Assembly: GCA_026399205.1 (NCBI GenBank)
Contig: JAPLRL010000035.1
Span: 15,310 to 79,309, forward strand
Source: Gammaproteobacteria bacterium
GTDB lineage: Bacteria > Pseudomonadota > Gammaproteobacteria > Legionellales > Legionellaceae
DNA: 64,000 nucleotides
Direction: 5' to 3'
In this document: piece by piece, positions 1 to 64,000 of the stretch
How the letters are laid out: the number at the start of each line of letters is the position of its first letter
Position numbering within the stretch: position 1 is the stretch's first letter
The notes under the pieces: generated by a model
What the model saw: the letters and a program-made list of their open reading frames with translations, nothing else
The model's database searches: none
Told to the model about the DNA's origin: nothing
Position numbers and translations under genes: made by a program

Positions 1-1420
1 CGATACGAATAACAAAGTGAATGCGAGCCAATACTGATTCAGTAAACCAAGTGGAAAATGTAATCTGCTCGCTTTGAAATGCTGCGGCGAACACCTGCTC
101 CATGTCTTTACGCATTTCGGTATTAAACCGATCTTTAGGAACGAAAACTAAACATGAAATAAATCGGTTATAAATATCAGTTCTTGCAAACAGGCGTATT
201 CTTTTGCGCTCTTGAAGATGCATAATCCCCATGGCCAATTCAAGTAATTCATCTTCTGATGCTTGAATTAAGTCATCTCTAGGGAGTGTCTCAATGATAT
301 TGAGTAATATTTTTCCGGCATGACTTTTAGGGTTAAGCTCTGAATTTTGCATGACCTTCAGGACTTTATGCCTTAAAAATGGGATATGTCTAGGGTTGGT
401 ATTGTAAGCTGCCGCGGTATAGAGCCCTATCAGGCGACGTTCGCCAATGACCTTTCCTTTGGCGTCATATTGTTTGATGCCAATATAATCCGCATGGGTA
501 TTACGGTGAATGGTAGATAACCAGCTTGTCTTTGAAACGATGAGCATCCCTTCAGATGTTGTTAAATCACATGATTCAGGAATTAAGCTATGTAATGTTT
601 CGTGTCGAGTTGCAATATGGGTTTCTCGCAAAATACCGAGCCCTGTTTTAGGAACAGCTTTAAAATGGAGGTGCTTCCCTTTTTGATCAATCTTATAATC
701 ACACACCCCTAAAAGCGTAAAATGGTGATCTTCTAACCACGTTAAAAATGCCTTTGTTTCACTCAGTATTTCTAAAGGAATGGGCGGTGGTGTTTTTTCA
801 AGCTCAAGGATCACATCTTTGATCCTATTGCGCATGAGAGACCAATCTTCTACTGCCACACGATTGTCTTCTAAGACCTCAATCAATTGTGTTTTTAAAT
901 GATGTAAGACGGCTGCATCGGTTTGTTTGTTAATTTGCACCCAAATGGGTGCTTCTATTAAATGTGGATGGCTTGTTTGTTTACTTCTAGGAAGAATAGC
1001 TTGTAGTTCATTTTTCTTATCACGTTCAAGAACCACCCCGCCCATGTGAACAACGAGATGAGACAACACCTGCATGCGGTCTAAAACCATACGAATGGAA
1101 TCGACTAAAAATGGCATATCTTCCATTAATATTTCGATAATCGTGTGATTCGACTGCCATCCATGCTCTTCTAGATAGGGTTGGTAAATATGAATTTTGG
1201 TTTCGCGGGGTTTTCGATGTTGTAATAACAACCAAAAATGGATCAGTGCGCCATATAAATCATCGAGATCCCAAGCCATTAAATCTTCGAGCGACACTGT
1301 TGCATAAAACTGTTTAGCAAACTCAATGCACATATCTGTTTTTGTGTGCACATTTTGCTTTATTTTATCGATAAGAGCATCAATAATCTTTTCTTTACCT
1401 TGCTCAAATTTTAAAAACAT
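1..1420 (-). CDS. gdhB: NAD-specific glutamate dehydrogenase, large (about 1600 aa) Bac_GDH type; N-terminal part only, gene continues past the left edge
   Basis: Absent from the ORF track because it has no stop in the window. The reverse-strand ATG is at 1420-1418. My translation MFLKFEQGKEKIIDALIDK..FAKQFYATVSLEDL..HIYQPYLEEHGWQSNHTIIEILMEDMPFLVDSIRMVL matches the conserved N-terminus of large NAD-GDHs (compare P. aeruginosa GdhB ..ERHGWQSTHT..LPFLVDSVR). I translated to about position 980. No competing long ORF is listed for 1..1025. Confidence 0.8.
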   Translation of the reverse strand, partial: MFLKFEQGKEKIIDALIDKIKQNVHTKTDMCIEFAKQFYATVSLEDLMAWDLDDLYGALIHFWLLLQHRKPRETKIHIYQPYLEEHGWQSNHTIIEILMEDMPFLVDSIRMVLDRMQVLSHLVVHMGGVVLERDKKNELQAILPRSKQTSHPHLIEAPIWVQINKQTDAAVLHHLKTQLIEVLEDNRVAVEDWSLMRNRIKDVILELEKTPPPIPLEILSETKAFLTWLEDHHFTLLGVCDYKIDQKGKHLHFKAVPKTGLGILRETHIATRHETLHSLIPESCDLTTSEGMLIVSKTSWLSTIHRNTHADYIGIKQYDAKGKVIGERRLIGLYTAAAYNTNPRHIPFLRHKVLKVMQNSELNPKSHAGKILLNIIETLPRDDLIQASEDELLELAMGIMHLQERKRIRLFARTDIYNRFISCLVFVPKDRFNTEMRKDMEQVFAAAFQSEQITFSTWFTESVLARIHFVIRI

Positions 1421-1452
1421 AGCGGATACACCCCTCTGATTACGTTAACAAA

Positions 1453-2442
1453 TTAAAACGTCATGGCAGATGTAGCTGACAATGATTCGACAGGGCCGTC
1501 AAATTCATCAAACAACCTGGCTTTAAATTGAGGATCGATGGCTGCAAATCTGGCTAAAGCAGAAAGAATGGGAGGATAGCGCTTATCGACAATCACAACA
1601 TCGTCATCAAATGCATCTTGTTCAGGAAGGAGCAGAGCATATGATGCCTTTAATCTGATTTCCATTTCACCGCCAAAGCGCTCAGTAAGGCTATTTTCCG
1701 ATAAAACGCCCTCATCATAACTAGACGCTAATTTACGATAAAGTTTAGCGTGCTTGTCACGCACGGCTGCTTTCACTTCATTAAGGTTTGTCATAAAGCG
1801 CGTCTCTTCTTCTGCTGCATGGTAAACTGGCTCTTGTATCAATAAGTGAGGATGAAGTTTTTTACTAAAACGCACCTTCGCCTCATAGACCGCATCTTTT
1901 TTAAAGAGCTGGAGCGTCCATTTTGTCGTAGCAGACTCTAAAGCAGGTTGATGCTGCTCTTTTTTGGCGATGGTATTGTTTTGAAATGTTGAATGACAAA
2001 CAATGGTTACACCCAATTGCTCAGCAAGGATCGGGAGTGCATTGCGTTCAATCACCGTGAATAACGTATCTTTTTTAGAAAAAAGCACCAGTTTTTCATG
2101 AGGGTGTTTCAGCCCCCCTAACAACGTAAGGTGATAAAATGTGGTTGCCAGCTGGTTAAGAAACGAGGCGCCGGATGATGCCGTTTCAAATAAATGCTTA
2201 AATTGAGCCACTGGCGTATTTAAGCCGTTCCTCATGCTAATATGCGGATGAAGCTTCAGGTGTAACCCAAGTAAAGATTGCAAATTGGGTTGCAGCGTCC
2301 CCAAGCTCGAAAATAAATTATCCATAAATGCCGTTGCAGCCGCACGATAAAGGCTACCGCAAGCCAACCATTCTTCTTGTGTTTTTTCTAAGTCAATTTC
2401 AGCATGTGGTTTGGAAAAAAAGGAAAATTGATTCATAAGCAA
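1453..2442 (-). CDS. hypothetical protein, no recognisable domain
   Basis: 329-aa ORF on the same strand as gdh and just upstream of it. I recognise no motif. The C-terminus is small, polar and acidic (..FDEFDGPVESLSATSAMTF). Confidence 0.5.
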   Translation of the reverse strand: MLMNQFSFFSKPHAEIDLEKTQEEWLACGSLYRAAATAFMDNLFSSLGTLQPNLQSLLGLHLKLHPHISMRNGLNTPVAQFKHLFETASSGASFLNQLATTFYHLTLLGGLKHPHEKLVLFSKKDTLFTVIERNALPILAEQLGVTIVCHSTFQNNTIAKKEQHQPALESATTKWTLQLFKKDAVYEAKVRFSKKLHPHLLIQEPVYHAAEEETRFMTNLNEVKAAVRDKHAKLYRKLASSYDEGVLSENSLTERFGGEMEIRLKASYALLLPEQDAFDDDVVIVDKRYPPILSALARFAAIDPQFKARLFDEFDGPVESLSATSAMTF

Positions 2443-2579
2443 AATATTAATAGTTAGTCATAATCTTTATCTTACATGATTTATAAAGAAAATGTCTCAT
2501 CGGCGCAATTATTTTTTTATACTTCTCAGAAAAAGGGGTAACCCTATTCGCAAAACAGGCATGAGTAGGTATAATGACT

Positions 2580-2636
2580 CGTAGGTTGGGCCTTGGCCCA
2601 TCTTTAAATCTTTGTTGGGTCAAGGCCCAACCTACG
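2580..2636. repeat. B-family palindrome (B1)
   Basis: CGTAGGTTGGGCCTTGGCCCA-N14-TTGGGTCAAGGCCCAACCTACG. Confidence 0.85.
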
Positions 2637-2688
2637 GTTTAAAAATTAATCCACTATATTGATATAGAGTAAGCAGAGGAATTCAAGG

Positions 2689-3441
2689 ATGAAACCATGC
2701 AGATGGATTGGGTTTGTTGGGATGTTTTTTTTCTTATTGTCTAGCTCTAATGCGGCGCCATTACCACCATTGGTGATTGCAACAGACGTTTATTCGCCCC
2801 CTTTTGTGATGAGAGGCGCGCATAACCAACTGTATGGCTTTGATATGCAGACCATGAATCAGCTATGTAAAATATTAAATCGAACCTGCGTTTATCATCC
2901 CATGCATTTTTATGAGATTTTCCCCACTATCCTCAACCATCAGGCTGACATCGGCATTGGGGCCATCACCATCACCTTAGCGCGCTCTAAAGTGGTTAGT
3001 TTTTCTATTCCATACTTACTAAGTTATGCGCAATATTTTGCACTCAACAAATGGACTAAAGTCCCGTTTTCCCCCCAACTATTAATAGGAAAAAAAGTCG
3101 GCATACAAACCGGCACGATATTCAAAAAGGCAGTTGAAGAAGCAACAAACTCAGACGTGACGATCGTTGAGTTTAACAGCTTTCATTCACTCATCGAATC
3201 GCTTCAAGATAAAACCACTGATTTCGTGCTTATAGATTCATCTGCGGCTAATTATTGGCAATACCAATCAGATCAAAGCATGATGCCGGTCGGAAAACCC
3301 TTTTTATATGGTTATGGTTTTGGGATTGCAGTCAACCAAGATAACCCTCAGTTGCTTGCGCAAGTGAATTCTGCCTTGTTGGATTATCAAAATAACGGTG
3401 GTTTTCAGAAGGCCTATAATGAGTATATAGAGCAGTTTTAA
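2689..3441 (+). CDS. periplasmic amino-acid ABC transporter substrate-binding protein (SBP_bac_3, ArtJ/HisJ-like)
   Basis: Has a signal peptide (FFFLLSSSNAAP). The family-3 SBP pattern is present: VIATDVYSPPFVM..YGFDMQ..ADIGIGAITITLARSKVVSFSIPY..IDSSAANYW. Confidence 0.8.
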   Translation: MKPCRWIGFVGMFFFLLSSSNAAPLPPLVIATDVYSPPFVMRGAHNQLYGFDMQTMNQLCKILNRTCVYHPMHFYEIFPTILNHQADIGIGAITITLARSKVVSFSIPYLLSYAQYFALNKWTKVPFSPQLLIGKKVGIQTGTIFKKAVEEATNSDVTIVEFNSFHSLIESLQDKTTDFVLIDSSAANYWQYQSDQSMMPVGKPFLYGYGFGIAVNQDNPQLLAQVNSALLDYQNNGGFQKAYNEYIEQF

Positions 3442-3462
3442 TTCACGAAGACGGTAGTGCGT

Positions 3463-3542
3463 CGTCTTGTAAATACGCATCTATATTGTCGTCCCCGCGA
3501 AAGCGGGGATCCATTCCTAAAAGGTAATGGATTTACAAGACG
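3463..3542. repeat. structured intergenic element between convergent genes (single copy in the window)
   Basis: Outer inverted repeat CGTCTTGTAAAT / ATTTACAAGACG. Inner hairpins are CCCCGCGAAAGCGGGG (3493..3508) and CCATT..AATGG. Confidence 0.6.
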
Positions 3543-3582
3543 CGGCAGTAGTCTGGATGGGGGGGCGGTATTATAAAGCGTT

Positions 3583-4912
3583 CTAAACGCCCTTTTGATA
3601 AAAGGCTCCATTCTGTCTAGAAGCCTTCTTCATCTGATACATGGCTTCATCTGCATGTTCAATAAGTTCTTCAGCTAAAAGACTATCCTCTGAGTATATC
3701 GCGACGCCGATACTTAACTCTATTGGTATAGGGTGCCCCTCAATAGTTAATGTTACCCGCCTTGAGTGCTCTAGAATTTTCGCTACGATTTTCAAGGCTG
3801 CTTCTCTTGAAGCAAGATGCGTCAATAAAACAACAAACTCATCGCCGCCAAAGCGTGAGACAACATCCGATTTACGAACTGTTGATTGCAAAAAATGAGC
3901 TATTTCACATAAAAAAGTATCACCTACCAAATGCCCATATCGATCATTAACCGACTTAAAATGATCGACGTCAATAAATAAAACTGCCATAATCTGTGGG
4001 GATCTTGTTGTAGCTAGAATGAATTGATTTAATTTTTCTATAAAAAATCGTCGGTTGGGCAAATGCGTTAATGAATCATAAAAGGCATAATATTTAATTT
4101 GCTGCTCATTCTTTTTTCTTGCGGTAATATCAGAAAAAACAGCGACATGATATGTATTTTTAATCCATGGATCAGTTAATACAGAAATGTTAATCCACTC
4201 CGCAAAAAACTCACCAGACTTTCTACGATTCCAAATTTCACCTTCCCAAAATCCTTTTTCACTCAAATCTGTCCAGAGTTTTTTATAAAATTCTTGTAAC
4301 TACCCAGGTACGTCATCCTGAGCGTAGCGAAGGATCTCAATTTGACAAAGATCTAGCCAAATTCAGGAGGTCCTTCACTGCGTTCAGGATGACGTTTGTT
4401 CGTTGTGAGTGCTAATAAAACAAACTTATCCACTCCACAACCTGAGGAGTTACAAATTCTTTATCTTGTCTTCCAGAACTCAGTAGGCTAGGATTTTTAC
4501 CATATACCTCATCAAAGGAGTAGCCTGTAATATTCGTATATCCCTTATTAATATAAATAATTTTATTATTCTGATCGGTGATGACCACAGCTTCACGAAT
4601 TTCATTCAATGCCAAATAAACCAATTTAAGCAATTTAGAAACGCGCATTTTTTGACGCAAGGCATAAGCGACTATGAACGTAACCCCAAAAAACAAAAAG
4701 ACAATGAGTCCGCGCATCCAAATTTCATTCCTATTATTAGGAATCAAGCTTTGTTGCATCGACCCTGTATGAAAAACAAAGACATGCAGTAACGATTCAC
4801 CAAGCCAATAAATCATCGCCAAGATCAAACCAACCCCTAGCGTTTTTGTATAATAAAATAACCCTTCTTTGCTATCCGATTTATCTAACATTGGATCTCT
4901 TTGCGATATCAC
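3583..4912 (-). pseudogene. membrane-anchored PAS-GGDEF diguanylate cyclase gene split by a 158-bp MITE insertion
   Basis: ORF 4412..4912 encodes TM helices plus the start of a PAS domain (..ITGYSFDEVYGKNPSLLSSGRQDKEF). ORF 3583..4266 encodes the rest of the PAS domain (GFWEGEIWNRRKSGEFF) and a GGDEF domain (RFGGDEFVVLL); its listed start is a TTG. Removing element 4296..4453 plus one 8-bp repeat copy restores a single 387-aa frame. Confidence 0.85.
4296..4453. mobile_element. C-family MITE, long form (C1), inserted in the PAS-GGDEF gene
   Basis: Termini are GTAAC...GTTAC with identical 8-bp direct repeats AAATTCTT at 4288..4295 and 4454..4461. An internal imperfect inverted repeat is present (GTCATCCTGAGCGTAGCGAAGGATC / GGTCCTTCACTGCGTTCAGGATGAC). 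Its first 138 nt are identical to 50785..50922. Confidence 0.85.
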
Positions 4913-4946
4913 TTATTTATTAGCATAGCACTTCCTTTAGCTGAAG

Positions 4947-4987
4947 TAATACCCCACGTCATCCTGAGCGCACGGCTGATCCTCTCA
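4947..4987. repeat. C-family solo arm (C2)
   Basis: GTAATACCCCACGTCATCCTGAGCGCA.. matches the left end of C10. No partner arm is present. Confidence 0.6.
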
Positions 4988-4988
4988 C

Positions 4989-5252
4989 CTAATGCACCGA
5001 GTGATTATCACGAATACAATCACTGATGATCTTTCGGGTGATATGCTCCCCCTGCTCTTCGCCGTAGAGAGATTTAAATTGTGTTGCCAATTCAATCACC
5101 CAGGGAGAGACTTCATAGGTCATTTTTTTTTCGCTTAAATCCACCACAAGTTCAAATAGCGCTAATCCGGTTTGATTCATCTCTTTATATTGAGACATGA
5201 TTTCTTCAGCAAGCAATAAATCTCTCGTTTTTGTGACCCAAGTTTTACTCAT
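4989..5252 (-). CDS. small hypothetical protein (87 aa)
   Basis: ORF only. It lies directly upstream of the AI-2E transporter gene on the same strand. No motif recognised. Confidence 0.4.
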   Translation of the reverse strand: MSKTWVTKTRDLLLAEEIMSQYKEMNQTGLALFELVVDLSEKKMTYEVSPWVIELATQFKSLYGEEQGEHITRKIISDCIRDNHSVH

Positions 5253-5267
5253 GGCGTTGCTTACTCC

Positions 5268-6317
5268 TTAACGATGGTGCTTTAAACCTTTTAATTCCTG
5301 ACACAGCGTGATAAATAAAACCAAAATGATAGGGCCTACAAATAACCCTAAAAATCCCAATGTTTCTAATCCGCCTAATATACCAAATAAAACGGCTAAA
5401 AAAGGCAATTGGATGGCGCCACCGATGAGTGAGGGCTTAATAAAGTGATCAGCCACAAACATCACAATGGTGCCCCACACTAAAACAATCACGGCAGCCA
5501 AAACATTGCCAGACATGATGAATATAAGGGCGACAATCAAAAAAACAAGGGGGACCAGAAAAGGAACCATCGCAGCAAAGGCTGTAATGAACCCTGTTAA
5601 GGTGGGGGTTGGAAAATGCAAGAGCTGATAACAAATGCCCATACACACGCCGACACCTAAACCGACTAAAATGGTGCCATTGACGGTCGATCTTAAGGTA
5701 GAGGGTAACCTGTCGACATATTTAGACCAGCGCTCGTTTAAGCAAGATTGGCCGATTTCGTTGATATATTGAAATAATCGATCACCATCTCGGTAAAAGA
5801 AAAACAGGGTTAATACCGTGAATCCAACTTGGATACTCCGATGGGCCAAGACCACCCCGATTTGTTTGAGGTAGTAACTCATCGGTGAGAGCGTGCTCCC
5901 CAAACCGGAGACTAAATGGACCAAATAGCCAGGCTGACCAATATGCTCATCCCAGTAAGACACTAAATAATTGCCGGCAACAGGGATATGCTGAAAAAAA
6001 TAGGGGGCGTTTCCACCCTCTCGATTTAGGGTTTGAGTGTAATTTATAAAAACTTGGATTTCTTTCACCAGTAAGGTGAGTAGCCAACTGAACGGTAAAA
6101 TAAATAACAACGACAATAAAAATGTAAAAATAAAAGCTGATGTATTCTCAAATCTACCAAATAACACTTTCCAGCGTGTATAAAGGGGATAGGTCGCAAT
6201 GGTAATAATTCCCGCCCAAACCATAGAGGGAATAAAATGATGCACCACATAAATCGTGAGGAAGACAATACTGAGTGTTAGCAATACACTGATAAATGAT
6301 TTATGCGTTATAACCAT
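5268..6317 (-). CDS. AI-2E family transporter (PerM/YhhT, UPF0118)
   Basis: Polytopic membrane protein with the family's C-terminal pattern (..DHFIKPSLIGGAIQLPFLAVLFGILGG..GFLGLFVGPI). I chose the start at MVITHKSF (ATG 6317), which overlaps the pgpA stop by 10 nt, rather than 6356. Confidence 0.8.
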   Translation of the reverse strand: MVITHKSFISVLLTLSIVFLTIYVVHHFIPSMVWAGIITIATYPLYTRWKVLFGRFENTSAFIFTFLLSLLFILPFSWLLTLLVKEIQVFINYTQTLNREGGNAPYFFQHIPVAGNYLVSYWDEHIGQPGYLVHLVSGLGSTLSPMSYYLKQIGVVLAHRSIQVGFTVLTLFFFYRDGDRLFQYINEIGQSCLNERWSKYVDRLPSTLRSTVNGTILVGLGVGVCMGICYQLLHFPTPTLTGFITAFAAMVPFLVPLVFLIVALIFIMSGNVLAAVIVLVWGTIVMFVADHFIKPSLIGGAIQLPFLAVLFGILGGLETLGFLGLFVGPIILVLFITLCQELKGLKHHR

Positions 6318-6808
6318 TGATGCGCTCCTAGTGCAATGACCTGCAGACAAACCCAAGCCAACATCCCAGCCACCATATCATCTAACATAATCCCTAGTCC
6401 ACCACCGATGTGGCGATCAATTTTACCAATCCAGGAGAATTTAAAAATATCAAACACTCTAAATAAAATAAAACCCAAAGCTATCCAAATCCAGCCAGGC
6501 GGCGCTAAAAAGAGGGTCAACCATAATCCTACGAATTCATCCCATACAATACTGGGGTGATCATGTCCTCCTATTTTTTTGCTCGCTCTGTCACAAAGCC
6601 AAATGCCTGCTAAAAAAGCAATTAAAATCAGGGTGAGATAAGCGATTGGAGGTAAAGACGCAAAACATAAGTAAAATGGAATGGCCGCAAGGGTTCCGAA
6701 AGTGCCGGGTGCAAATGGCATGAGGCCACTGCCGAAGCCGAAAGCAACAAGACAGGCCGGATCGCGCGTGGCGAGTTGTAGTCGTTTTGATTTATTTTTC
6801 ATGGTCAT
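6308..6808 (-). CDS. pgpA: phosphatidylglycerophosphatase A
   Basis: Carries the PgpA signature ..GSGLMPFAPGTFGTLAAIP..HDHPSIVWDEFVG..MLDDMVAG. It sits in the conserved nusB-thiL-pgpA order. Confidence 0.85.
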   Translation of the reverse strand: MTMKNKSKRLQLATRDPACLVAFGFGSGLMPFAPGTFGTLAAIPFYLCFASLPPIAYLTLILIAFLAGIWLCDRASKKIGGHDHPSIVWDEFVGLWLTLFLAPPGWIWIALGFILFRVFDIFKFSWIGKIDRHIGGGLGIMLDDMVAGMLAWVCLQVIALGAHQWL

Positions 6809-6831
6809 CCTTGCGCATTATTGTCATCTTT

Positions 6832-6926
6832 TATACTCGAATACCCCCTCCCTAACCCTCCCCCGCGTTCAGCATAGAGATCTTATAACCGTTTCTAGCG
6901 CGGGAGAGGGAACAGATCCGAGTATA
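6832..6926. repeat. D-family repeat (D1)
   Basis: TATACTCGAATACCCCCTCCCTAACCCTCCCCCGCG-N32-CGCGGGAGAGGGAACAGATCCGAGTATA, between thiL and pgpA. Confidence 0.85.
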
Positions 6927-6932
6927 TGCACG

Positions 6933-7964
6933 TTACCCAGCACTAAAAAAATGCTGATACCCTCTTGGCGTTAACTCTACCTCATTCCCCTGTAAATCTG
7001 TCGCCCGAATCCCCGCTTCTTTTTCCATCACACCTATACAATAGCAATTCATCTGCTCTAAACGAACAACTTCAAGAAAATCTTGCTCTTTCTGCGCTGG
7101 AATCGTAAAACATAATTCATAATCATCCCCACCTTCTAAAGCATACTGTAAGCCTTTTGGGGTGTATTGAGCGAGTAAGGGATGAACCGGTATATCGATT
7201 AAACGTAAATGTGCGCCTAATTTGCTTTGGGTGCATAGATGGCTTAAATCAATGGACAAGCCATCAGATATATCAATCGCTGAGGTTGCAAAGCGAGAGA
7301 GTATATCACGCCAGTCAGTACGCGGTAGCGGATAATGTAGGTGACGCTTCATTAGGGCATGATCGCTCAATTGCTCTTCAGCAGTAGACAGCAACTCGGC
7401 TCTTGTATAGCGAACATAATCACTGGCCTCAAATTGAGACTTCGTTGCAGGCGTTTCAAAAGCAGCCACGGCAAAAGCAGCCAACCCTAGATAACCGCTC
7501 ACATAAATTCTGTCGCCCACTTGCGCATGAGCACGTGTCACTGCCCGTCCTTTAGGTACTAACCCATGTATCGTGATGGTGATTGATAAAGGACCACGGG
7601 TCGTATCGCCACCGACCAATGCAATATCATAGCGATGTAAGGCTTCATGTAAGCCTTGAGAGAACGCACTTAACCAAGGTGTTGAGTGATCTGTTAAGGT
7701 TAAGGCTAGCGTGATTGCAAAGGGTTTTCCGCCCATCGCAATACAATCACTGATGTTGACCATCACGGCTTTATAAGCAATATCACCTGGGTCCCAGTCT
7801 GGCAAAAAATGAACTCCGGACACCAAGGTATCGGTGCTGACCAGTAAATCCATGTCGGGTGGAATAGACAATACGCTACAGTCATCGCCTATGCCTAACT
7901 GAACTTCTGGCCGCTTGACCTGCTGGACATTAAAAAAATGTTCGATTAATTCAAACTCATCCAT
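6933..7964 (-). CDS. thiL: thiamine-monophosphate kinase
   Basis: Shows MDEFELIEHFF..GIGDDCSVL..TDTLVSGVHF..GGDTTRG..ISDGL..GGDDYEL. The start at MDEF (7964) overlaps the nusB stop by 8 nt. The longer ORF start at 8003 is unlikely. Confidence 0.85.
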   Translation of the reverse strand: MDEFELIEHFFNVQQVKRPEVQLGIGDDCSVLSIPPDMDLLVSTDTLVSGVHFLPDWDPGDIAYKAVMVNISDCIAMGGKPFAITLALTLTDHSTPWLSAFSQGLHEALHRYDIALVGGDTTRGPLSITITIHGLVPKGRAVTRAHAQVGDRIYVSGYLGLAAFAVAAFETPATKSQFEASDYVRYTRAELLSTAEEQLSDHALMKRHLHYPLPRTDWRDILSRFATSAIDISDGLSIDLSHLCTQSKLGAHLRLIDIPVHPLLAQYTPKGLQYALEGGDDYELCFTIPAQKEQDFLEVVRLEQMNCYCIGVMEKEAGIRATDLQGNEVELTPRGYQHFFSAG

Positions 7965-8400
7965 GATGCATTGAGATTTCAACCTGGCGCACGACTTTTG
8001 CAAGTTGGTTTAACACGCCATTTACATAGCGATAACCATCTTGTGCGCCAAACGTTTTAGCTAAATTCACAGACTCATCTAAAATGATACGATAAGGCGT
8101 CTCAAGAGAAAACATCAGTTCATACCCTGCTACACGCAAAACACTCAGCTCGACGGGTTGTAATTCGTTAATCGGGCGATCTAAAAAAGGCGTAAACGCA
8201 GTATCAATCTCATCTAAGTGTAGAAGTATCCCGCGCAATAACTCGGAAAAATAAGGACCATCAATTTTTTCCATGTCATTCATGCTAAAAAATTGTGCTT
8301 CTATCTCTTCAACAGGCTGTTGAGTCATACTCCATTGATATAAAGACTGTACGGCTAATTGTCTTGCGCGCTGTTTTGCTTTAATTTCTTTTTTTTGCAC
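7957..8400 (-). CDS. nusB: transcription antitermination factor NusB
   Basis: 147 aa with ARQLAVQSLYQW...ELSVLRVAGYEL..TPYRIILDESVNLAKTFG..GYRYVNGVL. Confidence 0.9.
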   Translation of the reverse strand: MQKKEIKAKQRARQLAVQSLYQWSMTQQPVEEIEAQFFSMNDMEKIDGPYFSELLRGILLHLDEIDTAFTPFLDRPINELQPVELSVLRVAGYELMFSLETPYRIILDESVNLAKTFGAQDGYRYVNGVLNQLAKVVRQVEISMHHG

Positions 8401-8428
8401 TGGGGAAACCCTATTTTATGGTGAATTT

Positions 8429-8448
8429 TGTTGGGCCCTGGCCCAACA
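8429..8448. repeat. B-family core only (B2)
   Basis: TGTTGGGCCCTGGCCCAACA, between glyA and nusB. Confidence 0.5.
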
Positions 8449-8453
8449 CACTT

Positions 8454-9704
8454 TTAGCGCACGGGGTACACCGGAAACTGTTTACACAACGACAAAACCT
8501 CTTGCCTAACCCGCTCAATCACCGCAGGATTGTCATGGTTTTCTAACACTTCATCCATCCAAGTTGCGATGAGTTGCATTTCATGTTCTTTAAACCCGCG
8601 TGTGGTTGCAGCGGGTGTGCCTAGTCTTAATCCGCTGGTCACAAACGGCGACTGAGGATCATCTGGCACGGTATTTTTATTGACCGTCATATGCGCTTGA
8701 TGTAAAACCGCATCAGCAAGTTTACCGGTTAAATTTTTCTTGCGTAAATCAACAACCATCAGGTGGTTTTCAGTGCCACCAGAGACAATATCATACCCTT
8801 TATTTTGAATGCTTTCAGCTAATACCTGCGCATTTTTTAAAACTTGCTGTTGATAGATTTTAAAATCAGGTTTTAATGCTTCTTCAAAAGCAACTGCTTT
8901 GGCCGCAATCACATGCATGAGCGGGCCCCCTTGGCAGCCCGGAAACACACTAGAATTCATTTTTCGCTCAATTTCTTCATTGTGTTTGGCTAAGATCATC
9001 CCACCCCGCGGGCCTCTTAAGGTTTTATGAGTGGTGGTGGTCACGACATCTGCATACGGCAGTGGCGAAGGATATAACCCGACGGCCACAAGCCCCGCCA
9101 CATGCGCCATGTCAACCAATAAATAAGCGCCGACAAGATCCGCAATGTCACGAAACCGCTTCCAATCCAATTGACGAGAATAGGCTGAAAACCCTGCAAT
9201 GATGAGTTGAGGCCGGTGCAGTTTAGCTAACGACTCAATTTCATGATAATCAACCAAACCTGTATCAGGACGCACCCCATAAGAAACCGCGTGATAGAGC
9301 TTACCTGAAAAATTAACAGGACTCCCATGCGTTAAGTGTCCCCCATGAGACAACGCCATCCCTAAAATGGTATCACCCGGCTGAATCAAAGCCATCATGG
9401 CAGCCGCATTCGCAGACGCCCCAGAATGCGGCTGTACATTCACATAATCGGCTTGAAAGAGTTGTTTAGCTCGGTCTATGGCTAGCTTTTCAGCTATATC
9501 AACAAACTCACAACCGCCATAATAACGCTTACCAGGGTAGCCTTCTGCGTATTTGTTGGTTAAAACAGAGCCTTGTGCCTGAAGCACCCGTTGAGTCACA
9601 TAGTTTTCTGAGGCAATCAGCTCAATGTGTTCTTCTTGGCGATTGAGCTCAAGAGACAATGCATTCCATAATGCGGGGTCAAATTCAGATAAGGCTTGTG
9701 ACAT
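8454..9704 (-). CDS. glyA: serine hydroxymethyltransferase
   Basis: 416 aa with [42 protein letters not shown]. Confidence 0.95.
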
Positions 9705-9739
9705 GGGGGCTCCCTTAATCGTCTTTGCGAATACAAAAT

Positions 9740-9810
9740 AAATCCGAGCCGCGACCGTCAGGGAGCGGAAGTTTAAAACTTCCGCTCCCTGACGGTCGCG
9801 GCTCGGATTT
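9740..9810. repeat. A-family palindrome (A1), 71 bp with perfect 35-nt arms
   Basis: AAATCCGAGCCGCGACCGTCAGGGAGCGGAAGTTT-A-AAACTTCCGCTCCCTGACGGTCGCGGCTCGGATTT. Confidence 0.9.
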
Positions 9811-9833
9811 CTCTGCCGCTAACACTTTTTGTT

Positions 9834-10286
9834 CTATTTTTTCACTTCACCCGGTTCGGCTTTATTAATCTCAACTTTAAATTTATTTCCCATTGAAGGA
9901 ACAATATGAATCGTACTACCTGTAAAGACATAACCAGAAAATATGGTGTAGCCGCTAAACGTCACGACAGATAAGTACATTCCGGAATGACAATAGCCAT
10001 TATAAAACATATCGATCCAATGAGAATATTCATAACTATATACATCAAAAGGAACCAACGGTACACCATCATCATAGCGACCATAAACGGTGACATGGCT
10101 AAATGAATCGTTCACAATTTCTACATAACAATTTCCAAATATTTTAGGCTTCACGTCTGTTGGAGCTTCTGTCAGACTAGACGATTGCGAAGGAGTAGGA
10201 CTATATCCATGATAATTCATTTCCCCTGCAAAAGCCTGATTAAATAAAGCACAAGCTAATACCATTGCATAACCGAATATCCGCAC
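9834..10286 (-). CDS. secreted hypothetical protein
   Basis: The ORF-track start at 10379 is probably too long. A GTG at 10286 lies 6 nt after GAGGAG and gives a signal peptide VRIFGYAMVLACALFNQAFA. The mature part is Tyr/aromatic-rich. Confidence 0.5.
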   Translation of the reverse strand: MRIFGYAMVLACALFNQAFAGEMNYHGYSPTPSQSSSLTEAPTDVKPKIFGNCYVEIVNDSFSHVTVYGRYDDGVPLVPFDVYSYEYSHWIDMFYNGYCHSGMYLSVVTFSGYTIFSGYVFTGSTIHIVPSMGNKFKVEINKAEPGEVKK

Positions 10287-10778
10287 GATTGTCTCCTCAA
10301 TTTTTGAAAGAACTTGACCAGTAAATAATAACGGAGATTTAAAAATAATCAAGAAAATTTCTTTTCCACGCGCCTTCATGATGTATAATCATGCAATTAT
10401 CTTAATGGATGACGTATATGCCTAAAAATGATAACTTAATTCCTAGGCATCTGGTTCCCAAAGACATGCAGAGCATTATATTCTCATTTTATAAGCCGAC
10501 GCTTGAGAGTTCTTATCAGATAAAAATAATTTAGCTGAGAAACCATTTGAGTGCTATGGCATTGAGTTAGATGATGGGGAAGATCCGCAACTCGCTGCAG
10601 AAGCGCTAAAATATTATTTTGATATCTATACAAAAAAAACAAAAACGGAGCTTCGCCTACCGCGCAAAACGTTTATAAAACCCATTAACCGGACGGGGGA
10701 TTCGAGCGTAAAAATATTTTGTATTTACTGACTGCTTATCGTACCATTCTATCCATCTTTTAGTTGCAGGATCATCAT

Positions 10779-12050
10779 ATGTTTGCTAAGCGCTCCAAGA
10801 GACTGCTTGTTGGGTTTTTCGTTTTTTGGGGTCTGCTTATTTTATTTAACTTGGTCAAGCATACCCTGATGCAATATTTTTTATCCCACTATGAACCCCC
10901 ACCTGTGACGGTTTCTTCTGTCTTGGTTAAAGAAAAAAAATGGCAACCTTATTTGAACTCCGTAGGCAACTTTGTGGCGATTCGTGGGGTTGATATCACC
11001 TCCCAAGTCTCGGGTAACGTAGTCAAGGTTCATTTCGATTCCGGACAATCCGTTAAAGAAAACGCACCCCTGATTGATCTTGATGATGCCATTGAGCAAA
11101 GCACCTTGAAATCCAATCAAGCAGAACTAAGTTTGCGAAAATTAAATTTCAAACGCCTTGATGTGCTCATTAAACATAACGCCACTTCAAGTTCTAGTAT
11201 AGACGAAGCTAAAGCGGCATTAGAACAAGCTGATGCGAGTGTTGAAACCGTTAAGACAGAAATTCTCCATAAACATATTACAGCTCCTTTTGCAGGCCAA
11301 CTGGGTATTCGCCAAGTGAGCCTTGGTCAATATGTCACCGCTGGGCAAACGCATATTGTGACCTTACAGGCCTTAGATCCTTTGCATTTTAATTTCTTTT
11401 TACCCGAACAATACGATAAACAACTGTATCTTAATCAGCCGATATTGTTAAAGCTACAAGGGTACCCTAAGTTAAGATTTGTCAGTAAAATCATTGCGAT
11501 TAATCCTAAATCTGACACCGATACGCATAACATTGAAATTCAGGCTCAGCTCCCTAATTGCCTTACCGATGCATTAAAGCAACTGCCTAACAAGGTACAT
11601 CCTTCCCTTGATATTGAAAAACCGGCAGGATCGCTCTATACCCTAGTGAGTTGCAAGCCTGTGCCCACGACAGACACCTCTCCTCAACAGTTCGCAATTT
11701 TACCCGGCATGTTTGCATCTGCTGCGGTCACGTTACCGCCTTTAGAGCACGTGTTGGTTGTTCCGACCACCGCGATTTCGTTTAGCTTATATGGCAACGC
11801 GGTATATTTACTTAGCCCCTTAAAAACACATGAAAAAACCAAACAAGGCTTAGCGCTTTATCAAGTGAAACGCGTGTTTGTGCAAACGGGCGATCAAGAA
11901 GGGAATGAAACGGTGATTGTATCAGGTTTAAAAGCCGGTGATTTGGTGGTCGGTGCGGGTGAATTAAAGCTGCAAAATGAGATGCGGGTCGTCATCAATA
12001 ATGAGATTCAACTCAAAAGTGAGTCTAATTTTGATCAGATGGGGCATTAG
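10779..12050 (+). CDS. RND efflux periplasmic adaptor subunit (MFP/HlyD_D23)
   Basis: Shows an N-terminal anchor, a biotinyl-lipoyl-like stretch (QVSGNVVKVHFDSGQSVKENAPLIDLD), a coiled hairpin, and ITAPFAGQLGIRQVSLGQYV. It lies 3 nt upstream of the RND permease. I used ATG 10779; the track start at 10764 is a TTG. Confidence 0.85.
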   Translation: MFAKRSKRLLVGFFVFWGLLILFNLVKHTLMQYFLSHYEPPPVTVSSVLVKEKKWQPYLNSVGNFVAIRGVDITSQVSGNVVKVHFDSGQSVKENAPLIDLDDAIEQSTLKSNQAELSLRKLNFKRLDVLIKHNATSSSSIDEAKAALEQADASVETVKTEILHKHITAPFAGQLGIRQVSLGQYVTAGQTHIVTLQALDPLHFNFFLPEQYDKQLYLNQPILLKLQGYPKLRFVSKIIAINPKSDTDTHNIEIQAQLPNCLTDALKQLPNKVHPSLDIEKPAGSLYTLVSCKPVPTTDTSPQQFAILPGMFASAAVTLPPLEHVLVVPTTAISFSLYGNAVYLLSPLKTHEKTKQGLALYQVKRVFVQTGDQEGNETVIVSGLKAGDLVVGAGELKLQNEMRVVINNEIQLKSESNFDQMGH

Positions 12051-12053
12051 ACG

Positions 12054-15000
12054 ATGTCTATGACTCATGTATTTATTAAACGGCCGGTTTTATCGTCAGT
12101 CGTTAGCTTATTAATTTTGCTATTTGGTTTATATTCATTTACGCAATTACAAGTCAGACAATTCCCGAAACTCGATAACACCGTGATCACGGTCATGACC
12201 GCATATCCGGGTGCTGATCCTGATTTAATTGCAGGCTTTATCACCACCCCGCTTGAGGCAGCTGTTGCCAGTGCTGAAGGGATTGATTACATGGTGTCTT
12301 CTAGCACGCAAGGCGTGAGTACCATTACTTTAACCATTAAACTCAACTTTGACCCACAGGTTGCCTTTACTGATGTGATGAGTAAAGTTCAGCAAACGTT
12401 GAATCAGCTTCCCCCCCAAGCACAACGCCCGGTTATTCTCAAAAGCTCCGATGTCTCAACCCCCTTGATGTATATCAGCTTAGATAGTCACGACATGACC
12501 CCTCAACAAATCACAGATTACGCAACCCGTGTGGTGCAACCTCAATTACAAACCGTGGATGGCGTTGCGCAAGCGCAATTACTCGGTGGGGCTTCTTACG
12601 CCATGCGTATTTTCCTAAACCCCATTAAAATGGCGGCATTTCACGTCACCCCTGCTGACGTCTCCACGCTCTTGGCCAATAATAATTTTTTAACAGCTGC
12701 GGGAAACTCAAAAGGCGAGTATGTCGCGATTAATCTGTCTGCAGAAACAGATTTAAAAGATCCTGAGGCGTTTAAACAACTGATTATTCGCAGTGACGGA
12801 AATAACAGGGTTCACCTGGGCGAGGTAGCAAACATCTTTCTTGGGTCGCAAAATTACGATACCTCGGTGAGTTTTAATGGAAAAAAAGCCGTTTTTTTAG
12901 CGATTACGCCTACGCCATCTGCTAATCCACTCACGGTGATTGCCGCAGTGCGCGCCGCCTTTCCCGCCATTACGCAAGGCTTTCCGCCTTCGTTGATTGG
13001 GACCATTGTCTATGACGCTACTGAGTTTATTCGCGCTTCAATTAAAGAGGTATTACAAACCATTGTTGAAGCAACGCTCATTGTGATTGCGGTAATTTTT
13101 CTATTTTTAGGATCCCCTCGCTCGGTGATGATTCCTGTTGTGACCATTCCGTTGTCGCTCATTGGCGTGTGTACGCTGATGCATTTTTTGGGGTACTCCA
13201 TCAACCTATTAACCTTATTGGCGTTTGTCCTCGCCATTGGCTTGGTGGTGGATGATGCCATTGTAGTGGTTGAAAATATCCATCGACACATTGAAGAGGG
13301 GATGACGCCCTATGACGCGGCCCTACAAGGCGCGCAAGAAATTACGATTCCGGTGATTGCCATGACGATTACCCTTGCTGCGGTTTACGCGCCCATTGGC
13401 TTTATGCAAGGGTTAACCGGTGCTTTATTTAAAGAATTTGCCTTTACGCTTGCGAGTACGGTTTTGATTTCAGGCATTATTGCGTTAACGTTGAGCCCGA
13501 TGATGTGTTCTCAATTATTAAAGCCGCACACCACCGTATCTCCTTTTATGCACAGAATCGACCGTTTTTTTGATAACACGCGGGAGCATTACAAACAGTC
13601 TTTACACGCTCTTTTAAACGAGCGTGATATTGTGGTCTTATTGGTTGCCGTCATTTTAATTGTTCTTCCCTATCTTTATACACAAACACCTAAAGAAACT
13701 GCGCCCGAAGAAGATCAAGGCTTTTTCATTGTCGCCTCTACCCCCCCTCAATATGCGACTTTAAATTACATAGAAACCTACACGAACGCATTTAAGAAAA
13801 TTTATACCAGCTTTCCTGAAACAGGGCATTATTTTATTATCAACGCTAACCAACCGCTATCGGGAATTGTGCTTAAGCCCTGGGGCGAAAGAAAGCGCTC
13901 GCAATTTAAATTAAAAGCACCATTACAAGCAAAACTAGATTCTATAGCGGGCCTCACGTCTTACGCGATCATTCCACCCTCTTTGCCTGGCGGCGGGACT
14001 GGTACCCCTATTCAATTCGTGATTAAAACCACCAGTGATTTTCAAACGCTGTATCAAGTGTCTTATGATCTCTTAAATCAAGCGAGAAAAAGTGGCTTAT
14101 TTATTTTTTCTGATAACAGCCTTAAATTCAATCAACCGCAAATTTCATTGACGATTCAACGCTCAAAAGCCGCCGATTTAGGTCTTGATATGCAGAAAAT
14201 TGGTAGTAATCTTGCAGGTGCGCTATCTGAAAACTATGTGAATTATTTTAATTTAAAGGGTCGCAGTTACCAAGTGATTCCCCAGCTCGAGCGTCGCTTT
14301 CGTGCCACCCCACATGCACTCGAAGAAATATATGTTCAGACCAAACATGGTCAAATGATTCCGATGTCTACCTTTGTCACCCCTGTAGAAAAAGTCTTAC
14401 CCAATGCCCTCACGCATTTTCAACAAATGAACGCGGCTACCATTCAAGCGGTGATGATGCCAGGACATACCTTAGGAGAAGGATTGACCTATTTAACCTC
14501 TCTGGCTAAAGACGCTTTACCCAAAGGGTTTAGCTATGATTTTGCCGGGCAATCGCGACAGTTTGTTCAAGAGGGCAATGCCTTGATTTATGCTTTTTTT
14601 CTTGCCGTGATTGTGATTTTTTTAGTGCTTGCTGCTCAATACGAGAGCTATAGAGATCCACTGATTATTTTAATTTCAGTCCCCCTTTCCATTTGTGGGG
14701 CACTCATCCCCCTTAACTTAGGCCTAGCAAGTATTAATATTTATACGCAAATCGGTTTAATCACCTTGATAGGATTGATTAGCAAACATGGTATATTGAT
14801 TGTCGATTTTGCAAACCACTTACAACAAACCAAGCACTTAAGTAAAAGAGAAGCCGTTGAAGAAGCGGCCAGCATTCGTTTGCGCCCCATACTCATGACG
14901 ACTGCCGCCATGGTATTAGGGGTTGTCCCGCTCCTCATTGCCTCAGGTGCAGGTGCAGAAAGTCGCTTTGACATCGGTGTAGTCATTGCCAGTGGACTTT

Positions 15001-15098
15001 TAGTGGGAACAATGTTTACATTGTTTGTATTGCCAACCGTGTATACTTTTTTGGCGTCGGATCATCGAGTGGATTGCGCTCGAATACCCCCACCCTAA
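12054..15098 (+). CDS. RND efflux permease (AcrB/MdtB-type)
   Basis: 1014 aa with FIKRPVLSSVVSLLILLFG, ..LAIGLVVDDAIVVVENI.., and 12-TM architecture. The last 7 codons and the TAA stop (15096..15098) lie inside repeat D2. Confidence 0.9.
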   Translation: MSMTHVFIKRPVLSSVVSLLILLFGLYSFTQLQVRQFPKLDNTVITVMTAYPGADPDLIAGFITTPLEAAVASAEGIDYMVSSSTQGVSTITLTIKLNFDPQVAFTDVMSKVQQTLNQLPPQAQRPVILKSSDVSTPLMYISLDSHDMTPQQITDYATRVVQPQLQTVDGVAQAQLLGGASYAMRIFLNPIKMAAFHVTPADVSTLLANNNFLTAAGNSKGEYVAINLSAETDLKDPEAFKQLIIRSDGNNRVHLGEVANIFLGSQNYDTSVSFNGKKAVFLAITPTPSANPLTVIAAVRAAFPAITQGFPPSLIGTIVYDATEFIRASIKEVLQTIVEATLIVIAVIFLFLGSPRSVMIPVVTIPLSLIGVCTLMHFLGYSINLLTLLAFVLAIGLVVDDAIVVVENIHRHIEEGMTPYDAALQGAQEITIPVIAMTITLAAVYAPIGFMQGLTGALFKEFAFTLASTVLISGIIALTLSPMMCSQLLKPHTTVSPFMHRIDRFFDNTREHYKQSLHALLNERDIVVLLVAVILIVLPYLYTQTPKETAPEEDQGFFIVASTPPQYATLNYIETYTNAFKKIYTSFPETGHYFIINANQPLSGIVLKPWGERKRSQFKLKAPLQAKLDSIAGLTSYAIIPPSLPGGGTGTPIQFVIKTTSDFQTLYQVSYDLLNQARKSGLFIFSDNSLKFNQPQISLTIQRSKAADLGLDMQKIGSNLAGALSENYVNYFNLKGRSYQVIPQLERRFRATPHALEEIYVQTKHGQMIPMSTFVTPVEKVLPNALTHFQQMNAATIQAVMMPGHTLGEGLTYLTSLAKDALPKGFSYDFAGQSRQFVQEGNALIYAFFLAVIVIFLVLAAQYESYRDPLIILISVPLSICGALIPLNLGLASINIYTQIGLITLIGLISKHGILIVDFANHLQQTKHLSKREAVEEAASIRLRPILMTTAAMVLGVVPLLIASGAGAESRFDIGVVIASGLLVGTMFTLFVLPTVYTFLASDHRVDCARIPPP

Positions 15099-15169
15099 CC
15101 CCCCCCCGCGTTCAGTATATGAGTTTTATAAGCGTTCCGCGCGCGGGAGAGGCGACAGTTCGGAGTATA
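15077..15169. repeat. D-family repeat (D2) overlapping the 3' end of the RND permease gene
   Basis: CGCTCGAATACCCCCACCCTAACCCCCCCCCGCG..GCGCGGGAGAGGCGACAGTTCGGAGTATA. Confidence 0.85.
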
Positions 15170-15211
15170 GAAAAATTTTAGGGACGTGACTTCAAACATA
15201 AAGGGACAAAC

Positions 15212-16045
15212 ATGACCAGCCCCCATCTATTTCCGTTAGCCAGTTTGCAGTGCCTTAAGGTCGCAGGCGCTCAGTCTAAACCTTTTTTACAGGGCCAACT
15301 GACCTGTGATACCAGGCTGGTTTCACCCAACCACATGCGCCCAGGAGCGCTCTGTGATTTAAAAGGACGAGTTGTCGCTGTTATGGATGTGGTTGAATGG
15401 AACGACGTGTTTTTGATCTATTCTGGCGCATTACACAAACTGATCCAAAAAAGTCTGGCTATGGCGGCAAAATTATCAAGAGTCACGCTTGAGGTCTCGC
15501 CCTCAATCAAATGCATGGGGTTATTTTTCCCTGCGAGCTCATCTGTTTCGCTTCCCTTTACATTACCTACAGAGCGCTTCCAGCTGCAAACGACACCCGA
15601 AGTAGCTTGTTACTCGGTTTTACCAGATTGTTATATCCTGATGTATGAGCAAGAGCCAACATGGTTTAAAGACCTGCCTGCTTTACCAGAAGCATCATGG
15701 CATCAAATGCTATTGAGTCAGCAGGCTGTTTTTATTTATCCTGAAACTTCGGGGCAATTTTTAGCCCAACGATTAAACTTAGATAAAACTGAGCATATTA
15801 GTTTTAATAAGGGGTGTTATAAAGGGCAGGAAATTATTGCGCGAATGCATTTTCGTGGCGTAAATAAATATGAGCTGGTGACCTCGGTGATCTCTACAAC
15901 ACGTCCGCTTTTACCAGGCATGCCGATTTTATCTCCCACTTCACAGCAACAGATTGGTGAGATTGTTGATGTGGTCGCGATGCGGGCAGATGAGTATTTA
16001 ATTTTAGCAAGTATGTTAAAGTCAGAAACATTAAAGTCAGGTTGA
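15212..16045 (+). CDS. ygfZ: folate-binding tRNA-modification/Fe-S repair protein YgfZ
   Basis: GcvT-like fold pattern with the YgfZ signature KGCYKGQEIIARMHFRG. Confidence 0.8.
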   Translation: MTSPHLFPLASLQCLKVAGAQSKPFLQGQLTCDTRLVSPNHMRPGALCDLKGRVVAVMDVVEWNDVFLIYSGALHKLIQKSLAMAAKLSRVTLEVSPSIKCMGLFFPASSSVSLPFTLPTERFQLQTTPEVACYSVLPDCYILMYEQEPTWFKDLPALPEASWHQMLLSQQAVFIYPETSGQFLAQRLNLDKTEHISFNKGCYKGQEIIARMHFRGVNKYELVTSVISTTRPLLPGMPILSPTSQQQIGEIVDVVAMRADEYLILASMLKSETLKSG

Positions 16046-16046
16046 C

Positions 16047-16220
16047 TCAGATCAGTCCCCTCTCCCGCGCGACAAACTTTTGAAAGACGACTATGCTGAA
16101 CGCGGGGGAGGGTTAGGGAGGGGGTACACTGAGTATTGCCCCCTCCCCAACCCTCCCCCGCGAAAAACATCAACATGATATTCAACTTTCTAGCGCGGGA
16201 GAGGGGGTATTCGAGCGTAA
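16047..16220. repeat. D-family dimer (D3+D4)
   Basis: Two units: ..GATCAGTCCCCTCTCCCGCGCG..GCGGGGGAGGGTTAGGGAGGGGG.. followed by CCCCCTCCCCAACCCTCCCCCGCG..CGCGGGAGAGGGGGTATTCGAGCG. Same architecture as 28866..29040. Confidence 0.85.
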
Positions 16221-16247
16221 ATAAAATTAGAAATACTAGGATCCCCA

Positions 16248-17465
16248 ATGTCTCTTCCCCACTGCCCCGATTGCTACCCCGAAACACCCAATCACGCACA
16301 GGACAAACTCAATAGCATCCTCCAAGCTTATATCAGTAGGCCCTTTTCATGGATAAACTCACTATTATTACTCAAGCGATCCTTCTATTTAACCGACCGA
16401 TATTTGGTGCTCACCATTCGGTTCTTAAAAAAAATCAATAAAATTCAGATGCATGACACCTTGCCCAGCACCATGGTGAATCGCATCCAGTTGCTCTGGA
16501 ATGAAGCAAAACAAAGAGGGTTGACGCTCTATAGCTTTTCACTAGAGGGATGTACCTTATTGAGTTTTTTATTAATTTATAAAGGCAAAAACCATTATTT
16601 TCATTATTCACCCACCAGCTTACTCCATAAACAGGTTAAGGCTTTTAAGGATCCCGCAATCTATGATGATAAACAGCGGTTTAAAAAAATCTTGTCTCAA
16701 CATCAATTGCCTTACCCTGAAGGCCGGTTATTTTTTTCTAAACAACAAGCTCTATACTATGGAAAGAAACTGGGCTTTCCTTTGGTGGTTAAACCGGCAG
16801 CCTCAAGCCTGACGCATCATGTGACCCTGAAGATTGAGACGGTAACGGCACTCAGAAAAGCAATTGATGTTGCCAAAAAGGTTGATTGTAGACTCATTGT
16901 TGAGCGTTATATTCCAGGTGATGTGCATAGAATGATGGTGGTTGGCGATCAATTTTTAGCGTGTGCAAAACGCACGCGCCCTTTTATTGTGGGTGATGGC
17001 GTCGCTACTGTAGAAAAACTCATAGATGCGTTTAATCGTAATCCATTAAGAGGAGAGGTAAAACAAGCAGGATTTGCATTATATCAAATCAAAAAAGAAG
17101 CTCCCCTTATTCATTACCTAGCCACGCAAGCACTTGAGTTGAGTACACGATTAGATAAAGGAAAAACAGTCTATTTAACCCAAAAAACCACGTGTAGTAA
17201 TGGGGCGGAAGTGATGAATGTCACGGATAGCGTGTGTCAAGAAAACATCGCTCTTTTTGAAAAAATCCATCTTGCACTCGGTATTGCGGTGAGCGCCATT
17301 GATTTTATTTGTTTAGACGTCTCTCGACCCTGGCATACACAACCTTTTGCATTTCTGGAGAACAATAGTTTTCCTGACATTGGGTTTTTACATTGCCCAT
17401 CAAGTGGGGAGCCAGTGAATCTTTCAAAATCAATTTGGGATTTGGTGTTATCGCACCTTGAGTGA
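16248..17465 (+). CDS. ATP-grasp domain protein, cyanophycin-synthetase-N-terminal-like
   Basis: GFPLVVKPAASS..IVERYIPGDVHRMMVVGDQFLACAKRTRPFIVGDGVATVEKLIDAFNRNPLRGE..FLENNSFPDIG parallels the CphA/RimK ATP-grasp core. The usual glycine-rich loop after VVKP is replaced by AASSLTHH. The start is uncertain because the N-terminus abuts repeat D4. Confidence 0.6.
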   Translation: MSLPHCPDCYPETPNHAQDKLNSILQAYISRPFSWINSLLLLKRSFYLTDRYLVLTIRFLKKINKIQMHDTLPSTMVNRIQLLWNEAKQRGLTLYSFSLEGCTLLSFLLIYKGKNHYFHYSPTSLLHKQVKAFKDPAIYDDKQRFKKILSQHQLPYPEGRLFFSKQQALYYGKKLGFPLVVKPAASSLTHHVTLKIETVTALRKAIDVAKKVDCRLIVERYIPGDVHRMMVVGDQFLACAKRTRPFIVGDGVATVEKLIDAFNRNPLRGEVKQAGFALYQIKKEAPLIHYLATQALELSTRLDKGKTVYLTQKTTCSNGAEVMNVTDSVCQENIALFEKIHLALGIAVSAIDFICLDVSRPWHTQPFAFLENNSFPDIGFLHCPSSGEPVNLSKSIWDLVLSHLE

Positions 17466-17493
17466 TGGAGCGATGACTCCAAATACATCCAGG

Positions 17494-18768
17494 CTACGAT
17501 TCGATGTGAGGTATTCCTGCGTTTAATCGCAATAACTGATCATAAATCGGTGGATTTCCCACCCAATTCACAAAAGCAGAGGCAATAAAACAAGTGATTA
17601 ACATCGGGATAAATAAAGCCATATTTTGCGTCATCTCAGTCAACAATATCACGGCCGTCAATGGTGAGCGCACCACAGCTGCAAATAGAGCAGCCATACC
17701 CACAATTACATACGCTTTTGTGTCTAGGGGGGAGACATGTAATAGCTGGCACCAAAAAAGGCCTGCCAAAAAGCCTAAAGCCAGTAAAGGTGAAAAAATG
17801 CCCCCAGGAATGCGTAACCCATAAGAAAAGCACCCTAATAGCAATCGACCTATCATTAACATCGCAATCAGTTGTAGCGGTAAAGCTGTTGATAACCCGA
17901 GCTGAATCAAGGTGTAGCCCTCCCCTACCAAATAAGGGAAATAAATGGCTAACCAACCGACTAATAAACTCACTAAAAATAAAAAGACCAAGTGTTGAGC
18001 CGTTTTAAATGTATTTAATCGATTAAGGGTATGCATAAAAAAAAGATTAAAGCCCCATCCTAATAAGCCAATAAATACCCCAAATAGACAAAAGCCCCCT
18101 AGCGAACGCCATCCTGAATACTCAAAAATGGCGCCTGTTATCATAGGATGATTGCCAATCAGTTGGTGTAAGACCAAGCTAGATGCCACAGCAGTGATGC
18201 TCACAATACAGAGATGTTTCCATGTTAAAGTAAAATAAGGTTTCATTTCTTCAAAAATAAATAAAACGCCCGCAACAGGCGCATTAAACGCTGCGGCAAG
18301 GCCCGCAGCGCCCCCTGCGGCAATTAACAGGTTTCGATTCTCTTTTGAGAGTTTAAATACATCTGATAAAATCATACCAATATTGCCACCTAACTGCACC
18401 GTCGGGCCTTCTCGCCCTAATAGCAGTTGTGCGCTTAATGCTGCAATACCGCCGATGAGTTTAACGGGCATCACCCGCCACCAACGATCGGGGGTGTCTT
18501 GCATAAACGTGCGCTTCATTTCTTGCACGCCGCTTCCGGCGGCTTCAGGTGCAAATCGATGGACCAAGAACCATGCAAAAAAAACCAACATACACGTGAT
18601 GATGAGTTCAAGGATTACAGGGTGCCCATGAGCAAGCAAGAATCGATGTAACCAGAGATCCGTTGCTTGCACACCTAAAAGAAAACCTGCAGCAATCAGT
18701 GCGACTAAAGCACCCAATAGAATTGCAATACCGATGAATAAGATGCTGCGCACCTCACCTTGCTCCAT
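17494..18768 (-). CDS. clcA: ClC family voltage-gated chloride channel / H+-Cl- antiporter
   Basis: ClC selectivity motifs are present: GSGVQEM, GREGPTVQ and GGIFSPLL. The protein is polytopic. Confidence 0.85.
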   Translation of the reverse strand: MEQGEVRSILFIGIAILLGALVALIAAGFLLGVQATDLWLHRFLLAHGHPVILELIITCMLVFFAWFLVHRFAPEAAGSGVQEMKRTFMQDTPDRWWRVMPVKLIGGIAALSAQLLLGREGPTVQLGGNIGMILSDVFKLSKENRNLLIAAGGAAGLAAAFNAPVAGVLFIFEEMKPYFTLTWKHLCIVSITAVASSLVLHQLIGNHPMITGAIFEYSGWRSLGGFCLFGVFIGLLGWGFNLFFMHTLNRLNTFKTAQHLVFLFLVSLLVGWLAIYFPYLVGEGYTLIQLGLSTALPLQLIAMLMIGRLLLGCFSYGLRIPGGIFSPLLALGFLAGLFWCQLLHVSPLDTKAYVIVGMAALFAAVVRSPLTAVILLTEMTQNMALFIPMLITCFIASAFVNWVGNPPIYDQLLRLNAGIPHIES

Positions 18769-19414
18769 CGATGCTTTTGCGACAACACAAGGATGAACGA
18801 ACCCATATCCATAAACTAGGCAGGAGTGAAATCACCACAATGCCATAAATTAAAACAATAAAATGGGCTTGGACGTAAGCAAAATGCCCTAAATAATATC
18901 CAGCAAACAGTACGCTCCCAATCCATATACAGGCACTCAATAAGTTATAGAGTGTAAATATTCGAATATCCATTTTAGCAATGCCCGCAACAAAAGGCGC
19001 AAATGTTCTAATAATGGGTAGGAATCTAGCGAGAATAATCGTTGTTTTTCCATATTTTTCATAAAAAGCATGCGCTTCACGGAGATGACGTTGATTCAGC
19101 AACCAACTCTGTTGAAAACGAAACACACGAGGACCTAAAAAATGACCGATTTGATAATTGAGTTGATTGCCTAAAAATGAAGCCACCACCAGTAACAAGA
19201 ACAGAAGGTTTACTTGCATCACATGAGTTTGCGCGGCTAAATTACCCGCAACAAACAACAAGGAGTCGCCCGGTAAAAATGGCGTAACCACAAGACCTGT
19301 TTCACAAAAAATAATCAGAAATAATAATAGATAGGCCCAAGAACCGTAAGACGAAACGAAAGTTAATAAGTGTTGGTCAATGGTTAAAAAAAAAGAAATA
19401 CATTCCTGTAACAT
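18755..19414 (-). CDS. DedA family inner-membrane protein
   Basis: Shows FCETGLVVTPFLPGDSLLFVAG..ARFLPIIRTFAPFVAG. I chose ATG 19414 (MLQECISFF), preceded by AGGAGTAAAC, rather than the track start at 19465. Confidence 0.8.
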   Translation of the reverse strand: MLQECISFFLTIDQHLLTFVSSYGSWAYLLLFLIIFCETGLVVTPFLPGDSLLFVAGNLAAQTHVMQVNLLFLLLVVASFLGNQLNYQIGHFLGPRVFRFQQSWLLNQRHLREAHAFYEKYGKTTIILARFLPIIRTFAPFVAGIAKMDIRIFTLYNLLSACIWIGSVLFAGYYLGHFAYVQAHFIVLIYGIVVISLLPSLWIWVRSSLCCRKSIDGAR

Positions 19415-19501
19415 GTTTACTCCTGGTTGTTGCGCATGGTCAATGCAAACTCGATATATACTCACGGGAATCGGGCCAAAAAATAGGCATGGCTTTGTAT
19501 G

Positions 19502-20776
19502 CTATGCCAAGTGCGGATCGTCATCCCGAGCGAAGCGAGGGATCTCCTTCAAAGTGGCACAGTGCCGCATCAAGAGATCCCTCGCTTCGCTCGGGATGAC
19601 GTGGCTTTTGGAACAATGCTCATTCTTTGGCCGGATTCCCGCGGATCTATTGACGGGATGAACGAAGAACTCCGCATCATCATCATCCAAAATAGACGCA
19701 ACCCATTGTTTTCGACTTAAAGAAAACAGTGGATTTAGCGTCTCTTCAGCGTCTAATGAACTTATCTCCGGCGAAACCTCTAACTCATCATCAATGAGGT
19801 CATCTAATTTATTCCAACTGCATAACTTATTCCAGAGTTTTTTCACACATTGATCTAGTTTTTCCCCTACGATGGCTAATAGCTTATAGGGAATCAGTAA
19901 AATATAACTTAACCTTGCGAACCCTCGAAAACAAAAGTAAGACGCTAGAACCAAGGTATCCAAAAAAACAGCATTTATTTTTTCAAATTTTCGGAAGAAT
20001 TGGTCTTTGCTTTTACACGAAAAACACGCGAGCAACACATTAAATGGATACTGGCAGAGTATGAACACAACTATCACTAATCCTAGTAAACCATCTCTTA
20101 CTCCCAGCAGCATTGATTTTAAATCAGATAAGATGGCTTTAAATGAGCGATAGGCTGAAAAAAGTTTATCTAAACTGGTTTCAGAAAATTCGTGTTTAAA
20201 TTGATCTCGAATTTTTTGTAATGAAAGAGTCACCGCTTGACCAAAAAAATTCAACACGTCTGCGTTCGGATCAGGGGGCAGAAACGAGTTCATCGCGTTA
20301 TATAAGAAGGTTTCAATATAATCAAAGTAATCAATGTCGTTTAATTGAATTGCTCTTACTGTATAATCAGATGCTTCATCTGGAACCAAGTCATTTTTTT
20401 CCGAATCAGTGACAACTTGAAATAAGAAAAAGTTTTTCTTAACTGATCGAGCGATATGATAAAACACGCTGACGAGACAGCGAACGGGAATAAAAAAAAG
20501 TTCAGTAAGGCCCTTTAGTCCACCATATAATTTAAGCAATAGAAGCAAAAATGGATAATAAAAATGGAGGATCAACATGCTCTTGATTCCCCCGCCCCTA
20601 CTCTCTTTATAAAATACGCATTTTAATAAAAGCACAGGAATAAGCATGAGGGCCAACATGATTAACATCAAACTAGCGCCAATGGTTTTTATCAAGCCCA
20701 TGCCTAGATTTTTCAATGCGTGTAAAAGTTCTCTGGGATGGTCGTAAGGGCCTAATTGCATGTGGTCCGCCTTCAT
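19502..20776 (-). CDS. hypothetical multi-pass membrane protein with an acidic C-terminal region; the tail is translated from repeat C3
   Basis: 424-aa ORF with several hydrophobic segments. The last 33 codons (..HVIPSEARDLLMRHCATLKEIPRFARDDDPHLA) read through repeat 19519..19601. Confidence 0.5.
   Translation of the reverse strand: MKADHMQLGPYDHPRELLHALKNLGMGLIKTIGASLMLIMLALMLIPVLLLKCVFYKESRGGGIKSMLILHFYYPFLLLLLKLYGGLKGLTELFFIPVRCLVSVFYHIARSVKKNFFLFQVVTDSEKNDLVPDEASDYTVRAIQLNDIDYFDYIETFLYNAMNSFLPPDPNADVLNFFGQAVTLSLQKIRDQFKHEFSETSLDKLFSAYRSFKAILSDLKSMLLGVRDGLLGLVIVVFILCQYPFNVLLACFSCKSKDQFFRKFEKINAVFLDTLVLASYFCFRGFARLSYILLIPYKLLAIVGEKLDQCVKKLWNKLCSWNKLDDLIDDELEVSPEISSLDAEETLNPLFSLSRKQWVASILDDDDAEFFVHPVNRSAGIRPKNEHCSKSHVIPSEARDLLMRHCATLKEIPRFARDDDPHLA
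19519..19601. repeat. C-family palindromic repeat (C3)
   Basis: CGTCATCCCGAGCGAAGCGAGGGATCTCC-N25-GAGATCCCTCGCTTCGCTCGGGATGACG. It is translated as the C-terminus of ORF 19502..20776. Confidence 0.85.
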
Positions 20777-20946
20777 CGCTTGATGAAGTAGTATACCTCA
20801 AATTAAGTTCTAAAAAAAGCCCAAATGGTATTTTTGCAGCCAATCAACGTTCTCAATGTGTTCGCCCCCCCATTGAGAGGGGGGGGGCAGATACGACAGC
20901 TAGGTTGCTGGATTACAGGCTCAGTGCTTTTTTGACTTAAAGCAGA

Positions 20947-22455
20947 TTAAGATGTCGCCCCAGGCGCGCCGGGTTGAAGCAAGTCTTCCGCATTAAGTTC
21001 GAGAACATTTGCCTTTCCATCTTCAATCAGCCGCAGTGACGCGGCAAAATCGGCCCGCGGCCCGCCGCGCCCGAGCCGCCAACGGCAGCGCGCGCACGGG
21101 CCCACGTTTTTATATATAGAAACCAAAGAATCCCCAAAACCTGCGCTAAAACGACCTTCGGAGAAAACTAATTCAAGCTCCCCGTCCCTCCTCCAGTTTG
21201 TAATCGCAAAGCTTCGTACGAAAGGTGAAGCATTAAAATCTGGAAGCGGGTAAAACGGCCTATTAGGCTCGCAAAATCTCTGTAAAAGCCATAAGACCTC
21301 TTTTTGTGCTCTATTCATCTCATTGAGCCAAAATTGGTCGACAGGCCCCCAATTGTCATCAACGAGCGCTTGAGCAATCAACTGAAAATAGCGTCGGTAG
21401 ACGGTAGGTAGTCTAAACTCAATGCGATGGTCGTGATAAGAGATGTCTTCACGAACGTACCGAATGCCCTTGCGAGAAAGCGTTAGAGGCTTATTCGTTT
21501 CTGGGTGTTTGATAAGTTGTGCTATCAATTGATGATCGCAGTCACTCGAACGACGTGCTGAGTTATCTATCATTTGAGTGAATAAGGGTTTCAATTGTGC
21601 CAAGGCTTCTTTATCAACGTTAAGCAGAGTTACCTGTAGCAAAGCTTGATTAGCATAATATAGCCCATCATTGTAAAAAATTAGTCCATCTTTATTTTCA
21701 AGTAGAGGAATCGATAATGGGGTCTCAGGAAATGTCGTGCGGTCTATCCATGATTTGATTTCTGAGAAAGGCAATGTCGTTGGGTCTCGGTCTAATTTCA
21801 CTAAATCAGCGCCGCCGCTGTCGATTTCATCATATTGAATTTGCTGAAGCCTTCCCATCTCTGCTGTCATGTAAGGCATCACCATCCCCATGATTTGACG
21901 TTTCATATCTCCATCACAGATAAATGTCATGGCTTGGAAGGTGGAGAGTTTATGATAAGTATCACCTGCAGGGGTGGTGATATGGCGTGCTTTTTCAAAA
22001 ATAGATCCTGGGTTTTTAGCAACGAGTGCCTTCAAGCCATCTAAATCAGCCTGGACCACGCAAGTTAACAGGTGACGTACGTTTGCGGTTCTAGCAAAAA
22101 GACCATGGTGTCTTGTGGATGAAGCGGATAGTCTCCCTTCGTCTTTAGCAGGTAGATAATCTGCAACCGCACCCATCACTTCAAGTGATAATGGCTCAAG
22201 GGTACCCCCTGAAGACCGCATGAAATCCTTGCAGAGGGTCTTCATTTCTATTTCCGTTATTGAAAGATGCTTTGCAAGATAATCATCAAATAAATGTTCA
22301 AGTGTTTTTCCTTCAGCAATGAAAAGCTTTTCCTCTGATGGCGTGAGGGCGGTTATCAATGCAGGGTTGTCCTTATACTTATTGCTTCTTTTTACATAGC
22401 GAATCAGTCGATTGATCACTGTTTCTAAGCTAGTCAATTCAGATTTTGTAGGCAT
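20947..22455 (-). CDS. hypothetical protein with a possible F-box-like motif
   Basis: 502-aa ORF. Residues LSLEVMGAVADYLPAKDEGRLSASSTRHHGLF fit the F-box spacing L-x-x-E-[IV]-[LM]-x2-[IV]-x3-L-x3-D-x3-L. The 3' end is anomalously GC-rich. Confidence 0.55.
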   Translation of the reverse strand: MPTKSELTSLETVINRLIRYVKRSNKYKDNPALITALTPSEEKLFIAEGKTLEHLFDDYLAKHLSITEIEMKTLCKDFMRSSGGTLEPLSLEVMGAVADYLPAKDEGRLSASSTRHHGLFARTANVRHLLTCVVQADLDGLKALVAKNPGSIFEKARHITTPAGDTYHKLSTFQAMTFICDGDMKRQIMGMVMPYMTAEMGRLQQIQYDEIDSGGADLVKLDRDPTTLPFSEIKSWIDRTTFPETPLSIPLLENKDGLIFYNDGLYYANQALLQVTLLNVDKEALAQLKPLFTQMIDNSARRSSDCDHQLIAQLIKHPETNKPLTLSRKGIRYVREDISYHDHRIEFRLPTVYRRYFQLIAQALVDDNWGPVDQFWLNEMNRAQKEVLWLLQRFCEPNRPFYPLPDFNASPFVRSFAITNWRRDGELELVFSEGRFSAGFGDSLVSIYKNVGPCARCRWRLGRGGPRADFAASLRLIEDGKANVLELNAEDLLQPGAPGATS

Positions 22456-22527
22456 ATGACACCTTTAGTGGAAAATTATACGGCACATTGTAACATAATT
22501 TCATTAGGACTTACGCAAAACGTGTAG

Positions 22528-22580
22528 GTCATCCCGAGCGAAGCGAGGGATCTCCTGCAACTACGAGGGGATCCTTCAGC
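22528..22580. repeat. C-family repeat, right arm degraded (C4)
   Basis: GTCATCCCGAGCGAAGCGAGGGATCTCC..GGGGATCCTTCAGC, intergenic. Confidence 0.7.
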
Positions 22581-22697
22581 TACAAGCATGGAATGCTGCC
22601 AATCATCCATACTGCATGTTTTTACTCTGAATTGGGATTAAAGTTTTTCTCAATTTAAACGCCAACATCAATATACCCATGACAGATTGATTTCATC

Positions 22698-23417
22698 ATG
22701 AAAGTTCAATCAATATTCATTTGCATCTGTTTGCTTGTCAGCTTGGAAGCGTTTCCACAGCCGAGATATAGTGAATCATTATGTCATGAAGTCGATTATT
22801 TTTGTATGACCGTCAAGGATGGAGAGACTTGGGACTCTCTTTTTCCCGATCAAGAAGTACAAGATATTATCATGCGGGTCAATAGAATGAACGTCTATTT
22901 AAAACGCGGCATGATTCTTGCCATTCCTAAGCAATTAGAAGGCATGAGCATGTATGATTTTTCCCCCTTTCCAAGATACATTGAAGCCCCTGGCGAAAAA
23001 ACAATTTATGTTAATCAAAGACTTCTTGCCTGGGCTGCCTATGATGACAAAGGAGAGTTAATTTGGTGGGGGCCTATTTCTTCTGGCATGGGCGCGAGTT
23101 GCTCTGCACCGGGTGGATGTGAAAGTCCTTCTGGATTTTTTAGAGTCATCCGCAAACAAGATGAAACTTGTATTTCTACGGCATTTCCTCGACGTTTCGA
23201 TGGTGAAAGCGGTGGTGCAGAAATGCCTTATTGTATGCATTTTTTTCGTGGATATGCATTACATGGCAGTGATGATTTACCAGGGTATCGTGCAAGTCAT
23301 GGGTGCATCCGCTTATTTAGCCAAGATGCCCAATGGTTAAATGAAGAGTTTGTTGAGCTTCCCGGTGAAGGCGGACTCAAAGGCACGCGAGTCATTGTTG
23401 AGGGAATCACTGGTTGA
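22698..23417 (+). CDS. L,D-transpeptidase (YkuD) domain protein, EnhA-like, with a LysM-like N-terminal segment
   Basis: Has a signal peptide and the YkuD catalytic motif ..MPYCMHFFRGYALHGSDDLPGYRASHGCIRLFSQDAQWL. Confidence 0.8.
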   Translation: MKVQSIFICICLLVSLEAFPQPRYSESLCHEVDYFCMTVKDGETWDSLFPDQEVQDIIMRVNRMNVYLKRGMILAIPKQLEGMSMYDFSPFPRYIEAPGEKTIYVNQRLLAWAAYDDKGELIWWGPISSGMGASCSAPGGCESPSGFFRVIRKQDETCISTAFPRRFDGESGGAEMPYCMHFFRGYALHGSDDLPGYRASHGCIRLFSQDAQWLNEEFVELPGEGGLKGTRVIVEGITG

Positions 23418-23474
23418 TTCATTCCGTTTTTGATACGATATGCAGCTATCGTATTTTAACGGAGCCTATAGACT

Positions 23475-26150
23475 ATGCGTATCGGGAAGGACTCACTTCA
23501 AACACTGCAAACCTTAAACGTAGACGGCACAAGCTATCACTATTTTAGCCTTGAAAGCCTTGAAAAAAACCATTTCCCCGGCATTCATCAGCTCCCGCGC
23601 TCCCTTAAAATTTTACTTGAAAATTTACTACGGTTTGAAGATGGAAAAACCGTGACCACACAAGATATCGAAGCGATTCAAACTTGGTTGAAAACCAAAA
23701 CATCTAGCCATGAAATCGCCTATCGACCCACCCGCGTTCTCATGCAAGATTTCACAGGTGTCCCTGCGGTCGTTGATTTAGCCGCCATGCGTGATGCGCT
23801 GAAGCAATTAGGCGGTCAACCCGAAAAAATTTCTCCTTTATCTGTGGTTGATTTAGTCATTGATCACTCTGTGATGGTCGATTATTTCGGATCTAAAACA
23901 TCCCTAGCCTTGAATACCGAAAAAGAAATGGAGCGCAACCGAGAACGCTATGCGTTCTTAAGATGGGGGCAAACCGCGTTTAATAATTTTCGAGTCGTAC
24001 CACCGGGTACCGGCATTTGTCATCAAGTTAATTTAGAATACCTTGCTAAAACCATTTGGCACACGACCATTGATAACAAACAATACGCTTATCCTGATAC
24101 CGTTGTCGGTACAGATTCACATACCACTATGATCAACGCACTAGGCGTCTTAGGATGGGGTGTAGGCGGGATTGAAGCCGAAGCCGCCATGTTAGGCCAG
24201 CCCATTTCGATGTTGATTCCAGAAGTGGTTGGTGTTGAATTACTTGGAAAATTACCCGAAGGGGTCACGGCAACCGATTTGGTTCTAACCATCACGCAGT
24301 TGCTTAGAGCCAAAGGGGTTGTGAGTAAGTTTGTTGAATTTTATGGCCCAGGGCTCCCCTCTCTTGCGCTGGCTGATCGCGCAACCATTGCAAACATGGC
24401 GCCAGAGTATGGTGCAACGTGTGGGTTTTTTCCTATTGATCAAGAAACCATTAAATACTTAACCCTGACGGGTCGTGACACACAAACCATCCAGCTCGTT
24501 GAGGCTTATGCTAAAGCACAAGGTCTATGGGCCTCACCGACCAGTGAAGCGCCAATTTTTACCGATACATTAACCTTAGATTTATCTAGTGTTATGCCAT
24601 CTCTTGCGGGCCCTAAACGTCCTCAAGATAAAGTGACCTTGTCAACATTGCCTACCGCGTTTAACGCTTTATTAAAAGAAACCCAGCAAACCCCACCGTA
24701 TGCTGTGCATCCAGTAGAGCATCAGTCTTTTTCATTGCAACATGGTGATGTGGTGATTGCGGCCATTACCAGCTGCACCAACACCTCAAACCCTAATGTG
24801 TTAATGGCCGCAGGTCTGCTTGCAAAAAAAGCGGTCGAAAAAGGACTCAGCTGTAAACCCTGGGTCAAGACCTCGCTGGCGCCCGGTTCAAAGGTGGTCA
24901 CAGACTACCTAGAAAAAGCAGGCTTACAGTCTTATCTCAATCAATTAGGTTTTAATCTCGTAGGCTATGGCTGCACCACCTGCATTGGTAATTCAGGTCC
25001 CTTGCACCCAGATATTTCTAAAACCATTCAAGACAATAAACTCATTGTTTCAGCTGTATTATCGGGCAATCGAAATTTTGAAGGACGTATTCATCCCTTG
25101 GTTCAGGCAAACTGGCTTGCCTCTCCGCCCTTGGTGGTGGCTTATGCCTTGGCGGGTAATACCCGTATTGATCTAACGGTTGAGCCCATTGGCCAAGATA
25201 AAGCAGGACAGCCTGTTTACCTCAAAGACATTTGGCCTAGCAATGAGGAAATCAGTATTGAAGTCCATAAAATTACTCAATCCTTGTTTACGCATGAATA
25301 TGCACATGTGTTTGAAGGTGACCTAGACTGGCAATCGATTCAGACAAGCCAAGATAAAACCTATCAGTGGGATGCAGAATCGACCTATATTCAACATCCC
25401 CCATTTTTTATGAATTTGGCAGAAAAACCTTCCCCCATTCAAGCTGTACGTGATGCGCGTATTTTAGCGATTTTTGGCGATTCGATTACAACTGATCATA
25501 TTTCACCCGCAGGCTCGATTAAACTCACCTCTCCCGCTGGGCGTTATTTAACCTCAAAAGGGGTGCCTGAGGCTGAGTTTAACTCTTATGGAGCAAGGCG
25601 CGGCAATCATGAGGTCATGATGCGCGGGACCTTTGCCAACATCAGAATTCATAATGAAATGACACCCGGGCATGAAGGCGGAGTAACGACGCATTTCCCC
25701 TCAAATGAGCTTTTATCTATTTTTGATGCGGCCATGCTGTATCAAGCTACAAAAACCCCTTTAGTGGTGATTGCAGGAAAAGAATATGGCACCGGATCTT
25801 CTCGGGATTGGGCAGCAAAAGGACCCTACCTACTTGGCATTAAAGCCGTGATTGCCGAAAGTTTCGAGCGGATTCATCGCTCAAATTTAATCGGCATGGG
25901 GATTTTACCTTTACAGTTTACCCGAGGAAATACGCGTAAAACGCTTGAACTCACCGGCAATGAAATCATTCATGTTGATGTCAACGATAGCCTGCAACCG
26001 CAAGTTGAGCTCACTGTCCATATTGAATATGAAAACGGACATTTACAAACCCTTCCTGTTCAGTGCCGCATTGATACCACGAATGAGCTGCAATACTATC
26101 GTCATGGTGGCATTTTGCAGTATGTGTTAAGGCAGTTGCGGGGACGCTAG
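23475..26150 (+). CDS. acnA: aconitate hydratase A
   Basis: 891 aa with RVLMQDFTGVPAVVDLAAMR, GTDSHTTMIN, ITSCTNTSNP, GYGCTTCIGNSG and SGNRNFEGR. Confidence 0.95.
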   Translation: MRIGKDSLQTLQTLNVDGTSYHYFSLESLEKNHFPGIHQLPRSLKILLENLLRFEDGKTVTTQDIEAIQTWLKTKTSSHEIAYRPTRVLMQDFTGVPAVVDLAAMRDALKQLGGQPEKISPLSVVDLVIDHSVMVDYFGSKTSLALNTEKEMERNRERYAFLRWGQTAFNNFRVVPPGTGICHQVNLEYLAKTIWHTTIDNKQYAYPDTVVGTDSHTTMINALGVLGWGVGGIEAEAAMLGQPISMLIPEVVGVELLGKLPEGVTATDLVLTITQLLRAKGVVSKFVEFYGPGLPSLALADRATIANMAPEYGATCGFFPIDQETIKYLTLTGRDTQTIQLVEAYAKAQGLWASPTSEAPIFTDTLTLDLSSVMPSLAGPKRPQDKVTLSTLPTAFNALLKETQQTPPYAVHPVEHQSFSLQHGDVVIAAITSCTNTSNPNVLMAAGLLAKKAVEKGLSCKPWVKTSLAPGSKVVTDYLEKAGLQSYLNQLGFNLVGYGCTTCIGNSGPLHPDISKTIQDNKLIVSAVLSGNRNFEGRIHPLVQANWLASPPLVVAYALAGNTRIDLTVEPIGQDKAGQPVYLKDIWPSNEEISIEVHKITQSLFTHEYAHVFEGDLDWQSIQTSQDKTYQWDAESTYIQHPPFFMNLAEKPSPIQAVRDARILAIFGDSITTDHISPAGSIKLTSPAGRYLTSKGVPEAEFNSYGARRGNHEVMMRGTFANIRIHNEMTPGHEGGVTTHFPSNELLSIFDAAMLYQATKTPLVVIAGKEYGTGSSRDWAAKGPYLLGIKAVIAESFERIHRSNLIGMGILPLQFTRGNTRKTLELTGNEIIHVDVNDSLQPQVELTVHIEYENGHLQTLPVQCRIDTTNELQYYRHGGILQYVLRQLRGR

Positions 26151-26162
26151 TCACTAAAAAAC

Positions 26163-26211
26163 GTTGGGCCAAGGCCCAACCTACATTTCGTAGGTTGGGC
26201 CTTGGCCCAAC
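26163..26211. repeat. B-family palindrome (B3), inverted arm order, downstream of acnA
   Basis: GTTGGGCCAAGGCCCAACCTAC-ATTTC-GTAGGTTGGGCCTTGGCCCAAC. Confidence 0.85.
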
Positions 26212-26224
26212 AACAACATCATCT

Positions 26225-26782
26225 TCAATACGGCTTCACAATCACAGTCGTCCCAACATTTATAAAGTCTTCGTTGAGCCACCGTGCGGCACTAGGTAAA
26301 ACACGGATACATCCATGGCTTGCATTATAGCCAGGGACTTCATAGGCCGCATGAATAGAGTATCCTCCGCTAAAATGCATACAGTAAGGCATTTTAGCAC
26401 CACCATTGGTTTCAATGGGATAAATACTAGAGGTACACTCAGGACCTTTCTTAGAATACACTCTATATACGCCGGTCACTGTACGACACTTTCTTCCCAC
26501 ATCTTCACAATAGTCCTTACCGCCGGAGGCACTCCCTGTTTTGACTAAATTACCTTCGGCGTCATAAGCAGCCCAAGCAGGAACTTGTGGATCAAATACA
26601 AACACTTTCTTGCCTGTAGCTGGTCGGTGTAAAGGAAAAGAACTTTGTCCACGAGTGTCCGACAAATAACTCATGGTATGATGCGTATAACCTGCATCAT
26701 CAACAACAACCGTGGAGTCATCCATGCTCGCACACCCGACAGCGCAGAATGATAATGCGCCAATGATCAGTTGCTTTTTCAT
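26225..26782 (-). CDS. L,D-transpeptidase (YkuD) lipoprotein, paralog of 22698..23417
   Basis: Has a lipobox (MKKQLIIGALSFCAVGC) and the motif ..MPYCMHFSGGYSIHAAYEVPGYNASHGCIRVLPSAARWL. Confidence 0.8.
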   Translation of the reverse strand: MKKQLIIGALSFCAVGCASMDDSTVVVDDAGYTHHTMSYLSDTRGQSSFPLHRPATGKKVFVFDPQVPAWAAYDAEGNLVKTGSASGGKDYCEDVGRKCRTVTGVYRVYSKKGPECTSSIYPIETNGGAKMPYCMHFSGGYSIHAAYEVPGYNASHGCIRVLPSAARWLNEDFINVGTTVIVKPY

Positions 26783-26888
26783 ACACATACCCTCCTTATT
26801 TAATCTCTTTATCGGACGATATCTGTATAAATTTAGTGAAATTTGAATTATTTTTAAAATAAATGTTTTTAAAATGTAACTTTTCGTG

Positions 26889-26917
26889 CGTCATCCCGAA
26901 CGCAGTGAGGGATGACG
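26889..26917. repeat. C-family minimal hairpin (C5)
   Basis: CGTCATCCCGAACGCAGTGAGGGATGACG, intergenic. Confidence 0.6.
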
Positions 26918-26935
26918 TGGGGCGAGAGCAAGACA

Positions 26936-27682
26936 TTACCGCGGTTTTAATCTAATCCCCCCATCCAAGCGAACCACCTCGCCATTCATCAAGGTATTTT
27001 CAATCAAATGCTGCGCCAAAGCCGCAAACTCCGAGGGCTTACCCAAACGATTTGGAAACACGCAAGATTCGATTAAACGCGCTTGTATCTCTGGTGTCAT
27101 CCCTTGGAGCATGGGGGTTTCCATTAACCCAGGAGCGATGGTATTCACCCGAATGGCAAAAGAAGCTAACTCTCTTGCTGCAGGCAGCGTCATTGCAACG
27201 ATGCCGCCCTTAGATGCACTATAAGCCATTTGACCTATTTGTCCTTCAAATGCAGCAATAGAGGCGGTATTGATAATAACCCCTCTTTCTTCTTCTAACA
27301 GAGGAAGTAACATCATCTGGGCAGAGACTAAACTCATGATCTGAAACGCACCGATTAAATTAACATCCATCACTTTTTTAAATTGTGCCATGGGCATAGG
27401 GCCTGCTTTACCGTTCATACGACCCGCGCCCAAAATCCCCGCACATTGAATTAAAATACGTGGCGCACCCACGTCCTTGAGCATGTGTTGCATCGCTTGC
27501 TCAACCCCTGTGATGGAGGCTACATCACAGATCTGATAAACCACGTCAGGGATCAACGTCTCTGGCTTGCGTTGATCCCAAACCACAACACGTGCGCCTT
27601 GTGACAATAACTGCTCAACACACGCTTGACCAAGCCCAGAGGCGCCCCCTGTGACTAATGCAATTTGACCGCTTATTTTCAT
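26936..27682 (-). CDS. SDR family oxidoreductase, 3-hydroxyacyl-CoA dehydrogenase type II-like
   Basis: Shows ALVTGGASGLG, NTASIAAFEGQIGQMAYSASKGG and IRVNTIAPGLMETPM. Confidence 0.85.
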   Translation of the reverse strand: MKISGQIALVTGGASGLGQACVEQLLSQGARVVVWDQRKPETLIPDVVYQICDVASITGVEQAMQHMLKDVGAPRILIQCAGILGAGRMNGKAGPMPMAQFKKVMDVNLIGAFQIMSLVSAQMMLLPLLEEERGVIINTASIAAFEGQIGQMAYSASKGGIVAMTLPAARELASFAIRVNTIAPGLMETPMLQGMTPEIQARLIESCVFPNRLGKPSEFAALAQHLIENTLMNGEVVRLDGGIRLKPR

Positions 27683-27719
27683 GACTGCTGCCTTAAAAGA
27701 AGTATCTGAAAAAAGGTAT

Positions 27720-27783
27720 CCGAGCCGCGACCGTTAGGGAGCGGAAGTTTTAAAATTTCCGCTCCCTAACGGTCGCGGCTCGG
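27720..27783. repeat. A-family palindrome (A2)
   Basis: CCGAGCCGCGACCGTTAGGGAGCGGAAGTTTTAAAATTTCCGCTCCCTAACGGTCGCGGCTCGG, in a divergent promoter region. Confidence 0.9.
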
Positions 27784-27872
27784 TTAGATTGAGCAAAATA
27801 TTACGAATGGCGTTTCATTATGGAGACCGTAATAGTAATATTACTTTTTCTATGGCATCTACTCAAGAGATT

Positions 27873-28820
27873 ATGCTAAAGCGCAGGATATTATCCATCA
27901 TCTGTTTTTTCCTCCCCTTTAGCGTATTCGCAACCGATCCCTGGTTTACAGGCCCCATGCTCGCCAATGCCAGTCTCACCCAAGATAAAAATCATTTATC
28001 AACAGAGATCTACGATTTTTACTTAGACAATGAAGGGAAATACATCAAACATCCTTTAATAGCCCCCACCAGTTCAGAGCTCAGTAACTCTGGTGTCATT
28101 GAGGCGATTCTTGGGCTCACCGATACCATCGATGTGGAGCTCACGGCTAATTATAGTCATAACATGGACCATGGCTTCAGCTCAGATGCATTCGGTGACA
28201 CCAATTTATTAATGGGATTGCAGCTTTTAGCTCAAGATCACCGCCCTAATCGCATGGATATCAGACTCACCGTTCAAGAAACCATCCCCACCGGACGCTT
28301 CAAGGATCTTAACCCTATCGCCAATGGCACAGACTCTTCAGGCTTAGGCAGCTATCAAACCAATATGGGGCTTAATCTTGGCTATACGTTTGAACCTTTC
28401 ATTGGGCATTATCTAAAAACCACAGTCAATTTAAATTACCTCTACGCTCAAACAGCCACCATTTCTGGGCTCAATGCCTATCTTCCTCTTCCTGTCACCA
28501 CCGGCAGCGTCAACCCAGGTAATTTAAAAAGCGTTGATATTGCGCTTGAATTGTCGTTAACCCAACATTGGGTGGTCGGGGTCGAAACCTATTTATCCCA
28601 TAGAGAAGCAGAAACATTTTCAGGCATCATAGATATCTATCGAGATCCCAAACGTAAAGTCGGCAGCGGCCTACCCACGACCACCTATACCTTGCTCCCA
28701 ACGCTTGAATATAACTACAGTGAAAACCTCGGGATTATCGCAGGATATTGGTATAGTGTTGGCGGTAAAAATGGCTCTAAATTCACTAGCCCTACGATTG
28801 CTGTTGTGTATATTGTTTGA
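27873..28820 (+). CDS. putative outer-membrane beta-barrel protein
   Basis: I set the start at MLKRRILSIICFFLPFSVFA (ATG 27873), which is a signal peptide. The sequence alternates in an amphipathic beta-strand pattern with Gly/Tyr-rich strands. The family is not firmly recognised. Confidence 0.5.
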   Translation: MLKRRILSIICFFLPFSVFATDPWFTGPMLANASLTQDKNHLSTEIYDFYLDNEGKYIKHPLIAPTSSELSNSGVIEAILGLTDTIDVELTANYSHNMDHGFSSDAFGDTNLLMGLQLLAQDHRPNRMDIRLTVQETIPTGRFKDLNPIANGTDSSGLGSYQTNMGLNLGYTFEPFIGHYLKTTVNLNYLYAQTATISGLNAYLPLPVTTGSVNPGNLKSVDIALELSLTQHWVVGVETYLSHREAETFSGIIDIYRDPKRKVGSGLPTTTYTLLPTLEYNYSENLGIIAGYWYSVGGKNGSKFTSPTIAVVYIV

Positions 28821-28865
28821 TGTGTAATTAGGCAACGTCCCTAAAGTTTTCATATATTCCGATCA

Positions 28866-29040
28866 GTCCCCTCTCCCGCGCGAGAAACCCTGATAAAACG
28901 CATAGGCTAAACGCGGGGGAGGGTTAGGGAGGGGGCTACAATAGGCTTGGGCTTTACCCCCTCCCCAACCCTCCCACGCGAAAAACTTCATCATGCTGTT
29001 CAAACTTCTAGCGCGGGAGAGGGGGTATTCGAGCGTAAAA
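28866..29040. repeat. D-family dimer (D5+D6)
   Basis: Same two-unit layout and orientation as 16047..16220, with different loop sequences. Confidence 0.85.
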
Positions 29041-29042
29041 AA

Positions 29043-29825
29043 CTAAGGGGCTACATCCAACTTTGCAGCCTCAATCGACTCATGATACGTCGCTTGATAC
29101 ACCACGGCAGCTTCTTCCATCGCCTTTTTTAAACCCAATTGTTTATACGAGCGATACATCACAACCAATGCATCATGCACCGCAGGGGCTTGAGGATACG
29201 TTTGGACCACATAGTTTGCTCGAGCAGCAGCTGCGACATACATGTCTCTATCGAAATAATATTTTCCATTATTGAGCTCGTGTTGGGCAAATTCATTTCT
29301 TAAGTAAATTAAACGATGTAAGGCATTTTGGTAATAAACACTTTTTGGAAATTTTTCAATGAACACTAAAAAATCAGTGTACGCTTGTAATTGTGTGCCT
29401 GGATCACGCCAAGACTCATCAACAGACAATAAATGCCCTAATGCGCTTCTGGGTTGTTGGAAGTTTGCCAATGCTTTCATGTAATAAGCATAATCTACGT
29501 GTTCTGAACGTGGGTAAAGATGGATATAATGATCAGCTTCAGCAGAAGCTGCAGGATATTCACCGTTTTGATAATAGGCATAAATAAGTAAACGTTGTGC
29601 GCGTTCTGAATAAGGACTAAATGGATACATGGATTCTAGAGCTTCGAGCCGTTTTGCTGCACTAGAATATTGTTTGGCAGTGATAGCTTTGTCTGCCTCA
29701 GCATAAAGTTGTTTTGCCTCTATGCCTTTATACAGCCCTAAGCCGTCGTCTTCATCTTTATTCCACCATGAATTACAACCTGCTAATGCCAAAAGAGTCA
29801 GTATCAAAACGACGCGTTTCATCAT
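29043..29825 (-). CDS. bamD: outer membrane protein assembly factor BamD
   Basis: Has a lipobox (MMKRVVLILTLLALAGC) and TPR-like repeats (..YPFSPYSERAQRLLIYAYYQNGEYPAA..YPRSEHVDYAYYM..). The ORF-track start at 29963 would read through the tRNA-Ser gene, so it is rejected. Confidence 0.85.
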   Translation of the reverse strand: MMKRVVLILTLLALAGCNSWWNKDEDDGLGLYKGIEAKQLYAEADKAITAKQYSSAAKRLEALESMYPFSPYSERAQRLLIYAYYQNGEYPAASAEADHYIHLYPRSEHVDYAYYMKALANFQQPRSALGHLLSVDESWRDPGTQLQAYTDFLVFIEKFPKSVYYQNALHRLIYLRNEFAQHELNNGKYYFDRDMYVAAAARANYVVQTYPQAPAVHDALVVMYRSYKQLGLKKAMEEAAVVYQATYHESIEAAKLDVAP

Positions 29826-29845
29826 CACCTTATTCACTAAAAAAA

Positions 29846-29933
29846 TGGCGGAAGCGGTGAGATTCGAACTCACGAACGGTTGCCCGTCGCCGGTTTTCAA
29901 GACCGGTGCATTCAACCACTCTGCCACGCTTCC
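29846..29933 (-). tRNA. tRNA-Ser (anticodon UGA)
   Basis: The reverse complement is GGAAGCGTGGCAGAGTGGTTGAATGCACCGGTCTTGAAAACCGGCGACGGGCAACCGTTCGTGAGTTCGAATCTCACCGCTTCCGCCA. It has a 7-bp acceptor stem, anticodon loop CTTGAAA, a long variable arm, a T-loop GTTCGAATC and an encoded CCA. Confidence 0.9.
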
Positions 29934-29978
29934 GTAGTAATCAGGCGATGCGTAATATACCAATCCAAGGTAAGGTCG

Positions 29979-31820
29979 TCAATAAGGATTCGTCGTTGGC
30001 AACGTAACCTTCGTTTTAAAGCGCGATAACTTGACCGAAGTGGTTGTCATACTTACATCTTGCTCTTCCATGACCTGCGTACCAAAGTCATAATACACCT
30101 TCTCTTGCCCTTCACACGCAGCTTGATCGTGAAGATTTGCTTGAGCCATCACTTTCTCGTTCTTTTTTTCATAAGCAGACAGCCAGTCTTTCCCATGCTT
30201 TTTAATGAGCAAAGCTTTTGTTTCATGGGGAGATAATATCAAGCCCGTTGCATTATTGCCCCCAAATCCTTTTGAGTTAAGCAAAGCCGCCGAACAGTCA
30301 ATGCCTGCTTCACCTGCAAAATGATGATCTAATAAAATATCAAGGTGTGAGCAATGTACATCTTCTGCGATATGGTCTATGGTTTTAATCCCGGGCACAT
30401 ACCCATATTTCCATACCCCAAGCGCAACCATGAGTTGATCCCCGGCCGCAGCACTGATGCTATGACCTAAATATGATTTAATGGCAGCAACAGGCCAATG
30501 CTCAATGCCATGCGTTTTAGCAACCTCATTTAAAATATGACTTTCTGTGACGCGATTTTGAGGCGTGCCAGTACCATGTGCAAACACGATACTCTGTTGT
30601 AAGCCTTCTTGCCCTAACATGGCTTTTGCAAGTGCGGCCGTTTTGGCAAAGGTAAGGTAATTTCCCACTCCGGGCTTTGCAATTGATTTTTTGTTGCCAT
30701 CGGCATTCACAAACACATCAGGCACGGAGCCATAAATGCTGGCCCCTAAAGTGACGGCCAATTCATCAGCCATTAAAATAACAAACTGCGCCCCTTCTGC
30801 CATGGTAAAGCCCGTATTATTTGAAAAGGGTCGACACGCACGCCGATGGTTGACCTCTTGCGTATGGTCAAGCAAACGTAATGACTCATCACTGGCCAAT
30901 GCCCCCATGGCATGAAACCCATCAATGACTGCAGGCACAATCGGGGCTTCAGCATTGCCAATAATGGCGACTTTAGCGCGACCTGACTTAATATCAGTCA
31001 GACCTTGCTTTAAATTATATAAAAAACTGGCACATGCACCCACCTGCGTTCCGGTTTGACCCACACTATTAATCACATAACTATTAATAAAATCCGCCGG
31101 CATTTCAGTTAAGGCCATGGGCATCATTTTTGAATTCACTCGATGTCCACGTAAAGGATCCCCAATTAAACCCGCATAAGAATTCTCATCAATTTGTGAC
31201 AATGCGCTACCGGCATAAACCGAAACCTCATCGGGTGCGATATGGGATAATACTGTATCCCAATCGATACCGAGCATATGCAGCGCATCAGAGGCACCAT
31301 AAATCGTGAGCGACAACCCGCGTGGATGGTGATGCGATGAATAAAGCAGACTAGGATCAAACCCTTTGGGTAACGACCCAGCACTCGACACCGCTAACGC
31401 TTTAGTCACTGATAAAAGAATGTCTGTGTCTGGCCGCAAGCTGACTTCAACGGTATGCGCATCGATTTCTCGCACCTGCCAGTTTTCAGGAATCGGATGA
31501 GGCAATTTTGATGCTTTCAACACAAACGTAGCAGATGAAGACAACTGTGCTTTGAGGTGTGTGGGGACGTGCCCTGGATCAAACGTGTCGATTTTTCTAA
31601 CCAAGGTACCGGCTTTAATCTCTTCGATGACAGCGGCCTGCACGCCATTTTTACCGACGGGCAACTGCATGCGATGTGCCAAATCCCGCCAAGTACTTTC
31701 CATGTCTTGGGCAGAGAGCACATCACTCACCAGTCGCTTATAACTATGAAACCCAGAGGTACGTCCTGCTGTATTCATGCCACCAAAACCAACAATAACG
31801 GGTAAACTGGGCATAATCAC
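29979..31820 (-). CDS. beta-ketoacyl-ACP synthase family protein (long, 613 aa)
   Basis: KAS active-site regions are present: GACASFLYNL (Cys), HGTGTPQNR (His), KSYLGHSISAAAG (His) and NSKGFGGNNA. Confidence 0.8.
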   Translation of the reverse strand: MIMPSLPVIVGFGGMNTAGRTSGFHSYKRLVSDVLSAQDMESTWRDLAHRMQLPVGKNGVQAAVIEEIKAGTLVRKIDTFDPGHVPTHLKAQLSSSATFVLKASKLPHPIPENWQVREIDAHTVEVSLRPDTDILLSVTKALAVSSAGSLPKGFDPSLLYSSHHHPRGLSLTIYGASDALHMLGIDWDTVLSHIAPDEVSVYAGSALSQIDENSYAGLIGDPLRGHRVNSKMMPMALTEMPADFINSYVINSVGQTGTQVGACASFLYNLKQGLTDIKSGRAKVAIIGNAEAPIVPAVIDGFHAMGALASDESLRLLDHTQEVNHRRACRPFSNNTGFTMAEGAQFVILMADELAVTLGASIYGSVPDVFVNADGNKKSIAKPGVGNYLTFAKTAALAKAMLGQEGLQQSIVFAHGTGTPQNRVTESHILNEVAKTHGIEHWPVAAIKSYLGHSISAAAGDQLMVALGVWKYGYVPGIKTIDHIAEDVHCSHLDILLDHHFAGEAGIDCSAALLNSKGFGGNNATGLILSPHETKALLIKKHGKDWLSAYEKKNEKVMAQANLHDQAACEGQEKVYYDFGTQVMEEQDVSMTTTSVKLSRFKTKVTLPTTNPY

Positions 31821-31945
31821 CTTAACATTTATGATAATAATGCCATTGATTTTAGCACAACTCTTATTTATTCACCCGCCTCCCCTTTAAAAAACTCCAA
31901 AAATCGTTATGATATCAGGTCGAAATTACGTAGGAACTTAGTTTT

Positions 31946-33358
31946 ATGCGTTACATTCAGTTCAACCCCAAATTCATCGCTTGCATCACGAGTCTATTAA
32001 TCGCTCAATACAGTTATGCCAGTGGATTCTCTTTATATACTGAAAGTAATGGCGAAGCTGTTGGGAATTTTGCAGCAGGCATTGCAGCAGAACCTAATGA
32101 TGCATCCATTGGTTGGTATAACCCCGCAGGACTCTCATTGTTACATCACGATCAAATCCTGGTTTCTGGCGTAGGTGTTTTGCCCTCTAGCCAACTTTCA
32201 GGCAATACCACCTATCAATCTGATAATTTTTTTGATCCCACCTCCCCCTTTATCTATAACGAAACCTTTTCTAATCTTCAAGGCGCACAAAGTGCGGTGG
32301 TCCCCAGTTTACATATGATGCACCCTGTTGGCCCCGACACCACGTTGGGTCTGAGTATAGTGTCTCCTTTTGGCCTATCGACCGACTGGGATCCCACTTC
32401 TGCCTTACGTTATGAAGCAACCTATACAAAGCTGATGACGCTTGATGTCGCACCCGAAATCGGCGGGCGCTTAACCGATCATCTCGCAGGTGGCTTAGGG
32501 TTTGATTTTGAATATGCCAATGTCACGTTTAATCGTGTATTAGGGTCACCCGCCGTGATGAGTGCCATTGATTATCCTGCCACCATTATTGATTCTAGCA
32601 GTCATAATCAGGGCAGCTCTTTCGGTATTGGCTTTCATGGCGGCTTGATACTTCACATCAACGATAACCATTCGCGTTTAGGGGTTAATTACCAATCGCC
32701 TGTTAATCATCAATTTGAAGGTTATAGCCAACTGTCCGGCCGTTTAGCTGATCCCAACTTAAATGCGGCTGATCCACTAGACTCAAACCCCAATGCGATT
32801 TCACGTTCTGATAATTTATTTAGTAACACAGTATCACTCCCTGGTATCACCACAGTCAGTGTTTATCAAGACATGAACGAACGACTGGCTTTATTAGGCT
32901 CAGTGGTTTATACAACTTGGGGCTGTTTTCAAAATGTGAAATTATTTAACGTTGCTGCAGCTGCGGCCAACCCTGAAACACTGGAAATTCGTCAAGTTAA
33001 TGTTGATGCCGTAACCGAAGAAAACTATCGTGATACCTGGCGGGTCGCACTGGGGGCTAATTATAAAATTCACGATCGCTTCATGCTCAGAGTCGGTGGT
33101 GGGTTTGAACAAACCCCAACAGATAATATTGAGCGCGATGTGCGCTTACCTGATGCCAATCGCTGGGCAGCCTCTGTGGGCGCCCATTATCAATTTAAAC
33201 CGGCAATTGGCCTAGATGTAGGGTATACACATTTATTTTTTGAACAAAACTATATTAATAAAACTGATTTAATACATACGAGTACGTTTAATGTGACAGC
33301 AACACCGCATAATTACGGAGATTTGGTGGGTGCGCAGTTGGTGTGGACGATGGACTGA
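31946..33358 (+). CDS. fadL: outer-membrane long-chain fatty acid / hydrophobic compound transporter (FadL/TodX family)
   Basis: Has a signal peptide, the N-terminal hatch motif ASGFSLYTESNGEAVGNFAAG..GWYNPAGL, and a beta-barrel C-terminus. Confidence 0.8.
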   Translation: MRYIQFNPKFIACITSLLIAQYSYASGFSLYTESNGEAVGNFAAGIAAEPNDASIGWYNPAGLSLLHHDQILVSGVGVLPSSQLSGNTTYQSDNFFDPTSPFIYNETFSNLQGAQSAVVPSLHMMHPVGPDTTLGLSIVSPFGLSTDWDPTSALRYEATYTKLMTLDVAPEIGGRLTDHLAGGLGFDFEYANVTFNRVLGSPAVMSAIDYPATIIDSSSHNQGSSFGIGFHGGLILHINDNHSRLGVNYQSPVNHQFEGYSQLSGRLADPNLNAADPLDSNPNAISRSDNLFSNTVSLPGITTVSVYQDMNERLALLGSVVYTTWGCFQNVKLFNVAAAAANPETLEIRQVNVDAVTEENYRDTWRVALGANYKIHDRFMLRVGGGFEQTPTDNIERDVRLPDANRWAASVGAHYQFKPAIGLDVGYTHLFFEQNYINKTDLIHTSTFNVTATPHNYGDLVGAQLVWTMD

Positions 33359-33419
33359 TAGTTACTTTTTACATAAAATATGCAATAATTAACCATATCA
33401 CTCATTTATTAGGGGAAAC

Positions 33420-34547
33420 ATGATGGCACATACTCATCTCACTCATCATCCAGATACGATGCGCGCACCCTTCTTTCATCACGAGCTCACGTTTTCGCAA
33501 GACGATTTAGAACACGCCTTTGCACGTTACCCTAATCAAGTTATGTCAAAATTTGGGGTTCAAAATGCCCAACAAATGATGAGTTACCTTTCTTCTCCTG
33601 AAGGGAGATTGGTGAAAAGCGTCATCAGTACCGAAATTATGAAAATGCTTTCATTAAAAGAAACCTTGGCGTTTGAACAACGCGAAGAGATGGCTCTCCA
33701 GCGACGCATATTGGCCTTTTTGATATCTCGTTACTTGCACGACAAAGCGAGACATGCACGCCAACAACAGCTTGAACTTGAACACCTGATTGAAGAAGCC
33801 TTTATGAATACCCCAGCACATGCTGTCGATATTGCGCATGACACCAGCTTGGCCTATCAAGAAACGCTTTATGTATTGGAGCGCTCTATTGAACGTCATA
33901 GAGAAGAGCTGGAAGACTATACCTATAGCATTGAAGAATCCAAGAAACTTGAAAAACGCCTCGAAGATTTTTTTGCTGATCTTGAAGCGCAATTTCAGCA
34001 TTTATCTAATGCGGGTGAGGCCTTTGCAGAAATGTGTATCGCTGTCACTGAGCAATTTTCAGAGCAACTACAAGAATCAATGGATGACATTGATCAACGC
34101 ATCAAATCACTAGAACAGAAACAAACCGCGCCTCAACCTAAACCCACCCCATCTGGGCAGCAAGGGGGGGCCATACAAGACATTCGTCGGTTACAAGAGC
34201 AAAAAGCCCTGCATGCAGATACCTTGCAACACATCAAAGCCTTTCAACAAGCGATGCGCGGCCTACAACCGAATGACGTGCCTCATCAAGCGATTCGCCT
34301 TGAAGCCAATAAAGTCATGCACACAGCCCACCAGCATGTAGAGGGCCTGGAAAAACAAAAACATATCCAAGACACCCGTTTACATCGTTTAATTGCTGAA
34401 AAAGATCAGTTGTCAACAGAGCGGCAGAGCGTGCTGAATAATTACGATCAGCTCAGTCAACGGATGCAGGCTAGCAATACCCAAGTATCGCAGCCATCAC
34501 CGAGCCCGACGCCGTTTGAAACTCGGCCTTCGAAAAGACCGCGGTAG
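33420..34547 (+). CDS. hypothetical coiled-coil protein
   Basis: 375-aa ORF rich in Q/E/L heptad-like stretches. The tail is Pro/Ser-rich and basic (..QPSPSPTPFETRPSKRPR). No domain recognised. Confidence 0.5.
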   Translation: MMAHTHLTHHPDTMRAPFFHHELTFSQDDLEHAFARYPNQVMSKFGVQNAQQMMSYLSSPEGRLVKSVISTEIMKMLSLKETLAFEQREEMALQRRILAFLISRYLHDKARHARQQQLELEHLIEEAFMNTPAHAVDIAHDTSLAYQETLYVLERSIERHREELEDYTYSIEESKKLEKRLEDFFADLEAQFQHLSNAGEAFAEMCIAVTEQFSEQLQESMDDIDQRIKSLEQKQTAPQPKPTPSGQQGGAIQDIRRLQEQKALHADTLQHIKAFQQAMRGLQPNDVPHQAIRLEANKVMHTAHQHVEGLEKQKHIQDTRLHRLIAEKDQLSTERQSVLNNYDQLSQRMQASNTQVSQPSPSPTPFETRPSKRPR

Positions 34548-34561
34548 GGTGAATATTTTTA

Positions 34562-34653
34562 TATACTCCGATCAGTCCCCTCCCCAACCCTCCCCCGCGA
34601 AGAACATCAATATTTTGTTCAAACTTCTAGCGCGGGAGAGGGGTATTCGAGCA
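34562..34653. repeat. D-family repeat (D7)
   Basis: TATACTCCGATCAGTCCCCTCCCCAACCCTCCCCCGCG..CGCGGGAGAGGGGTATTCGAGCA. Confidence 0.85.
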
Positions 34654-34744
34654 TAAAAAGGTTAGGGGCGCTGCCTAGACGCGTTGATGGCACGACAACA
34701 ATAGGTATATACTCATTCAACCCATTCAAACAAGGACTGTTTAA

Positions 34745-35491
34745 ATGAAAAAAATATACCCCTATGCCATCCTCGCTATCACAACAACCTCCCCTGCCTT
34801 TTCAGCAATAACCCTCCCCATCGATTTATCACATGGTGTGATTGCGCTCAGCGGCGCGCCTGCTTGGAGTGATGCTGGTCTAAACCAAACCATTACTTCA
34901 GATCCCGAAATTGACACCGCTTACATCGCCCAACATCAAACTCGCTTATTAGGAACCGCAGAGCTGTTTTTGGGTCTGCAGCAGAAAATTAACCCGCGAT
35001 TGAGTGCCCAATATGGGCTCGCCTTAGCAGGCAGTGGGACAGCGAAGCTTTCTGGTGATGTGTGGCAAGATGCCGATCCCAATTTTGATAATTTTACTTA
35101 TACCTATAATGAATCTCAATTTCGCGTTGCATTAAAGGGTAAACTTATGGCCAACGACTGGGTCGCTCATCAACCTGTCGAACCCTATGTCAGTGGGAGT
35201 GTAGGCGTCGGATTCAACCGTGCCTTTGGTTACAGTGCATGGCCTAAAATATTTGAAGCGGTCCCTCCACCAGGCTTTACAGATAGCACCACAACTGCAT
35301 TTACTTATACTGTAGGCGCAGGTATTCAAAAAACACTAGGTACGCATTGGCAAGCAGGATTAGGGTATGAATTTGCAGATTGGGGCGCAAGTCACCTTGG
35401 TGCCGCGCCAGATCAAACATTGAATGGGGGTTTAAGTTTAAATCATCTATATGTGAATGCATTGCAGTTTACATTGGGTTATGTGGGTTGA
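34745..35491 (+). CDS. outer-membrane beta-barrel protein (OMP_b-brl/OmpW-Opa-like)
   Basis: Has a signal peptide (..TTTSPAFSA) and alternating beta-strand pattern (..GAGIQKTLGTHWQAGLGYEFADWG..ALQFTLGYVG). Its C-terminal region resembles that of 37711..38958. Confidence 0.6.
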   Translation: MKKIYPYAILAITTTSPAFSAITLPIDLSHGVIALSGAPAWSDAGLNQTITSDPEIDTAYIAQHQTRLLGTAELFLGLQQKINPRLSAQYGLALAGSGTAKLSGDVWQDADPNFDNFTYTYNESQFRVALKGKLMANDWVAHQPVEPYVSGSVGVGFNRAFGYSAWPKIFEAVPPPGFTDSTTTAFTYTVGAGIQKTLGTHWQAGLGYEFADWGASHLGAAPDQTLNGGLSLNHLYVNALQFTLGYVG

Positions 35492-36993
35492 CCCAATTCT
35501 TCTTCTGCTTGCACTCGCCCATAGTGGTCTTGAAAACGCACAATATCGTCTTCGCCGAGATATTCCCCGCTCTGAACCTCGATCATCACGAGTTTAACGA
35601 TGCCGGGGTTTTCTAAGCGATGCTTATAGCCTGCTGCAATATAAGTAGATTCATTCACGCCTAGCAAAAACGATTGCTCTCCATTCACCACCCGAGCTGT
35701 CCCACTCACCACAATCCAGTGCTCACTGCGATGATGGTGCATTTGCAAACTCAAGCTGGCTCTAGGGTTCACCTCGATGCGTTTGATTTTGTAGCGATCA
35801 GAATCTTCCAAAATGGTATAGGTGCCCCAAGGGCGATAAACGGTACGGTGTGTTTTGTGAGTTTCGTGTCCATTGGCTTTGAGCATGCCATATAAATGTT
35901 TAACTTCTTGTGAAAGATTTTTATCTGCGACCAATAAAGCATCAGGCGTATCAATCACAATGAGATTGTCTACACCGACTAGGCCCACCATTCGATCCGG
36001 ACTATGCACATAACAATTGACGGCAGAATGAAACAAGGCTTCTCCATTCACTCTATTGCCGTTTTCATCGGGTTCAGATAATTCACCAATCGACTGCCAA
36101 GAACCAATATCTCGCCAACCAATATTGCAAGGAACTACCGCAACCTCAGCACCGTGAGTTTGCTGTTTTGAAGCAGGTTCCATCACAGCGTAGTCAAATG
36201 AATCTTCCGGGACTTGAATAAACATTTTTTCGTCTAAACGACATTGTACCCATGTTTGGGTTTTTTCAACCAAAGAAGCCTCTAAGGTCGCTTTAGCGGC
36301 CTCTAAGATCAATGGGCAATGTTGTCTCATTTGTTTAAGCACAGTGTCCACTTGGAAGCAAAATAGCCCTGCGTTCCAAAGATAGCCGCCAGCTTCAAGG
36401 TATTGTGTAGCAAGATTAAGATCAGGTTTTTCAATGAAGCGAGAAATGGGATAGCCGAGGCACGCGTTTTTGTCTTTACCCTCTTCTTGTAAGGGGTGTG
36501 CTTCATCGACTTCAATATAGCCATAGCCGGTTTCTGGGGTGACAGGCTCAATGCCAAAGGTCACCAACATCCCTCGAGCGGCAAGCTTAATTGCTTTAAA
36601 CACCGCTTGATGAAACGCGGTTTCATCTTGAATTAAATGATCCGCCGGCAAAATCAGCATGATGGCTTCATCACCATGGCGTTGCTTAATATGCATGGCA
36701 GCAATGGCAATGGCTGCAGCGGTATTTCGCCCGCAGGGCTCTAATATATAGGAAGTGAGCACTTGCTCTTGATTAATTTCTTTATATTCATCTTGAGTTT
36801 TAAAAAACAACTCCTGATTTGTTACGGTTAATATTTCCGTAACATCAGGCAATGATTTTGCCCTTAAAAAAGCCTTTTGCAAAAGGCTTTGACCATCTTG
36901 TAAACGAATGAACGGCTTAGGATGTAGTTCTCGAGAAACAGGCCAAAGACGCGATCCTGCGCCACCACACAAAATTGTGGGAATAATCAACAC
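35479..36993 (-). CDS. manC: mannose-1-phosphate guanylyltransferase / mannose-6-phosphate isomerase (bifunctional, type II PMI)
   Basis: Shows ILCGGAGSRLWPVSR, ..RPWGTYTILEDSDRYKIKRIEVNPRASLSLQMHHHRSEHWIVVSGTA.. Confidence 0.9.
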   Translation of the reverse strand: MLIIPTILCGGAGSRLWPVSRELHPKPFIRLQDGQSLLQKAFLRAKSLPDVTEILTVTNQELFFKTQDEYKEINQEQVLTSYILEPCGRNTAAAIAIAAMHIKQRHGDEAIMLILPADHLIQDETAFHQAVFKAIKLAARGMLVTFGIEPVTPETGYGYIEVDEAHPLQEEGKDKNACLGYPISRFIEKPDLNLATQYLEAGGYLWNAGLFCFQVDTVLKQMRQHCPLILEAAKATLEASLVEKTQTWVQCRLDEKMFIQVPEDSFDYAVMEPASKQQTHGAEVAVVPCNIGWRDIGSWQSIGELSEPDENGNRVNGEALFHSAVNCYVHSPDRMVGLVGVDNLIVIDTPDALLVADKNLSQEVKHLYGMLKANGHETHKTHRTVYRPWGTYTILEDSDRYKIKRIEVNPRASLSLQMHHHRSEHWIVVSGTARVVNGEQSFLLGVNESTYIAAGYKHRLENPGIVKLVMIEVQSGEYLGEDDIVRFQDHYGRVQAEEELGQPT

Positions 36994-37023
36994 AATGTCT
37001 TCCTTCTTATTGGTTTTAAAATA

Positions 37024-37422
37024 TCAAGGCTGAGTCAGCGTGGTCTCAGCAAGTCCATTTACAGTGACGGTGTATCCATTTGCACTCAATTGTTTAGGTG
37101 AAATTTCGCCTGTTGCCAGATCCATGGTCACGACCCCTATTTCAATAGGAGACGCGGTATTGGTGTTCATTTTAATGATGGCAGAGCATATATTATTGAC
37201 CGAATGACCATGGCAAGCGAGCTTGACCATGTTCCAATAGACTTTACTGACCGCATGGGGCTTAGTCGGGTAAATAGACGGAATTGCACCGCCATCACGC
37301 GTCACAATATAAGCATTAGATTCTGAATCGGTGAGATTGTGTGTTAACAAAAATGCAGGAGCACTAAACACACCTAGGGAAGTCATAAAAAGGGATACAA
37401 ATAAAGTGACTCTGTTCAACAT
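37024..37422 (-). CDS. secreted hypothetical protein
   Basis: I set the start at MLNRVTLFVSLFMTSLGVFSAPA, a signal peptide. 132 aa with no motif recognised. Confidence 0.45.
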   Translation of the reverse strand: MLNRVTLFVSLFMTSLGVFSAPAFLLTHNLTDSESNAYIVTRDGGAIPSIYPTKPHAVSKVYWNMVKLACHGHSVNNICSAIIKMNTNTASPIEIGVVTMDLATGEISPKQLSANGYTVTVNGLAETTLTQP

Positions 37423-37517
37423 CGTTAAGTCTCCAACTGCGTACAACACTTTGCGAACTATAAAATATTCTAGAGGTAGATACAAGTCTAACACGATGCT
37501 TAACTTTTCACCCGATA

Positions 37518-37588
37518 CAAACCGAGCCGCGACCGTGAGGGAGCGGAAGTGTAAAATTTCCGCTCCCTCACGGTCGCGGCTCGGTTTG
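37518..37588. repeat. A-family palindrome (A3)
   Basis: CAAACCGAGCCGCGACCGTGAGGGAGCGGAA..TTCCGCTCCCTCACGGTCGCGGCTCGGTTTG. Confidence 0.9.
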
Positions 37589-37710
37589 ATTGAGCGAAAA
37601 GTTAAGTATACCCAACGCTAATGAGTTTTCGGATTTTATGCTATTGATTTATGACTCACATATTAGTTATGCTGAAGCCCAGGACGCGACAAATAGATGG
37701 ATCTAAACTC

Positions 37711-38958
37711 ATGATAAAACGCCACAACGCTTTCCCTTTCCTTTCGTTGATCACCTTATTTAGCACCCTATTTCTTCTCACAAACCATACAGCCCAAGCC
37801 AAATCAATGATTTATGGCATGAATGACATCAACCATATCAAACCGCATGCCTCTGCGCCTTTTTATATTCAAATCGGTGCCTTTAAAAATAAGCAGAATG
37901 CTCAACGGCTTTTGCATCAACACGCTTACGCTTATCCTGTCAAAATAGAAAACCATCGCGCTTTGTATCTCGTCATCATGGGTCCTATCCCTTCCTATCA
38001 AGCCTTGCAACAGTTACGCATGCATCCAATGCGCCACCAGGTCGCTGCCCCGCATCGCTTAGCAAAAATGAGACACGCGCCCACTTCTGCGAGGTTCACA
38101 AAAGAACCCATGGATCTGCTGCTTCAAAAAAACAAAATCGTTCACAAACAAACAGTAACACTCCCCCCCGGATACCACACCACAACACGGCACACGTTCA
38201 GAGACCACAACAACCCGACTGCGATACGCGCAGGGTTTCTTGACGCCGAACGCACTGATACACCCGCAACCCCCTATCGAGATCGCCCCTTGTTACTCAA
38301 CTTCAGTGTGGGCATTGGTGCGCCAAGTTATGCAAATACGCTAACCATTTCAAATGGTTCAGACTTTCCAGCCCCTTATAATTTAGATTCATTTTCAACC
38401 AAAACTAACACGCAAGCGTTACTTAGCGTCGGAATTGGTAAACGCTACAAGCCTGATGTAGCCTATATTAAATCTTTGACATTTGGCGCACGCTATCAAT
38501 ATTTGATCCCAGAAAATATTGGAAACAACCTAACCCAATACTCATCACCAGAATTTCTTAATTATAATTACCACTGGAGTATGACTGCACAAATACTCAC
38601 GGGCGAAGCAAAATTAAATTTGATTCGCGAAGCTCGATTATCGCCTTATATTAATGGCGGACTAGGGGTGTCCTTTAATCAAGCCAAAGGCTATATGGAA
38701 ACAGCATTACCTTTAGTCACTGAGCGCTACAGCCCCTCATTTAATGCCAAAAGCGTTGCGCAATTTACCTGGCATGCGGGAGTTGGCTTAGACTACGACC
38801 TTGGCAGAGATTGGATTGCCTCAATAGGCTATGATTTTGAGTCTCTGGGTGCATTCGCCTCAGGTAGTGGCGTTGCCACGTGGGGGGGGGAGTCGTTACA
38901 ACTTGGGAATGTGAATACCAATATGGCAATGCTCGGGATCACGTATTTGATGGGGTAA
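37711..38958 (+). CDS. SPOR domain protein fused to a C-terminal outer-membrane beta-barrel-like domain
   Basis: I set the start at MIKRHNAFPFLSLITLFSTLFLLTNHTAQA. The SPOR pattern is FYIQIGAFKNKQNAQRLL..YLVIMGPIPSYQALQQL. The C-terminal ~220 aa resemble the OMP at 34745..35491 (..WHAGVGLDYDLGRDWIASIGYDFESLG..MLGITYLMG). Confidence 0.65.
   Translation: MIKRHNAFPFLSLITLFSTLFLLTNHTAQAKSMIYGMNDINHIKPHASAPFYIQIGAFKNKQNAQRLLHQHAYAYPVKIENHRALYLVIMGPIPSYQALQQLRMHPMRHQVAAPHRLAKMRHAPTSARFTKEPMDLLLQKNKIVHKQTVTLPPGYHTTTRHTFRDHNNPTAIRAGFLDAERTDTPATPYRDRPLLLNFSVGIGAPSYANTLTISNGSDFPAPYNLDSFSTKTNTQALLSVGIGKRYKPDVAYIKSLTFGARYQYLIPENIGNNLTQYSSPEFLNYNYHWSMTAQILTGEAKLNLIREARLSPYINGGLGVSFNQAKGYMETALPLVTERYSPSFNAKSVAQFTWHAGVGLDYDLGRDWIASIGYDFESLGAFASGSGVATWGGESLQLGNVNTNMAMLGITYLMG
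38882..38890 (+). repeat. G9 homopolymer inside the SPOR/beta-barrel gene
   Basis: Reads ACG TGG GGG GGG GAG in frame, 23 codons before the stop. Confidence 0.9.
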
Positions 38959-38980
38959 GAATAGTAGCCTGGATGCTACT
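38959..38980. repeat. F-family hairpin, shortened copy (F1)
   Basis: GAATAGTAGCCTGGATGCTACT shares GAATAGTAGCCTGGATGC with 60506..60523. Confidence 0.6.
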
Positions 38981-39307
38981 AAAAATTCACTTGTTTAAGC
39001 AAGTCAGCATCCTCCTTCAAACACCGCACACCATCATCCGCCCTCGCCAAATACAACCCCATGATTTTATGCGCATCACTCGGGCCGCATTTTACTGTGG
39101 TGATCGGGAGATTCTAGACAGCTATGAGGTAAAAGCACGGAAAGAACCTGCGATCTATCCGCCTTTGGTAGAGCTTATTCGTCAGAGTCCTAACCCTGCG
39201 TTTATTGCAGCGGTTCATCAAAAACAGGGCTTGCAAACGGCGCGCCCAGTGCCGCAGGAAGTTGTTTATCACCCGCCGCTTGCGGTATATCGACCGCCAA
39301 ACACGGA

Positions 39308-39394
39308 ATCCGAGCCGCGACCGTTAGGAAGCGGAACATTTAAAACTACTGCGCTCTAATAAAACTTCCGCTCCCTAACGGTCGCGGCTCGGAT
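39308..39394. repeat. A-family, long variant (A4)
   Basis: The arms are as in A1. An extra ~20 nt in the loop looks like a partial duplicate of the right arm (AAAACTACTGCGCTCT / AAAACTTCCGCTCCCT). Confidence 0.85.
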
Positions 39395-39495
39395 GTATCG
39401 AGCGAATTTATCGAGCGGATATATGACATATCGCATCTTATCCTCAGGTACGATATACTACCGGCTTACTCACCAACCTACGCTAATGACCCACT

Positions 39496-40458
39496 ATGGA
39501 TTTTTGTAAATTTGGACTTGCTGTCATTGAAACCGAAGCGCAAGCCATTCACGAACTCAGCCAACGTATCGATGAACAATTTGATCGCGCGTGTCGCTTG
39601 TTACTAGCGTGTGAAGGTCGCGTGGTCGTCACAGGCATGGGGAAATCAGGGCACATTGCTCGAAAAATATCATCAACCTTATCTAGCATTGGAACACCGG
39701 CCCTGTATATGCACCCAGGTGAAGCAAGCCATGGTGATTTAGGGATGATTACAACGCGCGATGCAGTCATCATCATTTCTTATTCTGGTTATACGCCAGA
39801 AATCATGAGCATTATTGCCTCACTCAAGCGCTTAGCCGTTCCCATCATCGCGCTGACAGGCAATCCGACCTCTGCGATTGCAGAAGCCTCTGATGCACAT
39901 ATTAATGTGTCAGTTAAATTTGAGGCCTGCCCTTTGGGTCTTGCGCCAACAACCAGTACAACCGCCTGCTTAGTCATGGGAGATGCGCTCGCCATTGCTT
40001 TACTCCAAGCCAGAGGCTTCACGCCTGAAGATTTTGCCCGTTCTCATCCTGGCGGCCAATTGGGTAAAAAGCTGTTATTAAAAGTCAATGACTTATGGCA
40101 CACAGATGACGCCTTACCGGTGGTTCATGAATCTTTAACCATTAGCGATACCTTGATTCAAGTCACAGAAAAAAAATTAGGCATGACCTGTGTTGTTAAT
40201 CATATCGGTGAACTCTCGGGTGTATATACCGATGGGGATGTACGCCGAACGTTGAATAAACAAGTCGATATTCATTCAACGCCTGTTTCTGATGTCATGA
40301 GCACCCATTGTAAAACCATTCAAACCGGCATGTTAGCTGTTGATGCACTCAGTATCATGCAAGAACATAGCATCACCACACTCGTGGGTATTGACGCACA
40401 CAACAAACCGCTTGCTGTATTGCATTTACACGATCTATTAAAAGCCGGGGTGATTTAA
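39496..40458 (+). CDS. kdsD: arabinose-5-phosphate isomerase KdsD
   Basis: SIS domain (VVVTGMGKSGHIARKISSTLSSIGTPA) plus tandem CBS domains, in the conserved kdsD-kdsC-lptCAB order. Confidence 0.9.
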   Translation: MDFCKFGLAVIETEAQAIHELSQRIDEQFDRACRLLLACEGRVVVTGMGKSGHIARKISSTLSSIGTPALYMHPGEASHGDLGMITTRDAVIIISYSGYTPEIMSIIASLKRLAVPIIALTGNPTSAIAEASDAHINVSVKFEACPLGLAPTTSTTACLVMGDALAIALLQARGFTPEDFARSHPGGQLGKKLLLKVNDLWHTDDALPVVHESLTISDTLIQVTEKKLGMTCVVNHIGELSGVYTDGDVRRTLNKQVDIHSTPVSDVMSTHCKTIQTGMLAVDALSIMQEHSITTLVGIDAHNKPLAVLHLHDLLKAGVI

Positions 40459-40985
40459 TGCAAGATATTCTAGAAAAAGCTAAAAAAATTCAGTGCGTGA
40501 TTTGTGATGTCGATGGGGTGATGACCAATGGTCTGTTATATATTGACAATGCCTGTAATGAATTAAAAGCGTTTCATGTCCAAGATGGCTTAGGCTTAAA
40601 ATTACTCTTAGCCGCTGACCTCGATGTTGCCATCATTACCGGCTCACAAAATGCGGTGATTGATCATCGCATGCAGCAATTAGGCATCACCCATTATTTT
40701 AAAAACCAACACGATAAAACCCAAGCGTTTCTTGAAATCCAAACGCGGTTACGCCTCAGTGATGACGCGTTTGCGTATATCGGCGACGATTTACCCGATC
40801 TCCCTTTTATTAAGCGCGTAGGGCTCGGGGTTGCGGTGGCTAATGCGATAGACGACGTCAAGCTATGCGCTGATTATCAAACCAAAGCCTCCGGTGGAAA
40901 CGGCGCGGTAAGAGAGGTCTGTGATTTGATATTAAGGGCTCAGGGGAAGTATGAGTCTGCGATTGAGCGTTATTTTTCATCATGA
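40458..40985 (+). CDS. kdsC: 3-deoxy-D-manno-octulosonate 8-phosphate phosphatase KdsC
   Basis: HAD motifs are present: ICDVDGVMTNG.., ..ITGSQN.., ..YIGDDLPDLP... Confidence 0.9.
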   Translation: MQDILEKAKKIQCVICDVDGVMTNGLLYIDNACNELKAFHVQDGLGLKLLLAADLDVAIITGSQNAVIDHRMQQLGITHYFKNQHDKTQAFLEIQTRLRLSDDAFAYIGDDLPDLPFIKRVGLGVAVANAIDDVKLCADYQTKASGGNGAVREVCDLILRAQGKYESAIERYFSS

Positions 40986-41551
40986 GCACTCTTCCTGCGG
41001 CACGTCATCCCGAGCGTTCCATGCGTCATCCCGAGCGTAGCGAGGGATCTCCACCCAGTAGCAGGAGATCCCTCGCTACGCTCGGAATGACGTGGAAAAC
41101 GTGCAAGTCATTCGCAATGACCACCGGTTTATTTTTACTCGCCTTTTCCGGCTGGTACTTTGGCAAATCAACCCCACCGCTTTTAAATCAACAGACCCTC
41201 ATGCATCAAGTCGATGCCATCATGACGGATCTCCATTTTTATGAATTTGATGAGCGTGGCCAGCTCAGTAAACACATGGTAGCCGCTAAAATGGAGCACA
41301 TGCCATTTAATAATCAATTTTTTTTGACTCAGGTTATCCTCACGCATCATCAGTCTGAAAATAAAACAAGCATGCATACCGATGCGTTAACCTATCTGCC
41401 CAAAACCGCCCTTGCATTTACCGATTCGCCTGTTATCTTTGAGCAAGCTGAGCAACGCATAGAGTCAAAAGGAATGCAGGCGAATTTAAATACCAATCAA
41501 ATTAAGCTCAATCATGCACGTGCAACTATTAAGCCAAAAGATGAGGCGTAG
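40982..41551 (+). CDS. lptC: LPS export protein LptC, with a repeat-derived N-terminal segment
   Basis: The ATG overlaps the kdsC stop (ATGA). It has a TM anchor (TTGLFLLAFSGWYFG) and an OstA-like body. Codons 8-37 (RHPERSMRHPERSEGSPPSSRRSLATLGMT) are repeat C6. An alternative start at MTTGLF (about 41117) cannot be excluded. Confidence 0.75.
   Translation: MSTLPAARHPERSMRHPERSEGSPPSSRRSLATLGMTWKTCKSFAMTTGLFLLAFSGWYFGKSTPPLLNQQTLMHQVDAIMTDLHFYEFDERGQLSKHMVAAKMEHMPFNNQFFLTQVILTHHQSENKTSMHTDALTYLPKTALAFTDSPVIFEQAEQRIESKGMQANLNTNQIKLNHARATIKPKDEA
41003..41092. repeat. C-family repeat inside the lptC reading frame (C6), 90 nt, left terminus duplicated
   Basis: CGTCATCCCGAGCGTTCCATG + CGTCATCCCGAGCGTAGCGAGGGATCTCC..GGAGATCCCTCGCTACGCTCGGAATGACG. 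The 21-bp duplication encodes RHPERSM. Confidence 0.85.
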
Positions 41552-41616
41552 GTTGGGCCTTGGCCCAACAACGATATTACGCAACACCACAATGTTGGGC
41601 CAAGGCCCAACCTACG
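41547..41616. repeat. B-family palindrome (B4) spanning the lptC/lptA junction
   Basis: CGTAGGTTGGGCCTTGGCCCAAC-N24-GTTGGGCCAAGGCCCAACCTACG. It contains the lptC stop TAG (41549..41551) and the candidate lptA ATG (41592). Confidence 0.9.
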
Positions 41617-42131
41617 TCTTGTTGCTATGTCTTTTCTCATTAAATAGCTTGGCCCTCCCAAGCGATCGCACCCAACCCATCGAACTCCTAGCCGACACCA
41701 TCGAGCTCGATGCCAATACCCAAACCGGCATCTATAAAGGCCATATTCGGTTTTCGCAAGGCAGTGCGCATATGGAAGCAGATGAAGCGACCACCACAAC
41801 CGATAAATCGAATCATCTGATATATGCAGAAGCTAGCGCCCCTCACCCACCTTTCGCTCATTTTTGGACACAGCAGCATGAGAAAGAATCCGCTTTACAT
41901 GCGTATGCCCAAAAAATTCAATATTTTCCAGATAAACACCTGATTGTACTCACAGGAGATGCAAAAATCATCCAAGACAACAATCAAATCAACGCGCCGG
42001 TGATTCGCTTTGATCTCCTAGACCGTCGCATGCTTACTGAAAAAACCCCTACCTCACGAACACAAATTTTGTTCCACACGGATGCTCATCATGCCAACAC
42101 TCTCAGCGCACCATTTAAAAAAAGCGTTTAA
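41592..42131 (+). CDS. lptA: LPS export periplasmic protein LptA
   Basis: OstA-like body (..[59 protein letters not shown]). I set the start at ATG 41592, giving signal peptide [21 protein letters not shown]. The track start at 41514 is the alternative. Confidence 0.75.
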
Positions 42132-42816
42132 GAAAAAAACAGTCGTCAATGACGTCAGTTTATCGATTCAACAAGGCAGCTGTGTGGGCTTACTCGGCCC
42201 CAATGGCGCGGGTAAAACCACCTGTTTTTATATGATCGTCGGCCTGCAATCGTGTGATGCGGGAGAAATCATGTTAGATGAGCAACGTCTGACCCATTTG
42301 CCAATGCACGCCAGAGCAAAAATGGGCATTGGTTATTTACCGCAAGAGCCCTCTATTTTTAGAAAACTCACCGTTGCCGAAAATATTCTTGCCATTTTAG
42401 AGTTAAGAGCCGATTTAGCCTCACATCAACGCTATGATGAATTAGAAAATCTATTAGATGAATTTAAAATCACCCACTTACGAGACCATCTCGGGATGAG
42501 CCTATCCGGTGGCGAGCGTCGCCGCGTGGAAATTGCCAGAGCCCTAGCCAGTTACCCTAAATTTATCTTATTAGATGAACCCTTCGCAGGGGTTGATCCT
42601 ATTTCAGTGATTGATATCAAACAAATGATCACCCATCTTTGTCAAAAAAATATTGGCGTATTGATTACCGATCATCATGTACGAGAGACTTTGGATATTT
42701 GTGACAGGGCTTATATTGTGAATCAGGGGACGGTGTTATGTGAAGGGACACCAGAAGAGGTTTTAGACAATAAACAGGTTCGGGCTGTTTATTTGGGGGA
42801 TGAGTTCTCACTATGA
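42091..42816 (+). CDS. lptB: LPS export ABC transporter ATP-binding protein LptB
   Basis: Walker A (GPNGAGKTT), the signature [15 protein letters not shown] and Walker B ([11 protein letters not shown]) are present. I set the start at MPTLSAHHL. Confidence 0.95.
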
Positions 42817-42831
42817 CTGAGAGAAACAAGA

Positions 42832-42919
42832 AATCCGAGCCGCGACCGTCAGGAAGCGGAAATTTTAAACTCCCGCTCTCCAATAAAACTTCCGCTCCCT
42901 AACGGTCGCGGCTCGGATT
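42832..42919. repeat. A-family, long variant (A5), between convergent lptB and relA
   Basis: Same architecture as A4 (..TTAAACTCCCGCTCTCCAATAAAACTTCCGCTCCCT..). Confidence 0.85.
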
Positions 42920-42944
42920 GATCGAGGTATGCTTTAAGATCTGA

Positions 42945-45152
42945 CTAAACCTGCCGTCTCGCCTCTAACACATTCGGTACCTGCAATAACTTTGTCAATA
43001 AACCCGACAACCCCGTCACCCCAGGCACTTCTACTGTTAAAAAAATAAACACATGGTTGTCGGGTTGATGGACTTCCGTTTTTAAGGCATGAATATGGGC
43101 TTTTTCAATGGCAAGAACCGCTGTGATGTCTTTTAGTAAATCGACCCTATCAAAGGCTTGTAAAAATAAACTCGCAATGTATTTTTCTTTGGTGACCTCA
43201 CCCCAGGTTACTTGTAAGAAGCGCCGGCGTTGTTTTTCTGTTGAGTGGATTATATTAGAACAATCCATGCGGTGAATAGAAACCCCTCTGCCGATCGTCA
43301 CATAGCCAATGACTTGATCGCCCGGTAAAGGCTGGCAGCAGCGCGCCATGTTAGTTAACAACTTCCCTACCCCTTCAATTTGTAAATCATCATTGCTATG
43401 TTCATATCTTGGCGGTGATTTTTTGATGAGGTTAGGCATCGATGTGCTGCCATCATCCGGTGGAATCAGCCGATTAATCATTTGGGTTAAACGAATTTCT
43501 CCGCGCCCTAATGCCGCGTAACAATCATCTAACGTTTTAAAATGAAAGAGTGCGGGTAACTCAGATAAACGCTCGGTTTTTGCCCCTAATGATTTGAGCT
43601 CTTTATCTAATAAAGCACGGCCTTGTTCTACATGCATTTCATAATCTTGGGTTTTAAACCAATGCAATACCTTGGCTTTGGCCCTAGAGGTCGTTAGATA
43701 GCGTAAATGAGGGTTCATCCAATCGCGCGAGGGTTTTTCAATTTTACTGGTTAAGACCTCAACCCGATCGCCTGTTTGCAACACCGACGTCAAAGGGACC
43801 ATATTGCCATTGACTTTAGCCCCACGACAGCGGTGTCCGAGTTGGCTGTGCACAAAATAAGCAAAATCAAGCGGAGTTGAACCTTGTGGCATATCTAACA
43901 CTTCGCCATTGGGCGTAAACACATAGATGCGATCATCTAAAAACTCACGCTCGAGCACAGCAGAAGATTCTGAGGTAAGCGCCATTTCTTTGTGCCAAGA
44001 CAAGACTTCTCTTAACCATTCAATTTTTCGCTCATGAGTCGGCTTCGTAATGACCGTCCCTTCTTTATATTTCCAGTGTGCAGCAACCCCCATCTCAGCT
44101 AAATCATGCATATGATGCGTACGAATTTGTACTTCAAACACACAATTTTCGGGTCCAATCACCGCGGTATGTAACGATTGATAACCATTGGGTTTAGGCT
44201 GATTAATATAATCATCAAATTCTGAAGAGACCGGCTCCCATAAAGAATGCACCAAGCTTAAGACTTGATAACAATCTTCAGGCTTATCCACTAACACACG
44301 AATGGCGATGGCATCATAAATTTGATTTAAAGACACATGCTTACGCTGCATTTTATTGTAAATACTGCGAATATGTTTTGCTCGACCATAAATTTTAAGG
44401 CCTTGAAGATGCTCATTCTCTAAAGCCTCAGTCAAGGTCACAACAATCTTATTCACATATAAATCACGCTCTATGCGCGTCAAATGCAGCCCTTTTGCAA
44501 CTTGTTTATAAATCTCAGGTTCTAAATATCGAAACGCTAAATCTTCCATTTCCCATTTAAACACCCCAATCCCTAAACGATTGGCGAGTGGCGCAAACAC
44601 ATCCATGACTTCTGTGGAAATTTGTTTTCGAATCACATGGGGTAATTCACTAAGATTCCTTAATACACAAAGCCGTTCTGCGAGTTTAATCAAAACCACG
44701 CGGACGTCATCTACCATGGCCAGCAGCATTTTGCGTACATTATCGAGTTGGTGTTTATTTTTACCGTATTGCCTATCAACATGAAACGCAGAGAGCACAC
44801 TCATCTGCTTGACCCCTTTGATGAGCTTGGCAACGCCAGGGCCTAGTTGCTCTTCTACATCTTCAATGGCCAAATCAGCATGCTGAACCCCATCAAACAC
44901 GATGGCTGCCGCGATCACTTCTGCATCGACAGATAAATCAACCAAGGCCTCGGCCATCGCAATGCCTTGCCTAAAACAAGAAAATCCCGTTTCAGTCGGA
45001 TGTTCGGCACCTGCTAATTGACTGAGTGCGCAGGCATGTCGAATCAAGGGTAAGCCTGAACGGTAGCCTTTTTGTTCAAGGTGGTCAAACCACTGAGTGA
45101 GGTTGACCCCTTCTTCTGTCATCCAAGCCGAGTCATCTTTGACCTTGACCAT
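42945..45152 (-). CDS. relA: GTP pyrophosphokinase, RelA-type (p)ppGpp synthetase
   Basis: 735 aa. The N-terminal pseudo-hydrolase region lacks the HD dyad. The synthetase core is YRSLHTAV-like (GYQSLHTAVIGPENCVFEVQIRT..MHDLAEMGVAAHW), followed by TGS and ACT-like domains. The start may be 45122 (MTEEG). Confidence 0.85.
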   Translation of the reverse strand: MVKVKDDSAWMTEEGVNLTQWFDHLEQKGYRSGLPLIRHACALSQLAGAEHPTETGFSCFRQGIAMAEALVDLSVDAEVIAAAIVFDGVQHADLAIEDVEEQLGPGVAKLIKGVKQMSVLSAFHVDRQYGKNKHQLDNVRKMLLAMVDDVRVVLIKLAERLCVLRNLSELPHVIRKQISTEVMDVFAPLANRLGIGVFKWEMEDLAFRYLEPEIYKQVAKGLHLTRIERDLYVNKIVVTLTEALENEHLQGLKIYGRAKHIRSIYNKMQRKHVSLNQIYDAIAIRVLVDKPEDCYQVLSLVHSLWEPVSSEFDDYINQPKPNGYQSLHTAVIGPENCVFEVQIRTHHMHDLAEMGVAAHWKYKEGTVITKPTHERKIEWLREVLSWHKEMALTSESSAVLEREFLDDRIYVFTPNGEVLDMPQGSTPLDFAYFVHSQLGHRCRGAKVNGNMVPLTSVLQTGDRVEVLTSKIEKPSRDWMNPHLRYLTTSRAKAKVLHWFKTQDYEMHVEQGRALLDKELKSLGAKTERLSELPALFHFKTLDDCYAALGRGEIRLTQMINRLIPPDDGSTSMPNLIKKSPPRYEHSNDDLQIEGVGKLLTNMARCCQPLPGDQVIGYVTIGRGVSIHRMDCSNIIHSTEKQRRRFLQVTWGEVTKEKYIASLFLQAFDRVDLLKDITAVLAIEKAHIHALKTEVHQPDNHVFIFLTVEVPGVTGLSGLLTKLLQVPNVLEARRQV

Positions 45153-45894
45153 CTGGCATTCCTACCTGTTTCATAAAGGCTTTAACGTCTGGCTGAGCTA
45201 ACTCAACCCACTTTCCACGTGAGAGTGTTCTGGGTAACTGTAGCGACCCATAACGAATACGAATGAGTCGACTGACCTCAACGCCCTGTGACTGCCACAA
45301 GCGTCTGACTTCTCGATGTCGACCTTCCGTCAACACGACATGATACCAAGCATTGGAGCCTTCTCCACCTTGAAATTGAATTTGCTTGAATTTCCCTTTG
45401 CCATCTTCTAGCATCACGCCTTCTTTTAAATTTTGCAGCATCGATTTGGTCACCTGGCCACACACACGCACAGCGTATTCACGCTCTATCTCAAATTTAG
45501 GATGCATCAAGTGATGCGCTAATGCGCCATCGTTGGTAAAAATAAGTAAGCCTGCTGTATTCACATCTAAGCGCCCCACCTGAACCCAGCGGCCTTCTTT
45601 AACGGGCGGCAAGCTCATAAACACGGTTTTAGAAAACAACGGATCATCTCTGCTACAGACCTCACCGACAGGTTTATAATAAAGTAAAATTTGCGTGGTG
45701 AGTTTTTTTGACAAATCAATGACAACTTTTTTCCCTTTCACAATCAAGGTATCTGTTGCGCCGACTTTACACCCTAATACGGCCACCTCACCATTAAGCT
45801 TAACGCTGCCTTCAACTATCCACCGCTCTATTTCACGTCTTGAACCATAGCCTAAACGGCTCAGTAGTTTTTGTACTCGTTCTTGTTCACTCAT
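45133..45894 (-). CDS. rluB: 23S rRNA pseudouridine synthase RluB
   Basis: S4 domain (LQKLLSRLGYGSRREIERWI) plus GRLDVNTAGLLIFTNDG..REYAVRV..LTEGRHREVRRLW. It is close to E. coli RluB throughout. Confidence 0.85.
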   Translation of the reverse strand: MSEQERVQKLLSRLGYGSRREIERWIVEGSVKLNGEVAVLGCKVGATDTLIVKGKKVVIDLSKKLTTQILLYYKPVGEVCSRDDPLFSKTVFMSLPPVKEGRWVQVGRLDVNTAGLLIFTNDGALAHHLMHPKFEIEREYAVRVCGQVTKSMLQNLKEGVMLEDGKGKFKQIQFQGGEGSNAWYHVVLTEGRHREVRRLWQSQGVEVSRLIRIRYGSLQLPRTLSRGKWVELAQPDVKAFMKQVGMPDGQGQR

Positions 45895-47111
45895 TAATAA
45901 TCTAGTCCCATCACAGTTCGTACTTCAGAAATCGTTTTACGTGCCTCACTACTTGCAGCTTCACTGCCTTCGGCAACCATTTTTTTCACATATCCTAAAT
46001 CAGCATCATAAGATTTAATATTCTCTTGAATCGGTGCGAGTTCACGCTGAATGCTATCAATCACCGGACGTTTACAATCCACACACCCAATTCCAGCTGA
46101 TCGACACCCGGTTTGCACCCATGACTTAACCGTGTCATCTGAATAAACCTGATGTAACTGCCACACCGGACATTTTGCAGGCTCACCAGGGTCTGTACGT
46201 TTAACACGGGCAGGATCAGTCGGCATGGTAAGAATTTTTTTCTCAACCACTTCAGGGGTGTCGCGCAGCCGAATGGTATTATTATACGACTTAGACATTT
46301 TTTGTCCATCAATCCCGGGTAATTTAGGAATATTGGTGAGTAAAGCTTGCGGCTCAGGCAAGATAATTTTACCTGAACCATCTAAATACCCCACCAGCCG
46401 CTCTTTATCCCCTAACGAAAGGTTATGCTGATTTTCTAATAAAGCGCGTGCGGTGTTGAGTGAATCATAACACCCTTGCTCTTGAAATTGCTTCCTGAGC
46501 TTCACATACAACGCCCCCGTCTTTTTACCCATTTTTTTGACGGCTTCAGCGGTTAACTGCTCAAAGTTGGCTTCACGCCCATAGAGATGATTAAAGCGCC
46601 TGGCGACTTCTCGAATCAGTTCGATATGGGCGACTTGATCTTCACCCACAGGGACAAGCTCTGCTTTATATAATAAAACATCTGCACTTTGTAATAAGGG
46701 ATAACCTAAAAACCCATAGGTTGATAAATCTTTGTCATGTAATTTTTCTTGTTGATCTTTGTAGGTGGGCACCCGCTCTAACCACCCTAAAGGGGTGATC
46801 ATCGATAAAAGTAAATGCAACTCTGCATGTTCAGGCACATGCGATTGAATAAAGAGCGTACAGACATTGGGCGAAATGCCACAAGCCAACCAATCGACCA
46901 CCATCTGCCAAATCACGTTTTCCATGACCCCTGGTTCATCATAACGCGTGGTTAAGCCGTGAAAGTCAGCTAAAAAGAAAAAACATTCATATTGATGTTG
47001 GAGTTGCACCCAATTTTTTAAGACGCCATGATAATGACCTAAATGTAAATCGCCGCTAACCCGCATACCCGATACAACGCGTTTATTCGCTGTAAAAATT
47101 CCAGAAGACAT
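45894..47111 (-). CDS. trpS: tryptophan--tRNA ligase (long form)
   Basis: Class I motifs HLGHY and KMSKS are present, with the overall TrpRS pattern. The stop overlaps the rluB start (TAATG). Confidence 0.9.
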   Translation of the reverse strand: MSSGIFTANKRVVSGMRVSGDLHLGHYHGVLKNWVQLQHQYECFFFLADFHGLTTRYDEPGVMENVIWQMVVDWLACGISPNVCTLFIQSHVPEHAELHLLLSMITPLGWLERVPTYKDQQEKLHDKDLSTYGFLGYPLLQSADVLLYKAELVPVGEDQVAHIELIREVARRFNHLYGREANFEQLTAEAVKKMGKKTGALYVKLRKQFQEQGCYDSLNTARALLENQHNLSLGDKERLVGYLDGSGKIILPEPQALLTNIPKLPGIDGQKMSKSYNNTIRLRDTPEVVEKKILTMPTDPARVKRTDPGEPAKCPVWQLHQVYSDDTVKSWVQTGCRSAGIGCVDCKRPVIDSIQRELAPIQENIKSYDADLGYVKKMVAEGSEAASSEARKTISEVRTVMGLDY

Positions 47112-47129
47112 GACTGATATCCTTAAACA

Positions 47130-47759
47130 CTATTCAAAAGGCGCAGGATCCCCTTTTCCGACACGAACAATCACAGGATAACTCCCTGTTAAATCAACCA
47201 CGGTCGTCGGATGAGGATCACATGTTCCACCATCAATAATTAAATCAACTCGCGCCCCTAAGAGATCGCGAATCGCACCCGGTTCACTCAGGGGCATATT
47301 CACATGTGGCAAGGTTAAACTTGTACTCATTAAAGGCGCATCTAAACACTCTAATAACGATAAAATAATGGGATGATCCGGCACTCGTAAGCCCAATGTT
47401 TTTCGTTGCGGGTGAAGCATTAATTTAGGCACCGCTTTGGTCGCTTGTAAAATAAACGTATAAGAGCCTGGTGTAAATGCTTTTAACAACCGAAAAATAG
47501 GGTTCGTGACTTTCGCATACTGGCCTAATTCAGACAGGTTGCTACATAATAGGGTCATGTTATGCGATTTATCTAATTGTCGCAGTTCGCGCATTCGCGT
47601 GAGCGCCGCTTGATCGCCAAGTCGACACCCTAAGGCGTAGCCCGAATCGGTTGGATACACCACAATACCGCCTTTTTGCACCACTTCAACCGCTTGTCGC
47701 AATAGCCTGGCTTGAGGATTATCTGGATGAATTGAGAATATTTTTGATATTTTGCTCAT
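47130..47759 (-). CDS. yciO: YciO, Sua5/YrdC/YciO family (L-threonylcarbamoyladenylate synthase-like)
   Basis: IHPDNPQARLLRQAVEVVQKGGIVVYPTDSGYALGC..PGSYTFIL..LMSTSL..PTTVVDLT is nearly collinear with E. coli YciO. Confidence 0.85.
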   Translation of the reverse strand: MSKISKIFSIHPDNPQARLLRQAVEVVQKGGIVVYPTDSGYALGCRLGDQAALTRMRELRQLDKSHNMTLLCSNLSELGQYAKVTNPIFRLLKAFTPGSYTFILQATKAVPKLMLHPQRKTLGLRVPDHPIILSLLECLDAPLMSTSLTLPHVNMPLSEPGAIRDLLGARVDLIIDGGTCDPHPTTVVDLTGSYPVIVRVGKGDPAPFE

Positions 47760-47779
47760 GGCTTCCCTCTCTGGATCAT

Positions 47780-47847
47780 ATCCGAGCCGCGACCGTTAGG
47801 GAGCGGAAATTTTAAAACTTCCGCTCCCTAACGGTCGCGGCTCGGAT
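47780..47847. repeat. A-family palindrome (A6)
   Basis: ATCCGAGCCGCGACCGTTAGGGAGCGGAAATTTTAAAACTTCCGCTCCCTAACGGTCGCGGCTCGGAT, between dusA and yciO. Confidence 0.9.
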
Positions 47848-47848
47848 T

Positions 47849-48829
47849 TCAATACAATACATCAAAACACCCTTTTAAGCCATGCAAGTCTTCCATAGAG
47901 CGCACTCGCATTAAGGCATGTTTCCAGCGCTTTGCGTGCGCTTCACCATGCGCCATTGAAAACAAAGGGCGACATAAGCGTGGAAACGGTTCCCCCTCGC
48001 TTGCCTGCTGATAGGCATAATCAAGATAGGTATGAACGACCTCTTTAGGACTCAAAATGGGCGTTTCTGGATGTAACACGCGATGAATATCTGCCAATGC
48101 ATAGGGTTGGCGACACGCTAAACGACCAATCATCACGCCATCGACCTGGGCAAGGTGCGCTTGTACTTTTTCGATGTCATCAACTTGACCATTGATAATC
48201 ACCGGCAACTGCGGAAAGCGTTGTTTTAAAGCATATACATAATCATATTTCAAAGGCGGGGCCGTTCTATTTTGTTTGGGGTTTAGCCCCTTTAACCACG
48301 CAGATCGCGCATGAATAATAAGTTTATCTACACCTGCATCCACCAATTGAGTCGCCAAATTTAAGAAAAAATCTAGGCTATCCCATTCATCAACACCAAT
48401 GCGCATTTTAACGGTCACCGGGATGCGCGCCTCATGTTTCATGGCCGTAATACATGCAGCCACATGATCGCCTTCTTTCATGAGGCAAGCTCCAAAACGG
48501 CCTTGTTGAACTTTTTTACTGGGGCATCCTAAATTTAAATTCACTTCATCAAACCCAATCTCTTGCGCGATGTTCACACTTTCCACCAATCCAGCCAGAT
48601 CAGACCCACCGAGTTGTAAGGCAATTGGGTGTTCTGCGATATCGAAATGAACAGAGGTTTTCTTACGACGCAACACCGCTTGCAAGGGTTCCATTTCGGT
48701 ATAGAGCAAGGCCTGTGGCGCAATTAAACGCATAAGGCGCCGAAAATGCGTGTTGGTCCAATTCACCATCGGTGCAATAGAGAGCGGACAATGTAATACA
48801 GAAGACATAGACTGCATGGATTCAAACAC
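47849..48829 (-). CDS. dusA: tRNA dihydrouridine synthase DusA
   Basis: Shows LSIAPMVNWTNTHFRRLMRL..EVNLNLGCPS..VTVKMRIG..LIIHAR. Confidence 0.85.
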   Translation of the reverse strand: MFESMQSMSSVLHCPLSIAPMVNWTNTHFRRLMRLIAPQALLYTEMEPLQAVLRRKKTSVHFDIAEHPIALQLGGSDLAGLVESVNIAQEIGFDEVNLNLGCPSKKVQQGRFGACLMKEGDHVAACITAMKHEARIPVTVKMRIGVDEWDSLDFFLNLATQLVDAGVDKLIIHARSAWLKGLNPKQNRTAPPLKYDYVYALKQRFPQLPVIINGQVDDIEKVQAHLAQVDGVMIGRLACRQPYALADIHRVLHPETPILSPKEVVHTYLDYAYQQASEGEPFPRLCRPLFSMAHGEAHAKRWKHALMRVRSMEDLHGLKGCFDVLY

Positions 48830-50591
48830 ACGCGACTTGAGCGGAAGCTGGTTCGAAATAATGCACGATTAATTGCAAACGTTCAATACCTTGATACACG
48901 TTCACATCTAATGCATACACAGCATATAATGAACGAATGCGCTCATTAGGCCACAAATCGACATTCACATTAAATGCAATCGCATCAATCAGACGCTCGC
49001 TCCCCTGCGGTTTTAGGGTTAATTTTAAATGTTTTTGCCCGACACGTCGTTGTTGAATAATATGAAACTGCCCTTCAAACAACGGCTCAGGAAATTGTTG
49101 CCCCCAAGGACCAGCGTCTTGAATAAGTTTAGCAATCTCTAGGGTAAGATAATCTGCTTCTAATGGACCATCCACTAACAACTCACCTTGACATTTTTCA
49201 ATGGGCAGATGTTTAGCTACTTCCACTTCAAAACACGTTTTAAACGCCTCAAATTGATTGGGATGTAAACTCATGCCTGCGGCCATGGCATGCCCACCAA
49301 ATTTTCCCATCAGGCCTGGGTTGTCTTGATTGATTTGCGCAAGCACGTCTCTAATATTAACTTCAGACACTGAACGCCCTGAACCCTTTAACTCAGTGTC
49401 ACTGACCTTGGCAAAAATAAAAACAGGCCGGTGATGCATTTCTTTCAAGCGACCCGCTAAAATGCCAATCACCCCTTGATGCCAACTGGGATCTTGTAAA
49501 CAAAGCCCTGCGGGTAAATGAGTATGATTAAATTGCTGGGTAATTGCCTGTAAGGCAAGATTAGCTTGCATACGCATGTCTTGTTCGATGAGGCGGCGTT
49601 CATCATTGAGTTGGTCAAGCTGAGCGGCTAACACTTGTGCCTCGCTATATGTTTCACTCAATAAACAAGAGATGCCAACCGACATATCATCCAAGCGCCC
49701 CGCCGCATTTAAACGCGGCGCAATTGCAAACCCAAAATCACTGGCACGTAAATGCCGCATGGTTTTTAAAGCAACTTCAATGAGGGCTTGAATACCGGGC
49801 CTGACTAACCCCTGACGTACACGACGAATCCCTTGAGCGACCAAAATACGGTTATGACTATCGAGTGGAACCACATCAGCAACAGTCCCTAAGGCCACTA
49901 AATCAAGAAACTGCGCCATATTGGGGCATTCAATTTGAGATTCGTTAAACCAGCCACTGTCTTGTAAACGCCTACGTAACGCCAACATGACATAAAAAAT
50001 CACGCCAACACCTGCCATACATTTACTAGGAAACGCATCGCCGACTTGATTAGGGTTCACAATGGCACACGCATCAGGCAATTGTTCACCTGGTAAATGA
50101 TGGTCAGTAATCACGACATCCATCCCCAGTGAATTGGCATGAAGCACGCCTTCTACACTCGAAATCCCATTATCGACAGTAATCAAGAGCTTCGGGTGCG
50201 TTGTTGCCGCTAAATCAACCAGGGGCGGCGTTAATCCATAACCATAGACAAATCGATTAGGCACTAAAAACGAGACGTGCTTCGCCCCCATTTTTCGTAA
50301 AGCAGATACCGCCAACGTGGTTGACGTTGCACCATCAGCATCAAAATCGCCAACAATCATAATATGTTGCTTGTCACGGAGGGCAAGCTCAATACGCGCC
50401 ACAGCTTTATCGATACCCATAAGGGAATCAAACGGCAAGAGTCTTTTTAAATCAGTATCGATGTCTTGAGGTTGCGTCACCCCTCTTGCGGCGTAAATTC
50501 GACGCAAAACTGGGTGTAACATGGAGAGTTGAGAAAGATCCTGTGGTACGGGTCTTTTTTTTATTTGAACCACGGTAGTCCTTAAAGACAT
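48822..50591 (-). CDS. recJ: single-stranded-DNA-specific exonuclease RecJ
   Basis: DHH motifs (IMIVGDFDADGATS, TVDNGIS, VITDHH) and a DHHA1 motif (GGHAMAAG) are present. Confidence 0.9.
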   Translation of the reverse strand: MSLRTTVVQIKKRPVPQDLSQLSMLHPVLRRIYAARGVTQPQDIDTDLKRLLPFDSLMGIDKAVARIELALRDKQHIMIVGDFDADGATSTTLAVSALRKMGAKHVSFLVPNRFVYGYGLTPPLVDLAATTHPKLLITVDNGISSVEGVLHANSLGMDVVITDHHLPGEQLPDACAIVNPNQVGDAFPSKCMAGVGVIFYVMLALRRRLQDSGWFNESQIECPNMAQFLDLVALGTVADVVPLDSHNRILVAQGIRRVRQGLVRPGIQALIEVALKTMRHLRASDFGFAIAPRLNAAGRLDDMSVGISCLLSETYSEAQVLAAQLDQLNDERRLIEQDMRMQANLALQAITQQFNHTHLPAGLCLQDPSWHQGVIGILAGRLKEMHHRPVFIFAKVSDTELKGSGRSVSEVNIRDVLAQINQDNPGLMGKFGGHAMAAGMSLHPNQFEAFKTCFEVEVAKHLPIEKCQGELLVDGPLEADYLTLEIAKLIQDAGPWGQQFPEPLFEGQFHIIQQRRVGQKHLKLTLKPQGSERLIDAIAFNVNVDLWPNERIRSLYAVYALDVNVYQGIERLQLIVHYFEPASAQVACV

Positions 50592-50784
50592 ATTGAAGCG
50601 AATGGGGATGAGTTTAACGTATTGTGGGAAATGGTTCTAGGTTAACGCTCGAATACCAATAAACACTCGAATACCCCCAAACTTCTTCCATAAAACAGTC
50701 TCAACAGCATGCTCCTCTGTGACCGACTCTACTGTTGTATTCAAACGCCTGACCAAGTGTGTTATGATTATAACAAAAAAAAAT

Positions 50785-50922
50785 GTAACTACCCAGGTAC
50801 GTCATCCTGAGCGTAGCGAAGGATCTCAATTTGACAAAGATCTAGCCAAATTCAGGAGGTCCTTCACTGCGTTCAGGATGACGTTTGTTCGTTGTGAGTG
50901 CTAATAAAACAAACTTATCCAC
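50785..50922. mobile_element. C-family MITE, long form (C7); right end diverged or truncated
   Basis: Identical base for base to 4296..4433 by my side-by-side reading. It diverges after ..CTTATCCAC. It lies immediately upstream of the Mth938-like gene. Confidence 0.8.
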
Positions 50923-50932
50923 ACACATCAGG

Positions 50933-51310
50933 ATGAATGATAGCATGGACCTTCAGTGTGAAAACAACGAAAAACACTCTATTCAGACGTATGACCAACA
51001 CAGCGTTCAGGTTGATAACCAGCAGTATCATGAGACCCTGCTTATAAGCGCGAGCCAACTCACAATGATACCGCAACTCAAAGATATTGTTGATATTACG
51101 CCAGCACTGGTGCTCGACAACCTAACCCCCCGCCCGACCATTGTATTGATTGGACATCATCAGCTGAATACGCACCTGTTACCCAAACAACTGCATGAAT
51201 TTATTCAACAAGGAATTGGAGTGGAGTGTATGCCCTTTGATGCGGCCTGCCGTACGTTTAATATCCTATTGGGTGAGGGTCGAACCGTTGCGGTGTTGTT
51301 GGTGATGTGA
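50933..51310 (+). CDS. Mth938-like / DUF498 family protein
   Basis: IQTYDQHSVQVDNQQYHETLLIS..PTIVLIGHHQ..GIGVECMPFDAACRTFNILLGEGRTVAVLL fits the Mth938/Xcc1710 pattern. The track start at 50885 lies inside repeat C7. The start is probably 50933 or 50945. Confidence 0.55.
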   Translation: MNDSMDLQCENNEKHSIQTYDQHSVQVDNQQYHETLLISASQLTMIPQLKDIVDITPALVLDNLTPRPTIVLIGHHQLNTHLLPKQLHEFIQQGIGVECMPFDAACRTFNILLGEGRTVAVLLVM

Positions 51311-51431
51311 GTCCAGCGGCGACTCGGAACGTTCTTCACGTTCTAACGAGCTACGAGCCACCGGTGGACACGTCGCCTGAAAGTCTTCATTAACCTGCAG
51401 ACTCATCGCTAGGCTCCTTTGTCCACCCTAC
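51311..51431. repeat. E-family repeat, partial (E1)
   Basis: It ends in GGCTCCTTTGTCCACCCTAC. Its core CGAGCCACCGGTGGACACGTCGCC is the reverse complement of the E2 core. Confidence 0.75.
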
Positions 51432-52573
51432 AGTAACTTCTTCGCATCGTCTTCATCATTCTCGGGGGCACTCGATTGCCCAGGGCTACTTGTTGGTGTC
51501 GCCTGCGTGAAAAAAGTAGCAGGAATTGCCACTGTCGAGTTTTTTAGAGATACGAATTGAACGTCAAGTTGACTCACCAATTCGCCAAGCTCAGTCATCT
51601 GTTCTTCATCTTTATTTTTATTTTGTCTGATTCTTTTGAGTTTTGTGTGACCCGCATCTTTTCGTGCCTGCAACATTGTTAATTTTTTTTCATCAGGGGT
51701 GGTCGCCTGTTGTTCGGCTGCGATTGTTTGATCGAGCTTAGCTAACATTCTGTTTAGGGCCCACTCTTCTCTTGTCCTGATATCTAACACCAATTGAATC
51801 ACTATATGTTCACGGCAAAGTTGGCTGCGTAAGGTTGAATAATCCTCAGTTGAAAGTGACGAATGTGTATTGATTTCACGATCAGCAACGACTAGTAATT
51901 TCTCTAGACACTGAATACGGGACTGATCAATTTCTATCTCAGTTCCCATTTTTATCACTTGTGCTTCAGGCGATTGTGTACGAATCATCGCTTTTTGTAG
52001 ATCGAGCATCCCAATGGTGTGATGATAGTGTTCAATTTCCCTTAAAGCTGCTTCTGTGCTCATCGGCACACTTGAATTCGTAGCATCTAATGGGTCCGTT
52101 ATTTCTCGGCGTAAAGGTGAGCTGGGATCTGATTCTTCTCGAGTATGGCGCGCGAATAGACCCATTATTTCTGTTACCATCGTCTTCAATTTAAATTGAA
52201 CATTAATTTTATGAACCAGATCTTCTAGTTTCTGAATTTGTTTTCTACATAGCGCTGTTTTTTCATCACCCTGAGCTAACCCGCTGTTTAATACTTTTTC
52301 AGTTTCAACCAAAACAGCTAGCTCACGATAGAGTTGTATTCTCAAATGCCCAAAAAAAGCCAAATCGTTCATGTGTTCAGGAGGTGATTTTTGTTTGGTC
52401 AGGTCAAATTCACCTTTCACGATGGCCTGTTCTGCAGAGAAACATAGACGATCTAGATATTCAGCACGCGCGTGCCTCGATTGAGGGGTTTGTTTTCGAA
52501 GATCGATCTGTGCAATGTGTTCATGCAAGGTTTCGATTGTTTTTAATATTTGTGTATTTATCATATATAGCAA
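51428..52573 (-). CDS. hypothetical coiled-coil protein
   Basis: 381-aa ORF with long helical heptad-like stretches and an acidic tail (..APENDEDDAKKLL). The stop codon TAG (51428..51430) lies in the terminal repeat of E1. Confidence 0.5.
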   Translation of the reverse strand: MLYMINTQILKTIETLHEHIAQIDLRKQTPQSRHARAEYLDRLCFSAEQAIVKGEFDLTKQKSPPEHMNDLAFFGHLRIQLYRELAVLVETEKVLNSGLAQGDEKTALCRKQIQKLEDLVHKINVQFKLKTMVTEIMGLFARHTREESDPSSPLRREITDPLDATNSSVPMSTEAALREIEHYHHTIGMLDLQKAMIRTQSPEAQVIKMGTEIEIDQSRIQCLEKLLVVADREINTHSSLSTEDYSTLRSQLCREHIVIQLVLDIRTREEWALNRMLAKLDQTIAAEQQATTPDEKKLTMLQARKDAGHTKLKRIRQNKNKDEEQMTELGELVSQLDVQFVSLKNSTVAIPATFFTQATPTSSPGQSSAPENDEDDAKKLL

Positions 52574-52696
52574 CCATTAGTCTGATTGTATATACAGTAT
52601 ATGTTTAGTTTTTAATTTATGCAAATAGACGTCTTTGCCCACCCCACACTCTTCTGTTACACTCAAAATATCGTCACACCTATTTCAAGGATCCAC

Positions 52697-53110
52697 ATGT
52701 CTTACAAACGCATTTTGCATGCCACAGATTTACAAAGCGATCATTTTAAGATGTGTGAACAAGCACTCGCTTTTGCAAAATATCATCAAGCGCCACTCTA
52801 TTTAATTCACGTCATTGAAACCCCGCAAAGCTTACTCCTTGCGCAAACACTGGGGTTCGTCGAGCTCGTGGAACCGGCTAAAGAACTTGCCCTAACGGTT
52901 TTAAAAACCATTGCAGATGCCCTGGCACTTCCTTATGAAAATTTATTTGTAGAAACCGGCTCGATTAAAAACCATGTCGTAGACAAAGCAACCGCATTAC
53001 ATTGCGATTTAATCATGGTGGGCAGGCAAGCTGCAGAAGGGTTTTCTCTAGGAAGTACCACATGTCAAATTGCACAACATATGCCATGTGATTTGCTGAT
53101 TTTGCGGTAA
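52697..53110 (+). CDS. universal stress protein (UspA family)
   Basis: I set the start at MSYKRILHATDL. It shows ..LYLIHVIE.. and ..DLIMVGRQ..LGSTTCQIAQHMPCDLLIL. Confidence 0.75.
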   Translation: MSYKRILHATDLQSDHFKMCEQALAFAKYHQAPLYLIHVIETPQSLLLAQTLGFVELVEPAKELALTVLKTIADALALPYENLFVETGSIKNHVVDKATALHCDLIMVGRQAAEGFSLGSTTCQIAQHMPCDLLILR

Positions 53111-53139
53111 TTTAAAGCGCTACATCTTGTAGTTACTGA

Positions 53140-53210
53140 GATCTACCCCCTCTCCCGCGAATTAAATCAAGACAATATTCACCCTTCCGGCGCCGGCGAG
53201 GGGGCAGATC
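53140..53210. repeat. D-like variant (D8)
   Basis: GATCTACCCCCTCTCCCGCG..GGCGCCGGCGAGGGGGCAGATC, between uspA and bioD. Confidence 0.55.
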
Positions 53211-53213
53211 TTG

Positions 53214-53825
53214 CTAACTGATAAACTCTGTACGCAAACACGCGCTTTTCATCCAATGTTTAAGCGTAGTCTCCATGTCAGCTGCGCCACTCTCCCCGAA
53301 ATCATTCGCAATCCACCCTTCAACCTGACACTGATTCGCCAACAAAACTGCCTCAGTCAATAACGCATGATTTATACACCCCAACCGTAACCCCACAACC
53401 AAAATCACGGGGATATTCAAGAGATGAATCACATCCACCCAAGTTTGATGCGCATTCAACGGGACCAAGAGCCCCCCGGCCCCTTCAATCAACACGGTAT
53501 CCACAGGCTGTTTTTGTATCGCTTCAAGACACCATGTCGCGATATCTTCAGCACATAATTCAACACCAACTGCGCTTGCTGCCAAATGTGGTGCGATGGG
53601 GGGTTCGAATGCCCATGGGGTGCGCAGTGACGCGCCTCCTAAGACCGCATCATACTGAAGCACATCTTCACTGACCCACTGCCCAGCTTGCTGAATACAA
53701 CCGCTCGCCACAGGCTTTAAAGCCAGCACCCGTTGCTGCTGACTCAGTGCAGCGCGAATCAGTTCACACATCACATGCGTCTTACCAATGTTGGTGTCTG
53801 TTCCTGTAATAAAAAATGATTTCAT
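53214..53825 (-). CDS. bioD: dethiobiotin synthase
   Basis: Shows FFITGTDTNIGKT..LIEGAGG and sits in the bio operon. The start overlaps the upstream stop (ATGA). Confidence 0.85.
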   Translation of the reverse strand: MKSFFITGTDTNIGKTHVMCELIRAALSQQQRVLALKPVASGCIQQAGQWVSEDVLQYDAVLGGASLRTPWAFEPPIAPHLAASAVGVELCAEDIATWCLEAIQKQPVDTVLIEGAGGLLVPLNAHQTWVDVIHLLNIPVILVVGLRLGCINHALLTEAVLLANQCQVEGWIANDFGESGAADMETTLKHWMKSACLRTEFIS

Positions 53826-54487
53826 GGTTTAAGTCGCATCCAGCCTATAACTCCCACATCAACAACTAGCCAATGATCCGCAGGCGTTTTCATTAATTTC
53901 AAACGTCTCGCATACTGAGGTTTTTCCCATGGTAGGTTAAAATAATTTTGTTCTGCAATGAGGACGCTTTCATGCTCAACCCCAACAATCACCGCAACAT
54001 GTCCAGTTTCCTCAAGCGTTTGATCATAAATCAGTAAATCGCCAGTGCGCGGGTGTACATCTGTCTCTTTATTTTTAAAATGCTGCCAGGGTAAGGATTG
54101 TTTGGTGTGAATCAATTGCGCATCAGTTAAATCCCAAATTTGATAGGCTTGTTTAACGTCTGCAAAGGTCACGCCTTTGTTTTCTATGAGCCAGCGTCTG
54201 GCATATTCTACACATTGCCACTGCATGCCTGTGTATATTTTTTTACCTGACAGTGTGATGTGATGCGGTACTTCACTGACACAATCGCCATTACAATTGC
54301 TATATCCGATTGTTTTTTCTGATTGACCTAACGGGGTTCCGAAAGGCGCGTGGCAGTTTTCCTTACACATGTGGGTCTCGATATGTTTTGCATGAACGGG
54401 CTCTATAATGCTTATGAGTAATAGGGCTACTAACATTAATATTAGGCCCAAACTACAACGATGCAGCAACTGTGTAGGCTGTATCAT
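53822..54487 (-). CDS. secreted CHAP-domain protein, glutathionylspermidine-amidase-like
   Basis: Has an N-terminal signal/anchor (LGLILMLVALLLISIIEPVHA). APFGTPLG..YTGMQWQCVEYARRWLIENKGVTFADVKQAYQIWDL..GDLLIYDQTLEETGHVAVIVGVEHESVLIAEQNY..VIGWMRL is collinear with the N-terminal amidase domain of E. coli Gss (..HKWQCVEFARRFL..TGHVAII..IAEQN..ILGWM). Both gene junctions are ATGA overlaps. Confidence 0.75.
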   Translation of the reverse strand: MIQPTQLLHRCSLGLILMLVALLLISIIEPVHAKHIETHMCKENCHAPFGTPLGQSEKTIGYSNCNGDCVSEVPHHITLSGKKIYTGMQWQCVEYARRWLIENKGVTFADVKQAYQIWDLTDAQLIHTKQSLPWQHFKNKETDVHPRTGDLLIYDQTLEETGHVAVIVGVEHESVLIAEQNYFNLPWEKPQYARRLKLMKTPADHWLVVDVGVIGWMRLKP

Positions 54488-55212
54488 GGTTTGTCAATTT
54501 CGATAATGCATTTTAAATACGCCACAACCCGCTCAGAATGCGACAAAAAAGGTGCGTGCGCAGCGTCATTTAAAAGCAAATAATCAAATTGAGGATACTG
54601 CGCCTTGACGCTATCATGCGTTGTCGCTGGCACAATAGCATCGAGTCTGCCAAACACAAATGCGCCTTTGTTAAGGGTTTTTAAGGCTTCACGTGCGTCC
54701 CAGGATTTTAAAATAGCTAAGCCTTCTTCGAGAGCGGTCACACTGGCCTGACGACCAATACTCAGATGAGCGCGATGCGGCGCTTGAAGCTTTAAAAAGT
54801 CTGTTAATGTTTTTTCAGGATTTTGCGCAAATTGTGACATAAATGTATCAAATGCTTCGGCAGTAATGCCAGGCCATTGTGCCTCGGCGATAAATTTTGG
54901 TGAGGCTGAAATCGCAATAAACTGTTTCACCAACAACGGGGCTTCTAGGGCTAGGCGCATTGCGTACGCACCACCCAACGACCAACCTACTGCATAACAG
55001 GCCGGAGGTAGGCGTTGACTTAAGGTTGCAACAAAGGCGTCCCAGCTGATGTGATCACTATAGCCATATCCTGGTAAATCAACTAAATACACCGTCGCAA
55101 ATGGCGTTAACAAGGGAATAATGGGTTGCCAAATTTGGCTATCAAATCCCCATCCATGAAAAAACACCATGGGAACCGCGCCATTGCCATGCGTTTCAAT
55201 CTTGAGAGTCAT
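54484..55212 (-). CDS. bioH: pimeloyl-ACP methyl ester carboxylesterase BioH
   Basis: Alpha/beta hydrolase with VFFHGWGFDSQIW..VDLPGYGYS..GWSLGG..AAHAPFLSH, collinear with E. coli BioH. Confidence 0.8.
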   Translation of the reverse strand: MTLKIETHGNGAVPMVFFHGWGFDSQIWQPIIPLLTPFATVYLVDLPGYGYSDHISWDAFVATLSQRLPPACYAVGWSLGGAYAMRLALEAPLLVKQFIAISASPKFIAEAQWPGITAEAFDTFMSQFAQNPEKTLTDFLKLQAPHRAHLSIGRQASVTALEEGLAILKSWDAREALKTLNKGAFVFGRLDAIVPATTHDSVKAQYPQFDYLLLNDAAHAPFLSHSERVVAYLKCIIEIDKP

Positions 55213-56311
55213 GTTCTGCTACCTGATGAATGATTTCTAGTAAACGTAAAATCTGTGCTTGTGTGTGATCGGCGTGTAACACAATTCTTAAACCGGTATG
55301 CGCAAGGCTAACGGTAGGCGGGCGAATCGCTCGGCAAAATAGGCCTTGTTTTCCCAATTGCTCAGCAAACCCTATGGCTTTTGCGGAATTGCCTAAGACT
55401 AAATGTTGAATAGGCGTCTCTGAGTCAAGCCATGATAAAGGTGAGTGCAATACGTTCAACTTAAAAAACGCCACATTCTCAAATAGCCGCCCTCTTTGTT
55501 CATCGGCCTCACGCACAAACTGTAAAACCGACGGCAGTGCCGCAGCATATGCAGGACTCATCGCGGTTGAATAAATCGCACCCCTGGCCACTTGCAGTAA
55601 TGCGTTGACCCACTGTGCTTGCCCTGCGACCACTGCCCCTTGGGCGCCACAGGCTTTACCGAGTGGAATAACCCGCAGCGGGACCTCACATTGTGTCAAC
55701 CCACAGGCCTGCACCCGACCTAAGCCTTCATGGCCATACAAACCAAATGCATGTGCCTCATCTACAATCATCGGTGTCATGGGCGCTAAGGTGTCAAAAG
55801 GGGTTAAGTGGCCGCCCATGCTAAATACGCTCTCCGTCACCCATAGGGGTTCGCTCGCTTTTGACCAGTGTTGCTCGAATAAATCATAGCGTTGGTGCGG
55901 GTAACGGATGAGTTTCCCCCCACTTAATTTTAAGCCATCATAAAAAGACGCGTGACTGGATTTATCCATGATGACGCAGTGCCCCAACTGAGCGAGGAGT
56001 GCCATGATAGCAAGATTGGCGACATAGCCAGAATTAAATAACATGGCACTCTCAACTTCAAGTGCGTCACAAAACGCGGCCTCAACCTGACGATGGGCGG
56101 CATGATAGCCGCAAATGACAGTCGAGCCCCCACTCCCCAACGGGTAATCAGCAAATGCTTGTTGAAAAATGGGTTTAAGCCGCAAATCATTCGAAAGGGC
56201 TAAATAATCGTTGCTAGAAAAATCAAGCTCAGCCTGACGTAATTGTCGCTCCCGATACAAGCCTTTGTTTTTTAATGCCTCAACACTCAACAGCATGAGA
56301 CACTGCATCAA
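55196..56311 (-). CDS. bioF: 8-amino-7-oxononanoate synthase
   Basis: PLP enzyme with [32 protein letters not shown](H), in bio operon order. Confidence 0.9.
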
Positions 56312-57245
56312 GCCGCTGAGGCGTCATGCCTAATTTTTTAAACAAGGCCTCATCACGACACGGCTTCGGATTGTCTGCGGTTAAGAGGCGCTCGCCTAAA
56401 AATACCGAATTAACCCCCGCACAAAAACACATCGCTTGTAATTCATCACTCATTTCAGTGCGTCCCGCACTCAGGCGAATCACACTTTTCGGCATGATAA
56501 TACGCGCGGTTGCAATGGTTCTGACCAACTCTAAGGGTTCAATGGGATTGGCTTTGGCAAGCGGCGTGCCTTCAACCGGAATCAATGAATTAATGGGGAC
56601 GCTTGTCGGTGCAGGTGATAAATTCGCTAAGGTCATTAAAAATGAAATGCGATCGTCGCGACTTTCACCTAAACCTAAAATGCCGCCACAACACACCCCA
56701 ATGCCTGCTGCTTGAACATTCGCCAAAGTTTGTAAGCGATCACTATAACATCGGGTGGTCACAATTTTTTTATAATGAGCTTCGGAGGTATCGAGGTTAT
56801 GGTTATAAAAATCAAGCCCTGCGTCTTTAAGACGCGCGGCTTGCGTGGGTTCTAGCATCCCCAAAGTCATGCAGGTTTCTAAGCCCATGGCCTTGACCGA
56901 TTGAATCATGTCTACCAATAACGGCATAGATTTTTCAGGCGGACTACGCCACGCAGCCCCCATACAAAACCGAGTCGCACCACTTGCTTTCGCTGCCGCT
57001 GCTTTTTCGACAACACTGGCCAGCGTCATCAGTTTTTCTTTTTGCAGCTCGGTATTGTGATGACCGCTTTGCGAACAATAACCACAATCTTCAGGACAAG
57101 CCCCTGTTTTAATACTCAACAAAGTCGCCAACTCAATAGCCGCCGGATCATGATGCAAACGATGCACGGTTTGTGCTTCATAGAGTAACGATGAAAAGGG
57201 TTGAGTATAAATAGCTTCAACCTGTGACTGATCCCAATTGTTCAT
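56280..57245 (-). CDS. bioB: biotin synthase
   Basis: Radical SAM motif [11 protein letters not shown], plus ..FCMGAAWR.. and ..YNHNLDTS... Confidence 0.95.
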
Positions 57246-57267
57246 ATCCTGACCTTACGTTGACGCC

Positions 57268-57400
57268 ATTCTCAACCTCTCACTCGAACTAACCGAGCCG
57301 CGACCGTTAGGGAGCGGAAATTTTAAAAGAACACGAAAGTATTAAAACTTCCGCTCCCTAACGGTCGCGGCTCGGATTGTATCGCGTGAAAGTTGAGAAT
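57268..57400. promoter_or_regulatory. 16-18 bp inverted repeat in the bioB/bioA divergent region, arms separated by repeat A7 (candidate split operator)
   Basis: The left arm is ATTCTCAACCTCTCACTC (57268..57285). The right arm is GCGTGAAAGTTGAGAAT (57384..57400), whose reverse complement is ATTCTCAACTTTCACGC. About 14 of 17 positions match. Confidence 0.3.
57293..57375. repeat. A-family, long variant (A7), in the bioB/bioA divergent region
   Basis: CCGAGCCGCGACCGTTAGGGAGCGGAAATTTTAAAAGAACACGAAAGTATTAAAACTTCCGCTCCCTAACGGTCGCGGCTCGG. Confidence 0.9.
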
Positions 57401-57465
57401 CGCGTTACTTTTATGTTCACAACATGATAAAGTGAAAGTCTATACAGAGCAAGAACCATAGCATT

Positions 57466-58767
57466 ATGATTGACCCCAATGACACCCTTATCGCCAGAGA
57501 TCTAGCTCATCATTGGCATCCTGCTATGCGTAGACAAGACTTTAACCTGGTGCCGCCACTTGTCATTCATTCCGCCAAAGGATCGTATCTTGAAACCGCT
57601 CAAGGCCCTGTGATTGATGCCATCTCTAGTTGGTGGTGTAAACCTTTAGGGCATCAACACCCGGCGATTATTCAAGCCATTCAAACGCAGTTGTCTTTGT
57701 TTGAGCATGTCATTTCGGCCCATACGACACATCCACCGCTGGTCGAGCTCGTTGAAAAACTAGCCTCTCTCAGTGGCTTATCCCATGTGTTGTTCGCAAG
57801 TGATGGGTCATCTGCCGTAGAAATTGCCTTAAAACTGATTATTCATGCAAGGCACCTCGAAGGACAATCACATAAAACGCATTTTTTGTCTTTCAAACAG
57901 GCCTATCATGGAGAAACGCTGGCCACATTGAGCGTGAGTGATTTGGGGCGTTATAAAGATCCTTACCAAGCCTTTTGCTTTCCGACCCACTTTATTGATA
58001 TTCCCTACACGAGCGGATTAAACGATCCCTTGTCTCATGATGCGGCAACGCTCTGGGAGCTAACCCAAATACAGCTTGAGCGCATTAAAGATACATTAAC
58101 CGCAGTGATTTTTGAACCGATCATTCAAGGCAGCGCAGGCATGCAATGCTACAGCGTTGATTTTTTAAAACGCCTGATTCAATGGGCACAACAAAACGGC
58201 ATTTACTGTATTGCAGATGAAATCATGACCGGATTTTGCCGAACGGGGGCCTGGTTTGCCACCCAATATACAGGTGAAACCCCTGATTTAATCTGTGTGT
58301 CTAAAGGCTTAACGGGTGGGTCTATGCCACTGAGTGCCGTTTTGATCAGCAAACACATCCAGCAGTGCTTTCAAGAAGAGCCCTTTTTGCATTCCCACAC
58401 GTATAGTGGTCACGCACTCGCCATCAGTGCAGCCCTGGCGACCTTGACCCTTTTAGAATCAGAGTCTTTTAATCAGCAGGCTCATCAACTACAAAAGGCG
58501 ATGTCAGATGCCTTTACTTGGCTGCAAGACAACACGAAAAAGCTCACTCATCAACGCGGCATAGGCGGCATCATCGCCGCTGACCTGCTCCCAGGCCCTC
58601 ACGCCAGAATGGGGTTTAAGCTGCACCAAGAAGCGCTCAAACGCGGTGTTTTGCTGCGGCCCATTGGGAATACGCTGTATTGGTTTCCACCGTTGAATAT
58701 TTCAAAAAATACGTTAGAAGCGTTGACGGAAAAAACATATCAGGCCATTCTAGCGACTTATGGTTAG
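57466..58767 (+). CDS. bioA: adenosylmethionine-8-amino-7-oxononanoate aminotransferase
   Basis: Class III aminotransferase with SSWWC..GH.HP, ..ADEIMTGFCRTG.. and ..VSKGLTGG... It is divergent from bioB. Confidence 0.9.
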   Translation: MIDPNDTLIARDLAHHWHPAMRRQDFNLVPPLVIHSAKGSYLETAQGPVIDAISSWWCKPLGHQHPAIIQAIQTQLSLFEHVISAHTTHPPLVELVEKLASLSGLSHVLFASDGSSAVEIALKLIIHARHLEGQSHKTHFLSFKQAYHGETLATLSVSDLGRYKDPYQAFCFPTHFIDIPYTSGLNDPLSHDAATLWELTQIQLERIKDTLTAVIFEPIIQGSAGMQCYSVDFLKRLIQWAQQNGIYCIADEIMTGFCRTGAWFATQYTGETPDLICVSKGLTGGSMPLSAVLISKHIQQCFQEEPFLHSHTYSGHALAISAALATLTLLESESFNQQAHQLQKAMSDAFTWLQDNTKKLTHQRGIGGIIAADLLPGPHARMGFKLHQEALKRGVLLRPIGNTLYWFPPLNISKNTLEALTEKTYQAILATYG

Positions 58768-58780
58768 GTTGTAGATCGTT

Positions 58781-58949
58781 GTAGGGTGGACAAAGGAGCC
58801 CCACTATAAATTTTTCGGTTTCTGGAATCTTCTGGGCGACGTGTCCACCGGTGGCTCGGCGGTGGCTCAGTGCCGCCCATGGTGGGCACGTCGCCCGGAA
58901 GATCCCAGTCAACAGAAAGCCCTGTGCGGGGCTCCTTTGTCCACCCTAC
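58781..58949. repeat. E-family repeat, full length, 169 bp (E2)
   Basis: Has 20-bp terminal inverted repeats GTAGGGTGGACAAAGGAGCC / GGCTCCTTTGTCCACCCTAC. An internal hairpin is present (GGCGACGTGTCCACC..GGTGGGCACGTCGCC). It lies between bioA and coaE. Confidence 0.85.
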
Positions 58950-58978
58950 GACTTCGTTTGGAAAAAAGGTGAAACTAT

Positions 58979-59716
58979 ATGTATTGTATCGGCTTAACTG
59001 GGCGCATCGCTAGTGGCAAAAGCACTGTTGCTCGCTTTTTCCAAGACCTTGGCGTTCCTGTCATTAGCGCCGATCAACTCAATCACGGCCTATTACAAAA
59101 AGACACCCCCGCATATCAGGCTATCTTGCAACATTTTGGCACAAAAGTATTGGGTGACGATCAGAGCATCAATAAAGCTTTTTTAAAAGAAAAATTAATA
59201 CACCATCCTCAAGAGCGCCAATGGCTTGAAGCCTTATTACATCCCATGATTCAAGCTTTAATTCAACAGCAGATTCAAGCCTTGGTCGCGCCTTACTGTG
59301 TGATCGAAATCCCCCTGAAAATCAAAAAAACCGACTACCCCTATTTAGATCGCATTTTACTGATCGATTGTGATGAATCCACTCAATTACAGCGCCTGAT
59401 GGAGCGAGATAAAGTATCTCAGGCTAATGCGCATGCATTGATACAGATTCAAGACAGTAGAGAAGCCTATCGTCGCACAGGAGATGACATCATTGATACA
59501 TCAGGTCATCCCACAGAAGTACGTCATCCCACAGAAGTACGTCATCCCACAGAAGTACGTCATCCCGCAGAAGTACGTCATCCCGAGCATAGCGAGGGAT
59601 CTCCTCATATAAGCACAGTGCCAATCGAAAGGAGATCCCTCACTATGTTCGGGATAACAAAAATAATCAAAAAATTACACGCTCAATATTTACAATACGC
59701 AAGACAGAAGTCATGA
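58979..59716 (+). CDS. coaE: dephospho-CoA kinase with an in-frame repeat-derived insertion of about 51 aa
   Basis: Shows IGLTGRIASGKST (P-loop), ..LLHPMI.. and ..GDDIIDTSG. Then comes the insertion [HPTEVRx3, HPAEVR, HPEHSEGSPHISTVPIERRSLTMFGIT]. Then comes KIIKKLHAQYLQYA, matching the E. coli CoaE C-terminus ..DDVIDNNG..RLHAHYLQLA. Confidence 0.85.
   Translation: MYCIGLTGRIASGKSTVARFFQDLGVPVISADQLNHGLLQKDTPAYQAILQHFGTKVLGDDQSINKAFLKEKLIHHPQERQWLEALLHPMIQALIQQQIQALVAPYCVIEIPLKIKKTDYPYLDRILLIDCDESTQLQRLMERDKVSQANAHALIQIQDSREAYRRTGDDIIDTSGHPTEVRHPTEVRHPTEVRHPAEVRHPEHSEGSPHISTVPIERRSLTMFGITKIIKKLHAQYLQYARQKS
59505..59576 (+). repeat. 18-bp tandem repeat x4 (GTCATCCCACAGAAGTAC) abutting repeat C8 inside coaE
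   Basis: There are three identical units plus one with a single A-to-G change. Each unit begins with the C-family terminal octamer GTCATCCC and encodes the in-frame hexapeptide repeat (HPTEVR x3, HPAEVR). Confidence 0.9.
59577..59658. repeat. C-family repeat inside coaE (C8)
   Basis: GTCATCCCGAGCATAGCGAGGGATCTCC..GCACAGTGCC..GGAGATCCCTCACTATGTTCGGGATAAC. It shares the central GCACAGTGCC with C3. Confidence 0.85.
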
Positions 59717-59747
59717 TGTAACTTGCATTCTTACGTGTTGATCGCTC

Positions 59748-60497
59748 ATGCCACAACATCTTAGCCTCACCTATCAAGTTGCAACCCACTATCTATCAAA
59801 GATAGCGTTACGTATTGAAGTGTTATTTGAGCGCATTAACGCGGCAACGCATAGTGAAGAACCCGCCGTTCACCATCTGGCTCTCTTGCATCTGATCGAA
59901 TTAAGCAAACTCGTTGAAAAACCTGAATTAAAAGGCCGCTTTTTAAAAGAACTCATGCGTTTTGATTATACCTTAAGCAAACAAACGCCCCCTTTACCAG
60001 ATGAAATAATGGCAACGTTACATGAACAAATTCACCTTTTATCGCACCTCACCCACCGATTTGGTGAAGCATTACATAAAGATCCGTTTTTACAAGCTGT
60101 CTATACCCATCAACACCATCACCACGACATCGAGCTCGATCCCCTCCCTTTATTTTATTGGCTAGAACAAGATCCGCAGCATAGAATCAACGCATTACAG
60201 GAGTGGCTCCAGCATTTAACCGTGGTGTATGACGCGGTCAAACTGTATTTATCGATCATTCGTCATTGCACGCCATTTCAAGCCATCGTCATTAAAAATG
60301 GCTTTCACCAACAAACCGTCCATGAAAAAAGAACATGTCATTTGATTATTTTGTGTTTATCTAAACGCATTGAATGGATCCCTAAAATCCAAGTCGGTCA
60401 TTATGGCATCACGATTAGTTTATGTGATAAAACCACGTTAAAAGAAAGCCATCCGGTGGATGTTCAGGCTGATTTGGCGGTTTGTGTGTTGTATTAG
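59748..60497 (+). CDS. zapD: cell division protein ZapD (YacF)
   Basis: Sits in the conserved coaE-zapD order. The length and pattern fit: ..LRIEVLFERI.., ..FLKELMR.., ..PLPLFYWL.., ..PKIQVGHYGITISL.., C-terminal ..DLAVCVLY (compare E. coli ..ELACC). Confidence 0.75.
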   Translation: MPQHLSLTYQVATHYLSKIALRIEVLFERINAATHSEEPAVHHLALLHLIELSKLVEKPELKGRFLKELMRFDYTLSKQTPPLPDEIMATLHEQIHLLSHLTHRFGEALHKDPFLQAVYTHQHHHHDIELDPLPLFYWLEQDPQHRINALQEWLQHLTVVYDAVKLYLSIIRHCTPFQAIVIKNGFHQQTVHEKRTCHLIILCLSKRIEWIPKIQVGHYGITISLCDKTTLKESHPVDVQADLAVCVLY

Positions 60498-60509
60498 ATA
60501 CTCCGAATA

Positions 60510-60535
60510 GTAGCCTGGATGCATCCAGGCTACTG
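60510..60535. terminator. 26-bp perfect palindrome (F2); candidate bidirectional terminator between convergent zapD and the 1061-aa ORF
   Basis: AGTAGCCTGGATGCATCCAGGCTACT lies 13 nt after the zapD stop and 4 nt after the opposing stop. No clear U-tract is present, so terminator function is inferred from position only. Confidence 0.45.
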
Positions 60536-60538
60536 TTC

Positions 60539-63500
60539 TTAACTTAAGTTGCATCGCTCGGGGTTCGCACTCACTTCAGGCATCACAACAATAGGCGTTT
60601 CCACATACTTCTCAGCCGCTTCATGAAGCCCTTGCTGAAATCTCATGCAATCCTCAGGATTTGCAAAATAACTCGCCAAAAGCTGTGGAAACAGTGTCAA
60701 CACATCAGCTTGACCTTGATACAAACTCATCAAGAGACCCGCGCGAGGCTCGGAAACATATTGTGCATGATACCAGGCCCAATTCTGGATTTCCGCAACA
60801 TCATCACCGACCAAAGGTAATCGATAGGTCTGAATAACCTCCAAGGTGGTGAAATAAAAATAATATTGATAAAACTCAACAAACAATTTCATATCCGCAA
60901 TGGAATGTAGCTGCGGTGTAGGCAGCGCATCTAATGCCCTTGGAAAACACTGCAGCATATTATCGTCAACCTGTGTTTTTGATAAGCACTCTCCAAATTG
61001 ACGCGTACGCCAGAGCCATCCACCGACAAGATCTGCAAAAGACTTAAGGGGCACCATCAGCGGTTGGAGACGGGGTACACACTGCCGATTTTCCATATCT
61101 AAAGGCGCTCCCGCCAAATAGGCCTGAAGATGTTCTCTATAACAGGTGATAAGAAAAGTACGTTCAACGATGCTGAGTCTTTGCAAAACAGGATAGTCTG
61201 TAACGTTTTTTACAAAAAAAATATCGGGTAAATCAGTTGGAATACCATATCGGTCATAAGAGATGACTTGCGGTGATCGAGAGGCTGGTTGAAAAAACTG
61301 TGGCGTATTTGATTCAGTCGGGGGTAACGATGGAGGCGGAGGCGGAGCGACGGAGCTCCCCTCGTTTGCCACCCTCCCTTCATCAGGAGATTCCGAGCTC
61401 TGCTCCGGATGACGGGACCTAGCACGTGGTTGTTCTATATTTTCCGCCTGAAAACGTTCTTTATTACTCCAGCATTCCAATGCCAGCCAACTAGCCTGCT
61501 CTTCTTGATCAATCAATTGATGTGCACTATCAGACTCCGCCATCATGCATGTCTGTGCTTTAAATTGCGAAAACCTAAACCGAATGGCTTGTACATCACT
61601 GGTTTTTTGCTTCACCATCCCTTGAAATTGGGTGGTTTGTTCATCAGTTAGAGAGACTCTGAGACTTTTTTCATTTCCGACAATGTTTTCCCTCTCTTGT
61701 TCTCGCTGCAATTTGACTTGCGTTTGATGACGCTCTTCAAGACTTCGCTTTACAGCAGAAATAGACCTCACGTCTTTATCATATGCTTCACTATTGACCT
61801 TTCGTTGTTTTTTTTCTGTGCTTTGGATGCTCGCGAATTGATCAGCATACCCTGCAGCATATCCTTGTTGAATGTCTTGCGCCTCAATACGATATAACTC
61901 GCTACGTGCCTGCTCTTCTTCATCTACCTGAGCTTGAATCAGTTTATCTCGGGCCTTAATATTTTCATCTGAAAATTGTTTTAACGCATCCAGTGCCCAT
62001 TTCCAATGGCATTCAGGCCAGCGTTCGCGATAAGACTGATAAAGGCCATAAATTGCGCCAAGACGTAGCAAGAGCGTTGGAAAAATCCGCTCAACTTGTC
62101 GATAGGTTAAATCCAAAATTTTATCCTGGCTAGACAGCTGTAAAGATCGTGGCTTTTTAGTCGACAATAAATTCACTTTCTGCGAAAGCAATATAAAATC
62201 ATACACTTCAGGATATAAATTCAAATACGCTTTCAGGGACAGTGAATAAAGCAAAAGCTCTTGATATAAATCAATGCGCCTTAAATTTTTCGCTTCTAAA
62301 CTCAGTGTAACCTGTTTAAATAAAGACAGGAGCGCATAAAAATCAATGTTATAAATGCGTTGAGGAGATTTTTTATATCCAAGGATTTTATGAGAGTATG
62401 TTTCAAGTTGTCCTGTATGCCCACCCAAATAAAATTCAGGTAACAGCGCGATATAATCTTCAGGCACTTCACCTTGCATCATCTCAAGATGGAACAGCCC
62501 AGGATATTGCCTAAACCCCGTGCTTAAATGTGATAAATTCGGTGTAAGCCTACGCGCTTGTGGCGTGGGAAAAACTTCACGCATAAGATGCTTATACATC
62601 TCATACGGAATCTTCGACAACAGTGCGGTCAATAGCAAATGAGAAGGTTTTAACAAGCTGAGCATCGGTAAAAAGGCTTCCAAACCAAAAGTTCGACTCG
62701 CCATTCTGCACATCGATTCATAGGTATCAGGATAAATCACTGCGGTAAAAACAATCCCGTTTGGCATGATCATATCAAAACCACATCCGGGTTTATCAAC
62801 CGGCGTTTCATTCTCTTGTGTGAGTGGATCCACAAAGCGTAAAGTTCCAATACTAATGGCTTGACCTGCCTCATTGAAGCAAATCGATTTAATGCGACCA
62901 GGAGAATGAATGGTCGCAGGCCCACAGATGCGCCCTTCTTTCAACGCGCCTTTATAGCGCAAAGGAAACAACGTACCTTCGAGTATTAAACCATCACGGT
63001 ATTCTGTACGAATCTTTAAACCCAAATGTACGACATCAGGTAAAACATGGTCGACATTACTGGGTGTATACGTGATTAATTCACCCTGTGGATCTGTTAT
63101 TTTTTGATTTTTCAGGTGTGGCGTAATCCGTCCATGCGAGGACATTAATATGAGGTTTGAGCTCATGTTTTTGAACTCAAAAATGTCAGCCATCCAAGTG
63201 TTACTGTGTTTTTTGGTCTTGCGTTTTTCTATATGAGTAGAATAATAACTAAAATTATGAGGGTCACTCACCCAGTGAGTCGTTACCAGGGTATAAAATG
63301 GATGGCTATCTATATAAGGATAAGACTCTGTAGGACAATGAAACCCAACATAATCAGCTTCAGTATAAATACACGTCTCCATGTAGTTCTTTTCTGCAAC
63401 CATACAGGTGTTACCGAAAACCCATGACGAATGTCGATATATCCCTTTTGATAAACGCTCTTGCATATGCAACTTATATACAAAAGGCGCAGGGAGCGCC

Positions 63501-63724
63501 TTATCTGTGTGTGCGAGTATCTCCTCAATCCATTGACGCCGTAGAGAAAGCTCCCCCTGATCATTATATTCGTCTAGAGAAAAAATACGAAAACCACCTG
63601 CCAGGAACGAAACGGATCGATGGCGCAAATGCCGCCAGACTAGAACATTCTCGGGTGCTGGATGGGTGATGAGTTGCTGATATAAGGTTTTCTTGCCGTT
63701 GTATTCGATGAAAGGAGTGGGCAT
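60539..63724 (-). CDS. large hypothetical protein (1061 aa) with a central coiled-coil and a repeat-derived Pro-rich linker
   Basis: Long uninterrupted ORF. I recognise no domain. Residues ..RSRHPEQSSESPDEGRVANEGSSVAPPPPPSLPP.. correspond to a degenerate C-family repeat. Confidence 0.6.
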   Translation of the reverse strand: MPTPFIEYNGKKTLYQQLITHPAPENVLVWRHLRHRSVSFLAGGFRIFSLDEYNDQGELSLRRQWIEEILAHTDKALPAPFVYKLHMQERLSKGIYRHSSWVFGNTCMVAEKNYMETCIYTEADYVGFHCPTESYPYIDSHPFYTLVTTHWVSDPHNFSYYSTHIEKRKTKKHSNTWMADIFEFKNMSSNLILMSSHGRITPHLKNQKITDPQGELITYTPSNVDHVLPDVVHLGLKIRTEYRDGLILEGTLFPLRYKGALKEGRICGPATIHSPGRIKSICFNEAGQAISIGTLRFVDPLTQENETPVDKPGCGFDMIMPNGIVFTAVIYPDTYESMCRMASRTFGLEAFLPMLSLLKPSHLLLTALLSKIPYEMYKHLMREVFPTPQARRLTPNLSHLSTGFRQYPGLFHLEMMQGEVPEDYIALLPEFYLGGHTGQLETYSHKILGYKKSPQRIYNIDFYALLSLFKQVTLSLEAKNLRRIDLYQELLLYSLSLKAYLNLYPEVYDFILLSQKVNLLSTKKPRSLQLSSQDKILDLTYRQVERIFPTLLLRLGAIYGLYQSYRERWPECHWKWALDALKQFSDENIKARDKLIQAQVDEEEQARSELYRIEAQDIQQGYAAGYADQFASIQSTEKKQRKVNSEAYDKDVRSISAVKRSLEERHQTQVKLQREQERENIVGNEKSLRVSLTDEQTTQFQGMVKQKTSDVQAIRFRFSQFKAQTCMMAESDSAHQLIDQEEQASWLALECWSNKERFQAENIEQPRARSRHPEQSSESPDEGRVANEGSSVAPPPPPSLPPTESNTPQFFQPASRSPQVISYDRYGIPTDLPDIFFVKNVTDYPVLQRLSIVERTFLITCYREHLQAYLAGAPLDMENRQCVPRLQPLMVPLKSFADLVGGWLWRTRQFGECLSKTQVDDNMLQCFPRALDALPTPQLHSIADMKLFVEFYQYYFYFTTLEVIQTYRLPLVGDDVAEIQNWAWYHAQYVSEPRAGLLMSLYQGQADVLTLFPQLLASYFANPEDCMRFQQGLHEAAEKYVETPIVVMPEVSANPERCNLS
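61340..61414. repeat. degenerate C-family repeat inside the 1061-aa ORF (C9)
   Basis: The minus strand reads CGTCATCCGGAGCAGAGCTCGGAATCTCC, against consensus CGTCATCCCGAGCGTAGCGAGGGATCTCC (about 6 mismatches in 29). The partner arm is weaker (GGAGCTCCGTCGCTCCGCC). Confidence 0.55.
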
Positions 63725-63833
63725 AAGGGTGTTTATTTTATAATTTGTAAGACTAAATAAATTCTACGTGAATTTATTTTGATCTTCAATGCTAAACACG
63801 GCTGTCGCATTATAATTTGATCAATCTGCTGTA

Positions 63834-63855
63834 GTAGGTTGGGCCTTGGCCCAAC
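63834..63855. repeat. B-family solo arm (B5)
   Basis: GTAGGTTGGGCCTTGGCCCAAC, 2 bp upstream of the left target duplication of C10 (10 bp upstream of the element itself). Confidence 0.7.
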
Positions 63856-63865
63856 AATCTGATTA

Positions 63866-63979
63866 GTAACTCCCCACGTCATCCTGAGCGCCAGCGAAGG
63901 ATCTCCTGCTAATTAGCACATTGCTAGCTAGGGGGGATCCTTCGCTGGCGCTCAGGATGACGTGTACCTGGGTAGTTAC
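63866..63979. mobile_element. C-family MITE, short palindromic form (C10)
   Basis: GTAACTCCCCACGTCATCCTGAGCGCCAGCGAAGGATC ... GATCCTTCGCTGGCGCTCAGGATGACGTGTACCTGGGTAGTTAC. It is flanked by identical 8-bp direct repeats TCTGATTA (63858..63865 and 63980..63987). Confidence 0.85.
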
Positions 63980-64000
63980 TCTGATTATTAGATTTAGATT

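Follow-up and report, generated by a model that had tools for sequence, protein, structure and literature searches.

Small palindromic repeats of several kinds in the intergenic DNA of a Legionellales genome

Why does a stretch of Legionellales DNA carry a small palindromic repeat in almost every sizeable intergenic gap and encode no transposase? The stretch analyzed, hereafter the window, is 64,000 nucleotides long and belongs to a Legionellales genome of 2.3 Mb in 86 contigs. Very probably the window shows what intergenic DNA normally looks like in a repeat-rich Legionellales genome: at least four kinds of non-autonomous mobile DNA that differ in mechanism have accumulated, and an enzyme encoded elsewhere acts in trans on each. 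The anatomy of the repeats, their copy numbers, their target duplications, the identity between repeat terminus and insertion sequence (IS) and the bracketing of enzyme genes by repeats were observed directly, and from these sequence relationships we infer that the candidate enzymes move their repeats.

About 30 repeat copies from five to six families were located in the window (Table 1), and 22 of the 25 intergenic gaps longer than 100 nt in an ORF-based map carry a copy, in agreement with a preliminary description of the window which stated that nearly every gap above 100 bp contains one. Two of the gaps listed there as empty (20777-20946 and 31821-31945) are indeed repeat-free, and a third (10380-10763) is without a full copy but includes a 28-nt fragment. 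The repeats, being small, palindromic, non-coding and dispersed across the genome, are present where they had been placed, and the family counts agree: seven copies of family A (the third with its core from 37520), five loci of family B (GTAGGTTGGGCC; the last at 63833), about ten loci of the GTCATCC family including fragments (two counted from 41025 and 59577, and one more at 61384), and eight units of the G-run family (CCCCTCCC; the second units of its two doublets at 16136 and 28955), plus a fragment at 10692. Family E, given as two copies, was found as three units, the doublet consisting of 58781 and 58879. A sixth family of two copies was not recovered; a single CGTC-type hairpin is present at 3488-3512. 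The perfect 35-nt arms ascribed to family A exist at 9741-9809, whereas the perfect stems of other copies are 29 bp. Several gene ends in the window are repeat-derived, as had been proposed, and one gene is split. These repeats are far beyond chance; 16-mers occurring at least twice cover 991 window positions, compared with an average of 3.8 in shuffled windows, and the hairpins of A, B and GTCATCC show folding z-scores of -8 to -13. A repeated gene at 20903 is a paralogous gene rather than a small repeat, with no inverted ends where the sequence was inspected.

Table 1. Repeats and a repeated gene in the window (positions of the window).
Feature	Positions	Strand	Remarks
Family A palindrome	9741..9809		arms ATCCGAGCCGCGACCGTNAGGGAGCGGAA
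Family A palindrome	27717..27785		divergent promoter gap
Family A palindrome	37506..37609		extended outer arms; core 37520-37586
Family A, long-loop variant	39308..39394		87 nt
Family A, long-loop variant	42832..42919		lptB-relA gap
Family A palindrome	47779..47848		29-bp perfect stem; -41.3 kcal/mol, z = -12.3
Family A, long-loop variant	57291..57378		bioB/bioA divergent gap
Family B, GTAG REP doublet (REPIN)	2580..2636		GTAGGTTGGGCCTTGGCCCAAC; z = -8.4
Family B, degenerate single unit	8427..8458		69% identity
GTAG REP doublet	26160..26222		immediately 3' of acnA
GTAG REP doublet	41547..41616		lptC/lptA junction
Left 60-nt arm of RAYT-less REP-armed element	63796..63863	+	right arm C44:79404-79460 (~window 64095-64151), just beyond window end
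GTCATCC MITE	4296..4453		158 nt; GTAAC..GTTAC ends; splits TM-PAS-GGDEF gene
GTCATCC terminal fragment	4945..4971		
GTCATCC core hairpin	19518..19604		82-nt class, CGTC start; no GTAAC ends or duplication; z = -12.2
GTCATCC partial element	22528..22577		
GTCATCC arm fragment	26889..26913		
GTCATCC core hairpin	41003..41095		additional partial arm; within 5' part of lptC ORF
Second copy of 4296 MITE subfamily	50785..50922		no right terminus; 100% identity, 139 nt (50784-50922 = 4295-4433)
Tandem terminus copies and GTCATCC core hairpin	59505..59660		4 tandem 18-nt terminus copies (GTCATCCCACAGAAGTAC), then hairpin; both within coaE ORF
GTCATCC MITE	63866..63979		114 nt; 8-bp duplication TCTGATTA; within REP-armed element
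G-run single unit	6843..6922		CCCCTCTCCCGCGCG..CGCGGGGGAGGGTTAGGGAGGGGG
G-run unit	15088..15163		over stop of AcrB-type gene
G-run inverted doublet	16047..16223		
G-run inverted doublet	28859..29041		rod fold; z = -8.2
G-run unit	34575..34657		
G-run unit, diverged	53148..53206		61% identity
Family E single unit	51354..51432	-	77 nt; GTAG-tagged on minus strand (GTAGGGTGGACAAAGGAGCC..)
Family E inverted doublet	58781..58949		REPIN-like rod, GTAG tags at both outer ends; -68.5 kcal/mol, z = -14.7
CGTC/TGTC-tagged REP hairpin (Ssn-related-motif type)	3488..3512	+	TGTCGTCCCCGCGAAAGCGGGGATCCA; within repeated stretch 3455-3518; 20 units of type
1.6-kb gene, 502 aa	20903..22504	-	precomputed family PF27266; four paralogous copies; ~90% DNA identity

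In the whole genome, the repeats occupy at least 770 loci. With nhmmer, 116 loci of family A, 229 of GTCATCC, 155 of G-run, 237 of E and at least 26 of GTAG-REP were detected, covering 63 kb (2.7% of the genome) and filling about 18% of the intergenic DNA as defined by a crude ORF map, made with no gene finder, which also supplied the genome-wide gene coordinates used below.

The GTCATCC family is a genuine MITE, with arms matching an IS66-family element and with 8-bp target duplications. The element is resident in at least nine copies, its ends being identical to the MITE arms, and its terminus GTAACTCCCCACGTCATCCCGAGCGCAGCGAGGGATCTCC, the same as the MITE arm, was detected at eight contig ends plus three others. 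A full copy (contig C14:9826-12235) encodes DUF6444, zf-IS66 and DDE_Tnp_IS66 together with a small GIY-YIG ORF of the Ssn nuclease type. The longer GTCATCC copies have GTAAC..GTTAC ends and 8-bp target duplications; among 30 MITEs with strict termini, the flanking duplication is perfect in 20 and has at most one mismatch in 23, compared with none for the next 8 nt outward as a control. Equal BLAST score and identity are shared by 17 copies, and 23 copies in the genome, including that at 63866, are exactly 114 nt long. The MITE at 4296 is flanked by the duplication AAATTCTT (4288-4295 and 4454-4461), the halves of the gene that it splits match Pfam GGDEF and PAS, and in-silico excision of 4296-4453 with one duplicate yields an intact PAS-GGDEF ORF of 387 aa. 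The MITEs carry the terminal inverted repeats (about 45 nt) of the IS66-family element and would be mobilized by its DDE transposase with formation of the 8-bp duplications; the inner part of the inverted repeat is a CGTC-tagged hairpin of the kind that Ssn-type nucleases recognize on single-stranded DNA. Core hairpins, beginning at the CGTC tag, form a second population; 126 of them exist genome-wide without GTAAC ends, and no target duplication was found in their aligned copies. The core hairpins lack the ends that an IS66 transposase would be expected to need and the duplications that it would leave, so that an IS66 route is less certain for this population. In the 245-residue product of the coaE ORF bearing one of these repeats, the CoaE domain stops at residue 176.

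Family A, represented genome-wide by about 116 loci with 203 arms, is associated with a different enzyme. Its arms bracket a Y1 gene of 178 aa (contig C58:26389-26922), and the same bracketing is seen for a Y1 gene with 82% amino-acid identity in a second proteobacterial MAG and for one with 49% in a Planctomycetota MAG, where the arms are identical at 25 of 27 positions. Exact copies of the 27-nt arm were found in both Planctomycetota and Acidobacteriota. The protein motifs NHVH, WT and YVIHEQ, like the CCGA foot, fit Class 3 (Quentin et al. 2018, PMC6006769). Family A is assigned to a Class 3 Y1 (HUH) transposase as its hairpin partner.

Families B and E are GTAG-tagged REP units, most of them paired as inverted doublets (REPINs), and belong to the type of hairpin that RAYT (Y1 HUH) transposases process as single strands. 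The B unit occurs 116 times in the genome, and 79 inverted doublets of E were counted. PF01797 has seven matches in the genome. One RAYT gene, on contig C72, is flanked by GTAG REPs and reaches 187 bits with the model NF047646 (REP-associated tyrosine transposase), for which the cut-off is 80 bits. The B REP flanks RAYT copies on contigs C21 and C20, and the arms of the REP-armed element at 63796 also bracket these genes. This RAYT type occupies at least five loci, which is unusual for RAYTs; the C21 copy carries a frameshift, and the remaining four either are truncated at contig ends or match only in part. Family E carries the GTAG tag and the stem foot GGTGGA..TCCACC, both common to the C72 REP. 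Because E was not found flanking any RAYT gene in the genome, its link with the C72 gene is drawn solely from this common 10-nt foot.

For the G-run family, no candidate enzyme was found in the genome. The family gave no match in 20 relatives, one of the same genus included, and family E gave none in the same relatives at a very strict cut-off; in the nearest relative AcnA is 73% identical and synteny is lost. At 16 contig ends the IS terminus CACTGCCATTAAGTTAAG was detected, each time inside a G-run arm, and a full 1.4-kb copy of this IS in a relative encodes a DDE_Tnp_1 protein. The G-run family is an orphan confined to this species and the preferred landing site of an IS4-family element.

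No window ORF matched a transposase family, so that the reported lack of a transposase is true within the window, but the genome does encode such enzymes outside it. Of 172 contig ends, 153 run into sequence that has further copies in the genome; 105 of these ends fall into groups with a common terminus of about 140 nt, and an IS terminus was identified in all 16 end groups examined (79 ends), with at least eight kinds of collapsed IS in the genome. The contig of the window itself terminates in an IS110-family gene, 4.8 kb beyond the window. The window is free of IS as an artefact of assembly, contigs being broken at multi-copy IS.

It is unlikely that the repeats are mainly structural or regulatory elements serving the host (as terminators, mRNA stabilizers or sites for Ssn-type control over single-stranded DNA that enters the cell) and kept by selection, as opposed to selfish mobile DNA. 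Families A, G-run and E form strong hairpins and 80-88% of their copies are intergenic; roles in termination and mRNA stability have been reported for REPs, and Ssn/NTS pairs modulate transformation in Neisseria. Family A is, however, as frequent in divergent promoter gaps (three of seven in the window) as at 3' ends, and about one-fourth of GTCATCC copies lie within ORFs, one gene being disrupted. The lack of G-run and E matches in the relatives argues against an old conserved function, and the identical copies with target duplications point to recent transposition. The view of the preliminary description, that all six families are MITE-like, i.e., classical MITEs derived by deletion from IS with DDE transposases, is quite improbable. 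This is true of exactly one family, GTCATCC; the collapsed IS could include further donors, and small REP-like copies in Coxiella burnetii have been read as truncated QMITE2. In contrast, no flanking duplication was found for A, B, E or G-run in 26-190 aligned copies per family, A and B bracket Y1 genes, and the tag of B and E, GTAG, is the one typical for substrates of RAYTs, in agreement with the assignment of A, B and E to Y1/HUH (RAYT-type) hairpin systems. The proposed search for full-length IS with matching termini succeeded for GTCATCC, but none of the 16 end groups fits the ends of A, B, E or G-run. A window-local duplication or a chimeric metagenome bin has hardly any probability: the share of gaps with a copy is higher in the window (22/25) than genome-wide (392/729) and arms of two families exactly match distant phyla, but the census refutes the restriction to the window considered in the preliminary description, every family being present on 24-66 of 86 contigs with copies between housekeeping genes, the genome is 99.98% complete and 0.02% contaminated, and the cross-phylum matches are limited to enzyme-recognition arms, the distribution of family A being already published.

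The favored reading, a mixture of known small mobile DNA kinds with enzymes elsewhere, therefore makes this a dense but largely ordinary landscape; each repeat class is already published, the composite of IS66 and Ssn hairpin being the least ordinary part. Coxiella burnetii, a host of the same order, carries QMITE1, QMITE2 and REPs targeted by IS1111 (Wachter et al. 2018, PMC5896051), its QMITEs being full-size with inverted ends and 7-9-bp direct repeats or small, REP-like and without both. Full MITEs likewise stand alongside small versions here, a likeness of architecture, and in both genomes the repeats are hot-spots for IS insertion and overlap gene 3' ends. With 2.7% of the genome made up of repeats here and 0.93% in C. 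burnetii (at least 770 copies compared with 123), the density is about threefold that of C. burnetii; the families are more numerous, an IS donor (IS66 family) is identified, and the repeat-targeting IS belongs to the IS4 family instead of IS1111. Rickettsia palindromic elements are also palindromic repeats of a host-associated bacterium, some in frame in genes (here coaE and lptC), but only a minority of copies here lie within genes and most families have a candidate enzyme.

As in REP/REPIN-RAYT systems (Nunvar 2010; Bertels & Rainey 2011, PMC3116915; Di Nocera 2013, PMC3733652), a GTAG tag precedes a hairpin in B, E and an off-window family G; the repeats, mostly inverted doublets, are intergenic and present in hundreds, and RAYT genes have the REP on their flanks. 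The differences are that the RAYT of B lies IS-like within 60-nt inverted arms at its several loci instead of as one domesticated copy, and that the E unit is unusually long, forms a weak hairpin alone and has no flanked RAYT. With the Class 3 TnpA-Y1 'REPtron-like' group, known from Planctomycetes, Acidobacteria and Proteobacteria (PMC6006769), the family A enzyme shares its length of 178 aa, the NHVH, W[TA] and YV[VI]xEQ-type motifs and a position between atypical high-copy hairpins with a CnGA foot; the small Legionellales host and the mostly perfect 68-nt palindromes are different, and the letter-identical arm across phyla, with protein identity down to 49%, goes beyond that description. 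Finally, the sections of Chenal et al. (2025, PMC11893778) used here describe Ssn nucleases as single-domain GIY-YIG genes of about 100 aa beside CGTC-tagged NTS/SRM hairpins, equivalent to CGTC-tagged REPs and dRS3, and mention no IS66 association. The same arrangement is seen here, foreign homologues of the GIY-YIG gene having canonical CGTCATTCCGGCGAAAGCCGGAATCCA hairpins 5-9 nt past the stop codon, and one Ssn-type hairpin is located in the window at 3488-3512. Unlike the systems in those sections, the nuclease gene here is carried within an IS66-family transposon, and the CGTC hairpin (5-bp stem, 11-nt loop) is part of the terminal inverted repeat of the transposon and of its MITEs.

The repeats of the window split, in our verdict, into one IS66-derived MITE, GTAG-type REP/REPIN sequences with RAYT genes, Class 3 Y1 hairpins, Ssn-type CGTC hairpins and one orphan family. 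The window spans C44:15310-79309 of a genome assembly of 2.316 Mb in 86 contigs (44.2% G+C, 99.98% complete, 0.02% contaminated). The best matches of the AcnA encoded in the window were found in Legionella (71%), followed by MAGs of Legionellaceae and Coxiellaceae, indicating that the host is a divergent member of the Legionellales. Against a same-genus genome AcnA showed 73% identity and synteny disappeared after two genes, which ruled out a comparison of empty sites, no nucleotide-level alignment being possible.

A repeat finder, BLAST of the window against the genome and profile searches were all concordant with the list of repeats in the preliminary description. The window contains seven copies of family A, five loci of the GTAG REP family B (GTAGGTTGGGCC), about 10 loci of the GTCATCC family C including fragments, eight units and one fragment of the G-run family D (CCCCTCCC), and three units of E. 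The 16-mers repeated within the window occupied 991 positions; in shuffled sequences the mean was 3.8. Nearly every gap had been described as filled, and on an ORF-based map a copy was indeed present in 22 of the 25 gaps longer than 100 nt, the exceptions having been named correctly. Units of A, B and C form strong single-strand hairpins (z = -8 to -13), while D and E fold weakly as single units and form long rods as inverted doublets (z = -8.2 and -14.7). The only Rfam entry above threshold in the window was tRNA-Ser.

Genome-wide, nhmmer detected 116 loci of A, 229 of GTCATCC, 155 of the G-run family, 237 of E, at least 26 GTAG-REP doublets and nine loci of F, spread across 24-66 contigs and occupying 63 kb in all (2.7% of the genome). 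Counted by fuzzy patterns, arms numbered 203 for A and 133 for the G-run family, and units 116 for the GTAG REP and 270 for E. On a crude ORF map the families account for about 18% of the intergenic DNA and a copy is present in 392 of 729 gaps longer than 100 nt; on the same map, 80-88% of the copies of A, the G-run family and E fall between genes and about a quarter of the GTCATCC copies lie within ORFs. Since every family is dispersed through the genome, the repeats are not confined to the window, and a local duplication was ruled out.

A search for IS elements with termini matching those of a repeat family was positive for GTCATCC, the partner being an IS66-family element. The IS terminus starting with GTAACTCCCCACGTCATCCCGAGCGCAGCGAGGGATCTCC is common to eight contig ends, and three more carry the other end of the element, with 40 nt in common; the MITE arm GTAACTCCCCACGTCATCCCGAGCGCAGCGAGGGATCTCC is identical at these 11 IS-bearing contig ends and in the one full, diverged copy on contig C14. 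This copy encodes PF20042 (DUF6444), PF13005 (zf-IS66) and PF03050 (DDE_Tnp_IS66, E = 1e-36), its transposase ORF being broken by nested MITEs, and carries a 96-aa GIY-YIG nuclease gene just within its right end. The GIY-YIG C-terminus is 100% identical at the eight contig ends, indicating at least nine copies of the element. Among the MITEs with GTAAC..GTTAC ends, 23 are exactly 114 nt long. The flanking 8-bp duplications of MITEs with strict termini were perfect in 20 of 30 cases and had at most one mismatch in 23 of 30, against 0/29 for the offset control (the next 8 nt outward), and the targets are AT-rich; the target-site duplication of IS66 is typically 8 bp. A single BLAST score and identity are shared by 17 GTCATCC copies, and two window copies are identical over 139 nt. 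Judged by termini and duplications, the long-form copies are true MITEs of a resident IS66-family element. The term MITE-like, as applied earlier to all families, holds for the GTCATCC long form and is not supported for A, B and E, which appear to be of the Y1/RAYT hairpin types, or for the orphan D.

A second GTCATCC population consists of 126 hairpins of 67 or 82 nt, starting at the CGTC tag, without the GTAAC ends and without duplications. Visual inspection suggests that the loop in the 82-nt class is composed of the two IS-internal sequences adjoining the arms. Of 31 related genomes, 12 contained the GTCATCC family, and in one of them dozens of contig ends carry the identical 42-nt terminus.

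As had been proposed, several gene ends in the window are repeat-derived. At least one gene (PAS-GGDEF) is split by a MITE: in-silico excision of positions 4296-4453 together with one AAATTCTT rebuilt an intact 387-aa TM-PAS-GGDEF ORF. For annotation, small ORFs and extended termini in this genome are not to be trusted. GTCATCC hairpins also lie within the lptC and coaE ORFs without introducing a stop, reminiscent of Rickettsia palindromic elements. Next to one GTCATCC hairpin is a tandem array, and such arrays, with units of 16-19 nt, start with the terminal bases of the element directly beside them; similar arrays adjoin the A arms flanking a Class 3 Y1 gene in two phyla. Repeated nicking, or template switching, may have left these arrays.

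In the 96-aa IS66-borne protein, residues 5-77 match the Pfam GIY-YIG domain, and homologues at 46-60% identity have canonical NTS-like hairpins alongside (NTS and SRM are the CGTC-tagged partner hairpins of Ssn, a GIY-YIG single-strand nuclease). The arm beside the IS66-borne gene, CGTC-ATCCC-GAGCGCAGCGA-GGGAT-CTCC, has the tag and the AT-start stem, but a 5-bp stem and an 11-nt loop; the NTS consensus is CGTCATTCCCGCGMAVGCGGGAATCYRG (Chenal et al. 2025, PMC11893778). The candidate single-strand substrate arm for the protein is CGTCATCCCGAGCGCAGCGAGGGATCTCC. Elsewhere in the genome, CGTC-tagged REP hairpins bracket or follow GIY-YIG paralogues, those on C42 being bracketed by canonical CGTCGTCCCGCGGCTTGTCCGCGGGATCC. 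The inner arm CGTCATCCCGAGCGNAGCGAGGGATCTC recurs without a mismatch in Gemmatimonadota, Acidobacteriota, Alpha-, Beta- and Gammaproteobacteria, Planctomycetota and others. Using a strict detector on 77 foreign loci of nuclease homologues, a CGTC/TGTC hairpin was located within 130 nt past the stop in 14 (usually at 5-9 nt), a mirror-orientation hairpin upstream in 17, and both in 10, against a background of 0.01 per equivalent window and 0/77 in shuffled segments. At 15 of 80 nuclease loci, and at none of 69 controls, exact inverted repeats of 14 nt or longer formed a bracket.

CGTC REPs were described as lacking a dedicated transposase by Di Nocera et al. 2013 (PMC3733652). The comparison of foreign loci supports an association of GIY-YIG nucleases with these hairpins, but the idea of the nuclease as the missing partner is not new: the pairing of GIY-YIG nuclease and NTS/SRM hairpins has been published as the Ssn family (Chenal et al. 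2025, PMC11893778). A nuclease gene inside an IS66 transposon with hairpin-bearing inverted repeats is not described in the sections of that paper covered here. The same IS66/GIY-YIG composite is conserved in other Legionellales, with three copies in a gammaproteobacterial MAG and further occurrences in Legionella nagasakiensis and Fluoribacter gormanii. One tentative reading of this arrangement, which we consider possible rather than probable, is that the IS66-family element is a hybrid of two mobility systems, in which a captured Ssn-type GIY-YIG gene has its CGTC recognition hairpin as the inner part of the terminal inverted repeats, so that Ssn sites would be spread through the genome as DDE-transposed MITEs. 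The nuclease may then act on the hairpins of both the IS66 element and the MITEs, and may generate the 126 core-only hairpins and the 18-nt terminus tandem amplifications in coaE. If functional, the composite would join two mobility mechanisms so far described separately.

Family A is associated with a different enzyme. A 178-aa Y1 protein encoded on C58 is bracketed by A arms, which start with ATCCGAGCC and have the foot CCGA. The protein reached the cut-off of neither the IS200 nor the RAYT model of NCBIfam, and its motifs are SNHVHLV, RWTRH and YVIHEQ. Class 3 TnpA-Y1 proteins are characterized by a length of 178 aa and the motifs NHVH, W[TA] and YV[VI][AENY]EQ, by flanking atypical hairpins with a CnGA foot in up to about 600 copies, and by hosts among Planctomycetes, Acidobacteria and Proteobacteria (Quentin et al. 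2018, PMC6006769); the H at position 4 of the third motif falls outside this published set. A arms bracket the Y1 gene in three genomes of two phyla, with homologues from another proteobacterial MAG at 82% identity and from a Planctomycetota MAG at 49%, in the latter of which 25 of the 27 arm positions are identical. Exact matches to the 27-nt A arm CCGAGCCGCGACCGTNAGGGAGCGGAA occur in Legionella species, Planctomycetota, Acidobacteriota and Chloroflexota. By gene, motifs and foot, family A is a new hairpin member of Class 3 TnpA-Y1.

Seven Y1_Tnp matches were obtained in the genome. Contig C72 carries an intact 173-aa RAYT (187 bits against NF047646, cut-off 80 bits), flanked by the 28-unit REP family GTAGGGTGGATTAGGGCCGCCAGGCCCGTAATCCACC, which lies outside the window. 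Family B carries a 5' GTAG and an imperfect palindrome, GTAGGTTGGGCCTTGGCCCAAC, and the RAYT genes on C21 and C20 are bracketed by 60-nt arms containing this REP. The B-associated RAYT reached 79.5 bits against NF047646 as a half-length fragment, and tblastn located this type at five loci with 95-100% identity, inside the 60-nt inverted arms. As a rule a RAYT is present once; no such single copy, retained vertically with its REP family, was found for B, and its five loci indicate IS-like behaviour. The same armed element, without the gene and with a MITE inserted, extends past the right end of the window. Family E has a 77-nt unit, which on one strand starts with GTAGGGTGGACA and ends with TGTCCACC, and forms 79 inverted doublets. 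Since no RAYT gene flanked by E was found in the genome, we infer the link of E to a RAYT from the GTAG tag and stem foot that it has in common with the C72 REP. By tag and stem, B is of the GTAG REP/REPIN type and E probably so.

The D units run from CCCCTCTCCCGCGCG to CGCGGGGGAGGGTTAGGGAGGGGG, and inverted doublets, the outer arms of which show little conservation, account for about one-third of the loci. The searches yielded neither a target duplication nor an enzyme gene for D, none of the 16 IS-terminus groups read matched its ends, and none of 20 relatives, among them the same-genus genome, contains the family. The genes between inverted D copies, which we take to be ygfZ-like, aroE, glnA, ldhA-like and umuC-like, were rejected as cargo or enzyme because they resemble ordinary housekeeping genes without mutual homology, with the exception of one 259-aa ORF. 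The arm GGGGGAGGGTTAGGGAGGGGG has four G-runs 1-3 nt apart, contains TTAGGG and is a textbook G-quadruplex-forming pattern, with 133 such arms genome-wide, the other strand being the C-run. An IS terminus, CACTGCCATTAAGTTAAG, was found at 16 contig ends, always within the G-run arm and at two positions 11 nt apart. From these junctions we infer an 11-bp duplication of AGGGTTAGGGA, no single insertion being assembled across it. In a relative, the full 1.4-kb copy has perfect 19-bp inverted ends, CACTGCCATTAAGTTAAGG, and encodes a 452-aa DDE_Tnp_1 protein of the IS4 type.

The window had been described as free of transposases. This was correct for its ORFs, none of which matched a transposase family, but not for the genome, in which multi-copy IS elements sit at contig breaks. 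Only a handful of repeats longer than 400 nt were assembled, and 153 of the 172 contig ends terminate in sequence repeated elsewhere in the genome. A common stretch of about 140 nt, which we take to be about the word length of the assembler, places 105 ends in groups; the 16 largest of these, comprising 79 ends, were read and represent the termini of no fewer than eight distinct multi-copy elements. Because such elements break contigs, a contig-internal window cannot hold them by construction, and the lack of IS in such a window of a short-read assembly is uninformative on the genome. The contig of the window itself, C44, stops 4.8 kb past the window in the start of a gene, MNEITILGIDLAKNTFQ, presumably of the IS110 family.

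Another multi-copy element, with ends ..GTTGCATCAWAAG.AATGTTACC and an interior absent from the assembly, abuts or interrupts B REP hairpins (C72_R, C39_R) and A palindromes (C37_L, C7_L). The IS of contig-end groups 4 and 6 sits within hairpins of REP and family A; two small contigs, C37 and C54, gave no clue to its type, both containing unique genes only. An IS200/IS605-type tnpA on C4 (126 bits against PF01797) has one in-frame TAA, the adjoining ORF being by its look presumably an N-terminal fragment of tnpB. The 502-aa ORF of the window was considered as a hidden transposase and rejected as not IS-like: no Pfam or NCBIfam match, no PDB relative and, where the sequence was read, no inverted ends were found. 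Its 1.6-kb repeat has three more full copies with about 90% DNA identity (C56, C79 and C42) and a fragment on C23, and homologues number only 23 in a set of 5.8 billion proteins, all tagged PF27266. We treat it as a paralogous gene family.

Locations of genes, repeats and mobile elements (C, contigs of this genome; L, sequences from other genomes; _L and _R, left and right contig ends)
Feature	Location	Remarks
Housekeeping genes	window	gdh, glyA, nusB, thiL, pgpA, acrAB-type efflux, acnA, fabG-like, kdsD, lptCAB, relA, tyrS/trpS-type, recJ, bio operon, coaE, zapD
CGTC-type hairpin	window 3488-3512	one copy
PAS-GGDEF gene split by MITE	window 3583-4912	
G-run arm GGGGGAGGGTTAGGGAGGGGG	window 16101-16124, 28912-28935, others	
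502-aa ORF	window 20947-22455	1.6-kb repeat with short flanks, window 20903-22504
GTCATCC hairpin in lptC	window 41003-41095	5' part
GTCATCC hairpin in coaE	window 59505-59660	after CoaE residue 176
Tandem array GTCATCCCACAGAAGTAC x4	window 59505-59576	adjoins GTCATCC hairpin
IS66-family element	C14:9826-12235	one diverged full copy
Class 3 Y1 gene	C58:26389-26922	
Tandem arrays beside A arms	C58:27040-27125, 27225-27270; L121:6250-6320	
RAYT gene	C72:47212-47730	
B-flanked RAYT loci	C20:1-330, C21:6840-7085, C66:23205-23351, C6:17716-17826, C80:47754-47864	C20 cut by contig end; C21 frameshifted
Armed element without RAYT	window right end to C44:79460	
IS4-family termini	C23_R, C27_R, C45_R, C58_L, C59_R, C86_L, C9_L, C20_R, C24_L, C2_R, C32_L, C48_L, C60_L, C16_R, C69_L, C7_R	
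IS4-family full copy	L381:150-1571	
Ends of GTTGCATCAWAAG/AATGTTACC element	C22_L, C42_L, C47_L, C72_R, C74_L, C7_L, C11_R, C22_R, C32_R, C37_L, C39_R	
IS200/IS605-type tnpA	C4:697-1583	
Second piece identical to C4 tnpA-region element	C26:25745-26068	at contig end

One small host-associated genome thus contains an IS66 MITE, two or three GTAG REP/RAYT systems, Class 3 Y1 and Ssn-type hairpins, and an orphan family serving as an IS landing pad. These side-by-side systems represent a compact natural test bed for coexistence and mutual targeting. Every kind except the orphan D has a described counterpart. The landing of the IS4-family element in D is paralleled by that of IS1111 in QMITE2/REP of Coxiella burnetii (PMC5896051), the QMITEs of which occupy 0.93% of the genome as against 2.7% for the repeats here, about three times denser.

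Follow-up and report, generated by a model that had tools for sequence, protein, structure and literature searches.

A putative IS66-derived MITE interrupts a predicted PAS-GGDEF diguanylate cyclase gene in an uncultured Legionella-like bacterium

Two neighbouring open reading frames in a 64-kb stretch of Legionellaceae DNA (the whole of which is called the window here) look like the front and back of a single PAS-GGDEF diguanylate cyclase gene, and a short sequence with inverted ends lies between them. The locus therefore raises the question of whether a mobile element has broken a gene, to what kind of element the intervening sequence belongs, and what has become of the gene. The reading favoured here, to which we assign a probability of roughly 90%, is that 4296..4453 is a MITE derived by internal deletion from an insertion sequence of the IS66/ISBst12 group, and that its insertion turned the PAS-GGDEF gene into a young pseudogene. 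The features on which the argument draws are collected in Table 1.

Table 1. Coordinates of the element, the disrupted gene and the related copies in the window
Feature	Coordinates	Strand	Remarks
3' gene part	3583..4287	-	C-terminal PAS half and GGDEF domain, motif intact
Target-site duplication, left copy	4288..4295	.	8 bp, AAATTCTT
MITE	4296..4453	.	158 bp; plain end at 4296, extra-module end at 4453
Outer terminal inverted repeat, left	4296..4309	+	GTAACTACCCAGGT; matches full-length IS terminus GTAACTCCCCAGGT
Inner palindrome, arm 1	4310..4336	+	ACGTCATCCTGAGCGTAGCGAAGGATC; subterminal portion of the parent IS inverted repeat
Inner palindrome, arm 2	4369..4395	-	3 mismatches against arm 1
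One-sided module	4396..4439	.	44 nt, between inner palindrome and right terminus
Outer terminal inverted repeat, right	4440..4453	-	GTAACTCCTCAGGT; reverse complement
Target-site duplication, right copy	4454..4461	.	8 bp, AAATTCTT
5' gene part	4462..4912	-	Two TM helices and N-terminal PAS half
Solo terminus remnant of the MITE family	4946..4970	+	GTAATACCCCACGTCATCCTGAGCG; 34 nt upstream of the disrupted gene's start
Second copy	50785..50922	+	100% identical to 4296-4433 over 138 nt
Third copy	63866..63979	.	114 bp, near-perfect palindrome, without the extra module

The element is delimited exactly as a first-pass annotation of the locus had proposed, in coordinates and in sequence alike. Read directly from the window, it begins GTAAC and ends GTTAC, and the 8-mers that abut it, both AAATTCTT, are identical, so that the duplication is perfect. 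The outer 14-nt repeats are imperfect, with 12 of 14 positions matching between GTAACTACCCAGGT and GTAACTCCTCAGGT, and they enclose an inner palindrome of 27-29 nt. As DNA, the 158 bp fold with an energy of -35 kcal/mol (z = -7.1), and in the sense of the disrupted gene stop codons occur in all three frames. The 14-nt terminus pattern is found five times in the window against 0.56 occurrences expected, which, together with the 8-bp duplications that flank other copies, indicates that the structure of the element is not a product of chance. An Rfam scan, of the region at E<=1 and of the whole window at gathering thresholds, returned no relevant family, the best matches being below threshold and at the level of chance (mir-561, 22 bits against a threshold of 90); a structured RNA, an intron and a riboswitch are thereby ruled out as identities for the element. 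Its small size, lack of coding capacity and terminal inverted repeats are those of a MITE, as are the fixed length of the duplication at independent copies, the dispersal of those copies and the presence of an empty site in relatives. The designation as a MITE, already made in the first pass, thus holds on every structural feature that was tested.

Removal of 166 nt, that is, the element plus one repeat, joins the open reading frames at 4412..4912 and 3583..4266 in one frame, as had been predicted. The result is a single open reading frame of 387 codons from GTG 4912, or of 380 codons from ATG 4891, the start used by the orthologues; the rebuilt empty site reads ...GATAAAGAATTTTATAAAAAACTCTGGACAG... 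at the DNA level, and the peptide at the junction consists of SSGRQDKEF joined to YKKLW. The gene lies on the minus strand, and its rebuilt product has the layout TM-TM-PAS-GGDEF, the two transmembrane segments being placed by hydropathy at about residues 24-47 and 63-87. The expected canonical PAS core reappears on excision: in the rebuilt protein the Pfam PAS_9 match covers positions 2-103 of 103 and spans the junction, against positions 2-44 only in the N-terminal fragment alone. The GGDEF domain (PF00990) is matched over positions 1-160 of 161 (E 1e-47), and the catalytic domain contains the motif RFGGDEF and the RxxD site RKSD. From this domain content the gene is predicted to encode a membrane-anchored PAS-GGDEF diguanylate cyclase, a putative producer of c-di-GMP.

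As the locus stands, the 5' open reading frame continues to 4412, its last 14 residues being encoded by the element (VTPQVVEWISLFY, then stop). The 3' frame is closed upstream by a TAG within the element; the first start codon after this TAG, and the sole in-frame ATG, GTG or TTG start of the 3' part, is the TTG at 4266 to which the first pass had pointed, and it yields 227 aa. The GenBank entry for this fragment is MCX7114855.1, 'GGDEF domain-containing protein', under 'MAG: Gammaproteobacteria bacterium'. The N-terminal fragment is not on record, exact queries with its 159-aa and 166-aa versions having found no entry.

Relatives of the bacterium provide the state of the site before insertion. 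A search with the rebuilt protein recovered four intact single-gene orthologues (P0001-P0004) of 377-383 aa and 83-86% identity, all of which read SSGRQDKEFYKKLW across the site, with the junction peptide identical in 4/4. Two of the orthologue loci (L005 and L006) read ...CAAGATAAAGAATTTTATAAAAAACTCTGG... and have one copy of the target 8-mer AAGAATTT, and at another (L001) the site is likewise unbroken and carries one synonymous change (AAGAATTC). When the window is aligned with the orthologue loci by BLAST, the match breaks at 4295 and restarts at 4454, and the two segments overlap in the subject by exactly 8 nt. The alignment of orthologues that the first-pass annotation had recommended thus gives single intact genes, one AAGAATTT and a junction that aligns. 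The same annotation had named two natural genes at this position, or a junction that fails against intact PAS domains, as grounds for giving up the insertion; the orthologues are single, and the PAS_9 match runs end to end.

DNA identity between the window and these relatives is 88-91% over the gene. Because the gene neighbours differ in every relative examined, orthology was judged from this identity, and synteny was dropped as evidence for it. The sole 100%-identical protein in the database is the 227-aa C-terminal fragment MCX7114855.1. No intact allele above 90% identity is present in the protein collection searched, and the empty-site 27-mer has no match in JGI metagenome contigs; since neither source contains an empty allele from the same species, the case for mobility at this site is one of comparing different species.

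The element belongs to a dispersed family, of which the window contains three copies and one solo end. The copy at 50785..50922 stops 20 nt short, so that it has no right terminus, and is intergenic, between recJ and a small open reading frame; the RecJ encoded there is 60-63% identical to RecJ from many named Legionella species, which places the host in an uncultured Legionella-like lineage. The third copy is flanked by a perfect 8-bp duplication of its own, TCTGATTA (63858-63865 and 63980-63987), and homology to the orthologue loci ends at the solo remnant. The window also has REP-like GTCATCCCGAGCG palindromes without GTAAC ends. A scan with the terminus pattern, covering one genome per species, returned at least 72 stretches. 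Among the matches listed, all but four of the named assemblies are Legionella, Legionellaceae or Legionellales, the Legionella including L. quinlivanii, L. yabuuchiae and a L. longbeachae MAG, so that in these matches the family is found almost only in Legionellaceae assemblies. Viral contigs gave no match to the pattern.

Fourteen more elements with 8-bp flanking repeats occur in other genomes among the matches listed; the repeats are perfect in nine of them, and thirteen of the elements have lengths of 51-163 bp, the remaining one measuring 635 bp. With the window's two included, there are at least 16 elements with 8-bp duplications, perfect in 11 of 16, and the duplicated targets of these 16, drawn from the window and the matches listed, are 79% A+T. 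Only 4296..4453 among the 16 clearly lies in the middle of a gene, the open frame extending for 150 codons on one side and for 236 on the other; the element at L030 may be mid-gene as well (67 and 59 open codons), and the remainder are intergenic or near gene ends.

The origin of the family is indicated by longer elements with the same termini. Elements of about 1.9 kb are bounded by these termini at four loci (L036, L079, L083 and L085), the one at L036 measuring 3.0 kb with an IS3 element inserted in it, and they carry a 464-aa transposase open reading frame followed by a 96-aa GIY-YIG open reading frame. The transposase at L079 has the Pfam domains DUF6444, zf-IS66 and DDE_Tnp_IS66 (the last at 2.6e-41) and scores 290 bits against the NCBIfam model NF033517 (IS66 family transposase), for which the cut-off is 180. 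The element at L083, 1913 bp long and situated in a 2.23-Mb contig, is flanked by the perfect 8-bp duplication AAAACTGA and contains only these two open reading frames, with no tnpA and no tnpB. The inverted repeats of the parent are about 60 bp long (GTAACTCCCCAGGTACGTCATCCTGAGCGCGTCTTTTTGCGCGAAGGATCTCC...), contain the palindrome GTCATCCTGAGCG...CGAAGGATC and align with the ends of the MITE. A deletion derivative of 635 bp, in which only the GIY-YIG gene is kept, is present at L051 within a perfect duplication.

GTAA ends and an 8-bp direct repeat are the general rule for IS66 elements (ISfinder). GTAA-type ends, an 8-bp duplication, a full-length element with an IS66 DDE transposase and a single transposase open reading frame, the marks of the IS66/ISBst12 group, were all found, and on sequence grounds the 158-bp MITE is a derivative of an insertion sequence of this group that is widespread in Legionellaceae. 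In metagenomes the transposase clade is abundant and occurs for the most part on contigs of 1.5-2.3 kb, a size range to be expected of a repeat. The plasmid collection contains no transposase above about 51% identity to that of the parent and no named element. A tblastn search of the 64-kb window with the parent transposase found no IS66 transposase, and one with the GIY-YIG protein found only a weak GIY-YIG-like match at 61075-61284 (E 0.04). In the literature no paper was found that links IS66 with a GIY-YIG passenger gene or describes an IS66-derived MITE in Legionella, and for this reason the MITE family may be undescribed, though it is an element of a standard kind.

A published member of the ISBst12 group, ISDge4 of Deinococcus geothermalis, has the terminal inverted repeats GTGACTACTCAGCA and GTAACTGCTCAGCA and the 8-bp direct repeat CCTCGATG (PMC12898284), and 10-11 of 14 positions match between its repeats and the MITE termini. 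ISDge4 and its group resemble the parent elements in their GTAACT.C.CAG termini, their 8-bp duplication and their single transposase open reading frame (PMC12898284), and the parent elements, like the group, encode one IS66-type DDE transposase of about 450-465 aa without TnpA or TnpB accessory genes. In contrast to the group, the window element is 158 bp long and has no transposase, and the Legionellaceae parent has palindrome-bearing repeats of about 60 bp as well as the 96-aa GIY-YIG passenger gene. Catalogued MITEs are known from almost every Legionella genome (PMC11602168). QMITE2 of Coxiella burnetii has a length of 150-190 bp, 7-9-bp direct repeats and REP-like short forms (PMC5896051). 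The likeness to the window MITE, which is one of description only, lies in the Legionellales host and the 150-190 bp length, and in both families full-size copies with terminal inverted repeats are found beside shorter REP-like palindromes; a parent IS has been identified for the window MITE, whereas none is reported for QMITE2 in the passages of that paper that describe it.

In the mechanism envisaged for the window, an IS66-type DDE transposase supplied in trans would have recognised the GTAACT.C.CAGGT termini and made cuts staggered by 8 bp in the AT-rich target AAGAATTT, within the codons K-E-F, and repair of the resulting gaps would have given the 8-bp duplication. The insertion would thereby have fallen in the middle of the PAS sensor domain. 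Because 166 nt is not a multiple of three and the element stops all frames, translation from the native start would end after 14 element-encoded residues, and the GGDEF half would be left without a start, a membrane anchor and half of its sensor. What the sequences show is the anatomy of the element, the family to which it belongs, the empty sites of the orthologues and a parent insertion sequence with an 8-bp duplication of its own; that the element was mobilised in trans, that the gene has lost its function and when the insertion took place are inferred. Palindromic elements of Rickettsia are small palindromic repeats that are inserted in frame in protein-coding genes and translated, and they share with the window MITE their small size, their palindromic form and their location in protein-coding genes of intracellular-type bacteria. 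The window MITE, unlike these, adds a length that breaks the frame and closes every frame with stops, and an element of the Rickettsia type is thereby ruled out.

The first-pass annotation had called the insertion recent. The perfect duplication, the second copy identical over 138 nt and the stop-free halves together suggest that it postdates by far the divergence from the relatives sampled, and it is only in relation to that divergence, from relatives 88-91% identical in DNA, that the word recent stands. It is unlikely that the insertion is instead old and fixed and the gene a long-standing pseudogene. Such an age would accord with the presence of the insertion in all sampled assemblies of this species, with a 5-nt length difference that already exists inside the element between assemblies, and with the high pairwise dN/dS of the gene family (0.35-0.78 with four orthologues), in which a weakly constrained gene is plausible. 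It accords poorly with the perfect duplication and the identical copy, and with the absence of any stop or frameshift in the 1164 nt of the two halves. When neutral drift was simulated, the halves were still stop-free in 54%, 29%, 16% and 3% of cases at 0.01, 0.02, 0.03 and 0.06 substitutions/site, respectively, the last value being half of the dS between the window and its nearest orthologues (0.12-0.135). In dN/dS and in the count of private substitutions the window's lineage is indistinguishable from the four intact orthologues, a result that fits a recent event and is not evidence for loss of function.

As to the consequence for the gene, the first pass had allowed that it was either knocked out or split, and of these knock-out appears the more likely, because the element stops all frames, neither a promoter nor a ribosome-binding site was found, and the downstream fragment starts inside the PAS fold. 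A scan of 3400-5300 for promoters and terminators detected no sigma-70-like, promoter-like or terminator-like site in the element and no sigma-70-like site adjacent to it on the gene's strand, and no Shine-Dalgarno-like sequence lies ahead of TTG 4266. GGDEF enzymes usually need a dimerising sensor. A functional split, in which the 227-aa GGDEF half would be expressed from an upstream gene or from the element as a sensor-free cyclase while the TM-PAS stub was made separately, is very unlikely on these grounds, since the fragment would begin with an unfoldable half-domain and have no sensor through which to dimerise. Both halves do retain open frames, as would be expected in any case of a young insertion; neither the GGDEF motif nor the RxxD site is damaged, and the NCBI pipeline calls the 227-aa open reading frame a gene. 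Some MITEs of related bacteria also carry promoters, QMITE1 of Coxiella being an example (PMC5896051), but no such site was seen in or beside the present element on the gene's strand. The knock-out reading is thus preferred over the split, and the disrupted gene is most probably a young pseudogene.

The right end of the element has a feature that the full-length insertion sequence does not. The module at 4396..4439 is conserved in a MITE subfamily of about 147-163 bp and is absent from the full-length IS; across the subfamily it is 40-44 nt long, occurs at one end only and always has a DnaA-box-like 9-mer as its start, 5-6 nt in from the terminus. In the window this 9-mer, TTATCCACT, is at 4426-4434, and a tandem duplication of TCCAC is at 4429-4438; the aligned copies L030, L043 and L053, and the Logan allele of this locus described below, have the perfect form TTATCCACA. 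The chance of a DnaA-box-like 9-mer anywhere in a 150-nt consensus is estimated at roughly 3%, and its occurrence in a conserved one-sided module is a lead only. Recruitment of DnaA is known for the IS50/Tn5 end, and the module might recruit DnaA to the transpososome, or might be a means by which sites that titrate DnaA or serve in regulation are spread through the genomes of Legionellaceae. It is nonetheless highly doubtful that the module is a functional host-factor site, or that the PAS insertion acts as a switch, reversible or regulatory, by which an orphan GGDEF cyclase is set free. Were the module reading true, the MITE would not be a deletion derivative and nothing else.

The insertion is also recovered outside the assembly from which the window was taken. 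Three Logan contigs (L002-L004, from three runs) match the window at 100% identity and break off 28 nt into the element from its left end, and a further Logan contig, L087, spans the N-terminal gene half and then 27 nt of the element's right end. Since both junctions are thus present in separate Logan assemblies, the insertion is not an assembly artefact. The contig L087 is without the 5-nt tandem duplication TCCAC that the window has at 4429-4438, and the element is accordingly 153 bp long in that sample. A natural arrangement of two genes, or an assembly chimera across a repeat, is effectively refuted: MAG assemblies often break or mis-join at repeats, and among the matches listed many contigs of related MAGs terminate in this repeat, but each orthologue is a single gene, the two junctions come from separately assembled contigs, and a repeat-induced mis-join cannot account for flanks that together make up one gene and have between them exactly the element and its 8-bp duplication.

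Disruption of genes by MITEs is well documented, and the finding, while clean, is of ordinary biology. In Pseudomonas syringae, MITEPsy1 disrupts avrPphE/hopX1 (PMC3189936). Like the window MITE, it is short and non-coding, has terminal inverted repeats and a duplication of fixed length, changes the reading frame of the gene that it enters, and probably owes both its origin and its mobilisation to a resident insertion sequence (PMC3189936). It differs in its IS5-like parent, its 4-nt duplication and its length of 100 nt, and its transposition has been shown experimentally (PMC3189936), whereas the mobility of the window MITE is deduced from comparison. The understanding of MITEs and of diguanylate cyclases is unchanged by the present case. 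Its practical consequences are that MCX7114855.1 (227 aa) should be marked as a pseudogene fragment, and that the repeat family explains many of the contig breaks in Legionellaceae MAGs. For the organism and its family, the locus provides a well-documented instance of the probable inactivation of a c-di-GMP signalling gene by a MITE in an uncultured Legionella-like bacterium, and it links a previously unassigned repeat to its likely parent, an IS66 element of the ISBst12 group that has a GIY-YIG gene as its passenger.

A conserved module of ~40 nt, absent from the full-length insertion sequence, lies at a single end of the ~147-163-bp MITE subfamily. It opens with a DnaA-box-like 9-mer, 5-6 nt inside the MITE terminus, which is a perfect TTATCCACA in three loci from other assemblies (L030, L043, L053) and in the Logan allele of the disrupted PAS-GGDEF gene (L087); in the window copy and six others it carries one mismatch. 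The window copy also contains a 5-nt tandem duplication, TCCAC TCCAC, which is missing at the same locus in the Logan assembly of SRR20698642, as judged against the last 27 nt of L087. Either the inserted element is polymorphic in length here, or the discrepancy comes from assembly.

Downstream of its transposase, the parent IS66/ISBst12-type insertion sequence invariably has an ORF of 96 aa with a GIY-YIG nuclease domain. A 635-bp derivative (L051), flanked by a perfect 8-bp duplication, retains this ORF as its only insertion-sequence gene. A literature search found no publication joining IS66 with a GIY-YIG passenger gene.

Positions of MITE-related features and other repeats
Feature	Window	Loci in other assemblies
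MITE module	4396-4439	L014, L025, L027, L030, L043, L053, L068, L073, L080
DnaA-box-like 9-mer	4426-4434	
5-nt tandem duplication	4429-4438	
GIY-YIG ORF, parent insertion sequence		L079 4543-4833; L083 2930-3220; L084; L086
GIY-YIG ORF, 635-bp derivative		L051 1174-1464
MITE copy B	50785-50922	
REP-like palindromes, ACGTCATCCCGAGCG.AGCGAGGGATCTCC ... inverted	19518-19604, 22526-22577, 41023-41095, 59575-59662	
Tandem 18-nt units	59505-59576	
CCCCTCCC(C/T)AACCCTCCCCCGCG ... CGCGGGAGAGGGG palindromes	6841-6929, 15084-15172, 16036-16224, 28847-29042, 34556-34661, 53133-53221	
CCGAGCCGCGACCGTTAGGGAGCGGAAG ... CTTCCGCTCCCTAACGGTCGCGGCTCGG hairpins	9737-9816, 27713-27793, 37515-37594, 39303-39402, 42828-42926, 47775-47855, 57286-57385	
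GTAGGTTGGGCCTTGGCCCAAC hairpins	2580-2642, 8427-8458, 26160-26222, 41547-41622, 63833-63863	
GTCGTCCCCGCGAAAGCGGGGATCC hairpin	3488-3514	L001 1-25 (similar)
Solo MITE terminus	4946-4970	
IS66 transposase fragment		L081 392-583
Mini-palindrome		L001 about 200-255

The second MITE copy in the window, copy B, no longer has a right terminus and is thus presumably immobile. Since 8 nt separate its end from a possible start codon, ATG 50931, of a small ORF downstream of recJ, it could influence the upstream region of that ORF. The REP-like palindromes look like the inner portion of the ends of the MITE and the insertion sequence, but have neither GTAAC termini nor an evident duplication; the last of them is preceded by four tandem units of GTCATCCCACAGAAGTAC.

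The window also holds other repeats. One unrelated palindromic family (~90-190 nt; repeat families D1, D11, D12 and D14) has at least six copies in the 64 kb. A family of hairpins of ~70-100 nt (repeat families D2-D4) is present in seven copies, some with an extra internal segment. Short GC-rich hairpins are frequently paired, and the 63866 MITE copy has one directly next to it. A different hairpin, GTCGTCCCCGCGAAAGCGGGGATCC, sits a short way past the 3' end of the disrupted gene.

The MITE family is also represented by a solo terminus, 34 nt before the start of the disrupted gene, at the exact point beyond which the orthologue loci are no longer homologous. In the intact orthologue L081, a fragment of an IS66 transposase lies immediately upstream of the gene. 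In the relative encoding P0010 (81% identity, locus L001) the KEFYKK site is empty and the gene is cut short at the 5' end, with the break falling in the first half of the PAS domain; there, a mini-palindrome of the MITE repeat family, ~55 bp long, abuts unrelated sequence. The neighbours of the PAS-GGDEF gene are different in each relative, a pattern suggestive of repeated rearrangement at insertion-sequence or MITE ends.

Follow-up and report, generated by a model that had tools for sequence, protein, structure and literature searches.

The window, by which we mean the whole 64,000-nucleotide stretch of DNA that was analysed, comes from the 2.3-Mb genome of an uncultured member of the Legionellaceae (86 contigs, 99.98% complete), whose LptB finds its closest matches in Tatlockia, Legionella and Legionellaceae MAGs, at 71-75% identity. 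It contains the operon kdsD-kdsC-lptC-lptA-lptB, all five ORFs of which are named by NCBIfam models (Table 1), and in the relatives that were examined the gene order around lptC is the same over the available length of each locus. The product of the third ORF scores 78.9 bits against Pfam PF06835 (4.6e-22, cut-off 21) and 83.4 bits against the NCBIfam equivalog TIGR04409 (cut-off 38), whose profile position 5 corresponds to residue 46; these scores and the position in the operon bear out the identification as lptC made in a preliminary description of this DNA. LptC is an essential LPS-transport protein, anchored in the inner membrane and periplasmic. A second palindrome, besides the one within lptC that is our subject here, is seen at the lptC/lptA junction (41547-41616).

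Table 1. Genes, insert components and predicted protein features at the lptC locus, with further copies of the repeat family in the window
Feature	Position	Strand	Remarks
kdsD	39496-40458		named by curated NCBIfam/Pfam models
kdsC (KDO 8-phosphate phosphatase)	40458-40985	+	NCBIfam NF007019, TIGR01670; stop TGA (40983-40985) overlaps the lptC ATG
lptC ORF, 189 aa	40982-41551	+	Pfam PF06835, TIGR04409; NCBI-annotated start at the ATGA overlap
Ancestral lptC codons 1-7 (MSTLPAA), cytoplasmic tail	40982-41002	+	start coupled to kdsC stop in 10 of 10 relatives; LptC of one relative also begins MST
21-nt partial copy of the element's left terminus (CGTCATCCCGAGCGT + TCCATG)	41003-41023	+	read RHPERSM; 15-nt direct repeat, 100% identity, 21-nt spacing
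In-frame ATG (Met14)	41021	+	within the 21-nt partial copy
69-nt C-family palindrome	41024-41092	.	frame 0, read as RHPERSEGSPPSSRRSLATLGMT; arms 28/29 and 27/29 identical to family consensus
Palindrome, left arm	41024-41052
Palindrome, loop	41053-41063
Palindrome, right arm	41064-41092
In-frame ATG (Met36)	41087-41089	+	in the element's right terminus (GGAATGACG); opposite Met1 of all relatives in the alignment
Membrane anchor, residues W38-K62	41093-41167	+	AlphaFold helix 38-62, pLDDT ~91; K39 and K42 on the cytoplasmic side
In-frame ATG (Met46)	41117-41119	+	MTTGLF start of the preliminary description; within the predicted membrane helix
Periplasmic beta-jellyroll, residues 79-183	41216-41530	+	AlphaFold strands, pLDDT 81-94
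lptA	41514-42131		named by curated NCBIfam/Pfam models
lptB	42082-42816		named by curated NCBIfam/Pfam models
Further complete C-family copy, 83 nt	19519-19601	.
C-family copy in coaE	59505-59660	+	same frame as in lptC; four 18-nt terminal repeats; reads RHPEHSEGSP...RSLTMFGIT

Codons 8-37 of lptC (41003-41092) are an insert of 90 nt, or 30 stop-free codons, that is translated as RHPERSM followed by RHPERSEGSPPSSRRSLATLGMT; the coordinates and the frame are exactly those given in the preliminary description. The 90 nt are not a single unit. They combine a 69-nt palindrome, belonging to what we call the C family, with 21 nt that partly duplicate its left end. The palindrome has 29-nt arms, 97% complementary, around an 11-nt loop. 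Its arms differ from the family consensus at one and two of 29 positions, one of these differences being a compensated change from a C-G to a T-A pair, while the sole change that disrupts the stem (GGG to GGA) leaves the encoded residue unaltered in the frame used. Since the arms are nearly identical to the consensus, the copy is likely to be young. The 21-nt segment repeats the initial 15 nt of the arm without mismatch and then reads TCCATG, which matches neither the flank (GCGGCA) nor the element (AGCGAG), so that the unit is not a simple recent tandem duplication. Including its CA, this outer partial copy (41001-41017) base-pairs with the right end including its TG (41078-41094), and the RNA fold of the insert region reaches -70.1 kcal/mol, against -35.8 +/- 3.7 kcal/mol in shuffles (z = -9.25). 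When the insert is excised in silico, MSTLPAA is joined directly to WKTCKSFAMTTGLFLLAFSGWYF and 26 residues precede GWYF, against 17-21 in the relatives; the empty site, before insertion, would have read ...CCTGCGGCA followed by TGGAAAACG... The peptide that would span the right-hand junction, SLATLGMTWK, occurs at no other locus.

To compare this arrangement with that in relatives, we collected the lptC locus from each of 11 Legionellaceae genomes and two homologues from a protein collection (13 relatives), and inspected the kdsC/lptC junction in ten of the relatives' loci. In the window the start context is tcATGAgc, in which the last two bases of the ATG and the following A form the kdsC stop. 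The same overlap is found in all ten inspected loci, as ATGA in nine and TTGA in one, in agreement with the ATGA coupling noted in the preliminary description. KdsC ends at the same position throughout, with ...AIERYFSS before the stop in the window and ...ERYLSS (e.g. ALERYLSS) or ...NRYLAS in the relatives. Because the overlap and the KdsC end are kept, the ATG at 40982 is best regarded as the ancestral start, still intact. The LptC tail of the relatives consists of 5-8 residues, followed by a hydrophobic stretch ending in GWYF, and in the alignment neither the insert nor anything like the repeat is present in any of the 13. The conserved junction, together with the lack of the insert in 13 relatives, indicates that the repeat entered at codon 8 of an intact, translationally coupled lptC. 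The comparison of lptC 5' regions that the preliminary description had proposed thus points to 40982 as the ancestral start and, judged from the aligned sequences, to the 90 nt as a lineage-specific in-frame insertion after codon 7. Scans of genome and metagenome contigs for an empty-site allele returned no close LptC, the nearest sequence being a 93%-identical fragment (P0004) on a 661-nt contig without the 5' end.

Two other readings of the junction were considered and rejected. The ATGA at 40982 might be a target duplication, with Met36 as the old start; we rejected this because the family has no target duplications, the terminus of the family itself reads ATGACGTG, and KdsC still ends at its ancestral place. 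The sequence GTCATTCGCAATGAC (41106-41120), which contains Met46, might have been left behind by the excision of a second copy, but the genome has 20 mini-palindromes of this sort and 8-16 matches to control patterns, which lends the idea no support.

A model of the product, built with AlphaFold2 on the relatives' alignment, has a mean pLDDT of 81. Residues 1-37 are modelled as coil, with no secondary structure and a block pLDDT of 53-63; the predicted helix that follows, with the hydropathy maximum at residues 41-47, agrees with the transmembrane anchor that had been placed after the repeat from the sequence. The positive-inside rule is well established, and the charge of the 42-residue tail Met1-Lys42, extension included (eight Arg and Lys vs three Asp and Glu), suits a cytoplasmic location. 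The jellyroll has ten predicted strands and is about 34 residues shorter than in most relatives (a gap at alignment columns 121-154). These missing residues could be taken as a sign that lptC is decaying in this lineage, the gene being no longer needed and the insertion irrelevant, and in E. coli the essentiality of LptC can be bypassed by LptF suppressor mutations (PMC9972910). We consider such decay extremely improbable: the reading frame is uninterrupted and its product exceeds both curated cut-offs, the remaining jellyroll is predicted by AlphaFold to fold with good confidence (Table 1), the rest of the operon is intact and another family member (L002) has a deletion of similar size.

The locus in lptC, taken alone, is an ordinary instance of the C family; the family behind it is more interesting. 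The 26-nt arm occurs eight times in the window, where the expectation by chance is 0, and 266-310 times genome-wide. Palindromic pairs number 94 when up to 4 mismatches to the arm are allowed; with a limit of 5 mismatches the count is 125 pairs, plus 60 solo arms. Two size classes are seen, of 69 nt (~50 copies) and 84 nt (~32 copies). Both lengths are multiples of three, and divisibility by three matters as much as the open frame. Of the 94 strict pairs, 55 lie within stop-to-stop ORFs of at least 150 aa (44-59% of paired copies). Of 121 Legionellaceae genomes sampled, 58 contain the arm, as do 30 of 45 genera, and the genome studied here tops the list with 266 arms.

The consensus can be read as RHPERSEGSP...RSLAALGMT in frame 0 and as SSRAQRGIS...EIPRCARDD in frame 2, and frame 1 is closed by a TGA in the right terminus (GGGATGACG); owing to the symmetry of the palindrome, this pattern is valid on both strands. 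In the 69-nt class, frame 0 is open on the plus and minus strands in 19 and 18 of 19 non-genic copies and in 27 and 25 of 30 genic copies, frame 2 in 8 and 7 of 19 and in 15 and 18 of 30, and frame 1 essentially never in either set. In the 84-nt class frame 0 is less often open (9/15 non-genic and 17/20 genic copies, on each strand). The openness of frame 0 is thus built in, whether a copy is genic or not. The preliminary description had suggested selection for, or an inherent bias toward, one stop-free frame; the bias in favour of frame 0 is real, but frame 2 is also open in about half of the copies, and the 55 genic copies use frames 0, 1 and 2 in 32, 2 and 21 cases, respectively. Its further claim that lptC, coaE and a 1061-aa ORF share the same frame is correct, all three using frame 0 (the copy in the 1061-aa ORF, also in the window, reads RHPEQSSESP).

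Sister copies are read inside conserved domains. They sit between the halves of Pfam domains in UvrC (insert at residues 410-432, between matches 265-390 and 434-580), AroB (residues 220-247, between matches 75-186 and 251-364) and a DUF444 protein (within a domain match spanning 36-509), all three in frame 2, and also inside CoaE, while a single copy bridges a COX15-UbiA (ctaA-ctaB) ORF. Additional terminal motifs lie next to 30 of 55 genic vs 6 of 39 non-genic copies (Fisher P = 1.1e-4). The spacing of these motifs is 18 or 21 nt in 34 of 39 genic cases and mixed, from 17 to 21 nt, in non-genic ones; the 21-nt RHPERSM unit of lptC is one example of this family-wide terminal amplification.

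Reading of the insert in lptC depends on where translation starts, and there are four in-frame ATGs. Pairing with the anti-Shine-Dalgarno sequence (the assembly contains no 16S 3' end) amounts to -2.5 kcal/mol for Met1 (40982), -2.8 for Met14 (41021), -2.7 for Met36 (41087) and -0.2 for Met46 (41117), compared with -6.3 kcal/mol at the start of kdsC. No convincing Shine-Dalgarno sequence precedes any of the four, 40982 included, and with all candidates weak, Shine-Dalgarno strength was discarded as a means of choosing among them. Termination-reinitiation at an ATGA overlap needs no Shine-Dalgarno sequence. The exact 189-aa product is present in a public protein collection and shorter versions from the other ATGs are not; this entry, like the NCBI start at 40982, is a gene-caller's choice and not evidence. 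In the structural model, the MTTGLF start at 41117 is the least plausible alternative, since Met46 falls within the predicted membrane helix, past K39 and K42.

Open in-frame reading is expected by chance in about half of neutral insertions, and hence the open frame taken alone says little about translation. We therefore looked at the frames of 5'-proximal copies, using those copies that have a length divisible by three and are followed by at least 150 open codons; the counts refer to ORFs, not to annotated genes. In frame 0, 16 copies lie within 60 codons of the upstream stop, 8 are internal and none has a stop inside the element. For frame 1 the corresponding numbers are 0, 0 and 3, and for frame 2 they are 7, 11 and 1. 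The 5'-proximal copies thus use frames 0, 1 and 2 in 16, 3 and 8 cases (chi-square P = 0.008; binomial P for frame 1 = 0.008 vs equal thirds). Untranslated leaders should use the three frames equally, and avoidance of the closed frame speaks for selection, acting on 5'-proximal copies as a class, to keep them open. This class-level bias supports read-through in general and, by extension, would support it in lptC.

The bias bears directly on the possibility that the repeat acts as a leader, with functional LptC starting downstream, most plausibly at Met36, and the product from 40982 being minor or absent. Translation from Met36 would give MTWKTCKSF..., with a normal 6-residue tail. This element-borne Met36 aligns exactly with Met1 of every relative and leaves 21 residues before GWYF, as in the closest homologue (P0001); a frame-0 ATG is present in the terminus of every copy of the element, a truncated RAYT-like ORF elsewhere also begins at such a terminal ATG, and the open frame by itself discriminates merely by about 2:1. 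We nevertheless think a leader unlikely, although by no means negligible. Met36 is not preceded by a Shine-Dalgarno sequence and lies hidden within the 29-bp stem, so that only ribosomes already translating from upstream could reach it, and Met46, the less plausible of the two, lies within the predicted helix, where a start would remove K39 and K42. The conserved coupled ATG has been kept intact, so that ribosomes initiating at it have to pass through the repeat, and the closed frame is depleted genome-wide in 5'-proximal copies.

The stem itself, 29 bp with a folding energy of -70 kcal/mol and located 42 nt into the ORF, counts against read-through in that it could slow elongation or draw RNase III. 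The hairpin might also have been co-opted as a regulator, which would throttle kdsC-lptC coupling or serve as an RNase III site and so set the amount of LptC relative to KdsC, LptA and LptB. An extremely stable structure just inside the lptC ORF, and hairpins at two operon junctions (the other being that at 41547-41616), would fit such a role. However, similar hairpins are scattered over at least 55 ORFs (uvrC, aroB and coaE among them) without any shared location; the lptC copy is near the consensus, hence young, and bears no trace of local adaptation; and no structure is found at this place in any relative. We regard regulation as very unlikely.

From these observations, we hypothesize that the copy in lptC is probably a selfish element that entered the cytoplasmic tail of LptC in frame, is translated from the start coupled to kdsC through the conserved ATGA, and is close to neutral. 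In this scheme, the 69-nt palindrome and the 21-nt left-end copy would have been inserted between codons 7 and 8, in the short tail that precedes the single membrane helix. As the insert is a multiple of three and lies in the family's open frame 0, reading would continue without a stop into the helix and the jellyroll. Ribosomes finishing kdsC would restart at 40982, unwind the hairpin and read through, to produce an LptC with a 30-residue addition that is arginine-rich, hydrophilic and presumably unstructured, and that would be kept in the cytoplasm. We expect the addition to be near-neutral in function, the repeat being a tolerated passenger and not an adaptation. A full-length E. coli LptC with an N-terminal His6 extension has been reported to be fully functional (PMC9544173), and N-terminal additions to LptC are therefore tolerated in E. 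coli. The cytoplasmic tail before the membrane helix would accordingly represent a permissive site in an essential envelope protein. For annotators there is a warning as well, in that N-terminal "extensions" in such genomes can be repeat-derived.

As for the origin of the family, the usual copy ends in CGTCAT...ATGACG, bordered by ca and tg. There is no direct repeat beyond the palindrome (0-1 nt) in 117 of 125 copies, and the lptC copy, flanked by gca and tgg, has no target-site duplication. Many solo arms are the ends of a multi-copy IS: they are preceded by GTAACTCCCCA, sometimes with GGTA, and continue into an internal sequence that is identical at many sites and contig ends. A nearly complete IS copy (G000:C14:9826-12244) encodes DUF6444, zf-IS66 and DDE_Tnp_IS66; it also contains a short GIY-YIG ORF and is broken up by small elements nested within it. 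Given that solo arms turn out to be the ends of this resident IS, sequence comparison identifies the C arm, CGTCATCCCGAGCGCAGCGAGGGATCTCC, as what appears to be the sub-terminal part of an IS66-family terminal inverted repeat. The outer GTAACT end is found on 36 of 60 solo arms; the outer GTAAC tail is missing from 71 of 125 palindromic copies, among them 42 of the 55 genic copies and the one in lptC. These tail-less copies lack the outermost 11-15 nt (GTAACTCCCCA...), of which the IS ends consist, as well as a target-site duplication; they are not readily accounted for by classical transposition through the IS66 enzyme. We also rejected a RAYT as the mobiliser; the intact RAYT of this genome (G000:C72:47212-47730) is flanked by a different, GTAG-tagged repeat. 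A truncated RAYT adjoins a C-like element. Searches of Rfam returned no matching family and merely sub-threshold look-alikes of miRNA precursors, a generic hairpin signal, and a literature search by string found no paper that prints the C repeat or its peptide.

Taken jointly, these features lead us to a broader reading, offered tentatively as possible rather than probable, in which the C palindromes are an undescribed, Legionellaceae-wide kind of coding-compatible selfish DNA, derived from an IS66-family element and amplified within genes. Their apparent source is the sub-terminal inverted repeat of the IS, yet they would have spread without IS ends or target duplication, by a route that would be hairpin- or single-strand-based. 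Their design (69 or 84 nt, frame 0 open on both strands and an ATGA stop/start in the terminus) may favour survival in genes. Genic copies may then seed in-frame tandem amplifications of 18 or 21 nt and so give rise to new peptide repeats, and the lptC copy would be a snapshot of that amplification. The family occurs in a group that includes cultivable Legionella, where these questions are testable.

Several known systems resemble the C family in part. Like the MITEs derived from IS66 (ISBst12 group), it has an arm that appears to equal the sub-terminal part of the inverted repeat of a resident multi-copy IS; the difference is that the lptC copy and 70 other palindromes are without the outer IS ends, and that there is no target-site duplication. 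With REPs and REPINs it shares a hairpin-forming, highly repeated and symmetric character, and RAYT-type Y1 genes are present in the host genome. The C family, however, has no 5' GTAG tag and ends in (ca)CGTCAT, a different repeat borders the intact RAYT, and the elements are not extragenic, at least 55 copies being intragenic. Coxiella belongs to the same order as the Legionellaceae host. Intragenic ERIC sequences and the QMITE1 elements of Coxiella are, like C copies, small mobile repeats with open frames that are able to fuse with host ORFs (PMC10969869; PMC5896051). QMITE1 measures 300-400 bp and has 2-3-nt direct repeats, and QMITE2 measures 150-190 bp and carries a GTAG REP (PMC5896051); the Coxiella elements are thus larger, and their sizes, ends and sequences are unlike those of the C family.

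A selfish palindrome lying in frame in genes is of a kind already known from Rickettsia; the family described here is a different and very abundant one. The Rickettsia palindromic elements (RPEs) are described in a MITE review (PMC10969869), after Ogata et al. (2000, 2002), as palindromic repeats of ~150 bp, about half of them in frame in unrelated genes, with a conserved peptide. Both groups consist of short, many-copy palindromes, of which a large share is in frame in housekeeping genes and encodes a conserved hydrophilic peptide, and in neither is a transposase of its own or a target duplication evident. They differ in that the C family resides in Legionellaceae (Gammaproteobacteria) with units of 69 or 84 nt instead of ~100-150 nt, in that its palindromes are near-perfect and very young and have two usable frames per strand, and in that it shows frequent in-frame amplification of the terminus, with arms identical to part of an IS66-family terminal inverted repeat. 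The RPEs are the closest known kind by analogy, the likeness being one of behaviour as described. The wider value of the C family would lie in this RPE-like behaviour in a different class of bacteria, combined with a traceable link to an IS66-type terminal repeat.

In addition to lptC, the C-family repeat, an abundant palindromic element of 69- or 84-nt units, has entered several other genes in the genome (see table), and its copies in uvrC, aroB and the DUF444 gene are placed between or within conserved domain segments. A C-family copy (residues 345-367) also bridges the COX15/CtaA-UbiA/CtaB junction of a single long open frame; this is either a gene fusion made by the repeat or an insertion at a gene junction, as in lptC.

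The right terminus of every C copy, GGGATGACG, contains an ATGA stop/start overlap, in which the TGA closes frame 1 and the ATG is available in frame 0, the RHPERSEGSP frame. Downstream of the lptC copy lies a mini-palindrome, GTCATTCGCAATGAC, that resembles two C-element termini joined and holds the ATG of Met46, a codon within the predicted LptC membrane helix. Mini-palindromes of this type show no clear enrichment in the genome (20, versus 8-16 for control patterns), and we therefore consider this one probably a product of chance.

Tandem amplification of an element terminus together with a few flanking bases was found genome-wide in 30 of the 55 gene-embedded C copies, but in only 6 of the 39 located elsewhere. 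Within genes, the period is nearly always 18 or 21 nt, so that amplification yields peptide repeats such as RHPTEV (four times), EARGMT (four times) and VVSRDD (five times).

The C-family arm also forms the inner part of the terminal inverted repeat of a resident IS66-family element. The copy at locus L115 is interrupted by three small nested elements, and a 96-residue GIY-YIG ORF sits immediately inside its right end. Elsewhere, a C-like element of 86 nt supplies, from its right terminus, the ATG at which a truncated ORF resembling a REP-associated transposase (RAYT) starts; a B-family GTAG repeat comes after this ORF. A different GTAG-tagged palindrome flanks an intact RAYT.

Features associated with C-family copies and with lptC (G000, host genome; C, contig)
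Feature	Position	Detail
uvrC with C copy	G000:C34:45281-47245	second open frame (SSRAQRG...IPRCARDD)
aroB with C copy	G000:C23:63335-64552	second open frame (SSRAQRG...IPRCARDD)
DUF444 gene with C copy	G000:C80:85241-86770	second open frame (SSRAQRG...IPRCARDD)
662-aa single open frame	G000:C80:5887-7872 (locus L018)	COX15/CtaA, residues 14-324; UbiA/CtaB, 390-637
Multi-copy IS66-family insertion sequence	G000:C14:9826-12244 (locus L115)	DUF6444, zf-IS66, DDE_Tnp_IS66
Truncated RAYT-like ORF	G000:C21:6719-7085 (locus L114:1338-1704)	
Intact RAYT	G000:C72:47212-47730	
ATGA overlap of lptC copy	window 41085-41092	
Mini-palindrome	window 41106-41120	
Terminal amplification sites	window 41003-41023 and 59505-59575	
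LptC jellyroll gap	window 41300-41345	LptC residues about 107-121 (alignment A1)
Second perfect palindrome, GTAGGTTGGGCC...GGCCCAACCTAC	window 41547-41616	unrelated to C repeat; spans lptC stop and lptA 5' region

In the alignment of LptC with its relatives (A1, columns 121-154), about 34 β-jellyroll residues present in most relatives are absent from the window protein, and a gap of like size lies close by in another member of the family, L002; despite its own gap, the remainder of the window protein is predicted by AlphaFold to fold with confidence. A 58-residue C-terminal LptC fragment on a 661-nt contig of another public assembly (P0004, GCA_015689235.1) is about 93% identical to the window protein. 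A close relative has therefore already been sampled, and it could show the lptC site either empty or filled.
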